A stretch of DNA of 63,902 nt, counting the filler, from Stramenopiles sp. TOSAG23-6 (Eukaryota), in assembly GCA_900128565.1 (NCBI GenBank). It is 3 parts of 3 records of this genome, joined end to end, with 100 filler letters (N's around TTAATTAATTAA, not from the genome) between each part and the next. Parts side by side here need not be neighbours in the genome. Positions count along the whole stretch, not along the records: positions 1 to 24,646 come from LT636002.1; positions 24,747 to 49,286 come from LT636003.1; positions 49,387 to 63,902 come from LT636137.1. One strand, given 5' to 3'. The notes beneath the pieces were generated by a model. It saw nothing but the letters and a program-made list of their open reading frames with translations. It was not told where the DNA came from and made no database searches. The position numbers were made by a program, and so were the translations under genes. Positions 1 through 63,902 of the stretch are shown in pieces (positions within the stretch are counted from its first letter, which is position 1; the number at the start of each line of letters is the position of its first letter).

Positions 1-77
1 TACAAAAAAATCGATTTTTTTTTCGTACGAAATTTTGTACCTAACGAATTTTTTTGAAATATTTTTCCAAAATACAT
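1..77 (+). mobile_element. Introner-like element, 3' part (5' end outside window)
   Basis: TTTCGTACGAAATTTTGTACCTAAC...GAAATATTTTTCCAAAATACAT matches the family consensus. An AG at 78-79 makes the exact end ambiguous. Confidence 0.85.
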
Positions 78-2725
78 AGTTTCCATTATGACACTATTTT
101 AAGTCATTCAAATGAAAACTTATCTATTCGATTTTATAGAATGAATGAATTTTCTGATTTTTCAGAAAGATTAAATATAAACACATATCCATCTATTATA
201 GCATTCAATACAGAATTAGCAACAATAAATACAAAAATGGATACTAAAATTGATCAAAAAGATAAAAAACCTAACTCTCATTGGTATGAAGTTGAGATTG
301 GACGTGTTGAAGGATTCGATCCTGACAAATTATCTACATTAATGCAAAATGTAAACCCTTTACCCAATTCTTATGAAAATGTCGAAAATAGTGAAACATC
401 AGAAATTACTCTATTTACGTTACCTGATACTAAACAAAGACAATTTCTTGCTGATTTGAAAAAGGATAAAATAAAAAATAGGAGAAATGTGTGCGTTGTA
501 AAACATTACATTTCGAATTCAATGTTTTTTTACTATGAAAATTGTATACCTAACGAATGTTTTTTACTACACATAACAATATATTTTTACAATACCTACC
601 AACCCTAGAGGATGTTGAAAAGAGTATGCTTACAAGAGTTGAAAGGAAGAGACTCGGTGATTTTAAGTTGACAACACATCTTTTGAATCAAATGGCTACA
701 GTATTATCAGTACATAAAAATGAGGAAAAGGCTTCTCATACGCTTGCGCAGGACTTATGGAGATCATGGTTACTCGAGCATAACAAAAGTGTGACTAGTG
801 ATGATGATGTTAGTCATAGTGTAAGTAATAGTGTTACTATTGATGATGTGAGTCATAGTATTACTATGGAATCAGATTATACAGGTAGAAATAGTTTGAA
901 TAGATTTATTCTTGAGTCGGCGTTTAAAGTCACTATTGGCATTGACAGTAGTAATAATAAAAAACCTTGGCCGCTACACGAAATGTCTGGTCAATCTGGG
1001 CATTCTCCAATTTGTGCAACAACTAGTAATATTGCTCACATTCGAAATAAATATGTTCAAGCGAAACTTTTCGGTGCTGAAATGGTACAATATAATACAT
1101 CTCTATCATCTATTGTAACAGTTATACCTTTGCAACCTTTAGGATTAAAATATGAAGACATCAATACAAACTCAGTATCAACAGTTGTATTATTTCGTGA
1201 CAAGCAGAAATTTATTTGGTTAGCAAAGGAATGTTATAATACAAATAAATGCCCATTTGATAATCGAGAAAACAGTAAAAAACTATTTTCCAAACAAGAT
1301 GAAAATCAACATAAAAGCCAAGATAAAAATTTCGGCATTATTACAATTTTACTCAAAGATAAAGTCTCAGTGGTATTTCATAAACTTTGCATTTCTATGC
1401 AATCACCATTTGTTAAAAATAAAAGCAAATCATCTGAAGACTTTCCCAAGAAGAAGAATACTATACAGGGTATTTCTTCGTATGGAATTCCAATGGGTTC
1501 ATACAGTATGCTATCAGGATACCCATTTAGATCTAGTTTTAGTATAGCTCCATTACTCACTGGTGTTGGTTGGAGGCCTATTTGGCGTCGAAATGGCCAT
1601 GTAGGAAATGGCAGAAGTAATCAAAGAAGGAAACATAAAGGTATGTGTGGTATTGCTATAGAAGATGGAGCATTACCTGATGAAAAATTACAATTTGCCC
1701 GATATACATTAATGAGTAATGCTAAAAACGAATATGTGATGGATAATAATGGAGTATATAAAAGAAAAATACATGATCCATGTAAAACAGCAACACAAAC
1801 ACTTAAAACTTATTTACTACAGTTAATTGAGTCAAAATTTGGTATTTCGCATAAATTATTAGATACGTCTTATAGTAACTGTAATGTAGGAGGAACTCAA
1901 GCTCCTTGTGTATTACGACGAGTAGCAAATGAAGTAGAGCTTCAAAAGATATCGGATCCTAATGATCAACATAATCATACTTATTGTGCCATGGTTTTCC
2001 TTAATGATGGTGATGGTGCAGGTAATTATGATCCATGGAGTAAAACACAGAATGAATACAAAGTAAAAAATGACACACAAAACAAATCTGAAAAAAACAA
2101 ATCTGAAAAAACTAAGTCTGAAAAAAACAAATCTGAAAAAAACAAGTCTGAGGAGAGAGAACGATGGAAATTCTATAGATTTATTGGGGGAGAAGTAGTA
2201 TTCATAGATGATATTATTGAAGTAAATGAAAATATATTCGATGCCCATGCAAAAAATAATACGCCGCAGAAGAAAAGAGGTGATCGTATTGATGATGTGG
2301 CGGAAGTTATGTCATCTGGTATTATTGTACAACCTAAAGCTGGGCGTGTTATTTTGTTCAGTACTGGAAAGGAAACTCTTTCATGTCAAATGCCATCCGT
2401 TGCGTCACATATTGAGGATGCTTATACGAATGAATCCGATGAATTTGATGAATCCAATAAATCTGATCAAGAAGATTCTCACTCAAAAAAAACATATGAA
2501 GAATTAAGTTTGTTTGGGCGACGTTCAACGCGCACAACTCTTCAACTTTGTTTTAAACCAAAGCTAAATAAATTTGAGACTATAAAAAGGACAAAAGCAA
2601 AGAAAAGGAGATTACATACTGAAATTGATTTATTACGATTAATGACTCTTAAAGGCATTCAAGATGACATTTATTATGATGAAAATGTAAACTTGAAGAA
2701 GAACAATTTGCTAAATGAAAACTAA
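78..2725 (+). CDS. 5'-truncated multi-exon protein with a degenerate 2OG-Fe(II) oxygenase/prolyl-hydroxylase-like C-terminal region; exons ~78-490 and ~598-2725
   Basis: ORFs 54..608 and 557..2725 are joined across an introner copy. Motifs YCAMVFLND, FIGGEVVF, VQPKAGRVILFSTG and RTTLQLCF resemble the 2OG-oxygenase fold. Contains a KSEKN tandem repeat. Confidence 0.5.
491..597 (+). mobile_element. Diverged introner-like intron (GT...CT predicted; canonical 489-610 GT-AG also in frame)
   Basis: GTGCGT start, TACCTAAC motif, ATATTTTTACAATAC end. Removal joins the two ORFs in frame. Confidence 0.7.
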
Positions 2726-3975
2726 AACATTACGTACAAATATTACATACAAGTTTATTTTTTATTTGAGATATATATAAATAAATACAAAGAACTACTT
2801 GGTAATTTTCAAATACATGATAAAAACAGTTTGGAACAATAAAAACAGTTTGAATAGATATCCGATCTCCAGTTACTCTTCTAACCTGAGTGAGTTAAAA
2901 GTGTAAGCAGAATGGAGTTGCGATAGGTATAGTTACTGGCATGGAACTTTACCATTATTATGTAGCACCAAATTGTTCCTCCGCGAGCTAAAAGAGCACG
3001 AGGGGCTGTGACGGTGCATTGATAAATTGATAGATTGAATAAGAGCAACATACATAAAACAATAAAAAAAAAAAAAAGACACGAAAGATAATTATCAAAT
3101 TATGGGCAAAAGTGGATTCGAACCACATTTCATGTATAGCGTTTTAAGTCAACACTCGCATAAAATACAACATATATCAATATAAATAATATACATTGTG
3201 TTACAGCCATGTAACTAATTTGCCAAAATTGTTAGTTTTGTTTGTAATGGTTAGACTTATTCTTGAGTGTGAAATATTCCACTCATTCTTGTTGTTGTTG
3301 AAGCAGCAAACATCTGTATTTTGCGAATATATAGCAAAAGAATCAAAATAATGAGAAAATAAGAAATATAAAATTTTAATTTGTTTGTTATGAGATATTG
3401 CATATAGAAAAATAAGATGGAGAATGATCAATGTGTTTCAATGCTAGAGATCAGGTTTGAATAATATCAGCAAAAAGAAGCCAAAGGTGATTTAAGTCTC
3501 TGCTTATTCCTCTTCTCAGCCAAACTGTAAAATAATAGTCCTCATTTCCCATCACATTGAAACAACACTTTTATACAACATTTTCTATACAAAATAGTAT
3601 TGTGATATCGCGTTTGGTCCAAGACAACACAGCAATTGGACAAATAATGTCACCACCGGGAGTCTAACTATATCCAATACGCAAAGAATCTCGGACCCCT
3701 GAGAACCAAAACAACGCAAGACGGCGTTGAATTGGAGATACGGGCTCCATATTATATTATAGAAAAAAAAAAGAGATTGAAAAAAACAAATCACAAATAA
3801 AACACAATTGTGAGTGTGGTAAAAGTGGTCTCATATATGATGCTTGTTCTGCATCACTCGAAAGTATTACTACAAGTAGTATAAGACGGCACTTCCCAGA
3901 GAAGCTATTGCTCTTCATTGACCACGTGTTCTATCGACACTCAGTCAATTGTGTTGTATATGTGATTCAAAAATG

Positions 3976-4066
3976 TCTCGTCCGCATTGCAGAATTCGAT
4001 TGTTCTACAGATTATAGGGACGCAAATCCCCCTTCAGTAAGAACGCAGTTTTGTCTTCATACGAGA
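3976..4066 (-). ncRNA. C/D-box snoRNA with two guides complementary to 5.8S rRNA
   Basis: Minus strand: TCTCG stem, ATGAAGA (C-like box), CTGCGTTCTT + CTGA, AATTCTGCAAT + CGGA (D variant), CGAGA stem. The guides pair with the conserved 5.8S segments AAGAACGCAG and ATTGCAGAATT. Confidence 0.7.
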
Positions 4067-4130
4067 GGAAAAGGAAAAAAAAGAAAAACAAAATAGTATT
4101 GAGAGAGAAAAAGCATTTTTCTCACTAAAA

Positions 4131-4216
4131 GTCAACTCAGAGGTCCAGACATGGTATTTTGTCTTCACACACTGCGGTCAGGGGATTGACAGATAGAGTT
4201 GTTAATCATTGTTGAC
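4131..4216 (-). ncRNA. C/D-box snoRNA with two guides complementary to 18S rRNA
   Basis: GTCAAC/GTTGAC terminal stem, ATGATTA C box, CTGA D' and D boxes, GTGAAGA C'. Guides TCTGTCAATCC and TGTCTGGACCT pair with 18S GGATTGACAGA and AGGTCCAGACA. Confidence 0.8.
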
Positions 4217-4272
4217 AATACAATACAATACAATTGTTTCGGGAAAGTTAGGAAAGATACAAGGGTAAGGAG

Positions 4273-4376
4273 ACGCTCAGACATCCAAGGAAATAGTGGG
4301 GCATTAGTCGTAGTCTGGCAGACTACTTCTCTTCCCTTCACTGCGAACATGGGTCAGGTTTTGTCTATCACTGCGT
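4273..4376 (-). ncRNA. U14: U14 C/D-box snoRNA
   Basis: Minus strand has the U14 domain A (TTCGCAGT), domain B plus D box (TTCCTTGGATGTCTGA), an ACGC/GCGT terminal stem and a C-box variant TGATAGA. Confidence 0.88.
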
Positions 4377-4576
4377 TACCATTTAACAATTGCTTTACAT
4401 TTAATGATTTGGTGATATATGAATAACCTACCTAAAGTAATACATGTACTACATTTAGTTACTGTTGTGCTGCGTGCTGTACAACAGCGCGCAAGTTGGA
4501 AGTGATTGTGGAGCGTGGTAGCGACTAAAACCTTATGAATTCACTGACTGCATACGCGTGTTGTTCGATCGAGAAG

Positions 4577-4588
4577 CCCTAACCCTAA
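4577..4588. promoter_or_regulatory. Telo-box-like (CCCTAA)2 motif in the divergent promoter of the snoRNA cluster and ORF 4734
   Basis: CCCTAACCCTAA; the same motif lies in four other divergent intergenic regions. Confidence 0.55.
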
Positions 4589-4733
4589 TGGATTTCTGAT
4601 TGCTGTCAAAAATCCAAAAGTGGTAGTCACATACTCTTTCATTAAAAATATCTTGTTAATCCAGAAATAAGTGGATTATTTGCCAATTTTCGATGTACTC
4701 ATATCAAGGCACACTTATCAATCAAGCTAAAAA

Positions 4734-5303
4734 ATGAAGTTTCGGTGTCACCACAAAACAAGAGCAACAGAATTTGGTGGTGAAGAAACTGGATGGTCAA
4801 AGAGCATCACTCTAAAACAAGATCAAACTTATGAATGGGTAGAAAGCTCGTACTCAATGGATACCTATGACTACGATAGAACAACTAAAACAACTCAGGC
4901 ATTTGGAAATTGGAGCATTCAAGGAGACAATTATGTTCTTGACGGATTGCAATGTAACAAAAAAGAGTGGGACTGCTACAACGATTATCTATCCGGAAAT
5001 ACTTATCAAGGTGAGGTTGCTGGGTCAAAAAAGGAAAATCTACCCCATCATGTAACTATTCCAAAATATAAACTCGCTCATCCCCTGCCACCCCTCAAGT
5101 TAGACCCCTTAAAATCACACGAATGGTATCCTTTTGGTGCTTGGAGACAGGAAGAGATTAAACAATGGGTCCGAAAACAACAACTTGAGGCTTTAATATC
5201 CGCAGGAGGAACAACAAAGATTGCAAGTGCTCAAAGAGTATTACAAAATGAAGACCTTGCTAAAAAAGTCATCAAAATGCTGCCGGCTTCCTTTGATGAA
5301 TAA
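4734..5303 (+). CDS. Hypothetical protein (189 aa)
   Basis: ATG in an A-rich context and an uninterrupted ORF; no family recognised. Confidence 0.6.
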   Translation: MKFRCHHKTRATEFGGEETGWSKSITLKQDQTYEWVESSYSMDTYDYDRTTKTTQAFGNWSIQGDNYVLDGLQCNKKEWDCYNDYLSGNTYQGEVAGSKKENLPHHVTIPKYKLAHPLPPLKLDPLKSHEWYPFGAWRQEEIKQWVRKQQLEALISAGGTTKIASAQRVLQNEDLAKKVIKMLPASFDE

Positions 5304-5594
5304 TCAAAGAAGAGTTTTGCTGGAAAGCAGCGTCGAAAATTTTAATAAAATCTTAGCGTAACAAAAAAAAATTCTTATGATAATGTTAATGTTAATAATT
5401 AGGGTTATCAATATTTTTTCACTTCCGAATTCTAGATTTATAATTTTCTGCATGTATACGTAGAGTCAGTCAACTGGTAGTACTACGTTAAGGATTTACC
5501 TACTACTTAAAACTAATAGATATTAGCTATTTGATATATCCAGACATACCAACACCCACAATATTATATAAAAGAAAATAGAAATATAAATCTA

Positions 5595-6272
5595 ATGCAA
5601 GTAGCTGGTGTATCGTCAGATAAAGTTGTTGATGATGCCAGCAAATCTGGATGTCAGACAAGGAACTTTATGAAACTTGCATTGGAACAGGCACAGTTCG
5701 CTTTAGATCGCGGAGAGGTTCCAGTTGGTTGTGTTTTGGTTGCAGATAACCGAGTTATTGCAGCGGCTGGCAATGAAACTAATATATCGTGTAACGCTAC
5801 CCGTCATTGTGAATTTGTAGCCATAGATAAAGTATATAAAATGAAAGCGAATTCGAAAGATACTGCTGAAGCGCTTCTTAGGAAAAGTGACCTATACGTG
5901 ACTGTCGAACCGTGTATAATGTGTGCGAGTGCTCTTTCTCTTATCGGCATTAGAAAAGTATATTTTGGCTGCCACAATGAACGCTTTGGTGGAAATGGTT
6001 CAGTACTCTCACTACATGAAAATTGTTGTCCTCAGACAGCTAAGGGATACCCGGTTGTTTCGGGTATTCTCAAAGACGAAGCAATTGAAATTATGCGTTT
6101 ATTTTATTCTAGAGGTAATCCGAAGGCACCAGACCACAAACGACAACGACCCCTAATATTACAGGACTCTTCTACTAAAATAGACAGAACTACCACATCA
6201 GAAGATACAGATGCGAAAGAGTCTAAAACATGTCGGGCGAACGAGCCTTTTGTGAAACGTCAAAAAATATAG
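5595..6272 (+). CDS. ADAT2: tRNA-specific adenosine-34 deaminase subunit Tad2/ADAT2
   Basis: EVPVGCV, ATRHCE, LYVTVEPCIMC, VYFGCHNERFGGNGS and FYSRGNPKAP motifs. Confidence 0.93.
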   Translation: MQVAGVSSDKVVDDASKSGCQTRNFMKLALEQAQFALDRGEVPVGCVLVADNRVIAAAGNETNISCNATRHCEFVAIDKVYKMKANSKDTAEALLRKSDLYVTVEPCIMCASALSLIGIRKVYFGCHNERFGGNGSVLSLHENCCPQTAKGYPVVSGILKDEAIEIMRLFYSRGNPKAPDHKRQRPLILQDSSTKIDRTTTSEDTDAKESKTCRANEPFVKRQKI

Positions 6273-6531
6273 ATTCTGTAAATAATAGTTATATAAACAC
6301 TACTGATGACTACTCAGTGCATAATATATATATATATATATATATAAGTTTGTCTGTATACTAATCCTTGAATTCACCATTAGAATACACAGTCTATATA
6401 CTTTTACTTTTTAGATAAAAAAACGGGAGGAAAGTCGTTTGTTAAAAAACACGAATATATATATATATAACCATTAAATAAATTTCAAAACACAATTTAT
6501 TTCTAAAGACTCAAATTATCTCATAGACTAC

Positions 6532-8142
6532 TCATATTTCTACAGAATAATAGTTTAGCTTACGATCCATGCTTGATGTACACAATTCAGTACTATCTTT
6601 ATTGTTCCATTGAACACCAGTAACTTTCTTCTTGTGATCTTGCAATTGGCATAGCTTTGTCCATTTTTTAACGAGATAAACCGATACTTCATCATCAGCA
6701 ATTGCCAAATAGAGTCCAGAGTCATCAAATGCGACTTGGTTTATACTTTTTGAATCATTCGCCATATATGATTTTGTCGCCATTGCACCCAACATACCAT
6801 TACTTCCAGTAACAGCTAATTTGCGAAGATCAAATAAATGACAATATCCATTCGAGCGACCAGCACACATGTGATAACCATTCTCTGAAAAATTTAGACA
6901 AGTTATAGTCATTTTTGCACCCTCATTCTCGGGTACCTTTAACGTCGCTACACAACCGGCATTACCACCTATAACTTGGGTTTTCATATCAAATATACAT
7001 ACATCACCATCAGTTGTACCAACGCCTAATAAAGCGCCATCTGGGTGAAAAGATATACCTGATAGTCCCGTTTTGTTCAATGACTCATTCGTTAAAATAC
7101 ATGTTTGCTGTTGAATATCATGCAGAAGCCAAGAACCATTCGCTAAACATGAAGCTAAATACAATCCATTAGGGTGAAGTGAAATTCCAAGCACATTAGC
7201 GCCGACATTTTCTGAAAAAAATTCCTCGTAACTTTTTGTAGGTTTTTTTGGGGAACTATTTGCCGTAGGTCGCCACATTTTAATTGTTTCGTCAGCAGAA
7301 CAGGAAAAAATTAAATCCTCTGTAGGATGACAAATTATTTGATTAATACGCTTAGAGTGCCCTCGTAATGTAGACAATACTTTGCCACCTGTGCGCGAAG
7401 AAACCTTAATTTCCCCATCAATACCACCAGTCAGTACGAGGTTCGAGTGGTGAGCATAGAGACAAGAAATTCCAGCAGGATTCGTCTTGTGTAGGGTTTT
7501 CGCTTTTTGTAAATTCATTCCAGACATTTGACTTTTGTCTGGAAGTAGACTGGAACGATTATTCTTACGATCCTTTCGGATATTTGAAAGCTCAGAACAA
7601 GTTGACTTAATGGTCTGTATCACATTATCAGATAAACCTGAAGTCAGTCCGCCACTACCATCCACGTCCATTGCAGAGGCTTCGTTAGATTGATTTGTTC
7701 CAACACTTGCGTTAGTTGCTGCCGCAGCAACCTGAGCTCTAAGTCCTGTCACAACAGCTTGCAAATCATCCCTTTCTTTCAAAACTCTAGCAATGACACG
7801 GCAAGCAGCGTCGTGTTGGTAAAGCGCTTGGGAGAGTTCTTGCCGCACTTCGTGAAGATGCTTCTTTAAAGTAAAAGACTCAGACATGAGAGAATCCCAT
7901 TCATTTTGAAAGAGACCTAACATACCTGGAATTCCCATAGCGTCAACTGGACGAGGATTTACTGCACGAGGTGTTTTTACATCAATAACATCATCTGTCA
8001 ACGATAACGCCTCGCCTGTGACCGGACACGCACCATCGTGTTCTTCGAGATGTTGTTCTAAAAGACGACGTTCAAAAATATGTCCACTCTTGCGTGAAAT
8101 CACTGGATTTACCGGGGTATGTCCCGAAATGGAACAAAACAT
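6532..8142 (-). CDS. PRP19: Pre-mRNA processing factor 19 (U-box, coiled coil, WD40)
   Basis: MFCSISG...PVISRKSGHIFERRL U-box, FQNEWDSLM...RQELSQALYQHDAACRVIAR, then WD40 repeats. Start placed at the MFCS ATG. Confidence 0.96.
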   Translation of the reverse strand: MFCSISGHTPVNPVISRKSGHIFERRLLEQHLEEHDGACPVTGEALSLTDDVIDVKTPRAVNPRPVDAMGIPGMLGLFQNEWDSLMSESFTLKKHLHEVRQELSQALYQHDAACRVIARVLKERDDLQAVVTGLRAQVAAAATNASVGTNQSNEASAMDVDGSGGLTSGLSDNVIQTIKSTCSELSNIRKDRKNNRSSLLPDKSQMSGMNLQKAKTLHKTNPAGISCLYAHHSNLVLTGGIDGEIKVSSRTGGKVLSTLRGHSKRINQIICHPTEDLIFSCSADETIKMWRPTANSSPKKPTKSYEEFFSENVGANVLGISLHPNGLYLASCLANGSWLLHDIQQQTCILTNESLNKTGLSGISFHPDGALLGVGTTDGDVCIFDMKTQVIGGNAGCVATLKVPENEGAKMTITCLNFSENGYHMCAGRSNGYCHLFDLRKLAVTGSNGMLGAMATKSYMANDSKSINQVAFDDSGLYLAIADDEVSVYLVKKWTKLCQLQDHKKKVTGVQWNNKDSTELCTSSMDRKLNYYSVEI

Positions 8143-8539
8143 GATATGTTTATGCTTTTTTGATGAAATTTCAATGAATTTAACCCGTATGAGCAACTCA
8201 CTTTTATGTTTCGTTTCGAACTATAGGTAGCGTCACAGACTCCCCAAAAGAAGGAGCGCAAAGTTTTGTTCGCACCGCGACAAGACGAACACACGAAATC
8301 CTTGACTTTCGATTGATTGGCATTTTTGACAGTCAAACTCAAAAATTCAATTGGTATTTCATTTGGTCGTGAGTCGTGACTCGTGATTCTTCTTCTTCAC
8401 ACCTCGATCCAATACTTCAGTACAAGTTTATATACTATTATTGGAATAGTGAAATGACAACAGCGTATTAGACAGCCATATTTATAACAGTCAAGAATTA
8501 TAACTATATTATTGTCATTGTAGAAAAATTATTCATACT

Positions 8540-9037
8540 ATGAGTGAGGATGAAGAGTGGACAGAGATAGACACGAAGCACACAAAAAAATGCGATTCGG
8601 AGAAAACCGAGACAAAAACAGTAGAACCTGACTATACAGGTATTGCACATAAAGATCCAAATCTTTCTACTGGGCCAACAATTCCTGGTGCCTCTAAATA
8701 TGCACGACAAGTACATGATGCAGAACTTGAAAAGCCAAAAGGCTTTTCATGGAAATATATCTTTTTAATGGCCGTTATGTTTGGCCCCACTTTATTACCT
8801 CTCATTTTTGGGGGGTATGACTATGTTTCTGAGCTTTATTATGAAATGTATCCAGACGCTTCAACACCATATAGAAAACGACTGAAGAAATTTTATGAAC
8901 GACATAATCCTGAGAAGGCTACTACGTACAATATAAATAACCTACTAAAAAAGTATGAAGGAAATGAAAAAGAGTTGTTCAAGAAATTAAAAAAACGATA
9001 CTCGAATAAGAGAAGGGGTGGACATGACGGACTTTGA
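8540..9037 (+). CDS. Small single-pass membrane protein with a helical 'FY..HNPEK...LLKKY.G.E..LF..L..RY' module
   Basis: Hydrophobic segment YIFLMAVMFGPTLLPLIFGG. A similar module occurs at the start of the giant ORF. Confidence 0.75.
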   Translation: MSEDEEWTEIDTKHTKKCDSEKTETKTVEPDYTGIAHKDPNLSTGPTIPGASKYARQVHDAELEKPKGFSWKYIFLMAVMFGPTLLPLIFGGYDYVSELYYEMYPDASTPYRKRLKKFYERHNPEKATTYNINNLLKKYEGNEKELFKKLKKRYSNKRRGGHDGL

Positions 9038-9165
9038 TTTTGCTTAGTTGTGATGCTATCGAAAATAATACCGACAACTACATGGGTATATAAATAAAAC
9101 ATCGAATAAAACCATTTGTCTGAAAAATATTTTTATATTTGAATACACGACATATATCATAGTGA

Positions 9166-9681
9166 CTACCTGCCAACAGCCTTCATTATTTCTCCTAGTT
9201 TCATGGCCAAACCCATATTACCTTTAATCTTAATTTTTCCTTGCATGAATGCCTATTTTTGAAAGATGTAACAAATGATAATATACTTTATATATATGTA
9301 TATATATATATATCTTTACAGAAAATTTCATGGGGGTAGGTAGTGAGAAAAAACGTGGAGGGAGACGTATAAAACCGAAAAAAAACAAATGGTGTTTCAA
9401 TAAAACCGAAAATAAACAATTGGTGTTCAATAACGTACTTGTTGTGCATTCAAACTACCACTACTCATCTTTACGAAATCTCCGGAGCTCACAGTCAGAG
9501 TCATATCCGCTCTATTTTTTGCTGTTCCTTTATAAACTGAGCCATTCCCATTTTTCAAATCGACAACCCAGTCATCACCTCCCTTAATCTTGAATTGTAT
9601 CACACCACGCACTTTTTTCACATATTGCTTGCCTTCATTTTTTATGACGTCATGTATCTCCTGGAATATTGCATTGGACAT
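9166..9681 (-). CDS. SCP2 sterol-carrier domain protein; exons 9681-9439 and 9252-9166
   Basis: WVVDLKNGNG, ADMTLTVS, LNAQQ|AFMQGKIKIKGNMGLAMKL after removing the canonical GT-AG intron 9438-9253. Confidence 0.9.
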
Positions 9682-10008
9682 TACGGCAAGAATTGTTCCG
9701 TTTGTAATACACTTTTAAAAAGATTGTAAACCTAGAAATCTGTACAATAATGCTATCCACGTGAAAAGATAGCGATAGGCGTCGAAAAGAAGAACGGTCA
9801 AAGGTCAAAGAATTTCGATTTTCGAAGAATTTCGAAGTTCGAAACACGAAAAATTCGAGGTTTTTGAATTCAATTCGATCCAGCGAAGGATTTCATTTCT
9901 TCCTTTTTGAAATTTTTGTCGAAAAGTTAAAGTTTCGTTTTTTTTTCATAGCTAAACTGCAGACTGAAAATTTTGCATGGATGTAAAATTAAAATTAAAT
10001 TTGTTCCA

Positions 10009-11706
10009 ATGAGAGTTAGTTTTATAATGATGTTTGTCCTTTCAATAGGTGAATGTGTCAGGACTCAAAAAAAGGGAAAGTTGAGGCGTGATATTTCCAA
10101 CTCCAATGGTATTCTTTCTCCTCGTTTTGTAGGACACGGAAGCAAATTCAACTCCACAGATAACATGACACAAGCGGAGACTCAAACCGAGCAGAGTAGT
10201 ACACCAAATGACAACCATTCTATTTCAAGCAATATATGGGTAGAATCTTTCAAGCGCGAACAACGTTTTCAAGAAAAAAAATCAAGTGAGGAAAGTGAAA
10301 TACAGGATACAGCACTGAAGTCAGTTGTGGAAGAAAATAAATCAAGTGAGGAAAGTGAAATACAGGATACAACCCTGATATCAGGTGTGGAAGAAAATAA
10401 TCCACTTGCTAGAGAAAAAAATGATAGTAACGACGAGCCACTCATCTGGTTAAAATTCCTATTTTTAGTCTTCATCATTGGAATAATCATCCTATTCGTT
10501 AGAGTTCTAAAAGTAATTAAGCGCCGCCATTTATTAAGTCCAAGTGTATCATATCTTCAAACTATTTATTCAATTTTTGTAGATTTCATTGATGGCGAAT
10601 GGGAATCTCTCGAGCCTGAAGATACTTTTCCAGAAAGAAATCAAGGGTATTGTTGTATGCCACGTCTTTGGAATGTACATGAAAAGAACTCAAATTTAAA
10701 TAATAATGAACAACAAGGAAACAAAGAAAAACTTTTAGTAGTAAAATTACCTGAGAAAAATAAAAATACTGAACGAAAATCGAGTCAAAAAATTGACGGC
10801 TCCAGAAATATAGATGATCAAGACTCTTGTATATATAGATTATTATCATGTACTATATTAGATAAATATAGACATGATAAATATGCACCAAATCCGACAG
10901 ATGATGGTGATGACACAATGAAACCGGACAAAAATTACTGCCCGGGTGATCAGAAGAACCCTAACCCTAATAATTACAGTGAAACTATTACTAAACAAAA
11001 CAAAGAGAAAGTTGACAAAAAAGTGAAATCTCTTCTCAAAGAAGTCGGTATTTCCTATAATGATTACCATCATAGTTTACTCAAAGATGGTTATGAACGT
11101 TGGGATAGTTTTGAATGCGTTACCATGGATGATCTCATCGGCATGAGTTTCAAAAAAGGAAGAGCTAGATTAATCATTCGATTACTGAAAGAAATGAAAG
11201 TCAAAGAGAAATATAATAAAAAGAAATTAAAAAATTCTTCAGAAAGAAATAATTCTGATATACAGTCAGAGAATAAAAGTGAACAAGATGTTAATTTTGG
11301 TGTGGATGTACCTATGGTGAATGAAAACGAAAAAGAAACAACTAAAAGACCAAGTAAAATAGAAGATGAGAACAACATATCTGATGATAAAAGACAGAAA
11401 CTAAATGATGAAAAAAGTAAAAATATAGAGAAAGAAGTATATTCTCCTTTTACAGACAGTGAGGATGAAATTTCAGAAGTCAACGATATTGAAATGAAAA
11501 CAAGTGAANGGCGAACAGTACAAAATATTTCTCTTCATTTAGATAAAGGTACAGTTATAAAAAAGGCTTCCCCAAATCGACGGATACAAAAATCATTTCC
11601 TTTACAATCAAACTCAGATACATCATATGCGAAGTCAATAGAAAAATCAGTAAAATTTGTAGATTGGGATTCCTCGGGAAATATCAGTGAAATTAGAAGA
11701 AAATAA
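10009..11706 (+). CDS. Type I membrane protein with signal peptide, TM helix and SAM-like domain
   Basis: Hydrophobic N-terminus, TM LIWLKFLFLVFIIGIIILFV, and SAM-like LLKEVGISYNDYHHSLLKDGY...DDLIGMSFKKGRARLI. Has a 60-bp internal duplication. Confidence 0.7.
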   Translation: MRVSFIMMFVLSIGECVRTQKKGKLRRDISNSNGILSPRFVGHGSKFNSTDNMTQAETQTEQSSTPNDNHSISSNIWVESFKREQRFQEKKSSEESEIQDTALKSVVEENKSSEESEIQDTTLISGVEENNPLAREKNDSNDEPLIWLKFLFLVFIIGIIILFVRVLKVIKRRHLLSPSVSYLQTIYSIFVDFIDGEWESLEPEDTFPERNQGYCCMPRLWNVHEKNSNLNNNEQQGNKEKLLVVKLPEKNKNTERKSSQKIDGSRNIDDQDSCIYRLLSCTILDKYRHDKYAPNPTDDGDDTMKPDKNYCPGDQKNPNPNNYSETITKQNKEKVDKKVKSLLKEVGISYNDYHHSLLKDGYERWDSFECVTMDDLIGMSFKKGRARLIIRLLKEMKVKEKYNKKKLKNSSERNNSDIQSENKSEQDVNFGVDVPMVNENEKETTKRPSKIEDENNISDDKRQKLNDEKSKNIEKEVYSPFTDSEDEISEVNDIEMKTSEXRTVQNISLHLDKGTVIKKASPNRRIQKSFPLQSNSDTSYAKSIEKSVKFVDWDSSGNISEIRRK

Positions 11707-11745
11707 ATAGAATAAATATGAAAAAATATATAAAATATATGTCTT

Positions 11746-14700
11746 TTATAAAACATCTTTGTTTAAAACTGAATTGATTGTGTCTTCACTGTGTCCATCC
11801 TTTCGCATTTTCTCTCCAATTATTTTTTTCGGGAGTTTCATTAGATGCATTGCTTTGTAATGAAGTAAATTGTCCTCTGGTTGATCAACTCTAGGTTTTG
11901 GTGTACCATCAGAATTAGATATCAAATTTTCTGGGAGATTCATCAGATTCATTACTTTTTTGTGAAGTAGTTTGGTACTAGATGGCGTAGGTGGAGGTAA
12001 GAGTCCATCTGGGTGTAATTGTTGGGAAGGATTACTTGGCATTGAATCAATTTTGTCTACTACCTTGGTAGTAGATGGCGTAGGTGGAGGTAAATGTCCC
12101 TGTGGATGTAATGGATGCAATGGTTGGGAAGAATTACTTGTTATTGAATCAACTTTATCTACATCCTGTTGTGGATTCAATCTAGGTTTTTGTGTTTCTT
12201 CCAAATTAGATGTTTTTGTTTCAAGGGATGTTTTTCCTGTGGTTGATACATTATTATTTAAAATATCTTTATTAGTTGTTGATTTTGTTTCAAGAGATGT
12301 TTTTCCTGTGGCTGATACATTATTATTTGAAATATCTTTTTTAGTTGTTGATTTTGTTTCAAGAGATGTTTTTCCTGTGGTTGATACATTATTATTTGAA
12401 ATATCTTTTTTAGTTGTTTTTAATGAATCCGGTACTTGAATTTTATTTTCTACTTCCTTGTAATTAGTGTGCATCAAATCAGTCATTTTTTTCTCATGTA
12501 CTGCTGATTTGGTATAATGTAAACGTTCATTTCCTTGTGCTACTTCCTTTACTGTATTTAACGATTCTGAGACACTTACTTTGCTTCCTATTTCTTTATC
12601 GTCGGTATGTATCAATTCACTCAATTTTTGGAAACTATCGGTTTCAAGATCATCATCGGATTCATTAGTTTGGTTGGTTTCTTGTTTTCCTGTTTTCGAT
12701 GAGGAGAGATAAGAACCATCCTCTTGTACATTATTATGAGCACATTTTTCTATTGAAATCAAAACTGTAGGGAGGACATTTATCAAGTTGATACTTTCAG
12801 TTTTCAAGCTTTGTTTTGTGGAATCATTCGATAAACGAAAGTGTATAATATCACAAACGTTTTCCACGGTGAGAAATTTATTTCTTATTATTTCAATATC
12901 TTGGACGTCAGAAATATTTCGGTTTTTTTCAGCATCAAATTTTAGAACGAAGAAAAGTTGACCCCCGCCTACAAAAATATGTTCATTCAAATGAACGATC
13001 TTTAGCATATTACTTTCGTCGTTAATTTTCAGTACATTTCTTAATATTTTATCAAGACATTCCACAAATTTTGATTTCATTTTACCTTGTGCATTTTCTG
13101 TGAGTGATTCATCAGAAATGACTATACGACAAGCTAATGTAAAATTAACCGATGTATAAGCAACGGCGGCGTACATTCGTAGAGGGACTGCTACAGGAAC
13201 ATCTTGCGGTAGCATAATGTTCTCAGCGGCAAAACTCCATCCATAATCAGGTTCGAGCCGAATGACGCCATCACGTAGTTGATGAACTGCTTCTAAATCA
13301 ACAAATTCTAAATTATTTGTTTGCTGATAAAAACAAGAAAACATGCGCTTTTCGATGAATATTTGTACACGACATCTCAATGCACCAACACGTAGAACTC
13401 TAGCAACATGATACTTTGGATTGTGTCGACTAAACTTACATGTTAAATTTCGTTCATTCTTGAAAAATACAAACTCTCCAACCCGTGGAGGTGAATCACA
13501 GCCTAAAGGAATTAGCGTGGAGATAAATTCTTCTGTTACATGAACACCACGAGATGGTTTAAGGTTTGTTGAGTTAGTGAAAGTACAATCACTAATCTTT
13601 TGTTTGTCGTATGAATTTGTGAAGTAATCGTCTAAGTGTTTCTCCCACAAACTTCTTGGGTCATGTAATGACGTCGTATTACTATTTCTATAGCTTTGTT
13701 TTTTATATCGTTGCTTTTCTTTATATCTGACATATGCATCACCATCCTCGGGTGTTTGAGGATTGCGTAGTTGATCTATCAAATACATGAGCTTGTTTCT
13801 GTGAATAGGTTTCATTGAATTTAAATGATTATATTCAGTAAAGGTAATGAGATCTTCTATTGTGTCAATTCCCAAATGATTTACTAAATAATCATAATAA
13901 ATATCCAATTGTAGAGATTTGAGATAGTTTAATAAATCATCTGATGTATTGTTCTCATCTTTTTCATTACTTTGAAGATTTTCATTATTTGGAGTGTGTT
14001 TTGTGTTTGCTTTATTTGATTTTGAGGGTTCTTGACACGACTGAGTACCGGTATTAGCGAAAGTTTTCTTGACCTTTTGAACAGTTGCTATTTTTGATTC
14101 CTTATCATTTTTCTTCACACTATTTTTGAATGATTTACTACCTTCATTTACGGTTGATGTAAAATCAATATGATGTAATTGAGGTGACGTATTCATTGGA
14201 AGTTCATATTTTAATATAATATCATCTTCCCAAACCGGTTTTTTAAACGAAAAAGGCAACATATCATTTTCTTGTAATTCTTTTCTTATTTGTTTCTCTA
14301 GTTGCACTTCTTTTTGAGTTTTTTTCTGTACATTGCCACCATCAATATTATTTGTGTGTTGATTTTCTAAATATTTCAAACCTTCCTGAAGAATTAACCA
14401 AGGATTTGAAATGTCCATATTAGCTTGCTCTAGTCTTTCCATATCTACATATTGTTTTCGTGTTGACTCTGAAATGTATTTTGGAAAAATATTTCAAAAC
14501 AAATCTAAAAAAATTGTTAGGTACTAAATTTCGTACGAAAAAAAAATTGAATTTGAAAAAAAATAAAACATACATATGCTTCATATACTGATCAAGTGTT
14601 CTTAAATCTATATGACGATGTTTTATTGGTATTCCAAAACGATATTGATCTTCAGGATATTTTTTGATTACAGAACGCCTTGAGATATTATTGTTTTTAT

Positions 14701-15523
14701 CGGTAGATTTGAGAGATGCACTTGATGTTTTGTTGTTCATTTGATTTTCTACAGTTTTTAAAAGTTTTTTTAGAAATTTCTTTTGTTTTGGATCTTTTGA
14801 AGATTCTAGAGTTTTTAAAAGTTTTTTTAGAAATTTCTTTTGTTTTGGATCTTTTGAAGAGTCTACAGTTTTTAAAAGGTTTTTTAGAACTTTTTTTTGT
14901 TTTGGAACGTCTTTATTCATTTTCCTTTCTAGAGTTTGTAAAAGCTTTCCTAGAAGTTTCTTCTGTTTTGGATCTTTTGAAGAATCGTATATTAGTTTAC
15001 TTCGCTTGTATAGTTGGGCCCACGGATTAGAAGTTGATGACAGTAGTTCAACTTTATCAATTACATTTCTTGACCTATCTAATATGGGGTTTGTACTTGG
15101 TGTATTTACAACTGTTTTTTCTTTCATTTTTGTTATCTTTGTTACAGTGTTGTTACGCTTTACATTGTTAGTATCCTTTAGTAGAACTTCTTCTTTGTGG
15201 TTGGCATTTGGGTCGTTTTGTATCTTGTTAGTTTCTTCTATTACTGAAGGCTTTACATTATTGTAAGTATCTTCCTTTACTACATTCTTACTTTCCTTTA
15301 TATTTTTTATTTTTGCCAATGAATTTGTCTCCGTGTCGGAGAAGTCTGAGGCTGTATCATCCTCTTCAAGCGTTGGTCTCCTTATTGACTTTCCAATTGT
15401 TTTTTTCGATGCTGCTTCCGCAACGCGTTTTCTATGCGCCTTGGTAGCCTCCCCGGGAACAGTCTTCCGCATTTCAGTTGGATCATGATTCATCAGTTCA
15501 CTGATGAAATGAGGGGATGACAT
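11746..15523 (-). CDS. Large SAM-domain protein with internal tandem repeats; exons 15523-14574 and 14473-11746
   Basis: The two ORFs join in frame across introner 14474-14573. SAM-like YLKSLQLDIYYDYLVNHLGIDTIEDL...MKPIHRNKL; 69-bp and ~57-bp coding repeats. Confidence 0.75.
14474..14573 (-). mobile_element. Introner-like intron, GT...AT, flanked by AT/AT
   Basis: cat at|GTATGT...TTCGTACGAA...TACCTAAC...AAAATACAT|t tca. The adjacent AGs are out of frame. Confidence 0.88.
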
Positions 15524-15806
15524 TATTCTAGAATGGGCATATGCATATATATGTAGGCGCGAGGTACCAGGAAAGAAGTAATATGATATTATACTTTTTG
15601 CTTTTCGAGATCTTTATTATAACGCTCATCGTCCGTTAACGTACATGTATGTTACCCGGTACTGATCGTGATTGCGCTTGTCGAAAAAAAACCAGTAAAA
15701 AAATTTGATGGACGGCTCTTTTTGTTTTTGTGTTCGTGCTGTCCCTGTCTCTCGCGGCTGTGACTCTGAATTTAAGACCCGGGCATTACATTTACTTTGA
15801 GTTAAG

Positions 15807-16224
15807 ATGACTGACCAAGACGACAAAAAGCCAGCTGATGGATCCCTCACAATCCNNNNNNNNNNNNNNNNNNNNNNNNNNNNNNNNNNNNNNNNNNNNN
15901 NNNNNNNNNNNNNNNNNNNNNNNNNNNNNNNNNNNNNNNNNNNNNNNNNNNNCCCCCCAACTGTTTACTTTTGAAACTAACTCTTTAAACTTTTAGCATA
16001 TTTTAAACTTATATACCGGAGAGGAAACTTTCTTTAAGGTAAAGGCAACTACCAAAATGGGTAAAGTATTTAAAGCTTATGCTCAACGTAAGGGAATCCA
16101 ATCTTCCGCACTTCGTTTTTTGCTTGATGGACGTCGTATCACTGACGACGACACTCCAAAAATGTTAGAACTCGAAGACCAGGATCAAATTGACTGTTTA
16201 CTTGAACAATCTGGTGGTTTCTAA
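15807..16224 (+). CDS. SUMO: SUMO; exon 1 end and intron start hidden in an N-gap, exon 2 ~16015-16224
   Basis: MTDQDDKKPADGSLTI...TGEETFFKVKATTKMGKVFKAYAQRKG...RFLLDG...TPKMLELEDQDQIDCLLEQSGGF with a di-Gly motif. Confidence 0.93.
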
Positions 16225-16543
16225 ACACATAGTGTGAATGATTATTCATGGTTATTAGAGTTTCTTTCTTGTTGAAAAGCACGTTTGTGCATTATTTGAG
16301 TTGGTTTAAAGGCGAATGTAGAAACTCCTAGTCCTATAGTGGTGTCAGGTTGTTTGAGTAACATATAATTAAATAATCATGAGCCATAGTAAACATGTAT
16401 TGTATCATGCTTTGTTTACGTCGAACTTTTAGTTTCTTACGTTCAATTATTAGAAAATCGAAATAAAGATACAAACAACAAAAAATTCTTTTATTTAGTG
16501 TTACGAAAAAAAATGGTACAATACTAGTACTATTTTCAGTGTA

Positions 16544-19081
16544 TTATTGCGAGTCTTTTGTAGGTTTCATATGAACTCTTTGTATATGCATAGCTTTACA
16601 AAATTCAGCCAACGTCATAGGATTAATACCAATACGCCGAGCAAGTTGCCTGTACAACTTTTCTTGATGTTTTGCTTTGATTCGAGGAAGTGTCTTGTCT
16701 CTACCAGGTTGCCAATACCAGTGACTAAGTTCTAAGAGTTTGTCAGTACTTAGACGTCCAACCTTATCTATATCAAGCAAGTTAAATTGTTCTCTCAATT
16801 CTTCCAATTTGGTTTCAGTAAATTCAGTAAATTTATTGGATTCATTGGATTCAGTTTCTTTTTTTTCAGTTTTCCGAGGTTTTTGAAATGGTTTATTCTC
16901 GTATTTTTTTACAAATATGGAAGGTGATGGATTCTTCTTTATATCATCTAAAAGATTACTATTCATACTACGTCTAGTAGGGGTGACAGTGACACTACCA
17001 ACTTCTTTAGATGTATCATTAAATTCATCGAAAATAGTTGAAATATTTTTTTTCTGAGTAGGGTTAGGGGTATGCTGTTTCAGATTGCCTTGTAATTCAG
17101 AACTCATTTCATTTTCTATCATTGGTGATTCAAAATTAAAATCTGGATCTATATCAGTCGAAATGATCACATTTGATGATGATGGAAGTTCTATTTTATC
17201 TGATGATGATGGAAGTTCTATTTTATCTGATGATAATGATGGAAGTTCTATTTTATCTGATGATGATGGAAGTTCTGTTTTAGAAGGTTGATCAATTCTA
17301 TGTGAAGAACAATTTTGTAGCTGTAGTGATGTACTTGATTTCGTATTTGTAATGACGTCATCAGAAGCTTCTTTCAATTCAACATTGAGTTCACTTTGTT
17401 CAGGTACAGTTTTCTGTACTCTTATAGATTTTGTTGAGTGTTTTGATTGCTTATAACAGGATAAGTTAAAAGGTTGCTGATTTGTACTTTCTTTCGTCCA
17501 ACCATCTCCCGTAACCCAACACGGTTTATCTTTATTTGCCTTCATATGTCGTGCTTTTTGTTGTCGCTGTAAAAAAATGGTAACCTGTATTTTCTCTCTC
17601 TTTGGAAGATCCAATTTTGTCTCTATATGATAATGATTTGATGTTTTGCTGTTATTACACAGAATGTCACAAAGTTGACCATATGTCATTGACCATTCAT
17701 TCCTTGTTTCATTATTCAACTGATCAATATTTGTCTTTCTATAATCATCATTTCGATTGTTTCTTGTTGCTTCACAGAATGTTTTAAATAAATGTTTTGT
17801 TTCATGTATAGTTGGAGGTTCTGCCGAATCCAAAAGTGAAACTCCCCAATGAAATTCACAGAAACGAATTACGTGATCTCTGTCATAAATACTGGTAACA
17901 AAAGGCTCACCAATCCGTGCATATCTTTCTCGCATTAAACGACTGATTTGAATTATTTTCTGTGTATTTCCGTGTATTTCATTATTATCGCTATTTTCAT
18001 CATTTCTCGTACATTCTATTTTTTTCTGTTTATTTTCATATTTTTCATCGCTATTTTCAGTATTTTTCTTTGTTTCTCTTGCTACATTTTCGTTTTTATT
18101 CATTTTCATATCAATGGAAACTTCAGATAAATTCTTATTTCGAAATGTTTTATTACATAGTAGACGACGTCCTATCTTTCTATTAAAATCATTAAAAGCA
18201 GCGAATTTTGGATTAACTAAGTCTAATGCTTGCTTTGCACGTTTCATTTTAATTTCATCAATCTTATTTTGCGTTTTTTTTCTACGGGTTTTCGTGCTTT
18301 GTGTGTTTGCTTGGTGAAGACGATTATGAAATATTGATGTTTTTTTGCTATTATATACATTTGTTTGTTGTTGAATAGACTCATTGTCCTGTTTAGACTG
18401 TTTTTCACGAAGACTAGGACGCAAACTATCTAAAAATCTTTTTTTCACAATTGTCTTTTGGTTACAGTCTAAAGAATTTTCCAATTCTTCAAAGTATCCC
18501 ACTTTCTTTTTATCCTTTATTTTGTATATTTGACTGGACCGAGAAACATCCGTATATATCGCTATAGTATTATTATCTGTTGCCTTTACATGTTCAGTCT
18601 CATGTGATTCATTTGACAAAGAATTTAATTGTAGACTATCTATTAATATGTCTAAATTTAGACATTTTGACTTTTCGAGTATATAGGCATACATCAGTTT
18701 AAGCTCAGCATCTTTAGGGACGTTTTCAATCCCAGAGTGCAAAATAATGTTCCGAAAATCATCAAATGAAATACTCTGATCTGTTGATAATTCTAATTCA
18801 AAAAATATGTCTTTGATATCTATTTTTTTCTCTCTACACTGCCACTCTAGTTCGAATAACAATCTAGCCGGGTTCTGAGCACTACTCCAGAGCATAGGAT
18901 TCTGTGGTTGGTCTTTTCTCAAAGATCGATTTTTACGCATGTGTGCATTATAAGATGATCCTAATGGTTTTTCATGTATTATATTCTCTGTAAATTTTTT
19001 AGAAGCATAAATACAGTGATCTGCTCGTTGTAATAAATTTTCCAAGTCCTCACTTTTAAATGAAGCTTTTCTGGTGCTCAT
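16544..19081 (-). CDS. Hypothetical 845-aa protein with degenerate EF-hand-like motifs
   Basis: Long ORF; FNLLDIDKVGRLSTDKL; 27-bp SSDKIELPS repeats. Confidence 0.7.
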   Translation of the reverse strand: MSTRKASFKSEDLENLLQRADHCIYASKKFTENIIHEKPLGSSYNAHMRKNRSLRKDQPQNPMLWSSAQNPARLLFELEWQCREKKIDIKDIFFELELSTDQSISFDDFRNIILHSGIENVPKDAELKLMYAYILEKSKCLNLDILIDSLQLNSLSNESHETEHVKATDNNTIAIYTDVSRSSQIYKIKDKKKVGYFEELENSLDCNQKTIVKKRFLDSLRPSLREKQSKQDNESIQQQTNVYNSKKTSIFHNRLHQANTQSTKTRRKKTQNKIDEIKMKRAKQALDLVNPKFAAFNDFNRKIGRRLLCNKTFRNKNLSEVSIDMKMNKNENVARETKKNTENSDEKYENKQKKIECTRNDENSDNNEIHGNTQKIIQISRLMRERYARIGEPFVTSIYDRDHVIRFCEFHWGVSLLDSAEPPTIHETKHLFKTFCEATRNNRNDDYRKTNIDQLNNETRNEWSMTYGQLCDILCNNSKTSNHYHIETKLDLPKREKIQVTIFLQRQQKARHMKANKDKPCWVTGDGWTKESTNQQPFNLSCYKQSKHSTKSIRVQKTVPEQSELNVELKEASDDVITNTKSSTSLQLQNCSSHRIDQPSKTELPSSSDKIELPSLSSDKIELPSSSDKIELPSSSNVIISTDIDPDFNFESPMIENEMSSELQGNLKQHTPNPTQKKNISTIFDEFNDTSKEVGSVTVTPTRRSMNSNLLDDIKKNPSPSIFVKKYENKPFQKPRKTEKKETESNESNKFTEFTETKLEELREQFNLLDIDKVGRLSTDKLLELSHWYWQPGRDKTLPRIKAKHQEKLYRQLARRIGINPMTLAEFCKAMHIQRVHMKPTKDSQ

Positions 19082-19304
19082 TTCGTGAAATATACGTACG
19101 AATACTGAAATTACGTCAAAATGAATCTATCCTAAACAGATATAACATGCCTATGTACAAATTTCATCTCACAATATAGATTTGTTCAGAGTATATACAC
19201 TCAATTACTGGAATGTAGGTCTGGTGTAGATGTACCAAAATCGAAGAGGAGAGAGAGATAACGAGAAGAAAGATTCAAAAATCAAAAAAATAACCGAAAA
19301 CCGG

Positions 19305-19318
19305 AAACCCTAACCCTA
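19305..19318. promoter_or_regulatory. Telo-box-like motif in a divergent promoter
   Basis: AAACCCTAACCCTA between head-to-head genes 19081(-) and 19500(+). Confidence 0.55.
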
Positions 19319-19499
19319 GGCTAGTCAATTTTTCAATTTCAAGAATGGCCACGGGTGTCAATCAAGGATAATATCCTCGTGTTGGCCGTTTCCTGTGCCC
19401 ATTGGGCTGCTTGTTTATTCACCACAAACATTTTCGAACCAGAAAAGTTAGCATTCAATTGCTTCTTCTGCAATAGATAATACAGACGTTCTCCAAAAT

Positions 19500-20051
19500 A
19501 TGTCCAGTGAAGAAGGGAGCGAGGAAGATGAGCATCATTGTGAAGGTTGCGGCGTAGAAGTCGATGAATATATGGAGTACTGTGAAATTTGTGAAGAAGA
19601 AAATGAGTGGAACAAAGTCAGTAGTATTTGTTCATATTTGCCCTATGGGTACGCTGGGAAAAAGGTTGCAGCAGATCATAGAAAACCCTGCTCAGACTGT
19701 GGATGTGGATTTTACTACGGTGAATGGTATTTTTATAACGCTCATCAGCCTTGGGGAACTGATAAATATTGCTTGAACTGTGCTGAGAATAATGCGGAGG
19801 AAGAGGCGATGAAAAAAGAGTGTGACTATTGTGGAGAGAGAGACCTTTTTGAACGCAATTGGTGCGTTTCCTGCGTCATGTCTATAGAGTGTGAAATATG
19901 CGAAAAGACAAAATGGGAAGAATTTCCGGAGGCTTACGATGGCGAAACTATTTGTGAAGAATGTCTCGAAAAAGAAAAGGAGCAAACCGGAAAGAGAAAA
20001 GCACCAGAAGAAGCAGAAGAATCACAAAGGCCCACGAAACGACGAGGGTGA
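19500..20051 (+). CDS. Acidic Cys-rich (multiple CxxC) putative zinc-binding protein with a C-terminal NLS-like tail
   Basis: Eight CxxC pairs; KRK...PTKRRG. Confidence 0.7.
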   Translation: MSSEEGSEEDEHHCEGCGVEVDEYMEYCEICEEENEWNKVSSICSYLPYGYAGKKVAADHRKPCSDCGCGFYYGEWYFYNAHQPWGTDKYCLNCAENNAEEEAMKKECDYCGERDLFERNWCVSCVMSIECEICEKTKWEEFPEAYDGETICEECLEKEKEQTGKRKAPEEAEESQRPTKRRG

Positions 20052-20625
20052 CACATTCACTGTTCATATAAATCAAATCATATTTTATTTAGCATATTAT
20101 ATTAGAGACATGCAAATATACAAGTGTGATAGCTATGAAACTATTCGTACCCATTGCACAGACAACTGCATTCCGTAGAGATACCTGGGGTGGAACAAAC
20201 AGCTTCAGTACACTGGACGATGCAACCGCCTCAGTGTTTATGATGTCATTATCATTAGTACTGAAATTCAACAATGCATCATCTAGAATAGCAAAATTAT
20301 CATTTGATGAATTTCTAATCTGTTGAAGTGTTTGTAAATTATCTATATTTAAAATTTGGACTGCCAATGGATTCGATGTAATTTCACTTCTGGGTATGTG
20401 ATACAAACCCGACTCAAAAATCTGCCCAAGCAAAACATTATTTCTATGATTCTTTGCGTGTTCTGATATTTCAGTGGATAGCAAATTTTCAAAGGTAGCA
20501 CACCGCTGTAATATAATCGTTGTTTTGCGCCACGGGTGTGATTTGCATCTTCTATGATTTATATGTGATTTATATGTGATATATATTTTTCATTCTTTAA
20601 GTTCTTAATAAAATCGTTTAATTAT

Positions 20626-21297
20626 TTAAATACGTTTCTCTTCATTCAGCACGCGAATAGTGCTTATTTTCCCTTGCCAATTAATTTGATGAGTACCATT
20701 ATTTTCACTTTGAGAATCGTCGTGGTGGATTGTTATATTCTCAGCTAAAGAGATACTCAAATGAGATTTGATAAGTGCATATCCGCCAATTTTTGACTTT
20801 GTATCCAAATGATATAGCCTCCCGGATAGACTTACTCGAAGTAATTCAGGGTCAAATGGGACTTTAATACTGGAACCAAATAGAAGATTCCATTTACCAT
20901 CGGTTTCTTGAAGGTCGTGAAATACAATTGGTGTATCAGCAGCTTTTATAAAGTTCATCTCAGCACCACAAGGTGAAACAAATGGGTAATCTGTATGTCT
21001 ATTTAGTGTATTCTGTTTGATTCTTCTAAAAAAAAAATCCAAAAATTTATCTGCTTTTATAGATGTTGCAATATTCTTTGGGATGACTTCTTCAGTAAAT
21101 AACCTACCTTGAGAATCTATATGGTAAAAATAATCACGATTTTCTCCATGCTTTGCGTAAAATGAAGAAGACTTGATTTGTTTTTGTTGCTGAATTTCTT
21201 CATAGGAAGTATCAATATCTACTGAAAAGTATCTCAGTTGTACATACCGCGATTGTATACAGGGTATGAGTCCATTTCGAAATCGTGCAAAGAACAT
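20626..21297 (-). CDS. UPF0598/DUF4505 (C8orf82-like) protein, probably mitochondrial
   Basis: RDYFYHIDSQGRLF, KFLDFFFRRI, YPFVSPCGAEMNFI, GRLYH motifs; Arg-rich presequence-like N-terminus. Confidence 0.8.
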   Translation of the reverse strand: MFFARFRNGLIPCIQSRYVQLRYFSVDIDTSYEEIQQQKQIKSSSFYAKHGENRDYFYHIDSQGRLFTEEVIPKNIATSIKADKFLDFFFRRIKQNTLNRHTDYPFVSPCGAEMNFIKAADTPIVFHDLQETDGKWNLLFGSSIKVPFDPELLRVSLSGRLYHLDTKSKIGGYALIKSHLSISLAENITIHHDDSQSENNGTHQINWQGKISTIRVLNEEKRI

Positions 21298-21418
21298 TAT
21301 CTAGCTGAGTAATTATAATTTATTTGTATTAGAATAGTACTTCGAAGTTCTAATGACTTTCAATATCTGAGAGCTCAGATCAAAAAGGTAGCAAACACGA
21401 AATCTAGCTTGATTTCGC

Positions 21419-21431
21419 AACCCTAACCCTA
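21419..21431. promoter_or_regulatory. Telo-box-like motif in a divergent promoter
   Basis: AACCCTAACCCTA between 21297(-) and 21538(+). Confidence 0.55.
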
Positions 21432-21537
21432 GCCGCCCATAATTGACTGGTAAAGTGACTCAAGTTACTGGTTTTGTCTCTGTTAGTTCTTCTTTCTTGT
21501 TGTTGCGCCATATAATAATAACAATCACACCCTAAAA

Positions 21538-22413
21538 ATGACTGTCGAAACTATGACCACTCGCAATCCTCCTATTAAATTTGCTGAGCGTGATAATTCT
21601 CTCTTTGTCACGTTCGATCTTCCAGACTGTATTAATGTTGATATTAAGCTAACTGAAGATACTCTTAACTTCAAAGGAACTAGTGGAGGAAATGACTACG
21701 CTTGCGAGCTGAAGCTCAAAGGGAAAGTTAACCCTACCCATGAAGATTCCAAGTGGACCGTCAAAGGACGTAACGTATTATTTCACATAATGAAAGCAGA
21801 CTCAGAAGAAGGAGAAGATCGATGGAACACCCTTCTTGCTGATAAAAAATTAGGCAAAACGTTTGTCAAAGCTGATTTTTCAAGATGGGTTGACGAAGAG
21901 GATGAAGCTGAAGAAAATGGTCAAGGAGGATTCGATATGTCTGCGATGGGAGGTGCTCAAGGATTCGGAGGTGGAATGCCCGGGATGGGTGGAATGATGG
22001 GAGGTATGCGTATGTTTTAACTATGAATTGTGATTCTTTTTGTTCTTACTTTGAATTTTCCAAAATCTTAACATTTAATTTAGACAATATTTTTNACAAA
22101 AAATCTGGTATGGGCGGAATGGGCGGTGCTGGTATGGGCGGCGCTGGTGGAATGGGTTTGTTTTAACTATGAATTGTTCACATGATTCTTTTTTTTTCTT
22201 ACTTTGAATTTTCCAGAATCTTACATTTAGTTTAATTTAGACAACATTTTTCACAATATAGACATGGCAAAGCTCCAAGAAATGATGGCAAAGATGAAAG
22301 ATAACATGCCTGCTGGTTCAATGCCAGAACAAACAGGAGGAGAAGATGACTTTGATAGTGATGATGATGAAGATCTTCCAGAACTAGAAGCTGATACTGC
22401 GGCTGCTGAGTAA
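21538..22413 (+). CDS. p23: Hsp90 co-chaperone p23; three exons, introns ~22010-22104 and 22156-22261
   Basis: CS domain (PPIKFAER...WNTLL...KADFSRWVDEEDE), GM-rich tail, acidic DSDDDEDLPELE end. Confidence 0.9.
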
Positions 22414-22651
22414 AGTACTATACGAAAAAAATGATTTTTTGTTGTATTTTTAAGTACTAAATTTGTTACAAAGTACGATACGAAAAAATTATACTTGTAT
22501 ATATGCAGACACTATGATATTTTCCCCAGAAGAAATAAATCGTACACTTCACATTTATATGAATTATATTTTTATATTTTCTTCTTTAAACAAATAATTT
22601 TTCATATGAGCGACGGATATATATTAAAGTACATACCACTAATTATTTATT

Positions 22652-24646
22652 TTAACTTGAGACCACTATTTTCTTTATGATTTCACCATTTGTTAATTCT
22701 GTTGTAGTTTTATTCTTTTTGATTTCACCATTTGTTAATTCTGTTGTAGTTTTACTCTTTTTCTTTTTCGTTTCACCATTTGTTAATTCTTTTGTAGTTT
22801 TACTCCGGTTGCGTTTTCTTGCCTGACCTCGTTTTCCTTTATGAGAATATGTTTTATATGGCTTCTTTGCTTCAACTTTTGGAAGTTCCCATTTGGATAA
22901 TTCAGCATAAGTTGATATTGCATCTCTCGATGGATACGATGAGATCGGATTACTTTCTTGAGCCTTGACAACTCCAGTCATCGCAAAAGAGATTGAGTCG
23001 TTTTCAGAAGATGAAGACGTTGACATTGAATCGCTTGTTACGACTCCTTCAGATGTTTGGGATACATCGGGTGACTTCCATACAGAGTTGTATACACCGT
23101 AAAAAATAGAACTATCGCGGGATATACATTCATCAAATCCAGGACCTCCATATAACTTTGCAGGATTTTTAAAACGCCAATGCCATCGAGTAGGCCATTG
23201 AACATGAGGTTTTTCACCCGCCCATTGAAGCCATTCTTGTCTTTCAGCTGGACCCCATTTAAGATTATGATTACTATAACAACATCCAGGACTAGGTAAG
23301 ACGATAGTACCATATCGAGCAGCAGTAAGACTTGCATCAGGTTCAGCAATTGTTTGCCGTTCCCAATAATTGCACTGACCCCAGACATATTGTGGTCCAT
23401 GTATTTTGGAAAAATATTTCAATTTTTTTTTTCAATTTGTTAGGTATAAAATTCCGTACGAAAAAAAAATTCATAGTAAAAAAAAAAATAAAACATACAT
23501 AACCTTTTGGTGCAACATTTGAATTATTTACAGGAAATGCCATCACTGTATCTCCGACGTCGCACTCCCGTAGTGTTACAGGAGGAGACACTACTCGTTT
23601 GAACGGCTTTGTTGTAAAAGAACATTTAGTTCTCGCATATAAATGAACAAGATCAGCTGCAGCAGCATGTGCAGGATTCTGCGATGCAAGAGATCGCAAA
23701 ACATCACGTATTAATACTAATTGTTGACGCATAGTAGAGACACCTTCAGCTGTTGGAGGATATACGACATCAGTGAGCTTACCTAAAATCAACCATTCAT
23801 TTGGTGGCGTATATTTTGAACAAGCGCTTAAAAGTCGCGCAATCATTGACACTTTTTCCTTTTTATCCCAGACCCCAGTAAGAATCTCCTTTGGTGTTAC
23901 ACGCCTGAGTGGACCAGTTTTATTTGATGTATCTTCCTGAACTACATGTTTAATCTTATCAAATGTAATGGCAAGATTTTGAACTCGATTATTAAATACT
24001 GTCGTTGCTTCCATTTCGGCAAAACTTCTAGGTAGTGGATAACCCGAAGCACGTGCAGCAATACATAACTCCGTGGGTAAATTATCTCTTTCTCTTTCAG
24101 CATAAGCAAGTATACTCGAACCCCATTTTTCTGCCCATTTTGGCAAACCATCTCTTGCGGCACCACCAACAGAAAATCCATGACGTACAAGTCGTTCGGC
24201 ATCAGACGATGATAGAGTTGGATTTTCACATGAATGAAGTATCGCACGAGTTCGTTCATATACTGTATGTTGTACAGCAAGAATTTGTTGAAACGCTTTG
24301 GAGTTCGAATAATATAAGAAACTACCACGACAACGTCTTGAGCCACAAAGACAAGCAGCAGCACGCCATTCATCAATACTTTCAGTTACAGAATTATAGT
24401 CAAAAGATAATTCTTCGCCATATTGTATATCTCTAAGCGTATACATTGCAATGACTAATCGATCTTTCACTGCCATTAATACAGTTGCACAATTTGGATC
24501 ACAACTATGACAAAGTCTAGATGCAAAATTACCACATGATATGTATTTTGGAAAAATATTTCAAAATGTTTTTTCGTTAGGTACAAAATTTTTTTACCAA
24601 AAAAAAAATAAATTCGATTTTTTTGTTAAAAAAAAAAAAACATACA
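22652..24646 (-). CDS. ATXR3: ATXR3/SDG2-like histone H3K4 SET methyltransferase, C-terminal part (5' lost in gap)
   Basis: GNFASRLCHSCDPNC, GEELSFDYNSVTES, CLCGSRRCRGSFL, NRVQNLAITFDKI, AAADLVHLYART and Y|GPQYVWGQ match the ATXR3 family pattern. Confidence 0.85.
23399..23498 (-). mobile_element. Introner-like intron, GT...AT, flanked by AT/AT
   Basis: ggt tat|GTATGT...TACCTAAC...AAAATACAT|gga cca caa restores YGPQYVWGQ. Confidence 0.88.
24541..24645 (-). mobile_element. Introner-like intron, GT...AT
   Basis: GTATGT...GTACCTAAC...GAAATATTTTTCCAAAATACAT|a tca tgt ggt aat ttt gca tct aga. The first AG after the branch motif falls inside the conserved SET motif. Confidence 0.85.
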
Positions 24647-24746
24647 NNNNNNNNNNNNNNNNNNNNNNNNNNNNNNNNNNNNNNNNNNNNTTAATTAATT
24701 AANNNNNNNNNNNNNNNNNNNNNNNNNNNNNNNNNNNNNNNNNNNN

Positions 24747-27700
24747 GATATGAAGATGGTGATTCTGAAAGAAGAGTTAAACGAAATTTGATTCGCTCAC
24801 TGGAAGAGAAAAATGTTGAAAATCATGTGGGTAATGGTCGTGATGATTTAGAGCAGAAGCAACTTTATGCCCTTGACAAATTTTATAGAGATAAAGATAT
24901 TCATCCTCGTATTGGTAAAGCAAAATCAGTTCTTAAAAAATTTAAAGGCCGTCTAGAAAAACTTTATTCCGGATTAGTGAGTAAGTATGGAAGTGCGCCA
25001 AGTATACTACTGGATACTCCAAGAAATATATCGAAACAAAATCATATTTTTCACAAAGGTGATAAAGTTGAAGCCGATTTTGAAGGTCGTGGGCGCTACT
25101 TCAAAGGCAAGATTAAAATGAAACACTCTGATGGTACATATGATGTAGCATACGATGATGGTGAAAGAGAGAGAAGAGTTAGAGCGGCACTTATACGTTC
25201 ACTTGATGAAAGGGCCATGTATTCACGGGAAAAGAAACAACGTCAGTCTCGCTCAAGTTCAAGATCAAGTTTCGGAAAGAAATCGAAATCTCGGTCAAGG
25301 AGCAGATCAAATTCTAGGTCTCGAGCTCGTCGAAGATCGTCATCAAGGTCAAGGTCTCGATCAATATCTAAGGGTGAACAATCTTTAAGAAATGGTGATT
25401 TAGTTTCAGCGAATTACTTAGAGAAGGGTAAATATTTTAATGGAAAAATTGTAATGGTACACAACAATGACACGTATGACATTCGATATAATGATGGAGA
25501 TTTTGAGCGCCGTGTTCATCGGAGGGACATTAAGCTCCGTAGTAAAAGGAGAAATCATTCTCGAGAAAGCCGAAAAAAAAATAGAAGACGAAGGTCTCTC
25601 TCTGAATCACGTTCTCGAAGTCGATCAAGTCGGTCTAATTCAAGATCAAGATCTCGAGGGCGTAAGCGTTGGCGTTCCAAAACCTACTCAAGTTCTCGAA
25701 GTCGTTCAAGAAGAAGTCGTTCAAGAAGTTTTTCAAGAAGTCGTTCAAGAAGCCATTCAAGGAGAAGTCGGTCAAGAAGTCATTCAAGAAGAAGTCGTTC
25801 AAGAAGTCGTTCAGTAAATTCCCAAAAATCTACAAAGTCAAACACTTCGAATTCTACTACCTCTTCTTTAAGATCTCAAAGTTCCTTCAAAGAAAATATT
25901 GAAATAGGTATGTTTGCACAAGTTCGGGAATACAATCGTAGAGGTCGCTGGTTAGAAGCAAAGATAACACGTGTACGATATGATGACACATTTGATGTGG
26001 AATACACAAAAACTCGGAGAAGCGAACGAAAAGTAGACCGATCTCGTATTAAAATACGCGAGCGTTCCTTGTCCAATGATTCTAGAAAATCAAAAAGCTC
26101 AGATTCGCAAGAATTATCAGATTCATCAGAGAGACTAAACAAATTTAGAATGTTTGAAAAAGTAAAAATTTATTTGGATCGTCGAGACAGACGAGTAGTT
26201 AAACCAAATTCGAGAAATGCGAAGAAATTTAATGGCACAATTGTAAAATTGAATTCTGATGGTACATTCGACGTTTCTATTCGAATACAGAAAAAAACAA
26301 AATCAACTGGTAAAATAAAATGGAAGAAAACAATAAAAAGCCATATTCGGAAGCAGTATATAAAGAAAGACCTCAAAAGTAAAGAATTGCGTCGTCCTTT
26401 GACACTGAAAGATTTGAAGAGGCGTTTAGGTTCTGATATGATTCGAGATTATCAAGCATTATTTGAAAAATACTCCTCATCTAAAAAGGGAAGAGAGGTA
26501 AAAATGACAACAACTGCATTGCAAAAGATTTTTATTCTTGCCGGTGTCCCCGAAAAATGGGCATTTGATCGTGCTTATCATTGGACATCGTCGTTTTCGG
26601 AGATTTCTGAAAACGACAAGAAGAAGAAAACTAAACATGAAATCAAGTTGGTGGATTTCATTCATGCAATTCGGTATCTTGAAGACCCATTAATGAAAGG
26701 TAAATTATTTCAGCGACTTCAACGGAAAACTAATGTAAGTATGGAATTAGAACCTGACAATTGGCATAATGAACAATGGGCATTAAGTATTGGGGAAGTA
26801 ACTTTAAAAGCTATAGAATCTGCGTTTGTACTTCATAGTATAATAAAAAAGAGTACATTAAGTAAACGTGGAAAAGAAAAGAAACTAAATTCAAACACCA
26901 AGGAATTAAAAGATAGCACGGATTCTTTGAGTAAGCGAAACGATAAAAAGTATATGAAAAAGAAGAAAGAATATAATAACGTAGCTACAGCCTCTAGTGA
27001 TTCTGATCAAGATGAGCACCTTCCCGTAAAATTAAGACTTCCTGTTCGTCGCTTACTCAATGTTCTGCTATTGGTTGCCCCAAATGATGACAGACTTACT
27101 TCTAGACGTATAAAGGAGTATGCTTCGTATACAGGGGTAAGTTTTGAGAAGGATGTACTTGCAATATCTGAATGTGCGAAGGCTTTTCATTACCTTTGTC
27201 TCGATGCAACCCTGTTTGGTGTAACTATTGGTGCTCTCCGCAACAGTCCAAGGAGGAGTAATACACATCCTGGATTTGTAGAGCCCCATGTTAAAAATGC
27301 ACTTCCTCCACTTTCGACTTTAGCGGCACATATATTTGCCGAACATGGACTCCGAGGTATTGCAAAGAACCCAGCTGCAACAGTGCGCCAACTATCTGTA
27401 GGGCGACCTCAGCCTCAAGTAGATGCTCTCATGCGTTTACTTACAGAATTTCAGACTCTAGATCCAGAAAAATTAGGCGAAATTCCAATCAGTCATGTGG
27501 GAACTATATTAAATGCAATGGGTTGGGACCCAAGGCCTCTGCGATCGCAAATATCCATATTTAATACACAAATATCTGCCATGGGATCTTCGCTATTTTC
27601 GCTTCCTGAATTTGTTTCTGCATTTGGATTTTTACTAGAGAAAGAAGGCGGTGATGGATTCACAGTTGCTTCTGCATTTGCATTCCTAAGAGTCCAACAA

Positions 27701-30700
27701 ATGCCAAGGGATGTGACCATAGCTGCAAATACAGCTCTGACATACATAAATAATATACTGAAACAACCAAAAAATGAATCTCTCTATGTTATAAATTCAC
27801 GCAATGCTGCTTTTGTAGATCGAATTGGCAAATTTGAAGGAGGTATTGCTCTCATGAATGCTATTGGTTTTCGGGGTGTGACTGATAGCGAAGGAAATCC
27901 ATGTATGCAATTTTATACGCGGGATATGAACTCTTCTACAATGCGTGAACTAAAAGCTAAGAAAGATCGCATACTTACCGAAATGGCAGTTGGAGATGGC
28001 GCTGAAAGTATTGCCGACGTTGTTCGAGTTGTCAGAGAAACGCATTCTGCTGATGAAGTACGCGAAGCTGTAGAGACATTAATTGAGTATGTAAATAATG
28101 TACTCCAGAATCCATCATCCTCTTCTGCTCTGAGTGTATCTTCAAGAAGTCCTTTATTTCAACAACGTATTGGACGATTACGAGGTGGAGATTTATTGAT
28201 GGGCGCGTGTGGATTCTACTTGATACCAGAGAAGAAACCACCAGTATATATTCTCAGAGGTGCAGGCATGTCACAATCGATTGAAAAGCAAATGTCTGAT
28301 ACAAATGATAAATCGCTTGAAATAAATGAAGAAGATGAAAAAAATGACACAAATCCTATAATTCCTGTGGTGAACAAGAGTAAAGATGCAGAGTTCAGAT
28401 TTCCTAGTTTAAAACTATACATGCGCCGTTTTTTAGGTTTACAGAAAGTTCGATTGCAACAAGAACTTAATCAGCTTCGCATCGAAGCTAGGTCAAAGTC
28501 TAAATCAAAACCTACAAAACCTTTATTACGATCAACGTACAGTTTTATTGTTGAAAGCGCACAAAAGAAGGTATTCTGTGCTGCTAGTGAAACGTATGAT
28601 GTGAAACCAGAATGGGGAGAAAAGAAAAAAACAGATCATCAAACGAAAGTTCAAAACAAGTTCAAAAAAATATTTCAACATTTGGAGAAAAAAACTTCTG
28701 GAAAACAATCCAATGATAAATCTAAAACATCAATGCAGGGCAAACCTGAAAACCGTAAACACGTTGAAGAAAAACATAATAATGAATCAAAGGAGGATCG
28801 CACAGACAAACAGAGTGAAAAAAATGCAGGTATTCCTCTAGGTTGTGTCTCATGTGATGTCTGGAAAGAAACTATAGAACAGGTTTGCCGAAGACATAAA
28901 AGCACTATTTTGAAGAATGAGGAAACCAATTCACTATCTGCATATTTAGACACAAATGGCAATGGGTACATTGTAATTAAACAATTCCTAAATTTCATCT
29001 TCAGTTACAATCCTTCAAATGAAATAGCCCCAGATATTGACAAAAAGAAAAACATAAATGATGGGATTATATACAATTCCGAAATTCGAGAATTAGGTGC
29101 AAAAGATCCCAAATACAAGAAATCTGTCGTTTTCTCGAATAATAATAATAAAAACCAAGATTCTCAGGGAAGTGATGATGATCTTCAATGGGTCGCAACA
29201 AATCCAGTACAGAAACAACAACTTGAAATGATTCGTAAAGCTTTTTTGTGCATTGATCTAAATAATGATGGTATAATTTCACAAGATGATTTAAAACAAT
29301 CATTTCAACAACGAGGCATTGCATCGTCGCCTGATGCAATCGCTCTTTGGATACGGGATAGAGATTTATCTGGGGACGGAACCGTTACATTTGATGAATT
29401 TGTTGCTTCATTTGGAGGTCTGCTTATGCCAACATTAGATGGTGGTGAAGTCAAACCAAAAGAAACACAAAATATTTCCGATTTGAAATCCAATGATTAT
29501 TATGAAATAGTTTCTGTAGTTCAGTATATCTTTTCAACAGTTCGCCTGACAAACTCTCTTGCGGCAACAGCCCGAGCAACTGAAACAGTTTTATCATGGA
29601 TTGATCGAATTCTACTTGCACCAAAAGTTAAGAAATATTGGAGTACTTCTTCATCGGATCCTACATTCGTGCGTGCATTTGCTGGATTAAATAGAGGAAT
29701 TTTACTACTTCGAGGTGTTGGTTTTGTTCCAGAACAAAATAAAACTGTGTGGGCTCTGTCTGACGTGCCAAGTGGTGAGGCAATAGAAAGTTGGGATGAT
29801 GAGCCTCCAGCGACTGTTATGGAAAGATTGCGACGCATTCGTCAAGAGTTGAGACTTCGACTGAAATTTATTAATCAACCGGATGTCGCAGATATGTCAC
29901 TATCTGTAGCAGTTGCATCCCTCGGAAGCGATGCTGATGATAGTTCAGTGATACAATGGTTATCTGTATGTGAATTTGCTCATGAAATGCTTATACGTAT
30001 ACTTCATGATAAAAGCGATAAAGCATTCAGAATTGAGATGAATTCACCAAAGTTTAAAAAAGCAATAGGGAAATCAGATGGAGGAATGAACTTGCTTATA
30101 GCGCTTGGTTTTCGCGAAGGTTTTGAAGGCGAACTAATTTATGATCTACCAAGAGAAATTGCTCATGCCCGTAAAGTAGAATTTGATGCTGGAATTGGCG
30201 CATTACGAAAAAGAGCTAAATTAGCTAGTGCCAGAATGTTAGAACGACTACAGAAAGAAAAGACAAATGATGTAACAAAGCAGAAGAAAGTATCAAAAAA
30301 GAAGAAATCAAAAGATATTGGTACACCCATGCCAACCATCGAAAATTCTTTGACAAAAAAAACAAAACTCACCGAAAAGAAAAACAAAAAGGTCGTTGAT
30401 ATAGATTCAAAAAAGTCACTAAAAAAGGATAAAGAAATTCTGCGGTTAAGAGATGAGGTTCAGCGTTTACAGACACAACTGCATCGAACACTTTTGCCCC
30501 GTGAGATTGCTGTACTAAACCGATTACCGCCCCGTAAGCGCAGTGCGTTTATCAAAGAAGCAACTGCAGCTGGTCTAGATATCGGATTAGACTTAACAGA
30601 TATGACAGATACTAAATCTGGAAAACCAAAGACCGGAAAATCTGCAAAGTCAAAAGCCTCCAATGCATCGCGGCAGGGAATGGGTAAAATGTCATTTTCT

Positions 30701-33700
30701 GTAGAAATTGTTAGCGAGATTCTCGATGAAATAATTTATTCTGTTGCTGTTGCTGGAGAAGATCGCATTTGGCATCGTGCTGCGCAACATGCATTTGAAT
30801 ATAGACAAGTTCCTCGTTCTATTTTCTCATCCTTTTCTATTTTTGATACCCGCCTTGAACATACTAGTGGAACTACGAAAGATTTTCCAAGTACAGTTAC
30901 AGCTCTTCCAGGATCAGGAAAAATAATTATTACACATTCAAAACACTTACATCGTCAAAGTGTAGATTCTTCTTCAGTACTTGTTTTAGATGAAGGTGTT
31001 CATGCTATAGTACAAGTTCGAAGGCATTTTAATTCATTACAAGATTTAAATAATGCTCAACGCCATCAAAATGATAATAAAATATGTGGAGTAGTAGGAC
31101 GACAGTTGTCATGTGCTATACTTAAAGATCCTCAATTAATGCCACATCCTGCAGTATCAATTCTTCAACAAAAACTCATTCAGAACACATCCAAGAAATT
31201 CACATGGAATGAAATTGCTAAGCTAATGTTCCCAAGTAATGAAGACATACAAGATGAAAAACGTACCACATTTTCATTTTTTCGAGGTGTATTCGAATCA
31301 TATGATATCGACAAGGATGGACGGCTGAATCTAGAGGAAGTTTGTTCACTTTGCCGTGAATTAGATGGAAGGGAACCTTCTGCCGAAGCACTAAAAAGTC
31401 TCAAATTTTTACCTGAACAGCGGGGAAAATATAATGAAAATATCACCAATCTTCGAGATCAGAGTAGTGACACAGTCGATTTCCTAAGCTTGTTTCAATG
31501 GCGCATATCTAATACCAATGCAACATCTGGTGATAATATCGCATATCTATTGGAAAGTCATCTGTATGACATATTCAAATCGTGTGATACCAAAGTAGTG
31601 ACAGAACATGAAGTTGTCAATAGATCAACATTTTTGCATACGGCACGCGAAGACAAAAACCTACTACGCATATTTTCGATGGTCCCCAAAGCCGAAGATA
31701 TTCTCACAGTCTTAGCAAAGGATAGAGATTTACACATGAAATGGTTGCAAGTCCGGCATAGTATTAATTTGGCCCTTGGAACTGGAAATAATATATTTTT
31801 GCGACAACCTTTAACACTCCAAGTTGAGTGTAGCGCAAATGAATCTTGTACTTGTGTACGAGAAACTGTAGTTAGTGATTTTAATTGTGAAATAATCTGT
31901 CTAATGACTGATGGTACAGTTCAGATGTGGGATGGCTTTAGCAATCGAAAAAAACGTTCCTTTCGTGTACTCGGTGGTGTGTTTTCAAGGACAAAGTTAG
32001 CTCGACAAGAATCTATTGCGGAGGTAAACACAGAGCTTCAAAGTTTACCTCACATCAAAGTGTTATCATGTGAAAGAGCAACTGGGGTTATAGCAATCAA
32101 CAGTGTATTTTTCAATGGTGTCATTCGTTTTTTTGACACGCAAACAGGAGAGATGTTATCAGGTATACGACCACGTGTACCAGGTACAGAAGAAGGAAGT
32201 CTCGGAATCGTTCAAAACGTTCAACCAATACTATTCAAGCACAATGTTGCCCTATGTTCAGTGGAGAAATCCTCGATTCTCTTTGTAGTTTCTGCAGACG
32301 ATGGAACTTTACTAGCAGAATTACAAGGTCATGGGGGAATTAATTTTACACCTGTGTTTTGTTATGTACCAGATGTGGGTCATGTAGTATCCGGAGGAAC
32401 TGGTGGGGGTGACTTTTCTCTGCGTATTTGGAATTTGAGTGGTGAATTGTTCTGGAGAATTTCTAGCCGCAAACGACGACGGTTGAGAGAATCCGGCATC
32501 GATTGGAATGAAAGAAAATTACTTCAAGATGCTATGGAAATTATTGTAAATGAATTTGTCGATACAAGAAACACCAACTCGCCGATGGAAAAGGATGAAA
32601 GTATAAACGCTTCAAGGATTGGAACTATCATTAGTGAAAATGAAACATGTGGTAGTGGTGTATGCATAAAGTATGATGACGGTGAAGTTGATACAGGTGT
32701 TTGGTATGATCGTCTATTGAACCCTTCGACACATGAAAATATTGATACACCTATATTAGGAGATAAAGTGTTGGTGATACCCAATCAACCACGACAGCAA
32801 TTCATGGGGCGTCTTTTATCAGAAATTGATACACTTGGTACTGGTGGTGCAACAAGGACAGGACTGAGAGATTTACTTATTAATCGCTTGGGATTACCTT
32901 TAACCGACGAACACATTACAGAGCTATTTGATTGTCTTGAAACTCAGACTTCAGAGGGACATATCAACTATTCTGATATGTTGCATTTAGCTCAATCATA
33001 CTATGGGGGAGCATACCTTCGTTGTCGAGGTCGCGTTGGAGACTCTGAGATATTCGGTCACTTGAAAAAACGAGTAGTCGCTGCAATGAAACCCCGAGGT
33101 GTTACACCTTCATTACTCTGGAAAACATTCCAATCCAATGATATTGATAATATTACCGTGTTATCCATAAAAATATTTTGCCGTTTGTTGCATACTGAGA
33201 CTGAATTAAAACTCTCAGATGCCGAACAGGAATGTATTTTAGCTCGTTATGGTCGATATAAAGACTCTGTCGTTTGTTATGGTGAATTTTGTGACTCCCT
33301 TGACAATTTTGCAAAACCACTTTTGCTACCATTTAAACGAGCAGTCACTGGTCATACAGCAGCGATAACTGCAATTGCATTCCTTCCAGTTGCAGGTCTT
33401 ATCGCTTCAGCATCATATGACGGAAGTGTTCGTTTATGGGATCCAATCACGAGACAACAAAGGCTAACTTTACCACCACATGTCATTCAAACAATTCCAC
33501 ATAGTGAGTCAATTCCACAATCACGATTTATTGGTGTTTCATGGGATCAAAAATCAAACTCTTGGCGTGCGACGTTGAAAACTCGTCGTGGCGATCATCG
33601 AGGGGAGACAAAGAAACGATGGTGGAAGGAACTCAAGTCTGGAAATGTTCGACCGCAAAATCATATTGGTGTATACAAATCAGAAATTGAAGCAGCTCGA

Positions 33701-36700
33701 GCATATGATGATGCAGCGCGTCACCATCATGGTCAGTATGCATTGACTAATTTTAATGAGGATGGTGCATTGCCTGTAGTTGAATGGACATCACTTCAAG
33801 CATACGACGAGTGTATGCGTATTGTCGAGCCATCAAAGGGTAAAGTTTGTACTGATTTAGCAGTATTTGCCGTTTCGACGGCAAAGACAACAACAGGTAT
33901 TGTGACCTCGGCTAAAATAAAACGGATTGCACATGCGATAGATATGGATAATGACGATACTTCGGTTCGTGGATATTTGTATTTGTATGAAGATGGTAGG
34001 CTTCTTGTCACTGAAGTTCCTCCAAAACATCGATTTGATTCTACGTACATTACATCACCACCCATTGCAAATACGTCAGTACAACTTCAAGATAAAGCAA
34101 ATGTTGCTATACGCCGAGTATTTTATATCACAATTCCTTCATCATCACTAAAAAGTATATCTACAGTCCAAGACCTACGCAATATGCTATTGGAGGCAAA
34201 TGTTGTACATCGTTCCCTAGAAGAAATAAAGCAAGTCTTGGTAAGTCCAAAGGTTCATATTGTAGCATTCTTCAAAGAGAACGATGGTCCCAGCCAAACT
34301 ATACCAGCAATTGAACTTGATTCGTTGAGTAATGTGTGTAAACAAGATGCCCCAGTTGGTGCTTTAGAATTTTTGACAGGAATTTTTATGATTAATAATA
34401 CTAAAGGTATTCAGAGGTGTACGTCTTGGGCTGTTGGCCGAACAACATTAAAGTCCGCAGCCTGTGAAGTAGATATCCCACAAACGAAGGAAATAATTGA
34501 TTCATCGAAGGCTTCTTTTCAGCATTATTGGCAAGCACAACTTGGACTTGCAAGAGCTCAATTATTATTCCGCCGCAAGTTGAAGTCGCAACAATCAATT
34601 GAAAAATGGAAATTATACCAGGAAATTGCTTCTCAATTCCATGCAGTGTCCGCTGCAGAAGGTCAAGCAAGTGATTCGAATTATAGAAGTATCTTCCAAA
34701 GGGCACTACGAGCACCCACACATAGTAATGTAGAAGCGACTGCTATAGATGCTGCAAAATATTTGTTTAATGCAGTATCATTAGGATGTACAATTGTCAG
34801 AAAGGGGGATATTTTACGAGCTTTAAAAACCCAACAAGGAAGTATTTGTGAAGCAATTGCTGTGGGTGATAAACTGTTTTCAAATATTATACCCTCCTCA
34901 CTAAGTATTCAGGATTTTTGTCAAATAGCACAAAAATCTTTGTTTAAACTTTTAAGTGCAAGCGAAATTTTGTCACTTCTAAGACAACATCGTAATGTTT
35001 TTGTGACTGCACAGAATGGTGGAGCTAATGTCGCAAGTGTAGTAGATACAAGTGTACATGCTTTAGGTCAAACAGGAACATTATTTGATGAAGATGCATT
35101 TTGTTTGTTGTTACGCGATACGAGCCCATTAAAAGTACTATCGGATAATGTTCAAGAAGTAGATATATGCACAAAAACTTGGGGCGAGGTTAAGGAAATA
35201 ACGAAATTCAACGGCGATAAAGAGCCATTGTCACCACTTGAAAATTATGCTAGAAGTATTTTATCCAATACATTGTCAAGTAAACTTTCTCTCATCGCCG
35301 ATGCTTTTGGAGCTCCTATACGAACCACATGTGATCAGGTAGTTCAAATGGTTCTTCAAGATGCATCTCTTGAGACGGTAGATTTGCAACAAAATATAAA
35401 TAGTAATGAATTCCCCGATCAAGAAGTTACAGATGACTTTATAGGTGACGGCTTGTTTTATTATTATGTTGCAACGGAGAGAATAATCCCGGAAAGATGT
35501 TCAATGAATATCGATCGCTGTGGATATGAAGCATGGGGATGGACTTCTTTAGAAGGCGAAGACAAAGGGACCGTGGCTACACATGCGTGTCTGGTGCAAG
35601 TTGATCCGAATAAACGAAGTCTCACAGGAATGTCACAGGAGAAAAGTCTTCATGAAATATTATCAGGTTGCACAACAATCGTTCCTCGTTTATTCACCAA
35701 TGCAAATCCCATGCCACATAACGAAAATGAGTTTTCATCTCGTTTTGTAGCAAAACACCAGCAAAGCCTTGGACCTATCTCTCACCGGTTACTCATGGAA
35801 CGATTCCATGGATTTGAGCCACTTCGAAGTGTATTGCCTTTACCAATACCAGCACATGTCGACACATTGAAACTATGGGGACGGCAAATATTACTAGCGA
35901 TGCAATCTTTCCACGAAAAAGATGTTGCGATGGGTCGAGGTTCTCTTAATCCTGACACATTATTAGTTAGTCCAGATGGCCTTCGACTTGTTCTTTCGTC
36001 ACTCAGTGCTGCCGCAGACGCGACAGCGGTGAGTGATTCAGCAATTCATGCTCAATCAAATGAAATGAAAAACATAGTAGAAAATGAGGCAATGCCCATA
36101 CCGGCACAATTTTGTGCTTTAGATGTTGCATTTTTTGGTTGTCTTCTTGTAGAAATTTTATCGGGGGCATCACCACCGATAGCATTGAAATTATCTGATT
36201 CTGCTCTACAGCTAGCTTTTGGAGCGGAGAGTAATGTATCAGATGATTCTAGTGAGATATTGGTTGCTCTACGTATGGCTGCACAAGCCGTAGCACCCAC
36301 TCAAATGTTGCTATCAAAGGGTAGATCAATTGTGTGTGCAACTTCGTTACCACCAGCGTCTGATTTAACTCCTTTAATTGATCCTAATTCGAAAACTTGG
36401 CGTCCTGCAGAGAGATTACCATCAAGTGTTTCTGGAGTATTACACATAATTGCATTGTGCCTTCAACAAGACTGGAAAAATAGGCCATCTATTAAAACAC
36501 TTTTATCTCATCCTTTTTTTAAAGCAAATAAGCAGAATATCAAAGTGTGTGCGACAACAATAGCACCACATATGCACTTTGCAGCAGGCCGAGCAGCACT
36601 GCAATGGGCTCGAAGCTATATAGTCAGTCCAATGCAAGCACTATTGGAACGTCATCGCTTATATGAAAAAATTGGCAATGTAAGTGGTTGGGTATATTTG

Positions 36701-39700
36701 GTAGAGAAATTAACTGCAGTGTTGGTGGATGGCAACGCGCACTTGGTACATGAGTTAATAGTGAATGATAATATTTTGGAGACGACTACTTCAGTTGCTT
36801 TACAATATTATGGAAGCAAGTGGTCACAAACTGTCGGCCCTGGTAGTGGTGCAGGTTTCATTTTGGGAGAGCAAAATTCTTCACTTGGAGAGCGAATCAT
36901 CAGACGCGCAGCTCATATGTTAAAGCAGTTGTTTAACTCCATGCAGCAAGACACTACTTGCGTGTCGCCTTTAGCTCCTCATGTTGGCCGAATGCTACAT
37001 TGTGCAATCCTTCTTTTTACTGGAGATCTCAGGATCGGGACATTTCATAGTGGAGAAACTTCTCTTTTATGGGATCCGTTTATCGTTGAATGTGTTCGAC
37101 CTGTGATGGAAGACATAATAACTTCGGAGGGTAGTGGGAATAATTCTCTGAAGCCTCTTTGTGACTTGATTACAATGTCATCTATGGATCGGCCTTGGAT
37201 AAAATCAAAACTTTTACTAAAAGAAAACTTGGGAGGTATAAGTGAGACTAGCAACTTAATGTTTCGACAGGATTATTTAGGAAGACTTTTACTACTATCT
37301 TCACTTCTTTCACAAGCAACTAGTTTAGATGTCGATTCACGGAGTCGAACATCTGCTATAACACGTATCACTCAAATGCTAACAGAAAGTTTTACAGCAG
37401 TGAGTAATACAAACACGCTTGGTAACAAAAACAAAACAAAAAATGCTTCTAAAAGAGAAGAATTTCGATGCAAAACTTCATCCGGATTTGCAAATGGTGG
37501 TAGTGTTGCTCTCTTGTTTGTACAAACAAAAGTTACTCATAAGTTGCTACCGCTAATGAATATTCAAGATTCTCAATGTAGACGGCAACTCTTTTTGTTA
37601 ATGAAATGTGCCACAACTCCTACAATACGTTCATTTTGTACACCAGAACAATCTCATCCCTGGGATATATTAGCCGATGAGTTTTGTACTCGGTCTTATC
37701 TCACATGTATTTATACCCGCTTGGCAAGCAATGAAGCAGAAAGTGTTCAAAATACTCGTTTATTATGGAAAATACTTGACAACATGGCCACTCGAGGAGG
37801 AAGATATACTCGCTTTTGGCAGAATTCTGGAATTTTACAATTATTGGTACAATCTCTACATCCTCAGCCACGAGAAATGTCTCAGGTGAGTAAGGTTGTG
37901 GTACCACTCGCTGAAGGTGTTCTACGAAATATCAAACGAAATGAATCTCCGACATTTTTGAAGAATTTTTCATTGTTTTTCACAGAATATCTTCAAAACG
38001 AGGATACATGTACAAAAAAAGAGGATAGTAGTGAATCTGAAAAATATCTTGTAAGTATACCTGATTGTTGTTCGAGTATAGCCGAAATTGAAAAGTATTT
38101 GAAAGATATTCATTTCAATGGGGGAACAATTGAAGAGATTCTTCGAGTGTCGACTGACCTATCTTTTGTTTTATTGAGCTGGGTAGAAAACCCCAAAATT
38201 CATGGAGGTTCTGATGAGATGGTTTTACTTGAGCAAATTTTTTGTATTTTTCGTTCAAAGTTTGATCAATACTGGGAAGATATTGAAAATAGTACAAACG
38301 AAAATCATATTAATTTATCAACACAACTTATTGATAGTATTCTAAATTTATTATTTCAACTACAGTCTTGGGATAAGCAAGCCAATAAAGAACTTAATCC
38401 AAGTAATAGAAATGATAGAAACATGAATAAACGTCGAAACTTGGCTGATGTAGCATTTGTTGGTGCTGGATTCTCATCTTCTTTGTCAAAAAAAATAAAA
38501 CATGGATTAGAAAGTTCAATGTGGATGTCACTACTGCCAATTCATGCAAAAATTACTACTCTAGTCTCAGTTGCATTACGCAATAACTCAGAGGATATGA
38601 TACAATCTTTTGTACATTCCGATTTAGCTGGGCATTTTACAGGAGCCCTTCTTGCAATTCACAGACTATTGGACGGTTCTTCAAAAAAAACACATAAATA
38701 TGATCTCCAAGGTTATCCGATTTTGTCCGCGACAACGACAGCTCTTGTAGATTTATGGTCAGGAATCCTGCATGCTGGAAATATATCTGTTCCTTCAGGA
38801 GAATTATTAGGAAACAGAATCGTTGAGTGTGGTGCTGTTTCTATTATTATAGATGATATGCTTCCTGACCTACGGTCATATTTACTTCATTCAGATGAAC
38901 CAATGTTAAATCCAAAGTTAAGGAATAAAAACAAAGGAAAGAAGAAAAATCGAAGTGCTTGGAAAAAAGGCGCGCGGAACAAATATAGTCCAGTCGCAAT
39001 TCAAAGTAAATCTGCTTCAAATCCAAGTACTTCCGTATGTTTTCTTGATTCTCCATCACCGGCTGCTTTTCCTATTAGAAGCTTTTCGTTACAACTTATT
39101 GAAGAGATCGCAACAACAGTAGCAACAGGAGGTCGACGCCCACCACTTGCTGTTGCACCTGTAGTAAAATCTCTTGTCGCACATCTGCACCATGGTGATG
39201 TAATAATTGTTGAATGCGAGCGTCTCACCCAACTTGCTGCTGAGAAAAAGGCTCAAGAAAATACAGGAAATCTTGAAGATACTACAAAATCTGATTGTTT
39301 GGAAATGTCCGTAGCAAGGTTTTTACAAGCGATTATATCAACCGGTGATCAAAGTATAGAATCAAAGCTGTTATCAAATGGAATTGATGCACCCATTGAA
39401 GCTTTTGATTTGAATATATGTTTTCCTGGTCATTTAACTCTAGTTGAAAATGCATGGCGCCAATGGATTCGCATTAAAAGGGTCTCATTTGACTTGGTCC
39501 CTTTAAAAGATTATAAACACAACCAGTCTCCAAATACATCTATTGAATATACAAAATCAAGTTATTCACCAAAAATAGAAAATAATATCAAAAATATTAT
39601 TGAAAATGACCTTGAAAATAATCTTGAACATAATGTAGAAAAACTGCAAACACTACATTATCCTGGGATGGATCCATTACCTGAAAATAATAATGACAAT

Positions 39701-40603
39701 AAAACTGATTTCGAAAAAGAGACTGAAGCTCAGAAACGACGACTAAATATAACTTCATCTCATACCAATGAAAAAATGGATTCTCCAGAGATTAAAATTG
39801 TCAAGGATACTACTTCTGAAAGTAATGATGCCGATATCAAGATAAACATCAATGATACAATTGATGAAAACAAATCTAAGAATATAAAGAATGAAGTTTC
39901 TCGGATGGAAGATTTTCTATCAGAGTTAGGTGATGATATCATTGGAGTTAAGGAAGTATTTGATGCCCAAGTAGAGTCTTTTGGCAGCAAAAACCAGCGA
40001 ATATTATGGTCCTCCGTTCCAGCTGTTTTGAGAAAATTACAAAAAATACCAGATGTGGATACAATGAAGAAGGTAAAGAGTGCAAGTTCAGACACCATTA
40101 ATTTGTATAATGCTAGGGAGAAGAGTACAAAAAAGAAATACAAAATTAAAGATAACACAGAGTTATCTATTGACTTTTATCAATTTTTAGAAATTTTAGC
40201 AAAAAGTGAAAGTATTGGGGATTATTCAGAAAAAGTTAGAATATCAGAGTTAAAGGCCGATGAACGGGCAATTCCTAAGAAAACACAGAAATTTAAAAGT
40301 GTAACATCCAATAAATTTGAAGGCGGAGTTGGTACAACAGGAGGTGGGCGATTTGGCCAAGATGAGGATGATGAGATTGAAATGGATGCATATGATATAG
40401 ACATTATTCAAATTGATCGGAAAAGCCAAAAGAAAAAGCGAAGAAAACGCAAGTCAATTGAAGAAGGTAAAAATGCAGATGGATCATCATCTAATTCATC
40501 ATCTAATTCGGATTCAAGTGACAGTGGAGAAAATTATAAAAATGGACGGAAACACAGTTCAAGAAAATTAAAATCTAAAGGTAGAAATACTGATGTAAAA
40601 TAA
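24747..40603 (+). CDS. Giant (>5,270 aa, 5'-truncated) multidomain protein: Tudor/Agenet-like repeats, RS region, ~4 PUB-like domains, EF-hands, WD40, AP2 domain, pseudokinase-like region
   Basis: One uninterrupted ORF. GDKVEA...YFKGKI...DGTYDVAYDDGE repeats; YINNILKQP...GGIALMNAIGF; DLNNDGIISQDD; GHTAAITAIAF...SASYDGSVRLWD; SRFIGVSW...EIEAARAYDDAA...TNF; CLQQDWKNRPSIKTLLSHPFF. Confidence 0.85.
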
Positions 40604-41275
40604 TTTCGAAATGATATGAGAATCTTTGAGGCATTAATATAGTATAAGAAATTGAAAAATTAATAAATTTTGGATTTCATCATTTATATTCTTTTTAGTT
40701 TTTAATATATTTTGTATCGTGAACATAAAAAACATATTAAAATTTGTACTGTTACCCGGTACCCACAATGAAAAAAATAACTCATAATAATAATTGTATC
40801 GGTGGAGAATTGAACCCAGTACAAAAAGTACAAAAAGTACAAAAATATTAAGAATGAAAAACATGACATTGTTAAAGGTTTACTCAAAGAAAGATAGAAT
40901 CGAACTATTATCCAATTAACGATTTAAAAAAATAACGCGTTGAAGATAGAATCGAACTATTACCCAGTTAAGGATCCACAGCTTTGAAGGCTGCGCCAAG
41001 AACCATCTTGGATCATCATCGCCTCGCCAACACCGAAGAATGAGACTGTTATACGAACAGTGTACCTCAAACATGTGTGTGGTAGATCAACGGCAATAGC
41101 TCAATGTTTAACTACTGAGCCACGCAGAAAATCAGAATTATAAAAAAATGATTTTACATGAATTTTTCTTTTTGTGTACGAGGTACCGGGTAATGACTAT
41201 ATCCGTTGAAATGGCCGACCGTTTTTGCCGTTGTACTCTAGGTACCAAACTAGACTGGAAGGAATATTTTCAACA

Positions 41276-42762
41276 ATGCGTGTTATCTGGAATGCTCTAC
41301 CAATTTTAGCAGTCCTTGCAATTACCAATGGAGAGGAAGATGTTACCAATAGCCAAGAAGATGGTACTCTTCAACTCGAAGTAAAAGATATTGGTACTCT
41401 CACAGTTCCTGCTAATGTTGAGCCAGCTAATGCAGTTGAAAACTTTGCAGCTCAGGTAAGTTGTATTTTTCTTTAATATTTCCAACTTTTATTATATTTT
41501 ATGTTTCGTTATCTTATATGTAGTAAACCCACAACGTATAACTCTATATTACAGGCAACGGAATCAGGAATAGGTATGAACCTTGAAGCAATGGAGCAAA
41601 TGCTGGACTATTTCTGCAGTAAACGCAGTTGCACCCGTAAGTTAGCTGGGCGACTTGAACTTACAATTGATGGTGTCGGCCGAGTTGTATGCGAAGCATG
41701 GGAGGAACCAGCAACAGTGGTTGAGAAATTTTCTGGAAAAGCATCAGCAGCTGGTCATGGCATCACAGAGCAAGCAATGAATCAAATGATGGACTTTTTC
41801 TGCCAACGAAAGTCATGTAATCGAAAGGTGACAGGTCCTTTAAAACTAACAGTCAAAGGTTTGGGCAGTGTTGAATGTCAACCTTGGCAAGATCCTGCAG
41901 ACGCAGTGGAGCAATTTGCTGGTGCTGCAGTTGCGGCTGGTTTACCAATATCTCAGGAAGGTATGGAAGATATGTTGCTTTGGTTTTGTCAGCGAAGAAA
42001 ATGTTCACGTCGTCTGTCTGGGCCATTGTCACTAGAAGTGAAAGATGTCGGAATTGTAAAGGTACAAGCTTGGGAAGATCCAATGACAGTTATTGAAGAA
42101 TTTGCAACCAGAGCCGTAGAAGCAGGTCATGGTATAAACGATGAAACTCTGCATAAAATGAAAGACTTTTTTTGTACACGAAAGCAGTGCATGCGGGAAG
42201 TTAATCCAAGGTTGGAGTTGAATGTTAAAGACGTTGGTAAACTTATTGTTGCTCCTTGGCAACAACCAGCAGCGATGATAGAAGACTTCGCCGCACAAGC
42301 CGTTGCTGCTGGACATCCTATGTCGGAAGAAGCGATGTCACAAATGTATGAATATTTTTGTACTAAACGTCACTGCAACCGGGAATTATCAAAAAAGATG
42401 AGCTTGGAATTAAAAGATGTTGGCACGTACGTTTTTAAAATTGTTTTTTTTTTCGTAAGAAATTCCGTACCTAATGATTTTTTTTTAAATTNTTTTTTTT
42501 TTTTTTTTTTTTTTGAAGTAAATTTTGTACCTAATTAAAAATATCAAATGTAAAATATTTTTTCTTATACATTCTTGTGGTACTTCCATGGCAAGATCCT
42601 GCAGACTCCATCGAAGATTTTACATCTCAGGCCACCAATGCAGGACACAAGGTAGGTCCAACAGAAATGAGGAAAATGATGGAATATTTTTGTGCAAGGA
42701 GAAGTTGCCAACGATTGAGTCTCAATGCTCCACAAGCAGCAGCATTACATAAAGAATTATGA
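41276..42762 (+). CDS. Signal-peptide protein built from six ~62-aa CxxxxC repeats, ending in HKEL; exons 41276-41455, 41555-42426, 42573-42762
   Basis: Repeat LxLxVKDVGxLxVxPWQxPAxxVExF...AGH...MxxMMxxFCxRKxCxR. Canonical GT-AG intron 41456-41554 plus introner 42427-42572. Confidence 0.8.
42427..42572 (+). mobile_element. Introner-like intron, GT...AT, with a duplicated GTACCTAA block
   Basis: ggc ac|GTACGT...AAATATTTTTTCTTATACAT|t ctt gtg restores KDVGTLVVLPWQDP, matching the sister repeats. Confidence 0.85.
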
Positions 42763-42901
42763 TCTTATGTAGAGTTATGCTTAGAAGGTATTTTCTTTTA
42801 TTATTATACAGTACTATAGTCGAATCAAAGATGAAAATCTAATTTATAATTTTGAATTATGATAAAAATAAAATAGTTGATACAAATTGATTATAAAATA
42901 T

Positions 42902-45178
42902 TTACGACCAGACAGTCTTTTTCGAAAGCAAGCGCCACTTCTTTCGCTGATCTCTTATTAAGAACTCTACAGATTTTAGTAGTATTTTTGCATCTAGGAA
43001 GCAAACATCAGATCCATAAACAACGGCTTGAACAGCTAACATTAACTTGTCAACTTCACGACCTGAAAATTTGTCCATTTGCTTTGCCACTTTTTCAATA
43101 ACTTTATCTGTTATATCATCTGAAACTTCAATTTTGGCATCTCCATTCAAACCAATTTTTGCCCACATACGATTGATAAATGTATCTCTTTTCTTGTGTT
43201 GTAGTATATACTTATCAAAATACAGTTTTGTAAGTTTTATTCTTCCTTGCAGATCAGGAAGAGTATATTCTAAGGCTTCGTCTAAACGATCAGCTACAGC
43301 CATATCGAGATCACCTGGCCTATTTGTCGCAAGGACCATCATAAAATCTTTTTGTGGTGTACCCGTGTGATATAAAATAGCAGACACTGCATTACGAAGA
43401 GTTTCTGAAAGAACATTATTACGAGATCCAAGGAAAGCTTCAGCTTCATCAATAAATAAAAGTAAGCCTCTTTTGGAACTTCGTGCCCAATCCATTACCT
43501 TATGCAATTCAGTGACCGCTTGCTCACCCAATGGAGCTACATCTCCACCAGACATAATTGCATAATCAAGACCAGCTCTATGCGCTAGCTGACGAGCGGT
43601 CATTGTTTTTCCTGTTCCAGGTGGACCATGGATTATGAAAAATATTTCAAACATTAAAATCGTTAGGTACAAAATTTCGTACGAAAAAAAGTAATTCGAA
43701 ATTGAAATGAAAACGTACATAAAAGAGGAAGTGTCGCATTGGTGCACCATGCCTTCGCGCATTACCGATTGATAATGCCATACGTCGGAGACGAATATCT
43801 AATTCATTGGGTAAAATAATACCTTTAAAAGCATCGGGCTCTTTAATACCTCGAAATCGTCGATACATTTTCATTATTGATTGTTTTGTACGGTTAAATA
43901 AAGAAAAATGATGATTATCTTTAGAGCTTTCACGTAACAAATCTGGTCGCTTCAATCGTCTTGCTACTTCTGCTGCCATCACCTTTGCAAATTCTTTACT
44001 TACAAACAGCATTAGACCTGAAACTCCAAGGAATAGACCTGTCGTAATTAGCTGTTGTGGAGAGGATAAGAAATGTGCTATACCTTCTCCAAGTAAACGA
44101 AATCCAGTCTTGATTGCAGCAATAAGTTTCTGACGATCATGAATAGCCTGCTTTGCCTGCATGTATCGTGAAAAATATTTGTAGTAAAAAAAATCGTTAG
44201 GTACAAAATTTTCATAGTAAAAAATAAAATGAAATGAATGATGAGAACGTACATTCGTTTGGCAATATCTTCGTTTTCTCTTTCTTGACGAATTTTTGAT
44301 TCGCCTTCTATCTGCGCTGCTTCTACAGTTGCTTCTGCCTGTAACTGTGCACGTCGCATCGCCGCCTCCGCTTTCATCTCTTCCAAGTCTCGTTCATTTT
44401 GCATTCGATATGTCTCTTGAACACGAGACGCTTCAGATTGAAGAGAAACGAGCTCTTCATTACGTTCGCGAGCCATTGAATTTTCTACCTTATTTCGCTC
44501 ACGAGATAACCGATCATCATATTCAACATTAGCTGCCTCCTGTTTGGCTTTGAATTCAAGACTTTTCCGATCCTGATCACCCTTGGTGCGTTCTTTTTCA
44601 ACCCAAAGTTCGGCTAACCGTACCTCTGCTTCCTTTAATTTTCGTTTATTCACTAATTCCAACTCTGCTTCTTTCAATAATCGAAGTTGTACAAGTCCTA
44701 ACTCATCTTGGAGACTTCCTAATTCAGATGTGATATTATGATTGAATCCAGTGAAGTATTCAAATTCACTAATTAGCTGTTGTGTCGCAGCGATGTTAGT
44801 CCAAAACAAATTTGTTGGATTAATCATATGAAAGTTTTCTACTTCCATTTTCTTTTCTTCATCTTTCAAATGAACATTTATTGAAGGCATCACTGTCACT
44901 GCATCTGGTAAAACAGCTAATAATTCCTGTGCAAACACTCCAACATGTCTTCTATTTTTAAATCGAGCACTCTCAAATTGTGAAGAGACATATTCAAACT
45001 CTTTTAGGCTCAACCTTTTTAAGAGTCGCATAGAGTCAAGTGTATCTACCGGCATGACATTTTTCTTAACGCGCTTATCGGAGGCAATAGCGTGGAAAGC
45101 GTATACATCTATTGGACAAAGAAGAAATATATATACGAAAATGCATATCAAAATGCAGGTTCTAACCAATATGCTCAT
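42902..45178 (-). CDS. ATAD3: ATAD3-like AAA+ ATPase with an N-terminal hydrophobic leader and a peptidase S74/ICA domain; exons 45178-44253, 44160-43719, 43627-42902
   Basis: RHFLFY|GPPGTGKT, GLDYAIMSGGDVAPLG, LLFIDEAEAFL, VLATNRPGDLD, FSGRE, PDLLRESS and RENEDI match ATAD3. SDKRVKKN...GVFAQEL..VLPDAV matches the ICA domain. Confidence 0.88.
43628..43718 (-). mobile_element. Introner-like intron, GT...AT, immediately before the Walker A motif
   Basis: ttt tat|GTACGT...TTCGTACGAA...TACCTAAC...ATAATCCAT|ggt cca cct gga. Confidence 0.9.
44161..44252 (-). mobile_element. Introner-like intron, GT...AT
   Basis: cga at|GTACGT...GTACCTAAC...CACGATACAT|g cag. The nearby AGs are in the wrong phase. 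Confidence 0.88.
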
Positions 45179-45486
45179 GTCTCAAATGGATTAATTCTAG
45201 ACTGGTAGATGAATGTAAGTAGCTTCGAATAAGTACATACTTTTCATGGACAAAAGTAGTGTCCGTTGCTTGAAACCGTCGACCGTTATCTTAGTATGAA
45301 AAATTCGTACCAAACTGGCAAACGCAAATTTGCTATTGTCATACTTGTTTAACAGTTGAGAGCTTCGTGTGATAAGCTCGCTAGTCTTGAACAAATTTCA
45401 ATTATAATTGTGCTTAAATGTATGTATCATATGTGTCATATGTGATACGGATTACTGGTTAAAGTGTAGTATACTTTTTGTTCCTC

Positions 45487-48400
45487 ATGCCTAGTGTAGA
45501 CGAAAAAGAAGTTCCCACTTTCGGAGAGAAAATTTCTTCTTCTGAAGAAATTACATCAAGTGAGGAGAAATATAGTACTGAGACAAGTAGTCATTCAAAA
45601 ACACATCGTTCTGAAAACTCGGATCCCGAAGAATGGTCAGATCACTCCAGTGTAGCGACATACTTTGATCTCATTGATAGATTACTTTCAAATGATGCTT
45701 CACTCGTAGACATCGATTTGGGTCAGGCAAAGCTGGGTGATAAGGGGGCAACAACAATTTCAGAAGTTTTAAAGACAAATACCAAAATCCAATCGTTAGA
45801 CTTGACGTTCAATAATATAGAAAGTAAAGGTGCAGCAGCAATTTCAGAAGCATTTGGCTGGATAGAAGGTTGTGATAGATACCATAGGGAAAACGGTGGA
45901 GATATACCTTCAATTGAAGAGGAAGAAGTTACAGATGAAGATGAGGACAAAGATAAAGAAGATGAAGAACAACTAGAAGAATCCGAGAAAAAACACGATG
46001 AAGATGTGGACAAAGATAAAGATCCCATTACAAAAATAGAATATAGAATTGAAGGGAATAATAATAATACCATAGCTAAAGTAGAGGGTGATGATGAAAA
46101 AGAATGCGTTCCAGATTTTGTACCTCATCCTATGAAAGCTTGCTCATCTTCACTGCTAGCTATTGACTTGTCTGAAAATCCTATAGGTCCACACACTTCC
46201 GCTGAATTTTTAAGAGCTGCTGTGGTTTCTTTAGAAGAGATTAGAGCAGTAGGTATTGGAGCTGGCTGGTTAGGTGCTTTTGGCGTGGCTCATGGTTTAG
46301 AAGAAGTCGAGACTTGCCCATTACGTTGCTTAGATCTTTCACATAATAATATAGAAGACAAAGGAGCCGTGCGACTTGCACAGGCATTAAAACACACGGT
46401 TAAAAGAGAGTCTGCGTTTGATAATACAGGCCCGGTCGCTAAGCTTCGCGCACTATTCTTGAATAATAATGGTATCGGACCGACAGGAGTATCCGCATTG
46501 TGCGATGCACTTCGTTTTCATAAACATATTGAAGTATTGCAACTAAGGTTTAATCGAATAAGAGTAGATGGCGCTGCAAAGGTTTCCTCATTTATACGGT
46601 ATAACAAAACAATTACTCATCTGGACTTACGTTCATGTGCCCTAGGTGATAAAGGCTCGAAAAGATTAGGAAGTGCTCTAGAGTCGTCACAAGGTATTAG
46701 ATCCCTATGGCTTGCAGGAAACCAAATAGGTGAAAAGGGAGGGAAATATATATTTCTAGGACTACAACACAACAAGACGATTACTGAATTGGACTTACAT
46801 AGTAATTTCATCAACGATGAAGCTACAAAAGCATTATGTGGCACACTCGAAGAAAATGTGACTCTTCAAATGTTAAATTTGCGTGACAACAAAGTAAATT
46901 GCGCAGGTGCATCCAATATTGCAAAAGGATTGTCAAAAAATGGAACGTTACAATATTTGGATTTATCACGTAATACAGTTGCAAATGTTGGGGCTTGTGA
47001 CCTTGCATTCGCATTGAGTGCTTCAATGTCTATGAGGAAGCTTGATATAAGCGACAATGCAATAGGTGCCAAAGGTGGATCTGCGTTAGAGGCTTGTAGA
47101 TCATCAAGTTTAGAAAAACGGATGGAGCAGCACAACCAGCTCCAGAGAGAGCGTCTCGAAGAAATAAAAAGAATCAAAGAGAAGCAAGCAAAACGTAAAA
47201 AAAAGCATCTCCAAAAAATAGCAAAACAAAAGGCACAACGAAGAGCTAAAGTATTTGCTGATGCTGTTTCAAATGGAAAAATCAAGATGTATTCATTTAG
47301 CGATGATGACTTGAGTGACGTTTCGAATTCAGTTGATGAAAGCAAGATCTTAAACGGACAAGATAGCAATGAAACCAGAATTATCCGCATTGACTACTTG
47401 AATGAAGCGAAGACTGAAGATGATGAAATGATAAGCTCTGAGAGCGATACACAAGTTCAGGAAGAAGAAATACGGTTGCATATACTATCAAATGCAGTGG
47501 AACCTCCACCAATTTTAGAAATTGAGATGGGCAATGAACGTTTACTCACTGGCAACCCAGGATTTCTTCATGTATCACCAAAAGAACCCGATATATACAC
47601 AGAATTAGAAATTCAATGTATGCACCAATATACTAGACGAAAGAGGCCAACAGTAACACCGCGCATGAAACATCGAGCTCAAACTACAATAATTAGGAAG
47701 CACAAAAAGCATAAATATCGGCAAAGATCAAAAACAACACATCAGAGACAGACTGTGAAAGATCGTCTCAAAACGGTTGACTTTAAGTGGGATGATAATA
47801 TACCATCAAGGCCATCCACTAATCACACAAGGCTGTATACAAGTCAATCAAGACCTTATACGAGCATTACAAGACCACATACACATCACTCTAGGGCATA
47901 TACAGATGTTTTAAGACCTCACACAAGTATTTCAAGAGCACACACAAACTATTCAATATACACGAGACCCTATACGAGTAATACGAGGCCTTATACTAGC
48001 CGAACTGACATAAGTGCGGTGAGTTTTACTGACTCACTCACTGATTATTTCCAACGAGATACACATACCAAGGAGCGAGACACACGAAAGTTGCGTAGTC
48101 TATCGAGGTATTCGTCATTATATGGAGATACCACAAGAGCATCGACAACTTCAACAAAGAGTACCTGGATGAAATCCAGTGTTAAAAGACGCGAAAATCT
48201 TTTGGATATGTCCCCTCGGCCATACAGTAGACAACGTGGTATCATTGGTACTCCACTGTATTCTAAAAATCAGCATGGTCGACCTACATCCGAGAAAGGT
48301 GTTTTACATGTATATAATCGACCCAAGACAATACGCCGACATACAAAGAGTACAAGTACACATCTCTGGATGGAAACTACAAACGCCTCTACAAAACATA

Positions 48401-48597
48401 GTTTATATGAGGCAAAAGAACAGGCAGAGGCCGATAGACTTGCTTTGATAGAAGAAAAAAAGGCAGAGAGAGAAGCAAAGAAGAAAAAACGGGAAGAGGA
48501 AATGAAAGCATTACTAGAACGTGGATCTAGAAGTACTACTACATCATCCGTAACAATATCTTCCCGTTCAAGCACAAGAGGAGTATCTAATGAGTAA
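45487..48597 (+). CDS. Ribonuclease-inhibitor-type (NLRC3-like) LRR protein with a coiled coil and an RPxT-repeat tail
   Basis: Many 28-aa LxxLxLxxNxIGxxG repeats; SRPYTS/TRPHT repeats. Confidence 0.85.
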   Translation: MPSVDEKEVPTFGEKISSSEEITSSEEKYSTETSSHSKTHRSENSDPEEWSDHSSVATYFDLIDRLLSNDASLVDIDLGQAKLGDKGATTISEVLKTNTKIQSLDLTFNNIESKGAAAISEAFGWIEGCDRYHRENGGDIPSIEEEEVTDEDEDKDKEDEEQLEESEKKHDEDVDKDKDPITKIEYRIEGNNNNTIAKVEGDDEKECVPDFVPHPMKACSSSLLAIDLSENPIGPHTSAEFLRAAVVSLEEIRAVGIGAGWLGAFGVAHGLEEVETCPLRCLDLSHNNIEDKGAVRLAQALKHTVKRESAFDNTGPVAKLRALFLNNNGIGPTGVSALCDALRFHKHIEVLQLRFNRIRVDGAAKVSSFIRYNKTITHLDLRSCALGDKGSKRLGSALESSQGIRSLWLAGNQIGEKGGKYIFLGLQHNKTITELDLHSNFINDEATKALCGTLEENVTLQMLNLRDNKVNCAGASNIAKGLSKNGTLQYLDLSRNTVANVGACDLAFALSASMSMRKLDISDNAIGAKGGSALEACRSSSLEKRMEQHNQLQRERLEEIKRIKEKQAKRKKKHLQKIAKQKAQRRAKVFADAVSNGKIKMYSFSDDDLSDVSNSVDESKILNGQDSNETRIIRIDYLNEAKTEDDEMISSESDTQVQEEEIRLHILSNAVEPPPILEIEMGNERLLTGNPGFLHVSPKEPDIYTELEIQCMHQYTRRKRPTVTPRMKHRAQTTIIRKHKKHKYRQRSKTTHQRQTVKDRLKTVDFKWDDNIPSRPSTNHTRLYTSQSRPYTSITRPHTHHSRAYTDVLRPHTSISRAHTNYSIYTRPYTSNTRPYTSRTDISAVSFTDSLTDYFQRDTHTKERDTRKLRSLSRYSSLYGDTTRASTTSTKSTWMKSSVKRRENLLDMSPRPYSRQRGIIGTPLYSKNQHGRPTSEKGVLHVYNRPKTIRRHTKSTSTHLWMETTNASTKHSLYEAKEQAEADRLALIEEKKAEREAKKKKREEEMKALLERGSRSTTTSSVTISSRSSTRGVSNE

Positions 48598-48696
48598 CTT
48601 AAAATATGTACAAAAAATGCTCTTTATAGTTACATGTAGATAGAGCAATCATGAATTATAATAATAATCATGTTTTGTCATTCAAAATGTTATTAG

Positions 48697-49226
48697 CTAT
48701 TTCCGCCGCTTAGTCTTGGATTTTCGAATAAAAGATTTGGCCTTTAAAGACGGCATTTTACCGTTAAAGAAACCAGAAAATAAAGAAATTTCCCCAGTCT
48801 TTTTCTTCTTTTTCTTCTTCTTTTTCTTCTCATTCTTCAAACCAGAAACGAATGCCGCATTGAGGTTCATCGCCGGCCACTTTTGCACCTTGCACAATTT
48901 TCTTTTTTTTTTGCCATTACTTTCAATACTTTTTACCACATGATTTTGTTCCTTCTCATGATGTAGGACACTTACACTTTCTGCTGGTGAAGATATTTTG
49001 AGTTTGTTTCGTTTTTTTCCATTTCCTTTAGTTAGTTTTGCTGCATTTCCAATAGGTGCTGCAAAATCCTCTTCCAAGTTTACTTCCATTTCATTATCAC
49101 TTTGTTTTTGTGCTGCAAAATCCTCTTCCAAGTTCACTTCCATTTCATTATCACTTTGTTTTTCTGCAATGTTTGATGAATTTTTAGTATTATCCTCTTC
49201 ACATGTTTCATTCATACATCCATTAG
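48697..49226 (-). CDS. 3'-terminal exon of a Lys-rich protein (upstream part lost in gap)
   Basis: Open frame after an introner 3' end; 54-bp internal duplication. Confidence 0.55.
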
Positions 49227-49286
49227 ATAAATTTTGGAAAAATATTTCAAAAAAAAAAANCTAAANTTNGTNAGTACAAATTTTTT
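49227..49286 (-). mobile_element. Introner-like element, 3' part, ending ...AAAATTTAT at a gap edge
   Basis: TTTGTAC..., GAAATATTTTTCCAAAATTTAT|ct aat; low-quality bases nearby. Confidence 0.7.
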
Positions 49287-49386
49287 NNNNNNNNNNNNNN
49301 NNNNNNNNNNNNNNNNNNNNNNNNNNNNNNTTAATTAATTAANNNNNNNNNNNNNNNNNNNNNNNNNNNNNNNNNNNNNNNNNNNN

Positions 49387-49447
49387 GTTAGGTACAAAAT
49401 TTCGTACGAAAAAAAAACTTCGAAATTGAAAAAAAAATAAAGCATAC
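49387..49447 (-). mobile_element. Introner-like element, 5' part, at a gap edge
   Basis: gat|GTATGC...TTCGTACGAAATTTTGTACCTAAC. Confidence 0.85.
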
Positions 49448-49921
49448 ATCAGAACACTCTTTTGAAGATAATACGTTTCGAAATATGACAAATCCCCATT
49501 CTTCCCAGAATTCTCTTGCAGCTTTTGTGTCTCTGATATCGAAACTTATTGTCCAGGAATCGCAATCCTGTGGAATGTCACGAGGTTTTGGATAATATTT
49601 CCAGGAATGTTTATCTGGTTGACTTGACCAATAACTAGAGCTGGGTAGACCTGTCACACGGAGCCTTGCTGCTTCTGAGGGAGTAAGATTAGGGTTAGGA
49701 TTTTTATTAGCAGCACGAGACCGTGCTTTTCGAATCTCTTTTTTTCTTGCTAACTTTACAGCAGAAAGATGAGTTTGTGACTGGCAGAGTTCCTTTCGGA
49801 GAGTCTCTATGGTACTACTTAGCAAAGGTTGTGCATCAGCAGCGAGAGCAAAACGTAATTCTTTAGCTGACTTTTTTACCCGCTCTACCGCAATATTATA
49901 CTCTTGATTTAAGGACTCCAT
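49448..49921 (-). CDS. First exon of a probable phytanoyl-CoA dioxygenase (PhyH)-like protein
   Basis: FWEEWGFVIFRNVLSSKEC resembles the PhyH N-terminal motif; the rest is lost in the gap. Confidence 0.55.
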
Positions 49922-50082
49922 CCAAGCAAATTACAACATGCAATAGTTTAATTACTAGTTGATAACAAATAAGAGGATACCCAAGTACATGCAATGAACT
50001 ACTGGGAAGTAACTGAATTGTACCTACAGTAGTAAATAGCTTGTATAAGATCGACTGACGTATAGGCTTCACTGACTACTAT

Positions 50083-50095
50083 AACCCTAACCCTA
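50083..50095. promoter_or_regulatory. Telo-box-like motif in a divergent promoter
   Basis: AACCCTAACCCTA between 49921(-) and 50215(+). Confidence 0.55.
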
Positions 50096-50214
50096 GTATA
50101 GGTATTAGCTGGTTTTGGAGCTTTTTTGAAATTCGAATACAATGATATTGCGATATTGCGATTGCATGCGTGACGTGAGTGACACTTTGATTTAAACAAG
50201 TTTTATTTCAGGAA

Positions 50215-51438
50215 ATGGCAACAAACTATAGCAAGTGGGATGCTTGGGCTGCGGAGCAAAATACTAGTAGTGACGACGAAGAGCAAATCGCTGACTGTGC
50301 ACAAAAACCTCCACCTCCTCCTATTGGTGGTGGTGGTGCACCAGTACTAGCAGTGGACCCAACCTTCACGATACATGTTCGTGATCCAAATAACGGCACC
50401 ATTGATCCTCTACCCCTTCGTGCACAACTTGGACGAGATGGATTTGGTAAAGCGTCGTTGGTTGTGCGATACTCTCTTCACATGGGTTTGAAAGCCCTTC
50501 ACAAGTGGGCCAGGCGGATGCTTCCAGCCGATGACAGTGACTTGGATAGTGCCGCTAAGATTCTGGCGGAAAGCGAAGACTGCATGTGGTGTATAGCTAC
50601 TATACCTGTACATCCACCTCATGAACGCGCCCTCCTTGGCCCACAAGACGCCTGCTTTCATATAAAGAAGTTCAAACAGGTGTTTGAAGCTCTCAAAGCC
50701 AGTGGCATCATTACAATTTTACCTGGTCGTACACATCAAACAGGATATTATCCCCCCTTTCCGATTGCACGGATAAATCTACCTCCACTCACTGATGATT
50801 TTGATGCTGAAGAGAGTGAAAAAAATATGTATTTGTTCAAAAACATGTATGACGATGATGGAATGTTCAGTGAAGAGAAACTTGCCCAGGCGCATAAAGA
50901 CTGGGATAATAAACACCTGAAATATGCTGCACTTGAGATATTGCCATGCACGTCTGAACAGATCAGCACAGCGCCTGATATTCCTGTATCTGGAATAAAA
51001 AATTGGCCAAAAAATTGGGAAGAAGAAAAAAACTTTCTTTGTAACAGAGAATTTTCAAAACCAATTCTATTCGGCTTTCCGAGCAAGAATGCTGTGAAAC
51101 CAGATTTCCAAGTTTATTTTGATATGAATAACACCACTGGACCAGTAAACCATATTGGTGAACTCATTTATAATGCGACACCTACTTACAAGAGAATGGG
51201 TAGACCTTCGAATGGGTTCCGAGGTAAACTTGTTGTTGTATATTCACCAACAAAAATGACTTGTTCTTCATCACATCCAGATTTATTCCCCACAGCCCCG
51301 GAAAGTAGTGCACCTCCCTACGGACCACCCTACGGACCAGAAGGAACGAAATTTTCCGTGGAAGATATTCAACAAATGCTATTCTTCTTCACAAATGAAG
51401 AAGAAGCTGCTGCTAAAAGTCGTACAATATTTTTATAA
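50215..51438 (+). CDS. Hypothetical protein (407 aa)
   Basis: Long ORF starting NYSKWD; no confident domain. Confidence 0.7.
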   Translation: MATNYSKWDAWAAEQNTSSDDEEQIADCAQKPPPPPIGGGGAPVLAVDPTFTIHVRDPNNGTIDPLPLRAQLGRDGFGKASLVVRYSLHMGLKALHKWARRMLPADDSDLDSAAKILAESEDCMWCIATIPVHPPHERALLGPQDACFHIKKFKQVFEALKASGIITILPGRTHQTGYYPPFPIARINLPPLTDDFDAEESEKNMYLFKNMYDDDGMFSEEKLAQAHKDWDNKHLKYAALEILPCTSEQISTAPDIPVSGIKNWPKNWEEEKNFLCNREFSKPILFGFPSKNAVKPDFQVYFDMNNTTGPVNHIGELIYNATPTYKRMGRPSNGFRGKLVVVYSPTKMTCSSSHPDLFPTAPESSAPPYGPPYGPEGTKFSVEDIQQMLFFFTNEEEAAAKSRTIFL

Positions 51439-51766
51439 GATAAAATAGATAAATTAAAACAGAATTTTAGATAATATTTGAATTACATGCATTTTGTTAA
51501 CAAATGTTGGTACTGCATTTAATATCAATAATTAGCTAATAATAATTTTAATAAAGACTTCTCAATATTTTACTTTTAGCTATATTTACTATGGTATTGT
51601 TGTTACCCGCAGTAATTGTCTCTATAGCCTAGCTAGGTAAATAAGGAATCTTATTTTTGTTACAAATGGCTAAATTTTTCTATGATTTCATTTATTTACA
51701 ATAAGTTATTTAAGTAGAACTAGTATCTACCATTTACACTATAATTTAATCAAGTTAAGGTGGGTG

Positions 51767-54700
51767 TTACTCTTCCTCTTCTCCAAATATCGCAATAGCC
51801 TTAGCAAATTTCGCTGTGACACGTTTATTTTCGGCTAACCAGGCATTTTCATCTTCTTGAATAGCTTTTGATATTGCTGTATCGATCTCCAGTTCAAGAT
51901 TTGTTTTTTCTTTGTCAGTTGCATTTGTTTTTCTCATTTGCTCTTCAGTAGCCAATAAAAGCGCCTGTAAAGCTCTTGTTGGTCTCGTACAGGAACTGTG
52001 GACACTATGAAGAACCTTATATGCTAGCTCAAATGTAAAGGGCCCAATGTTAGCCCACAGAGGAAGTTCCGGTTGTTCATCACTCTCAACACACACTGTC
52101 GATGTTGACTTATCCGTTTGATATTCTGTGCTAGTTGAAGTACTATCTGAAACATTTGTTGCCGATCGTCTTCTTCGTTTTGTACCATGACCTCGAAGTA
52201 CAGCGCGGTGATAACGTCTTAATTCCGGTATTGTAGGGTCAAGAGCTGTGTCACATCCGTAACACCAAATGGTGCCTTTTTTTAATCCAATAACTACCAA
52301 ATGACCACTACTTTTCATATGATCTAACATGTGGCGATTTGTATATCGACCGCAAAATACATTACCACAGAACAAGCATAACATATTTTCTTTTGTTTCT
52401 TCAGATACAGAAAGATTTTGAATTGAGTCACCTCTTGTTAGAATAGGTTTCGAAGAACGAATACCGCGACGACGGGAGTGTAAAGAACCAATATCAATGT
52501 CTTCAGAGTGCATTTTTATTGAAGATGCACACGTCACACAATTACGATGCACTAGGTTTTTATAGGCCTCTGTTTTAGACAGCAATGATTGTGATTGGAT
52601 ACCACTAATCGATGACTCCTTCCATGTACTCTTAATGTCTTGTACATTACTATTGTTTCGCTTTCGAGTTTTGCCTACAATCTTTTCTAGAGTAAGTCTT
52701 TGAAATAATACATCTTTTATATGAACACAGTCACTTTTAGCCTTTCCAATATGAGGTGTTGAAATTCTCTTTTGTTGTTCTTTAATTAAATTTATTCTAT
52801 ATTGAGGAAATGCTACAGACAATAAACATTCAGCTCTAAAAGCACTATAGGCTATTCTTCCTTCAGTAAAACATAGTTTTTTTGTTAAATCCAAGCTCTT
52901 CGCGGCATGCAATCGAGTAAGACCGAATGCACCAACATTACTCTGAAGTTTAGCCATTTCTTCCAAAAAAGACTTTTCGCGTTTTTGTTCCACCTCTGAC
53001 TCTATCCGCGATAAACGCATTGTTGCCTTTGTAAACGAAGCTGTTGCAACTGCCCTTGATTCAGCGCATAGCATAGATAGAACAGGATTGACAATTTTAT
53101 TCAAAGAATTCAGAATAATTTTTAACCCTTGAGCAATCTTGCATCCACTTAAAAGGTCTAGGGCTTCTGCAGCTTCTGCAACAGAATAAATATTGAATGT
53201 TGATGTGTGAAGAACTTGATGGTCTTCAAGTGAACTTACCCGTTTGTGCTCTATATTAGCTGCGCCATTTATTCTATTATATGCCTCTGCGTTATCTATG
53301 GCTATACCAATTAAACTGAGAACATAAAGACAAAAATCCGAAGCTGGTGCATTATATGCTTTTGAACTCGTAAGAGCAATCTGTATATCAGAACCATAAT
53401 CTCCAGAACCCAAGATAGCATCAATACTATAGCTACTTTTGTGCTTCTTTCGCCAAGCTGATATTTCTCTCAATCGATTAGCACTCAATCCACCTAGACA
53501 AACTCCACTTTCAGTATCATTTATGTCATTTAGTGATTTATTTATCGTACCACCAATACATTTTGAATCTTCATTTATGTCATTATTGCGTATGCCATTT
53601 GTCTCTGAATTACCTGTTTCCAACTGCTCCATGGCGTTCACCTTACCTTCCGTGTAATTTATAGTTGAATTCAATGATTCCAAAATAGTTCTATTATCAC
53701 CACTAGTGTCACTATCTGCATCATTATTCGAACTTTCCAAAATAGTTCCATTATCACCACTAGTGTCACTATCTGCATCATTATTCGAACTTTCATCGCT
53801 TTTTTGTCTTATATGAGTACCCTTTTGTTTCTTTTGTTTCTCACATGTGTATTGTATTCCAATTGAAGCTCTTTGTTTATCAGCAATAGCACAAAGCTGT
53901 TTTACCCTTATGAGTTTGCATGTTTTTTTGACACAACTATTTTTTGTACTATTTTTGCAACTAAATTTATGATTCGTACAATCAAAATTGGTTGTGATTC
54001 CAGGAAAATAATTAACATCTCCAAGATACAGGCCAAATCCAAAAGCATTCACTGAAAGAAAAATACTACCAGCAGTTCCATCTTGAAAAAGTTGGCTGGG
54101 AAAGCCCTTTTCAACTGTTGGGTCTAACACTACGATTTTATTACGTATCGTGAAAAAATATTTCAAAAAAATAATCGTTAGGTACAGAATTTCGTACTAA
54201 AAACAAAAAAAACAAAAAAAAATTAAAATGAAAACGTACACACGACATGAGCCAGAGATAATTTCGGAGACCGTAGTCAGTATCACGAACACTACATTTC
54301 GAGCCTGAGCGAGGATCTTTTGTACCACCCATTAATTTATGACCGATAGGATATATTTTTTTACCAGTACAAGAATATTCACGAGGATGCTCCTTCGCGT
54401 GAAAGAGTATTCCCATGTCATACGTACTTTGCAAGTACTCAGTAAGTACAGAATTTTGTAGCAATTTATTTTGAGTGACACCTTTTCGTAAAGAATCTCT
54501 TCTGTGAAGAAATAAATGTCCATGGTAAAGATCCCAACCTGTAAACTCGCAAGCCGTAGGTGCGTTGAATTGAATATGATGAAATAATGTAGCAAAAAAT
54601 TGTGCGCATTTTGGGTCTCTTAATTCCCTAATTTGTTCGCTTCTTCCACTAATAACGTGTTTCACAGGTGAAAGTAATGAATCTGGAATATTTTCATCTT

Positions 54701-55172
54701 TAAGAAAACTTTTAGCGGCGGCAACTAATCCACTTTCAACCACACTTTTGCAATACTCACGAAGCCCTTGTGGTACATCAGGAAGTTTTGTTGGTAGTTC
54801 GCAAATCCACTGAGGAAGTTGCTTGGATTCTTTGGCTGTAGGATTTATCTGTTGTTGCTTAGCTTCTTGATAATGATTTTGTATCGACCTAACTAATTTA
54901 TCATGAGCGTCTGTACTCTGACAACGACTACTGCCCCAACATACTGGCGTTGGATGCATGTACATATTACTCTTGACTTCCTCTATGATATTACTATTGA
55001 CTTCCTCTATGAGACTACCATTTGATTTAGAAAGGATGGTGTTCTCTAAGTCAATCATTTCATTCAAAGCAGCCTTACAAAGACGTTTTGAAAAGGAAGA
55101 CAGATCAGATTCCACAGTGTCTAATGCATCAACAATTTTTGTGTCCGTGTAAAGAGCATTAGATATTAGCAT
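51767..55172 (-). CDS. Protein with a C-terminal UBP-type (ZnF-UBP) zinc finger; exons 55172-54240 and 54142-51767
   Basis: CLFCGNVFCGRYTNRHMLDH..SGH...IWCYGCD. The ORFs join in frame across an introner. Confidence 0.78.
54143..54239 (-). mobile_element. Introner-like intron, GT...GT predicted, flanked by GT/GT
   Basis: tcg tgt|GTACGT...GTACCTAAC...CACGATACGT|aat aaa. Confidence 0.82.
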
Positions 55173-55271
55173 CTATCTCGCTGATCTACAATTTCGTGTT
55201 AATTGATTATATTTATTAGTTTTTGATTAACTTTTGACCTAGTAGCCTACGTACAGTTACATTTATCTAGC

Positions 55272-55285
55272 AACCCTAACCCTAA
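55272..55285. promoter_or_regulatory. Telo-box-like motif in a divergent promoter
   Basis: AACCCTAACCCTAA between 55172(-) and 55523(+). Confidence 0.55.
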
Positions 55286-55522
55286 TAAAGTTCGCTCAAT
55301 AATTGCAAGCTCAACTGGAATCTCAAGATCTTGAGATCAAGATCTCTCGTCGCGTGTGTTGTTATAGTTGTAAAAACAACGGATACTGTTTTTAGCAGTC
55401 TCTTAAGTCAAATTTCCATTGTAAATTTTCTTTTTTTCTTAGAATTCCTAAAGTAAAAGCGAGGGAAAATTAAGAAAGGTCAAAGAAACAGAGTTAGTGG
55501 ACAAAGGAAACCGGGTAAATTT

Positions 55523-56857
55523 ATGCCAGCTCAGCGTCGTAGAACATCTTCAGCTAGGAGGTCACCATATTCAAAAATGAACGGAGGAAACAGGCGTTCT
55601 TCTCACGCTGGAACGAACCAGCGTGTTTATATTGGGAATCTCCCATACAACTGCCGGTGGCAAGATTTGAAAGATTTTGCTATGATTGGAGGCGAAGTGT
55701 TGCGTGCTGATATTCTTCCTTCTGGTGGCGCCGGCGTGGTTGAGTTTCAAAGTGCGGAAGATGCAAAACGAGCTATTCCGTTGCTATCCAACCAAGATTT
55801 TGACGGAAAGGTAGTATATGCGAGAATATATGCTGACGAATATGGAGGAAAATCTGTCAAAAATGATGTGCAGGATACGTGTTTTTCAGTATACGTCGGT
55901 AACTTGGATTGGTCTGTTGAATGGCAGGATTTAAAAGATCACATGAGAGCTGCTGGTGATGTCGTACGTGCAGATGTATTCAAATTCAGGGATGGAAGGT
56001 CTACTGGCGGTGGTGTTGTGGAATATAGCAATGGAGGCGATGCATATGATGCGATAAAATTGTTGAATAATACAATGTTGAATGATCGACCAATTCTTGT
56101 CCGCGAAAATCGAGAAGAAAATTCAAGAACAGTTGGAGGTGTTCCCCTTAACGATAAGTATGTTTCGAGCAACGCGACTGTCGGGACATCTGTATATGTC
56201 GGTAATTTGGCTTGGTCCGTCACTTGGCAGGATTTAAAAGATCACATGAGAGCTGCAGGTGATGTCGTACGTGCAGACGTATTCATGTACGAGGATGGAA
56301 GGTCTACTGGCGGTGGTGTTGTGGAATTTAGCAATGGAGGCGATGCACTTGCTGCGATAAAACTCTTGGATAATACAATGTTGAATGATCGATCAATTCA
56401 TGTGCGCGAAAATCGGGAAGGAATTTCAAATACAAATGATTTCATTTCTAATTCCAATTCCAAATCCAATTCCAATTACAACTCAAGAAGAAGCCAAGGT
56501 AAGAGTAATACCAACAGATTCGTTGGCTCTCACCTAAAGCCATCGAATTCCCAACAGGATTTACGAAGAGGAAATCAAAGAAATTCAAGAAGAGGTGGGG
56601 GAAGAAGTGGGGGTAGAGGATGTTCGGTCTTTGTCGGTAACTTGGATTGGTCAGTTGAATGGCAAGATCTAAAAGATCACATGAGAGCTGCTGGTGATGT
56701 TAAACATGCAGAAGTTCTTAAATACAGAGATGGAAGATCCTCTGGCGGCGGAGTTGTGGAATATACAAACGCAGCCGACGCGCGAAATGCGATTAATACG
56801 CTCAATGATACTGAACTGAATGGACGTGACATTTTTGTTCGAGAAGACAGAGAGTGA
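55523..56857 (+). CDS. Gbp2/hnRNP-M-like RNA-binding protein with four RRMs
   Basis: Four VYVGNL.W...WQDLKD...G.V.RADV...G.GVVEF units ending in VREDRE-like motifs. Confidence 0.9.
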   Translation: MPAQRRRTSSARRSPYSKMNGGNRRSSHAGTNQRVYIGNLPYNCRWQDLKDFAMIGGEVLRADILPSGGAGVVEFQSAEDAKRAIPLLSNQDFDGKVVYARIYADEYGGKSVKNDVQDTCFSVYVGNLDWSVEWQDLKDHMRAAGDVVRADVFKFRDGRSTGGGVVEYSNGGDAYDAIKLLNNTMLNDRPILVRENREENSRTVGGVPLNDKYVSSNATVGTSVYVGNLAWSVTWQDLKDHMRAAGDVVRADVFMYEDGRSTGGGVVEFSNGGDALAAIKLLDNTMLNDRSIHVRENREGISNTNDFISNSNSKSNSNYNSRRSQGKSNTNRFVGSHLKPSNSQQDLRRGNQRNSRRGGGRSGGRGCSVFVGNLDWSVEWQDLKDHMRAAGDVKHAEVLKYRDGRSSGGGVVEYTNAADARNAINTLNDTELNGRDIFVREDRE

Positions 56858-56931
56858 TTTGAATGCTATATGAAGTCGTGTATAAAATTTTATTGTATTT
56901 TTCTTTGTTTTACCACAATTGAACTTTTTCT

Positions 56932-57456
56932 TTACATTTTCATTGTCTTAAAATTTCCCTCATCATTATCCTCCATTTGTATATTATCGAGAGGTGGAGC
57001 TTCAAGATCGCATGTGGTGAGTTCAACATGTCTGGACATTTGAGCCAGCATACACCAAGGAAGGAGGAATGATGATAAACAGTCTTGACAATCGTGTTTT
57101 TCAATACGAAAAACACGTCTCATTTTGAACCTCAGCAGGAGGAGAATTATCACGGAAAATATCCAGAATATAAATGAAACTAATATTCGATATTCATATT
57201 TCTTTTTAGCTATCACTGTGAATATAGTAGCTATTATCCATGGGAGAGCATTTAATAAAATCTGAATGAAGGTCCAGAGCCACTGTCCCGAAACACCTAA
57301 AAGTTCAAACCTCACTCTTTGAGCTAATCTTCCATATTGGCATGGAAAGCATACCGCTGAACACAAGCAAGAGGGTAAGTCATCTAAGCATTCGCAAATA
57401 TTTGATGAGAATTCCCCCTTTTTAGGAATTTTATCATAATGTGTTTTTGTTGACAT
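56932..57456 (-). CDS. PLAC8-family membrane protein
   Basis: FSSNICECLDD..SCLCSAVCFPCQYG; RFKMRRVFRI; DCLSSFLLPWCMLAQMSRH. Confidence 0.85.
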   Translation of the reverse strand: MSTKTHYDKIPKKGEFSSNICECLDDLPSCLCSAVCFPCQYGRLAQRVRFELLGVSGQWLWTFIQILLNALPWIIATIFTVIAKKKYEYRILVSFIFWIFSVIILLLLRFKMRRVFRIEKHDCQDCLSSFLLPWCMLAQMSRHVELTTCDLEAPPLDNIQMEDNDEGNFKTMKM

Positions 57457-57666
57457 ACGTAGCTAATCTATATACGGTATAGGAATTACACTTGTACCAA
57501 AGGGAATTTATAGTCTTACAACTTTACAATGTAAACACACACAAAAATACAAGCAGATCGCAGAGGAGCGAATAAAGCGTTAAATTTAAATTTCAAATTT
57601 AAATTTCAAATTTGAAATTCCATCTTTATTTATACCCTTTGCTTGTCGCCGTCGCCATAGAACTAG

Positions 57667-59559
57667 ATGAAAATGTATGCCTTTAAAACTAGTTCAATAT
57701 ATTTTTGTGTCATATGCTTGAATGTTATCACTCCATTTCGGGAGGTTGGAAAAACTATGGTGGTTGCAACAACTTTGCGAGATACTCTTTTTAATAGCTA
57801 TGACAAGAAAAAAACAGGAACGCCCACAGACCTAGACGGCCAGCAGAAGCTTCGAATACAGCTTTCTCTTCAGAGTATTGTCAATTTTGATACAGCGAGC
57901 CAGACAATTACTGTCAATGGGTGGTGGCGGCATTATTGGCAAGATGCCAGATTGAAGTGGGATAAAAATACAGCTGGTTATAAAAACGAAAAAGTTCTCC
58001 TTGTGCCACGAGAAGAATTATGGGTTCCTGATGATGTTGTATACGAATCAATTGATGTTAACGAAGCAATTAAGCCCCAGATCACAGTTTATGAAAGTGG
58101 AGAAATATTTTACAGCCAGCCAAAAACCATAAAAATGGGTTGCAGTCTAGATCTGAAAAAATTCCCATTTGATGTCCAAAGTTGCAAGTTTACTCTAGGG
58201 TCTTGGGCAATGAATAAAAATGATTTTGATATAATACCGAGGTCAACAGGAAATAAAATAGCAGCAGTTACGGTTGACAGCTTTAAGCAACATACTGAAA
58301 TGAGGCTTATTAGAATAGAAACTGAATACGTAGAGACAATTTATTCATGTTGCCCCGAGCCATATGCCGTAATTGAGTATACTTTAGTAGTGAAGCGTGA
58401 GTCTCTCTCTTATGTATACTCTATTATTGCACCAATGGCTCTTTGTACAATTGTGGGTTTCTTGGGTTTTCTCTTAAACCCTGATAGTGGCGAACGGATT
58501 GGTCTTGGTATTACCACCCTTCTAACAGTAGTAGCAATATATTTTGTAGCCCACGATGAAATCCCAAAGGTTGGTGAATGGACGGTCATGTCGAAACTAT
58601 ATATGACGTGTATGTTTATGATGCTCGCCACGGTTGCAGCATCTATAGTTGTAGTATCTTTATATAATGTAAAGACCCCTTCAGGATACAAAAGCACATC
58701 GCAACTCTTGACGCTTTTCTCAGAGCTTGACGTCAACAAAGATGGGTTTCTTGATAAAACAGAAATTGTCAATGGTATGAGTAAATTGGGAATAGACGAC
58801 ATCAGCGCAAATTCAATTTTAAAGATTGTTCATCGAGTATTGGAAGGTAAAATGAAAAAGCAGACGGAAAATAAAAAGATGAATTTTGATAAAAACACAA
58901 ATGATGATATTGATATGACCACACTTTCAATTTTAAAAGAAGCTGATGGTAGAAATAAAAAGGTGAATAATATTAGTGAAGGAAAGTCGAATGGTATTTT
59001 TGATGAAAACACAAATAAACCTATTGATATGATTACATTTTCAGAGTGGGCATTAATTATTAATCAAGCAAATACACGATGGAGATATCAAGATTCACAC
59101 AACATTTTGATTGCAAGACTACTGCACATGTGGGCCAATCTAGCCCTTAGACTTCCATTATGTTGTCGAGGCGATCCAAACGTAGAACGTATTGAAGTCC
59201 TTCAACGGCGATCGAAGCATCAAAATGCCAAAGTTGCACCATTATCTGGTGATTCTGTGAAAGAGAATATCATGAAAAAATCCAGTGATACTAAATATTG
59301 TGAAATTGCTCAAATGGTACAAAAAGATATGGATATTGATGATTTTACACAAAGTTCCGCAAGACGCCTTGCTGGATTTATCGATTTAACATGTTGCATC
59401 GCGCTGCCGTTTGCCTTTTTGATACTCATCATTATCTATTTTAATGACATACAATCGCATTCAGAAGATTATATTGAAATAATATATAAGAATGGAAATG
59501 AAATATTGAAATCAAAATTTTGCGAAGGAAAGAATAATAAAGGATTTATTAGTTGTTAA
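57667..59559 (+). CDS. Cys-loop (pentameric) ligand-gated ion channel, nicotinic alpha-like, with an EF-hand in the M3-M4 loop
   Basis: WQDARLKW, LWVPD, Cys-loop CSLDLKKFPFDVQSC, GSW, loop C YSCCPEPY, DSGERIGLGIT, four TM helices, DVNKDGFLDKTE. Confidence 0.92.
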   Translation: MKMYAFKTSSIYFCVICLNVITPFREVGKTMVVATTLRDTLFNSYDKKKTGTPTDLDGQQKLRIQLSLQSIVNFDTASQTITVNGWWRHYWQDARLKWDKNTAGYKNEKVLLVPREELWVPDDVVYESIDVNEAIKPQITVYESGEIFYSQPKTIKMGCSLDLKKFPFDVQSCKFTLGSWAMNKNDFDIIPRSTGNKIAAVTVDSFKQHTEMRLIRIETEYVETIYSCCPEPYAVIEYTLVVKRESLSYVYSIIAPMALCTIVGFLGFLLNPDSGERIGLGITTLLTVVAIYFVAHDEIPKVGEWTVMSKLYMTCMFMMLATVAASIVVVSLYNVKTPSGYKSTSQLLTLFSELDVNKDGFLDKTEIVNGMSKLGIDDISANSILKIVHRVLEGKMKKQTENKKMNFDKNTNDDIDMTTLSILKEADGRNKKVNNISEGKSNGIFDENTNKPIDMITFSEWALIINQANTRWRYQDSHNILIARLLHMWANLALRLPLCCRGDPNVERIEVLQRRSKHQNAKVAPLSGDSVKENIMKKSSDTKYCEIAQMVQKDMDIDDFTQSSARRLAGFIDLTCCIALPFAFLILIIIYFNDIQSHSEDYIEIIYKNGNEILKSKFCEGKNNKGFISC

Positions 59560-59788
59560 ATCGATCTTTTGCAATTCGTGACAGTGACACCCAACGCCAA
59601 CGACATGTGTACGTGTACTACGTGACGTATTTTTTTGTTGTTTTTTGTACCCGTGTGATCTAATTCCGTTACACTTCGACTCGACTCAATTATATACCGC
59701 CTATACGATAAGTACTGAATATAAAGTCTAACTGAAAACGGCCGCGCTACTACGTGACTTCTAATATATAATCCAAGTATACTACGTA

Positions 59789-62700
59789 ATGAGTGAGATT
59801 GAAACAGCAAAGACTGTATATAAGGCATTAACTGGTAAAGATTTGGATGATGTATGTGGGGCTGTGATAATATGTGGTTCATCCGATCCTGACATTGTTA
59901 CTGAATTGAAATTGGTACAAGATGCACTAAGTGGTACCGGTACAATTCCAACTGAAATTGGTGGCTTAACAAATCTTACAACACTCCATTTATTATCTAG
60001 TGCATCAAACGACCATCTAAGTGGTACAATTCCAACTGAAATTGGTAATTTAACTAAACTTACCGATTTGTACGTAGTATTGTCTTACTTCATTACATTT
60101 CAATAATTATGTATATCTAGACTCTAAAAAGTTATTTTCATGACATATATTTATTACTTTACAGGGAATTGTATTTTAATAACAAGCTGACTGGTTCAAT
60201 TCCAACAGAAATTGGTAAACTAACAAATCTCGGAACTTTGTACTTGAGTTATAACAACCTATCTGGTCCAATACCAAGTGAAATTGGTCGATTATCAAAT
60301 CTCAAAAAATTGTCCTTGAGAAACAACAACACACTATCTGGTACAATACCAACAGAAATTGTTCAACTAACAAATCTCAAAGATTTGAGCTTGAGCACTA
60401 ACCAACTATCTGGTACAATACCAACAGAAATTGGTCAACTATCAAATCTCATACAATTGTGGTTGTACAACAACAATCTAACTGGTACAATACCAATAGA
60501 AATTGGTAAACTAACAAATCTCGGAACTTTGTACTTCAGCAACAACCAACTAACTGGTTCGATTCCAAAAGAAATTGGTCAACTAACAATTCTCCTACAA
60601 TCAGACTTGTCAGTGAACAACTTATCTGGCTCAATACCATCTGAAATTGGTCAACTAAGAAAACTTCAAATTTTGTACTTGAATGGCAACCAACTATCTG
60701 GTGCAATTCCAACAGAAATTGGTCAACTAACAAAACTTCAAGCTTTGGCTTTGCGTACAAATCAACTAAGCGATTCAATTCCAACTGAAATTGGTAAATT
60801 AAGTAAAATGACAGATTTGCTTTCAGAAACGAATCAGCTTACTGGTACAATTCCAACTGAAATTGGTAATTTAACAAATATACAAAATTTGACTTTGAAT
60901 GATAACAAACTATCTGGTTCGATTCCAACGGAAATTGGTCAACTAACAAAGCTCGAAAAATTGTTGTTGAACGAAAACAAACTACTAACTGGTTCAATTC
61001 CAACGGAAATCGGTCAACTATCAAATCTTAAATATTTGCACTTGTACAAAAACAGTCTATCTGGTTCAATTCCAACAGAAATTGGTCAACTAACAAATCT
61101 CGGAGATTTGAGCTTGATCACTAACCAACTATCTGGTACAATACCAACAGAAATTGGTCAACTAACAAACCTTACATTAGAATTGGACTTGTACAACAAC
61201 AACCTATCTGGTACAATTCCAACAGAAATTGTTCAACTAACAAATCTCGGAGAATTGGGCTTGAGCACTAACCAACTATCTGGTACAATACCAGCACAAA
61301 TTGGTCAACTAACAAAGCTCCAATTGTTGCATTTGGATCATAACAAACTATCTGGTACAATACCAACAGAAATTGTTCAACTAACAAATCTCAAAGATTT
61401 GAGCTTGAGCACTAACCAACTATCTGGTACAATACCAACAGAAATTGGTCAACTAACCTTTCTCACAGCATTGTCCTTGAGAAAGAACAACACACTATCT
61501 GGTACAATACCAACGCAAATTGGTCAGCTAACAAATCTTGTTGAAGGTTTGGACTTGTCAAGCACCAACCTTTCTGGTCCAATACCAAAAGAAATTGGTC
61601 AATTAAAAAATCTCGAATTATTGCACTTGGACAGCAACGAACTATCTGGTTCAATTCCAAAGGAAATTGGTCGACTAACAAATCTTAAAGAGTTGGAGTT
61701 AACAGGGAACAAACTATCTGGTCCAATTCCAATGGCATTTGGTCAACTAACAAATCTCCAATTGTTGGACTTGTCAACTAACCAACTATCTGGTTCAATT
61801 CCAAAAGAAATTGGTCAACTAGTAAGTCTTGTATATTTGATCTTGCTAGACAACAATCTAACTGGTACAATACCAACGGAAATTTGTCAACTAACAAAGC
61901 TTGAAAGGTTGGAATTGAAAAACAACGAACTATCTGGATCAATTCCAGCGGAAATTGGTCAACTAAGAAATCTCGAATATTTGTGGTTGTTTGACAACGA
62001 TCTATCTGGTCCAATTCCAAATGAAATTCGTCAACTAACAAATCTCAAAGAATTGGCCTTGAATGAAAACGATCTATCTGGTCCAATTCCAAAAGAAATT
62101 GGTCAACTAATAAATCTTGAAATATTGTGGTTGAACAACAACAAACTATCTGGTCCAATTCCAAGTGAAATTGGTAATTTAACAAATATACAAAATTTGA
62201 CTTTGAATGAAAACGATCTATCTGGTCCAATTCCAAAAGAAATTGGTCAACTAACAAATCTCTCAGTCTTGAGCTTGTTACAAAACAATTTATCTGGTTC
62301 AATTCCAACAGAAATTGGTCAACTAACCTTTCTCACAGCATTGTCCTTGAGAAACAACAACACACTATCTGGTACAATACCAACAGAAATTGTTCAACTA
62401 ACAAATCTCGGAGATTTGAGCTTGAGCAATAACCAACTATCTGGTACAATACCAACAGAAATTGGTCAACTAACAAACCTTACAGTAGAATTGGACTTGT
62501 ACAACAACAACCTATCTGGTACAATACCATCTGAAATTGGTCAACTAAGAAAACTTCAAATTTTGTACTTGAATGGCAACCAACTATCTGGTGCAATTCC
62601 AACAGAAATTGGTCAACTAACAAAACTTCAAGCTTTGGCTTTGCGTACAAATCAACTAAGCGATTCAATTCCAACTGAAATTGGTAAATTAAGTAAAATG

Positions 62701-63444
62701 ACAGATTTGCTTTCAGAAACGAATCAGCTTACTGGTACAATTCCAACTGAAATTGGTAATTTAACAAATATACAAAATTTGACTTTGAATGATAACAAAC
62801 TATCTGGTCCAATACCAAAAGAAATTGGTCAACTATCAAATCTCCAAACATTGTGGTTGTACAGCAACAAACTATCTGGTTCAATTCCAAGTGAAATTGG
62901 TAAACTGACAAATCTCCAATGGTTGTACTTGTATAGCAACAACCTATCTGGTTCAATTCCAACAGAATTGTTTCAGTTAAAAAACTTAAGAAGATTCGGT
63001 TTGGCAAAACCTACAAATCATTTCTGTACACCTAACCCTAACTTTGATAAATGCGCAGAACTTCCACAAAACAACAACTGTGATGGCATCATTGACGAAG
63101 TTACATGCTGTATGACATCTGAGTATGTGAATTGTGAAGAATCAACGAGAACAGCAGCTCCGACAGCAGCTCCGACTGCAGCCCCAGATGTCCGAGATCA
63201 GACGACAGCTAAATCTGAAACCGACAACAGCCTAAATATTGTAATAATTTGCATTGTATTTATTCTGGTCATTATTATTTCTGCATTTATTATTATATTT
63301 GTAGGAAAAAGAAAGCGTAAAAAAATTAAAAAAAAAAGTGCAGAGGGAAAAAGCAAGAAGACTAAACCTGGTGGTGTTTGTGTTACTAATCCCGTGGGGG
63401 GGAAAGCTACGCCTGCGGTTGGTAATCCAGTGGTATTTCCGTAA
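59789..63444 (+). CDS. LRR receptor-like protein: ~40 plant-type LRRs, Cys-rich cap, PTAA stalk, TM helix, short tail without kinase; canonical intron 60070-60164
   Basis: LSGxIPxEIGxLxxL repeats; TM IVIICIVFILVIIISAFIIIFV followed by a basic stop-transfer segment. tt|GTACGT...TTTACAG|g joins in frame. Confidence 0.9.
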
Positions 63445-63620
63445 GAGTGAAAACCCTTTAAGGCTGGTTCCATCCGTAACATAAAATCATAACAGTCCAG
63501 TCTAGGATTACATGGCTGGTACCAGAAATTCTAGCCAGGTTTGTGCCAAATCATGGATTTGTACCAATTAAGTACGAATTTTTAGGAAAATCACAAATTT
63601 CAGAGTCAATAAATAGTGCT

Positions 63621-63902
63621 TAAATTAACATGCATGCATTGCTTCAATAACTTAATTATGTTGATACAATGGGTTCATGGTATCACTAGACACTCTAAGA
63701 TACTTTATATACAACTGCGCATGGTCACAATGCATATTAGAGATTTTTGTTGAATTTCGAGTGTAAAAACCCTCGAAAATCTCTAATATGCATTGTGACC
63801 ATGCGCGGGTGTATGTAAAGTATCTTAGAGTGTCTAGTGATACCATAAACCCATTGTATCAACATAATTAAGTTATTGAAGCAATGCATGCATGTTAATT
63901 TA
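63621..63902. repeat. Long inverted repeat (arms ~127 bp, 4 mismatches, 28-nt loop); may extend past the window
   Basis: 63621-63747 is the reverse complement of 63776-63902. Confidence 0.95.

Follow-up and report, generated by a model that had tools for sequence, protein, structure and literature searches.

What are the short, similar sequences that interrupt unrelated genes in an uncultured marine stramenopile, and how did they get there? In the window (the whole stretch of 63,902 nucleotides analysed here, joined from three records of Stramenopiles sp. TOSAG23-6, assembly GCA_900128565.1), an nhmmer profile built from eight copies gave 12 matches at 10 loci, on both strands and in seven unrelated genes: four unknown ones (two of them called small) and those for a SET/SDG2-like protein, an ATAD3-like AAA ATPase and a zf-UBP protein. 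The original prediction of 11 copies in unrelated genes on both strands was right about the genes and the strands but not about the number, probably because the dimer-like copy at 42427 had been taken as two. A 25-mer core, with up to three mismatches allowed, matched six times in the window and never in 100 shuffles, and the 3' box GAAATATTTTTC, at one mismatch or fewer, matched 12 times where shuffles averaged 2.08. The sharing of the core thus lies well beyond chance. The elements are, as had been proposed, one repeated intron family.

Clean copies are 91–146 nt long, and the pairwise identity among copies (0.56–0.87) extends across their whole length, beyond the splice signals alone. At nine of the 10 loci, the element lies in sense orientation with open exon on both sides. 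(At 24541–24645, the 5' exon is lost in a run of N at 24647–24746.) No intergenic or antisense copy was seen in the window, and no additional copies were found in the sequence collections searched. The family makes up 10 of the 11 introns identified in the window (Table 1), and the genome is intron-poor, with uninterrupted open reading frames (ORFs) of up to 5,302 aa.

Table 1. Family introns and neighbouring features, in positions of the window
Feature	Positions	Strand	Details
Partial family intron (3' part, cut by window start)	1–77	+	Ends CCAAAATAC+AT; nhmmer E=1.3e-14
Exon after the 1–77 intron	78–490	+	Frame open
Diverged family intron	491–597	+	GTGCGT...ACAATAC+CT; nhmmer E=8.6e-14
Family intron	14474–14573	-	GTATGT...CCAAAATAC+AT; exon flank AT; nhmmer E=3.5e-16
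Family intron, SET/SDG2-like gene	23399–23498	-	Exon flank AT; nhmmer E=3.5e-15
Family intron splitting SET domain	24541–24645	-	nhmmer E=1.1e-12
Ordinary intron, not a family member	41456–41554	+	GTAAGT...TACAG; RNA run X8 record 14 joins across 99 nt
Family intron with duplicated branch-box module	42427–42572	+	Exon flank AC; RNA-verified GT...AT
Family intron, ATAD3-like AAA ATPase	43628–43718	-	Ends ATCC+AT; RNA-verified
Family intron, ATAD3_N region	44161–44252	-	GTACGT...CACGATAC+AT; RNA-verified; missing from relative's ORF
Family intron with internal N gaps	~49225–49447	-	nhmmer E=1.1e-07 (5' half), 0.26 (3' half)
Family intron, zf-UBP gene	54143–54239	-	GTACGT...CACGATAC+GT; exon flank GT; nhmmer E=9.7e-14

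Are the elements removed from RNA? Contigs assembled from polyA metatranscriptomes (RNA runs X7 and X8 of one study) bridge all three complete family copies on the 8.66-kb stretch compared, a count that leaves out a fourth copy there, the 3' edge of 49225–49447. In record 10 of X7, 42426 is followed directly by 42573 and the joint is free of mismatches; record 12 of X7 and record 16 of X8 lack 91 nt at 43628–43718 (joint 43626/43718); and record 13 of X7 and, again, record 16 of X8 lack 92 nt at 44161–44252 (joint 44159/44252). In the DNA metagenome run X4, from an independent study, contigs (here too assemblies, not raw reads) continue from exon into intron. Joined in polyA RNA and kept in metagenome DNA, the elements are therefore introns removed from RNA, and the exact joining of exons across three copies bears out the expectation that removal would be scarless. 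Excision at the DNA level, as of the internal eliminated sequences of ciliates, is hardly credible: precise removal leaving one copy of a 2-bp repeat does resemble that of TA-bounded eliminated sequences, but the X4 contigs keep the elements beside their exons, the joint 44159/44252 appears in the polyA RNA of two runs and in none of the X4 DNA contigs, and the elements carry strong 5' and branch boxes of spliceosomal type.

The junctions define the intron ends. That at 42427 has a single possible placement, since the bases beside it are not alike; the intron reads GT...AT, and its 3' site is therefore not AG. In polyA RNA the family introns are cut out precisely, starting with the G of GTAYGT and ending two bases past ATAC, which gives GT...AT. 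In four clean copies no other removal than that of the core plus 2 nt is in frame, and in a fifth this removal joins the two long ORFs; at 14474–14573, the two long ORFs join in no other way. At 23399–23498, ORFs 23343–24560 and 22652–23431 are joined in phase 0 and Pfam SDG2_C is split, profile positions 1–283 lying in the exon before and 289–396 in the exon after; SET profile positions 58–105 start directly after the 24541–24645 intron. Further support comes from 43628–43718, which directly precedes a Walker A motif (the joined exons read HFLFY/GPPGTGKT, and the AAA Pfam match begins after the intron), and from another copy, where the homologue P0121 agrees residue for residue. By reading frame, GT...GT (54143) and GT...CT (491) ends also occur. 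For the former, frame is restored only by removal of the core plus 2 nt, and a homologue search gave distant matches only; for the latter, taking out 107 nt keeps the frame, the 5' site having been picked post hoc as the better match. The 3' boundary of 49225–49447 falls at 49225 or 49228 by frame.

How is a 3' site chosen if it is not AG? Each element has a 5' site GTAYGT followed by a run of T, a palindrome (TTTCGTACGAAA, or the variant TACTATGAAAA), a box TACCTAAC that resembles a branch site and lies 32–43 nt from the 3' end, and then a 3' module (G/C/A)AAATATTTTT...ATAC. The cut falls 21–22 nt downstream of the AAATATTTTT tract, 2 nt beyond ATAC. Only one AG was found between branch box and 3' end in nine copies, against 7.7 in shuffles (p=0.0007), and five in whole introns against 23.6, although AG avoidance and spacing are not independent samples, since the copies are related by descent. 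The cut thus appears to be set by position and not by AG. It is a tentative suggestion that in this abundant lineage of marine stramenopiles the spliceosome has come to choose the 3' site of one intron class independently of AG, measuring from a box in the intron; a small transposon with a 2-bp target duplication would then be removed without a scar, whichever dinucleotide it had duplicated, and would have become the dominant intron type of the genome, with thousands of copies.

Ordinary GT-AG introns coexist with the non-AG family, and one of each (41456–41554 and 42427–42572) lies in the same gene. U12 introns have the 5' box RTATCCTT and the branch box TCCTTAAC, some 10–20 nt from the 3' end, and like the present family they combine rigid 5' and branch boxes with several 3' dinucleotides and occur alongside ordinary introns. 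Could the family then belong to a minor-type splicing system, a transformed and expanded U12-like class? The coexistence of two classes, the free last bases (AT, GT, CT) after rigid boxes, and a branch box TACCTAAC between the U2-type TACTAAC and the U12-type TCCTTAAC would fit. This is nevertheless very improbable, as TCCTT, the hallmark of U12 introns, is missing from the 5' end, GTAYGTTTT, the distance from branch box to 3' end is greater than in U12 introns, and the window has no snRNA genes (Rfam finds only tRNA-Sec).

Were the introns always there? They might be old and immobile, alike only through long, near-invariant splicing signals in an intron-poor lineage; the scarcity of introns, the position of the best-kept blocks at the expected 5' site, branch site and pyrimidine tract, and the 13–44% divergence among copies would all agree with this. 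Yet the spacers and extra boxes are also similar and define recognisable subtypes within the family, and in one gene a family member is accompanied by a spliced ordinary intron whose signals are loose, so that long signals are no general requirement. Moreover, a relative's protein P0121, on a 35-kb contig, shares 80% identity with exon 1 and 68% with the middle exon, and it runs as a single ORF, without interruption, across the 44161–44252 site. (One site was compared, and P0121 is taken for a genomic ORF from the length of its contig and from a start codon that stands in place of a valine of the window.) Age alone is an improbable account.

The abundance of the intron core in DNA points the same way. 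Across 8.66 kb, 2,701 X4 contigs match, and their summed depth is 24,928, 5,572 and 1,024 in the bins with three of the copies, 293 in the 42427–42572 bin and 2.4–10.5 elsewhere; depth summed over contigs does not measure copy number, and relatives may contribute to it, but the core is hugely over-represented. Together with the uninterrupted ORF of the relative, this over-representation favours a proliferating, introner-like intron family. No empty site was seen within the species, and with copies 13–44% diverged, either the burst was not very recent or constraint acts on them. The elements are probably a very-high-copy family of short spliceosomal introns in an AT-rich, intron-poor, MAST-3-like marine stramenopile, spread by insertion. 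Each copy carries its own strong splicing signals, and a mobile element, inserted into coding sequence preferentially after an exonic AT, would account for the spread.

By what mechanism did such insertion proceed? The original prediction was of a non-autonomous DNA element whose 2-bp target-site duplication supplies the intron 3' end. Re-reading gave the same direct repeats as listed then, AT/AT at 14573, 23498, 43718 and 44252 and GT/GT at 54239/54143. The exceptions had gone unlisted: there is no match at 42427 (AC/AT) or at 491 (exon GT, intron CT), and probably none at 49447, where AT faces TA or CT as judged by frame in an N-ridden stretch. The last two bases of exon and intron thus agree in five of the eight testable copies (AT four times, GT once; permutation p=0.14, or p=0.095 without the low-quality copy). 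AT is the consensus on the exon side alone and on the intron side alone, and four of the five matching copies are AT/AT. The non-AG cut 2 nt past ATAC is upheld; a 2-bp target-site duplication is not established, and the one RNA-verified copy with an unambiguous junction (42427) shows a mismatch. As to the tiny inverted repeat, GTAY/ATAC, the 5' ends are GTATG[T/C] in four copies, GTACGT in four and GTGCGT in one, and the 3' ends are ATAC plus 2 nt in eight of 10 (the exceptions being 43718, ATCC+AT, and 49447, ATTT+AT or a variant). It is 4 nt long, or 6–7 nt in some copies with one indel, and is absent in 43718 and 49447; two GTACGT copies end ACGATAC. AT ends the exon in five of eight copies, compared with a window frequency of 9.6% (binomial ~4e-4).

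The exon-side AT excess, the single GT/GT pair, the 4-nt GTAY/ATAC ends and the ACGATAC ends lean towards a target-site model; the mismatches in one unambiguous RNA-verified copy, in 491 and probably in 49447 lean away from it, as do the short inverted ends. The likeliest mechanism is still the one first proposed, with a chance only slightly short of even: a non-autonomous DNA element bounded by GTAY...ATAC would duplicate 2 bp on insertion, the second copy of the duplicated bases would become the last two of the intron, and in older copies mutation would since have erased the match. As had been noted at the outset, the window holds no transposase, no such domain occurring among its 22 ORFs of at least 200 aa.

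Alternatively, along the lines suggested for fungal introner-like elements, the spliced-out intron may have reverse-spliced into other transcripts at AT-ending sites and been copied back into DNA, which would make no duplication and would leave the terminal ACAT as part of the element. All splicing signals lie inside the element, the RNA-verified 42427 copy shows no duplication, every copy with a readable flanking exon (nine of 10) is in sense orientation, neither a transposase nor long inverted ends were found, and the preferred exon end in AT would be a proto-splice site. On the other hand, neither the GT/GT at 54239 nor a final dinucleotide that varies (AT, GT, CT) would be expected of an end that is part of the element, and RNA folding gave neither a stable nor a conserved structure (z-scores of -0.94 to +0.34; 0 pairs by RNAalifold). 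Such RNA-mediated spread is rather unlikely.

Why should such introns matter? They are a natural case of efficient GT...AT splicing with a textbook 5' site and a branch box, beside GT-AG introns, and the two kinds within one gene make a clean system for studying 3' site choice without AG. If the duplication model holds, it illustrates how relaxing one rule of splicing lets a transposon colonise coding sequence on a large scale, the central open question on episodic intron gain. There is also a practical consequence: gene finders built on GT-AG will cut short or break up most genes that contain introns in these uncultured, ecologically common protists. The part of PMC5778133 dealing with MAST-3 single-cell assemblies gives few predicted genes, 3,289 and 2,694 for 19–21 Mb; that a class of non-AG introns lowers these counts is speculation. 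No earlier report of such introns in MAST-3-like stramenopiles was found in the literature.

Transposon-like, non-canonical introns are known, and the present family is a new form of them. Introner elements were reportedly described in Micromonas pusilla and Aureococcus anophagefferens by Huff et al. in 2016. The sections of PMC11282704 and PMC7789003 on these elements present them as MITE-like DNA transposons turned introns, removed scarlessly together with one flank copy. As depicted there, they too are many similar short introns in unrelated genes, with no internal transposase and with one splice site supplied by the element; however, they have clear duplications of at least 3 nt and constant inverted ends, where we find a 2-bp candidate and 4-nt ends, and they are canonical GT/GC-AG introns taking their AG from the duplication, where ours end in AT, GT or CT. 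A canonical GT/GC-AG boundary is contradicted here by GT...AT at 42427–42572 and, by frame, by GT...GT and GT...CT.

The introner-like elements of Zymoseptoria and other Dothideomycetes are near copies of about 100 nt with their own signals, no duplications, canonical GT-AG ends and a predicted stable fold. The present introns are likewise short near copies carrying all their own signals, but they differ from the fungal type in the non-AG 3' end and in a fold no better than that of shuffled sequence. (PMC5647799 deals with the fungal elements.) The introners of Amoebophrya (Syndiniales), in the portion of PMC7789003 devoted to them, are also repeated introns of a marine protist, with non-GT-AG boundaries, short direct repeats overlapping the exon/intron borders and no internal transposase. 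They are described there as having hairpin inverted repeats of 8–20 nt and direct repeats of 3–5 nt whose position varies, with terminal dinucleotides that are not consistent and a U1 snRNA that could not be detected, whereas here strong 5' and branch boxes stay constant and there is no significant fold. The hairpin type of intron found in euglenids and Amoebophrya does not fit, as there is no conserved end stem, a 4-bp stem appearing in the minimum-energy or centroid fold of only three of seven copies. For the tunicate Fritillaria borealis, the relevant parts of PMC11282704 and PMC13326754 describe MITE-derived introns spliced at non-AG ends, including AC and AT, and propose a changed spliceosome. 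The present introns resemble these in being repeat-derived with non-AG ends, but their 5' end is a textbook GTAYGT, their branch box is like that of yeast, and they depart at the 3' end alone.

The original prediction described one repeated family of short introns running from GTAYGT to ATAC plus two bases, and this observation is confirmed by counts of matches to the family core and by a profile search of the window. A 25-nt core gave six matches at up to three mismatches, versus none in 100 shuffles, and the 3' box was likewise enriched over shuffles. With a profile built from eight copies, the window yields 12 matches, which fall on 10 loci (three plus-strand, seven minus-strand), a density of 10 copies per 64 kb. 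Pairwise identity between copies ranges from 0.56 to 0.87, and the order of the elements is constant: GTAYGT with a run of T, an optional TTCGAA-type box, a palindromic TTTCGTACGAAA box or its TACTATGAAAA variant, TACCTAAC, a spacer, (G/C/A)AAATATTTTT and, further on, ATAC with two more bases. The seven host genes are unrelated, comprising a SET/SDG2-like gene and an ATAD3-like AAA ATPase gene (two copies each), a zf-UBP gene, two genes without a Pfam family and two small genes. Nine of the 10 copies lie in sense orientation with an open exon on either side; the copy at 24541-24645 has lost its 5' exon in N. The branch-box module is present twice in tandem in the copy at 42427-42572 (+), and certain contigs from other places, RNA as well as DNA, have the 3' module first and the branch module second, so that variants with an internal duplication or permutation exist within the family. 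Runs of N at 24647-24746, 42492 and 49260-49386 sit inside or beside three copies. Metagenome DNA contigs also end within family introns; short-read assemblies are broken by the repeat.

Excision from the G of GTAYGT through the second base past ATAC restores a single long frame. In four copies, named here by their intron 5' ends (14573, 43718, 44252 and 54239), this is the sole in-frame option, and at 23498 it joins two long ORFs, with the Pfam SDG2_C profile split across the intron (positions 1-283 upstream, 289-396 downstream). The exon join at 43718 recreates HFLFY/GPPGTGKT (the slash marking the joint), and at 44252 a homologue aligns residue for residue across the join. Public runs were found by searching with 42600-49200, and the stretch 40600-49259 was compared with contigs from three metatranscriptome runs, polyA or other, and from an independent DNA metagenome. 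Three joints, 42426/42573, 43626/43718 and 44159/44252, are bridged by RNA contigs (two runs, one study), and one RNA contig of 1,415 nt lacks both ATAD3 introns. At both edges of 44161-44252, DNA metagenome contigs cross the border between exon and intron, and the 44159/44252 joint occurs in none of the contigs of that run. Taken together, these joints and crossings show that removal takes place at the RNA level. The repeated AT, or AT plus G, lets the cut slide by up to three places. At 42427-42572, however, the neighboring bases differ (exon ...GGCAC, intron GTACG...ATACAT, next exon TCTTG), so that this intron is unambiguously GT...AT. Another intron of this small gene, at 41456-41554 (+), is of the ordinary GTAAGT...TACAG type and is likewise bridged by an RNA contig; the cell therefore splices two kinds of intron, and a single transcript is processed for both.

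How might the 3' end be selected? Its distance is 32-43 nt from the branch-like box and a constant 21-22 nt from the AAATATTTTT tract in 10 of 10 copies (the latter by direct count on the sequences). ATAC is not strictly needed, because the RNA-verified copy at 43718 ends in ATCC plus AT. Downstream of the branch box, nine copies together contain one AG up to the 3' end, versus 7.7 in shuffles (p=0.0007), and whole introns hold five versus 23.6. This scarcity is compatible with a spliceosome that would take any AG offered, with the caveat that the copies are related by ancestry. For conserved RNA structure or pairing of the ends, RNAalifold gave 0 pairs, and single-sequence z-scores were -0.94 to +0.34 relative to shuffles. 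No conserved fold exists. The 3' splice site would therefore presumably be picked by position, read from the sequence boxes. A candidate co-variation between 5' GTACGT and 3' ACGATAC was dropped, being seen in only two of four GTACGT copies.

The original prediction had further taken the family to be one introner whose insertion, with a 2-bp target-site duplication, leaves no scar. This reading is supported in part: the repeated, scarless, non-AG character of the introns stood up, while the duplication comes down to a match between the last two bases of exon and intron in five of the eight copies scored (the other two of the 10 were not scorable), with a partner permutation p=0.14, or p=0.095 without 49447.

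Dinucleotides ending the upstream exon and the intron in the eight copies scored for duplication
Intron 5' end	Strand	Exon-last-2/intron-last-2	Support for the junction
491	+	GT/CT	frame; 5' site picked post hoc
14573	-	AT/AT	frame
23498	-	AT/AT	frame, Pfam
42427	+	AC/AT	RNA, unambiguous
43718	-	AT/AT	RNA
44252	-	AT/AT	RNA, homologue
49447	-	AT vs TA or CT	frame; low-quality stretch
54239	-	GT/GT	frame

The consensus is AT on both sides, so most of the matches are uninformative on duplication. On the exon side, AT is found in five of eight copies, far more than the AT frequency of 9.6% in the window (binomial about 4e-4), and U1 pairing would not call for it. Insertion at AT with duplication would supply one cause for both ATs and for the GT/GT pair, and the 2-bp duplication model is a plausible, if tentative, reading of these flanks; RNA-mediated spread of the family seems unlikely. 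Transposon superfamilies that make 2-bp duplications, for example Tc1/mariner or ISL2EU, would be candidates for the source of a transposase. A homologue check of the GT/GT junction at 54239 returned only two distant matches, which cover 19% of the query at 35-36% identity, and was uninformative.

The copies might also be old introns that do not move. Summed contig depth in the DNA metagenome (2,701 contigs placed over 8.66 kb) was 24,928, 5,572 and 1,024 in the 289-nt bins with three of the copies, 293 in the bin of 42427-42572 and 2.4-10.5 elsewhere, which shows very high repetition of the family, depth not being copy number. A homologous ORF of the ATAD3-like gene (P0121, 266 aa) lies on a relative's 35-kb contig and starts with M where the window reads V, the sort of start that ORF callers typically assign. 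Its identity is 80% up to where exon 1 ends and 68% in the next exon, into which the alignment runs ungapped, so that the intron at 44161-44252 is seemingly absent from the relative. Depth and this uninterrupted ORF, a comparison at one site, speak for introns gained through a mobile family rather than for ancient, fixed ones, and non-mobile old introns are improbable. The last residues of P0121 are GIVLPPT, and the stop that follows lies 28 codons ahead of the 43718 site (compared with window 43719-43800 (-)). Since a phase-2 GTAAGT intron would be translated as T followed by a stop, the relative, judging from the peptide, may carry an intron at a position other than 43718. The family 25-mer had no match in a metagenome contig collection, two family motifs had 0 and 0 matches in a viral and again in a genome contig collection, and exact look-up of 10 exon ORFs for strain variants found 0/10 in the collection searched. 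A gapped pattern hit 62 loci in metagenome contigs; none matched the family profile at E<=1e-3, and all were set aside as chance.

The window is AT-rich (G+C 31-41%), gene-dense and intron-poor. Its longest stop-to-stop ORF, at 24695-40603 (+), is an intron-less frame of 5,302 codons with matches to Agenet/Tudor, PUB, several EF-hand and WD40 domains. The intron-less Prp19 ORF at 6532-8220 (-) shares 89% identity with a coding sequence in EukProt, the source of which has a name starting with GSMAST32; identity in the matches after it falls to about 47% and then to about 40%, and those with names include brown algae. From this source label, the host is probably a MAST-3-like heterotrophic marine stramenopile. 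No snRNA genes were found in the window, only a tRNA-Sec gene at 40936-41022 (-) (Rfam 64.3 bits; ARAGORN anticodon TCA), which implies selenoprotein use by the protist. A Cys-loop (pentameric ligand-gated) channel homologue at 57667-59559 (+), in a unicellular stramenopile, has an EF-hand match past the transmembrane region, and the ATAD3-like protein has, in its N-terminal part (44078-45181 (-)), a match to Pfam Peptidase_S74 (endosialidase chaperone) at 4.6e-12.

No published description of such introns in MAST-3 was found in the literature searched, which included papers on MAST lineages. One introner survey reports taking only AG or AC as a familiar 3' site (PMC12130899), so filters of this kind could overlook or throw out a GT...AT family. 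The family bears on 3' splice-site choice and on the annotation of these protists. It behaves like introners as described in PMC11282704, PMC12130899 and PMC7789003 but, unlike those of Micromonas and Aureococcus, has a non-AG end and weak terminal repeats. It falls outside both U12 introns and fungal introner-like elements as generally defined. Compared with the introns of Fritillaria and Amoebophrya, it keeps a canonical 5' site and a branch box, and does so without hairpins.

Follow-up and report, generated by a model that had tools for sequence, protein, structure and literature searches.

A repeated family of introns ending in AT in a stramenopile genome, probably introners removed by the major spliceosome

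The 63.9 kb stretch of stramenopile DNA analysed here (the window) carries a family of near-identical introns that begin with a canonical GT donor and end in AT, or once in GT, where an AG would be expected. We hold it very probable that the family is an introner, a non-autonomous, transposon-like element of ~91-105 nt that sits in many genes of an AT-rich, intron-poor stramenopile, ends in CAU or CGU and is removed by U2-type splicing, the spliceosome type and the transposon origin being the parts that we infer. An earlier note on this DNA had taken the GT...AT copies for real introns, and contigs bear this out: those assembled from polyA RNA lack the element and those from DNA contain it.

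An nhmmer model built from five copies and run on the window returned 10 loci, all belonging to a single element family of 91-146 nt, at E <= 6.7e-6, half of them the seeds of the model; the next matches (E >= 0.037) were second halves of known copies. All 10 lie on the coding strand, in sense, within ORF-bearing genes, and they are spread over at least seven genes (ATAD3, a SET/SDG2 gene and a zf-UBP gene among them), which is the recurrence of similar introns in unrelated genes by which introners are recognised. The eight copies listed previously are all present in the sequence, and two were added, one cut by the window start (1-77) and one split by a gap (49222/49227-49447). Scans of sequence collections found no more copies of the family. 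The copies and two ordinary introns are given below, with a slash marking exon junctions here and throughout.

1 to 77, plus strand: family copy truncated at the window start, 3' part only, ending ...GAAATATTTTTCCAAAATACAT and followed by exon AGTTTCC (nhmmer E 1.1e-13).
491 to 597, plus strand: diverged copy of 107 nt, GTGCGT...CAATAC+CT, with candidate boundaries (nhmmer E 6.7e-6).
14474 to 14573, minus strand: family intron of 100 nt, GTATGT...AAATACAT, phase 2 (nhmmer, frame, motif).
23399 to 23498, minus strand: family intron of 100 nt in a SET/SDG2-type gene, junction APKGY/GPQYVWGQ (nhmmer, SDG2_C profile).
24541 to 24645, minus strand: family intron of 105 nt, also in the SET gene of 23399, with its 5' exon lost in the N gap (nhmmer, frame, motif).
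42427 to 42572, plus strand: family intron of 146 nt with one N and an internal duplication (two GTACCTAA motifs) (RNA).
43628 to 43718, minus strand: family intron of 91 nt in ATAD3, junction FLFY/GPPGTGKT (RNA, homologues).
44161 to 44252, minus strand: family intron of 92 nt in ATAD3, junction AKRM/QAKQA (RNA, homologues).
49222 to 49447, minus strand: family copy interrupted by the assembly gap at 49287-49386, with 5' end GTATGC at 49447 (nhmmer).
54143 to 54239, minus strand: family intron of 97 nt, GTACGT...GATACGT, GT end, junction LMSC/NKIVVLDP (nhmmer, homologues).
41456 to 41554, plus strand: ordinary GT-AG intron, GTAAGT...TACAG, positive control (RNA).
60070 to 60164, plus strand: ordinary GT-AG intron, GTACGT...TTTACAG, in an LRR gene (sequence reading).

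Copy 24541 had been listed as complete, which holds for the intron itself and not for its upstream exon, lost in the assembly gap (N from 24647); its 3' exon begins ..SCGNFASRLCHSCDPNC. For the diverged copy at 491, an in-frame GT-AG alternative at 489-610 is equally good, and a homologue search gave none to decide between the boundaries. The 3' end of the gap-split copy is out of frame in the family register (49227) and in frame at an AT end (49222); four isolated Ns adjoin the gap inside this copy. Ordinary GT-AG introns are also present, as had been reported, at 41456 (from an RNA contig joint), 60070 (from sequence reading) and, on inspection, 9253, and the earlier description of the family as "routinely" spliced is fair for the window because ~10 family introns occur in it against ~3 GT-AG introns.

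Evidence for removal comes from contigs of two polyA metatranscriptome runs, X7 and X8, made on two samples of a single study, and of a DNA metagenome from another study (X4). RNA contigs cover three of the 10 family copies (42427, 43628 and 44161) together with the canonical intron at 41456-41554, and all three copies are removed exactly. The RNA checks that had been proposed across 43628-43718 and 44161-44252 gave, in both X7 and X8, exons joined at 43626/43718 (with a slide of 3) and at 44159/44252, and record 16 of X8 (1415 nt) lacks both ATAD3 introns. In one run only, record 10 of X7 joins 42220-42426 to 42573-42827 with no mismatch at the joint. The canonical intron is absent from record 14 of X8, which joins 41267-41452 to 41552-41721 with a CAG repeat that permits a slide. 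An AG 4 nt downstream of 44161 is unused in the RNA contigs; its use at a low level is possible because contigs hide minor isoforms. A further RNA run, X9, gave no joints, and its contigs (records 20 and 22) enter two introns, which means retention or DNA carry-over.

Joined RNA could also arise with no splicing at all, if it came from strains or nuclei whose DNA lacks the insertion, either because the insertion is polymorphic (present or absent) or through programmed DNA excision. In favour of this, different samples gave the RNA and the DNA runs, and polymorphic transposons do occur. The contigs make this explanation very improbable. None of the X4 DNA contigs has the joined form at the 42427, 43628 and 44161 sites, and X4 records 1-3 pass from exon into element at four boundaries (the 3' sides of 42427 and 43628 and both sides of 44161). 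Five variants (42759, 42914, 44756, 45026 and 45119) are common to X4 and the RNA contigs, and the RNA therefore comes from an element-bearing genotype. The control intron is missing from the RNA contigs just as the family copies are. Summed contig depth, which is not a copy number in either run, shows a very large excess over the element in X4 (~21,000 in element bins versus ~9 in flanking exons) and almost none in polyA X8 (10 versus 8). Moreover, DNA excision would not require an orientation, yet all 10 copies are sense, and the excision of a transposon that makes target-site duplications would not restore the frame exactly each time. Eliminated DNA of the IES type was rejected as a candidate because the X4 contigs keep the elements and lack the joined form, and because of the uniform orientation.

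The joint at 42427 also fixes where this intron begins and ends. Its flanking bases are unequal, C at 42426 against T at 42572 and G at 42427 against T at 42573; the joint therefore cannot slide, which gives the GT...AT register. The earlier note had pointed to these non-identical flanks as a register check and had called the AT-AC reading the poorer fit, and the RNA agrees with it on both points. AT...AC introns, shifted 2 nt upstream, would yield the same mRNA in 14474, 23399, 43628 and 44161 and would have a 3' AC conserved in seven of the eight copies, and A1 and C-1 are a compatible terminal pair. However, the shift needs GGC/ATTCTTG at 42427, where record 10 of X7 reads GGCAC/TCTTG, and it would have the introns at 54143 and 491 begin with GT, that at 42427 begin with AC and that at 43628 end in CC. 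We find the shifted register scarcely credible.

Coding context supports the GT...AT boundaries. In a frame test over +-240 nt, only 3' offsets that are multiples of three from the proposed junction stay open in five of the seven complete copies; 23399 has two open frames, and the ORF at 42427 ends within 240 nt. The AGs near the 3' end of 14474, one inside the intron and 31 nt before its end and two lying 5 and 7 nt downstream, are out of frame. Removal had been said to restore ATAD3 and SET motifs, and the comparisons agree: homologues P0002-P0004 carry FLFYGPPGTGKT across the 43628 junction, P0002 reads AKRMQAEQA across the 44161 junction, and the SDG2_C profile (Pfam) is continuous across 23399, where 16 residues fill 16 profile positions. 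This family is mis-annotated in the public gene model P0001, from which GPPGTG of the ATAD3 Walker A loop is lost. For 54143, which had been proposed to end in GT, P0122 and P0121 align without gaps across the junction, and a GT...GT model scores 98.2 and 114 bits against them, compared with 88.2 and 109 for a GT-AG alternative and 79.7 and 100 for retention, so that GT...GT (or GT...AC, its equivalent when shifted upstream by two bases) is best in two homologues. Precise removal, a further mark of introners, was found in three of three copies by RNA and is supported in two more by homology or profile.

The donor is GTATGT or GTACGT in seven of eight copies and GTGCGT in 491, all of the form GTRYGT, and the GT-AG introns of the window have the donors GTAAGT and GTACGT, matching the family hexamers. 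A branch-like motif, TACCTAAC, is found 35-44 nt before the 3' end, and a U tract (AAATATTTTTC) stops 8-10 nt short of that end. The 3' end may, as the earlier note proposed, be measured from these two motifs. At the 3' end, AT is found in six copies, GT in one and CT in one (a candidate end), and none has the AG of U2-type introns. Donor, branch-like motif and U tract are textbook and only the 3' dinucleotide departs, which isolates the question of how the site for the second step is chosen. Judging from these motifs, the major (U2-type) spliceosome most likely does the splicing. Its second-step site choice would be relaxed or re-specified, with U at -1 tolerated after a strong U tract; the 5' cut would fall at the GT and the 3' cut 2 nt past the element's terminal ATAC, leaving CAU (once CGU) in place of YAG and restoring the reading frame exactly. 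In yeast lacking Prp18, CAU and UAU are the best non-G 3' sites, and the catalytic centre of the major spliceosome can ligate at HAU (PMC10711555); the CGU end of 54143 falls outside HAU.

It is possible, though we lean against it, that in this lineage the major spliceosome no longer reads the 3' dinucleotide at introner-derived introns and cuts by position, two bases (the target-site duplication) past ATAC and a fixed 8-10 nt after the U tract, so that it would accept AT and GT ends and perhaps also AC or CT. If so, a mobile element reached a large share of genes without ever needing an AG, and the fidelity of the second step (the Prp18/Slu7/Prp22 or U2AF1 axis) would be looser or differently tuned across the genome, with ordinary GT-AG introns still present alongside.

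Splicing by the minor (U12-type) spliceosome is unlikely, despite the resemblance of TACCTAAC to the U12 branch consensus TCCTTAAC. U12 introns have the donor consensus RTATCCTT and a branch site ~10-20 nt from the 3' end; the RTATCC core is found in none of the eight copies, which share GTRYGT with the nearby GT-AG introns, and the branch-like A is more distant, at 35-44 nt. The available part of PMC1557818 speaks for both sides, as it describes seven GT-AT introns of U12 type, with AT-AN and GT-AT introns spliceable by U12 machinery, and also the DGCR2 intron, a GT-AT case of U2 type that is conserved in human and mouse. An Rfam search of the window returned tRNA-Sec only.

Quite unlikely, too, is a 3' end that depends on base pairing between the intron termini (GUAYG and CRAUAC) in the manner of euglenid or Amoebophrya introns, with the cut fixed 2 nt past the helix at any dinucleotide. 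The termini are short inverted repeats of two subtypes (GTATGTTTT/AAAATAC and GTACGT/ACGATAC), MFE or centroid folds pair them, with the last 2 nt unpaired, in three of five copies, and the CGU-ended 54143 has one of the better terminal helices. However, terminal duplex energies range only from +1.4 to -5.6 kcal/mol, shuffled sequences do as well in a proportion of 0.012 to 0.83, whole-intron folds have z-scores of -0.94 to +0.34, the consensus fold reaches -0.03 kcal/mol, and 43628 has no terminal helix and yet is spliced in two RNA runs. On the z-scores, the consensus fold and the helix-less 43628, none of which points to stable end pairing, a hairpin-defined intron of the euglenid/Amoebophrya type was rejected.

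As to the origin of the U2-type introner, the last two intron bases equal the last two exon bases in five of seven copies (AT in four, GT in one), and one of the two flank bases matches in the other two. The two bases past ATAC would thus usually copy the last two of the upstream exon, as a 2-bp target-site duplication would; the sequence repeat is weak proof of such a duplication because AT is its own reverse complement and common in this DNA. The inverted termini span 3-7 bp and do no better than shuffles in most copies, and neither an empty site nor an autonomous element was found. From the 2-nt flank repeat, the sense-only copies, the pile-up of DNA-run contigs on the element and the assembly breaks at copies, we infer the behaviour of a transposon-derived introner. 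A short non-autonomous element with a GTAYGT donor, TACCTAAC, a U tract and terminal ATAC would have spread into genes, surviving only in sense orientation because it carries its own splicing signals.

The introners of Aureococcus anophagefferens and Micromonas, and the transposon-derived introners of PMC9860276 and PMC12130899, are likewise multi-copy, near-identical short introns in unrelated genes of marine protists, including a stramenopile, with sense orientation and their own splice signals; they also have short flanking direct repeats and terminal inverted repeats, to which the 2-nt flank repeat and the 3-7 bp inverted termini here may correspond. Published accounts give those families canonical splice motifs (for Aureococcus in the available text of PMC7789003), whereas the family here ends in AT or GT. 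The methods of a 2025 introner survey, in the portion available, accept no 3' sites other than AG and AC and take annotated introns as their starting point; given the AT/GT ends and the mis-annotation in P0001, annotation-based surveys would therefore miss this family. Amoebophrya introner elements, as far as the accessible part of PMC7789003 describes them, are also repeated, MITE-like non-GT-AG introns with direct repeats over the exon/intron boundary, but their inverted repeats of 8-20 nt form hairpins, their direct repeats measure 3-5 nt and their terminal dinucleotides follow no consistent rule, whereas here the donor is always GT in a canonical hexamer, the departure is confined to the 3' dinucleotide, and branch-like and U-tract motifs occur with no significant hairpin. 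In Fritillaria borealis (PMC13326754), non-AG 3' ends are spliced lineage-wide with a conserved spliceosome core; neither end conforms to GT/AG in 95% of introns, and recognition of the new 3' ends falls to duplicated U2AF paralogues. The 5' end here stays canonical. Prp18-less yeast (PMC10711555) shares with this family the CAU 3' trinucleotide, the upstream U tract and a GUAUGU-type donor, and has a UACUAAC-type branch site and CAU/UAU sites that depend on the U tract; there such sites are low-level errors in a mutant with NMD off, whereas here CAU is the only form in polyA RNA contigs of a wild organism. Animal GT-AT introns have the same terminal dinucleotides but are isolated cases in the available part of PMC1557818 (seven U12-type; DGCR2 U2-type), whereas here a repeated family makes up most introns of the region. 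Our literature search found no report of a GT...AT introner family in MAST-3-type stramenopiles.

These introns make an abundant, free-living marine lineage one of the very few known to splice non-AG introns as a rule, and they allow 3' splice site choice by the spliceosome to be studied in a natural setting. An introner would thus be able to spread without supplying or recruiting an AG, which broadens the range of new introns that can be viable. Gene finders limited to GT-AG break genes with such introns, as the ATAD3 model P0001 exemplifies, and if 10 copies per 64 kb should prove typical, a large share of the gene models, gene counts, completeness scores and "pseudogene" calls of such genomes would need re-checking. 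The closest database protein is labelled GSMAST32, which suggests a host of MAST-3 type. The window also holds a Prp19 gene at 6535-8220.

At the places where the earlier note proposed GT...NT introns, we found copies of one short element, and reading frame, homology, and RNA between them support splicing of most of these copies. The window is AT-rich (31-41% GC), with dense genes and long ORFs unbroken under the standard code. A profile search with a model built from five copies returned 10 loci at E <= 6.7e-6, five of them the seeds; the matches ranked below these have E >= 0.037 and are the second halves of two copies already counted. The family outnumbers ordinary introns in the window by about 10 to 3, and two of its copies had not been listed before:

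1-77, additional copy, cut by the window start
491, copy with a CT 3' end
14474, copy with an AT 3' end
23399, copy with an AT 3' end, in the SET/SDG2 gene
24541, copy with an AT 3' end
42427-42572 (+), copy with an AT 3' end
43628-43718, copy with an AT 3' end, in the ATAD3 gene (42905-45181 (-))
44161-44252, copy with an AT 3' end, in the same ATAD3 gene
49231 (49222/49227-49447), additional copy, split by the assembly gap 49287-49386
54143, copy with a GT 3' end

All 10 copies in the window lie within genes on the coding strand, with none intergenic and none antisense. Read on that strand, they start GTATGT or GTACGT and finish ...ATAC plus two bases, and the interior holds a central TTTCGTACGAAA-like palindrome, GTACCTAAC, and GAAATATTTTTC. 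The palindrome TTTCGTACGAAA is perfect at the center of most copies (43680-43691 in copy 43628) and might be a transposase site; both the donor and the branch-like motif contain GTAC as well.

The region 40701-49259, which lies apart from copies 54143, 14474, 23399, 24541, and 491, was compared with three RNA runs (the polyA metatranscriptomes X7 and X8, and X9) and with X4, an independent DNA metagenome from another study. The earlier note had suggested checking RNA across both ATAD3 introns, and there contigs (not raw reads) from X7 and X8, two samples of one study, join the exons at 43626|43718 (91 nt omitted) and at 44159|44252 (92 nt omitted); both introns are missing from a single 1415-nt X8 contig. 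These joints can slide by 3, a range that includes the boundaries 43628-43718 and 44161-44252 first proposed. In X7 record 10, 42426 is joined to 42573 and the contig reads GGCAC|TCTTG, which corresponds to GT...AT. Its flanking bases are unequal (C/T, G/T), which leaves this joint no room to slide, and the AT...AC register, already judged the worse fit from the sequence, is thereby ruled out for copy 42427. The copy is spliced at its outer ends despite an internal duplication, seen as two GTACCTAA motifs 60 nt apart; it also contains a long T run with one N. The ordinary GT-AG intron 41456-41554 is likewise missing from an X8 contig, which indicates that the contigs represent mature mRNA. Among the X9 contigs there are no joints at family introns and two contigs enter introns, which is retention or DNA carry-over. 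Loose ends at 49231-49239 point to other family copies among the reads' contigs, with consensus agreement of 0.73-0.97 from 2-3 contigs each. A pair of RNA contigs ends ...CCAAAATACAT|GTTCTTG, and one hint each was seen of ...ATAC+AC and of a canonical ...TTTCCTTTAG|G (...CCTTTAG); these last two are hints only, with agreement of 0.73-0.88 from 2 contigs each.

An expressed genotype lacking the element at the DNA level is contradicted by the X4 contigs and by the strand bias of the copies. The X4 contigs pass from exons into elements, with no joined form among them, and five variants are common to the X4 DNA contigs and the RNA contigs, so the spliced RNA comes from an element-bearing genotype. 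On these 8.5 kb, X4 placed 1809 contigs with a summed depth of about 21,000 in element bins versus about 9 in exons, and the same bins in polyA run X8 reached only 10 versus 8, where summed contig depths are not copy numbers.

In five of the seven complete copies, a frame open over 240 nt on each side is kept only when the 3' cut lies a multiple of 3 away from the proposed junction, and the test gave no information for the other two. Only copy 14474 has an AG (one, 31 nt before the 3' end) in the stretch that follows the branch-like motif and precedes the junction. The AGs closest downstream of the junctions fall in another frame or would remove conserved residues, as the earlier note had stated for nearby AGs. 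For copies 14474 and 24541, the intron reading comes from frame and motif only.

Removal had also been said to restore ATAD3 and ATXR3-type SET motifs, and the ATAD3 homologues (at 43628 and 44161) and the Pfam SDG2_C profile (at 23399) are indeed continuous across the junctions. Across 43628, the ATAD3 relatives P0002-P0004 read FLFYGPPGTGKT, and across 44161 P0002 reads AKRMQAEQA. At 23399, the SDG2_C match ends at profile position 282 with 15 exon residues remaining and restarts at position 299 on residue 2 of the next exon, so that 16 residues fill 16 profile positions. The closest protein, P0001 (source label GSMAST32), equals the window ATAD3 except where its gene model forces GT-AG; there it reads FLFYVRKTM, and the GPPGTG of the P-loop is lost. 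Since P0001 is broken at the introns, public annotation missed them as such. Further pieces missing from the P0001 model, such as VENSMARERNEE and RVQETYRMQNERD, are read through in frame by the window gene and contained in P0002; they look like spurious GT-AG introns. The window ATAD3 and P0001-P0004 carry an N-terminal Peptidase_S74 domain (PF13884) before the ATAD3_N and AAA domains, and this domain is absent from plant ATAD3 homologues among the same matches.

Three copies depart, or may depart, from the AT end or the family register. For copy 54143, a search with the upstream exon gave two distant homologues, both ungapped across the junction; P0122 reads LRNYLWLMSSNKVLLLNP where the window gene has LRNYLWLMSC|NKIVVLDP. 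The GT...GT model proposed for this copy scored 98.2 bits against P0122 and 114 bits against P0121, ahead of both the in-frame GT-AG alternative (88.2 and 109 bits) and the intron-retained form (79.7 and 100 bits), which indicates that the 3' dinucleotide can differ from AT. The flanks repeat, so the same mRNA would also result from GT...AC placed two bases upstream. A search with the initial 300 residues of exon 2 found no homologue among proteins of 435-1385 residues. Copy 491 (GTGCGT...ATAC+CT) does have the in-frame GT-AG alternative claimed for it, at 489-610 and equally good; a homologue search with exon 2 of its gene gave one match (E 5.2e-4), which lies well away from the junction. Cut in the family register, copy 49231 would be out of frame, and shifting to an AT end 5 nt beyond would bring it into frame; four isolated Ns lie in the sequence beside its gap.

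The donor hexamers are identical to those of the window's GT-AG introns (GTAAGT, GTACGT), TACCTAAC includes a CUAAC branch core 35-44 nt from the intron end, and a U tract comes 8-10 nt before that end, a layout that reads as U2-type. The U12 donor consensus, RTATCC, is found in no copy, and the branch-like motif is too distant from the 3' end for a U12 intron. Removal by the U12-type spliceosome still has some appeal, as U12 introns tolerate GT-AT according to a passage in PMC1557818. From the donor hexamers, the branch-like motif, the U tract, and a Prp19 gene in the window, we favor splicing by the major spliceosome, whose second step would accept CAU. This gene (6535-8220 (-)) is intronless, has Prp19 and WD40_Prp19 domains, and encodes a core spliceosome component. 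Direct precedent comes from yeast, where sections of PMC10711555 describe use of non-YAG sites without Prp18 and the same effect from mutations in the Prp8-Prp18 interface and in Prp22. In yeast such use is an error, whereas here it is the only form in the polyA contigs. A model in which the intron ends pair into a hairpin was not supported: whole-intron z-scores run from -0.94 to +0.34, the consensus fold is -0.03 kcal/mol, and terminal duplexes are weak, with no such duplex in copy 43628, whose removal is seen in RNA.

Seven copies have both ends known; in five of them the pair of bases that follows ...ATAC repeats the final pair of the upstream exon (AT in four, GT in one), and one of the two bases matches in the others. 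The termini are short inverted repeats of two subtypes, GTATGTTTT/AAAATAC and GTACGT/ACGATAC. Together with element depth in the DNA run and sense-only orientation, these features give an introner profile, from which we infer mobility; we found neither an empty site nor an autonomous element. AT at the 3' end may be preferred by splicing, or the preference may lie solely in where the element inserts. In metagenome contigs, 118 loci matched two family motifs with a variable gap; scored with the family model, all fell short of E <= 1e-3 (best E 0.073; three checked by eye) and are chance matches. A 22-nt degenerate core pattern had 0 matches in the genome contig collection and 0 in the viral one. 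Of the three long N gaps, two fall in or beside family copies, the pattern that a high-copy repeat would give by interrupting assembly. Gaps 24647-24746 and 49287-49386, each two N runs around TTAATTAATTAA, start within or directly beside copies, where the repeat seems to break assembly.

Non-canonical splicing is lineage-wide in euglenids. It is also lineage-wide in Amoebophrya and Fritillaria, as described in passages of PMC7789003 and the abstract PMC13326754, respectively. Introners of Aureococcus and Micromonas have canonical ends (PMC7789003, same passages), whereas the window family departs from the rule only at the 3' dinucleotide. A search for introners or non-canonical introns in MAST, MAST-3, or Nanomonadea found no report (full text; for Nanomonadea, titles and abstracts of 10 of 11 matching papers). 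Unusual introns have no mention in the available text of papers on MAST-3-type genomes (PMC5778133, PMC12614181, PMC8163842, bioRxiv 10.64898/2026.04.17.719054), nor does this family in that of large introner surveys; supplements in either case might list such a family. The surveys, in their available text, begin with annotated introns and take only AG or AC as 3' ends.

Other genes in the window include a selenocysteine tRNA gene at 40936-41022 (-) (anticodon TCA, Rfam 64.3 bits), so the organism probably makes selenoproteins. One unbroken ORF of about 5,280 codons at 24749-40603 (+), encoding PUB, EF-hand, WD40, and Agenet domains, is free of introns, whether of the family or ordinary, over 15.9 kb. 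A Cys-loop ligand-gated ion channel at 57667-59556 (+) (Neur_chan_LBD, Neur_chan_memb) has EF-hand matches after its transmembrane region, an unusual combination.
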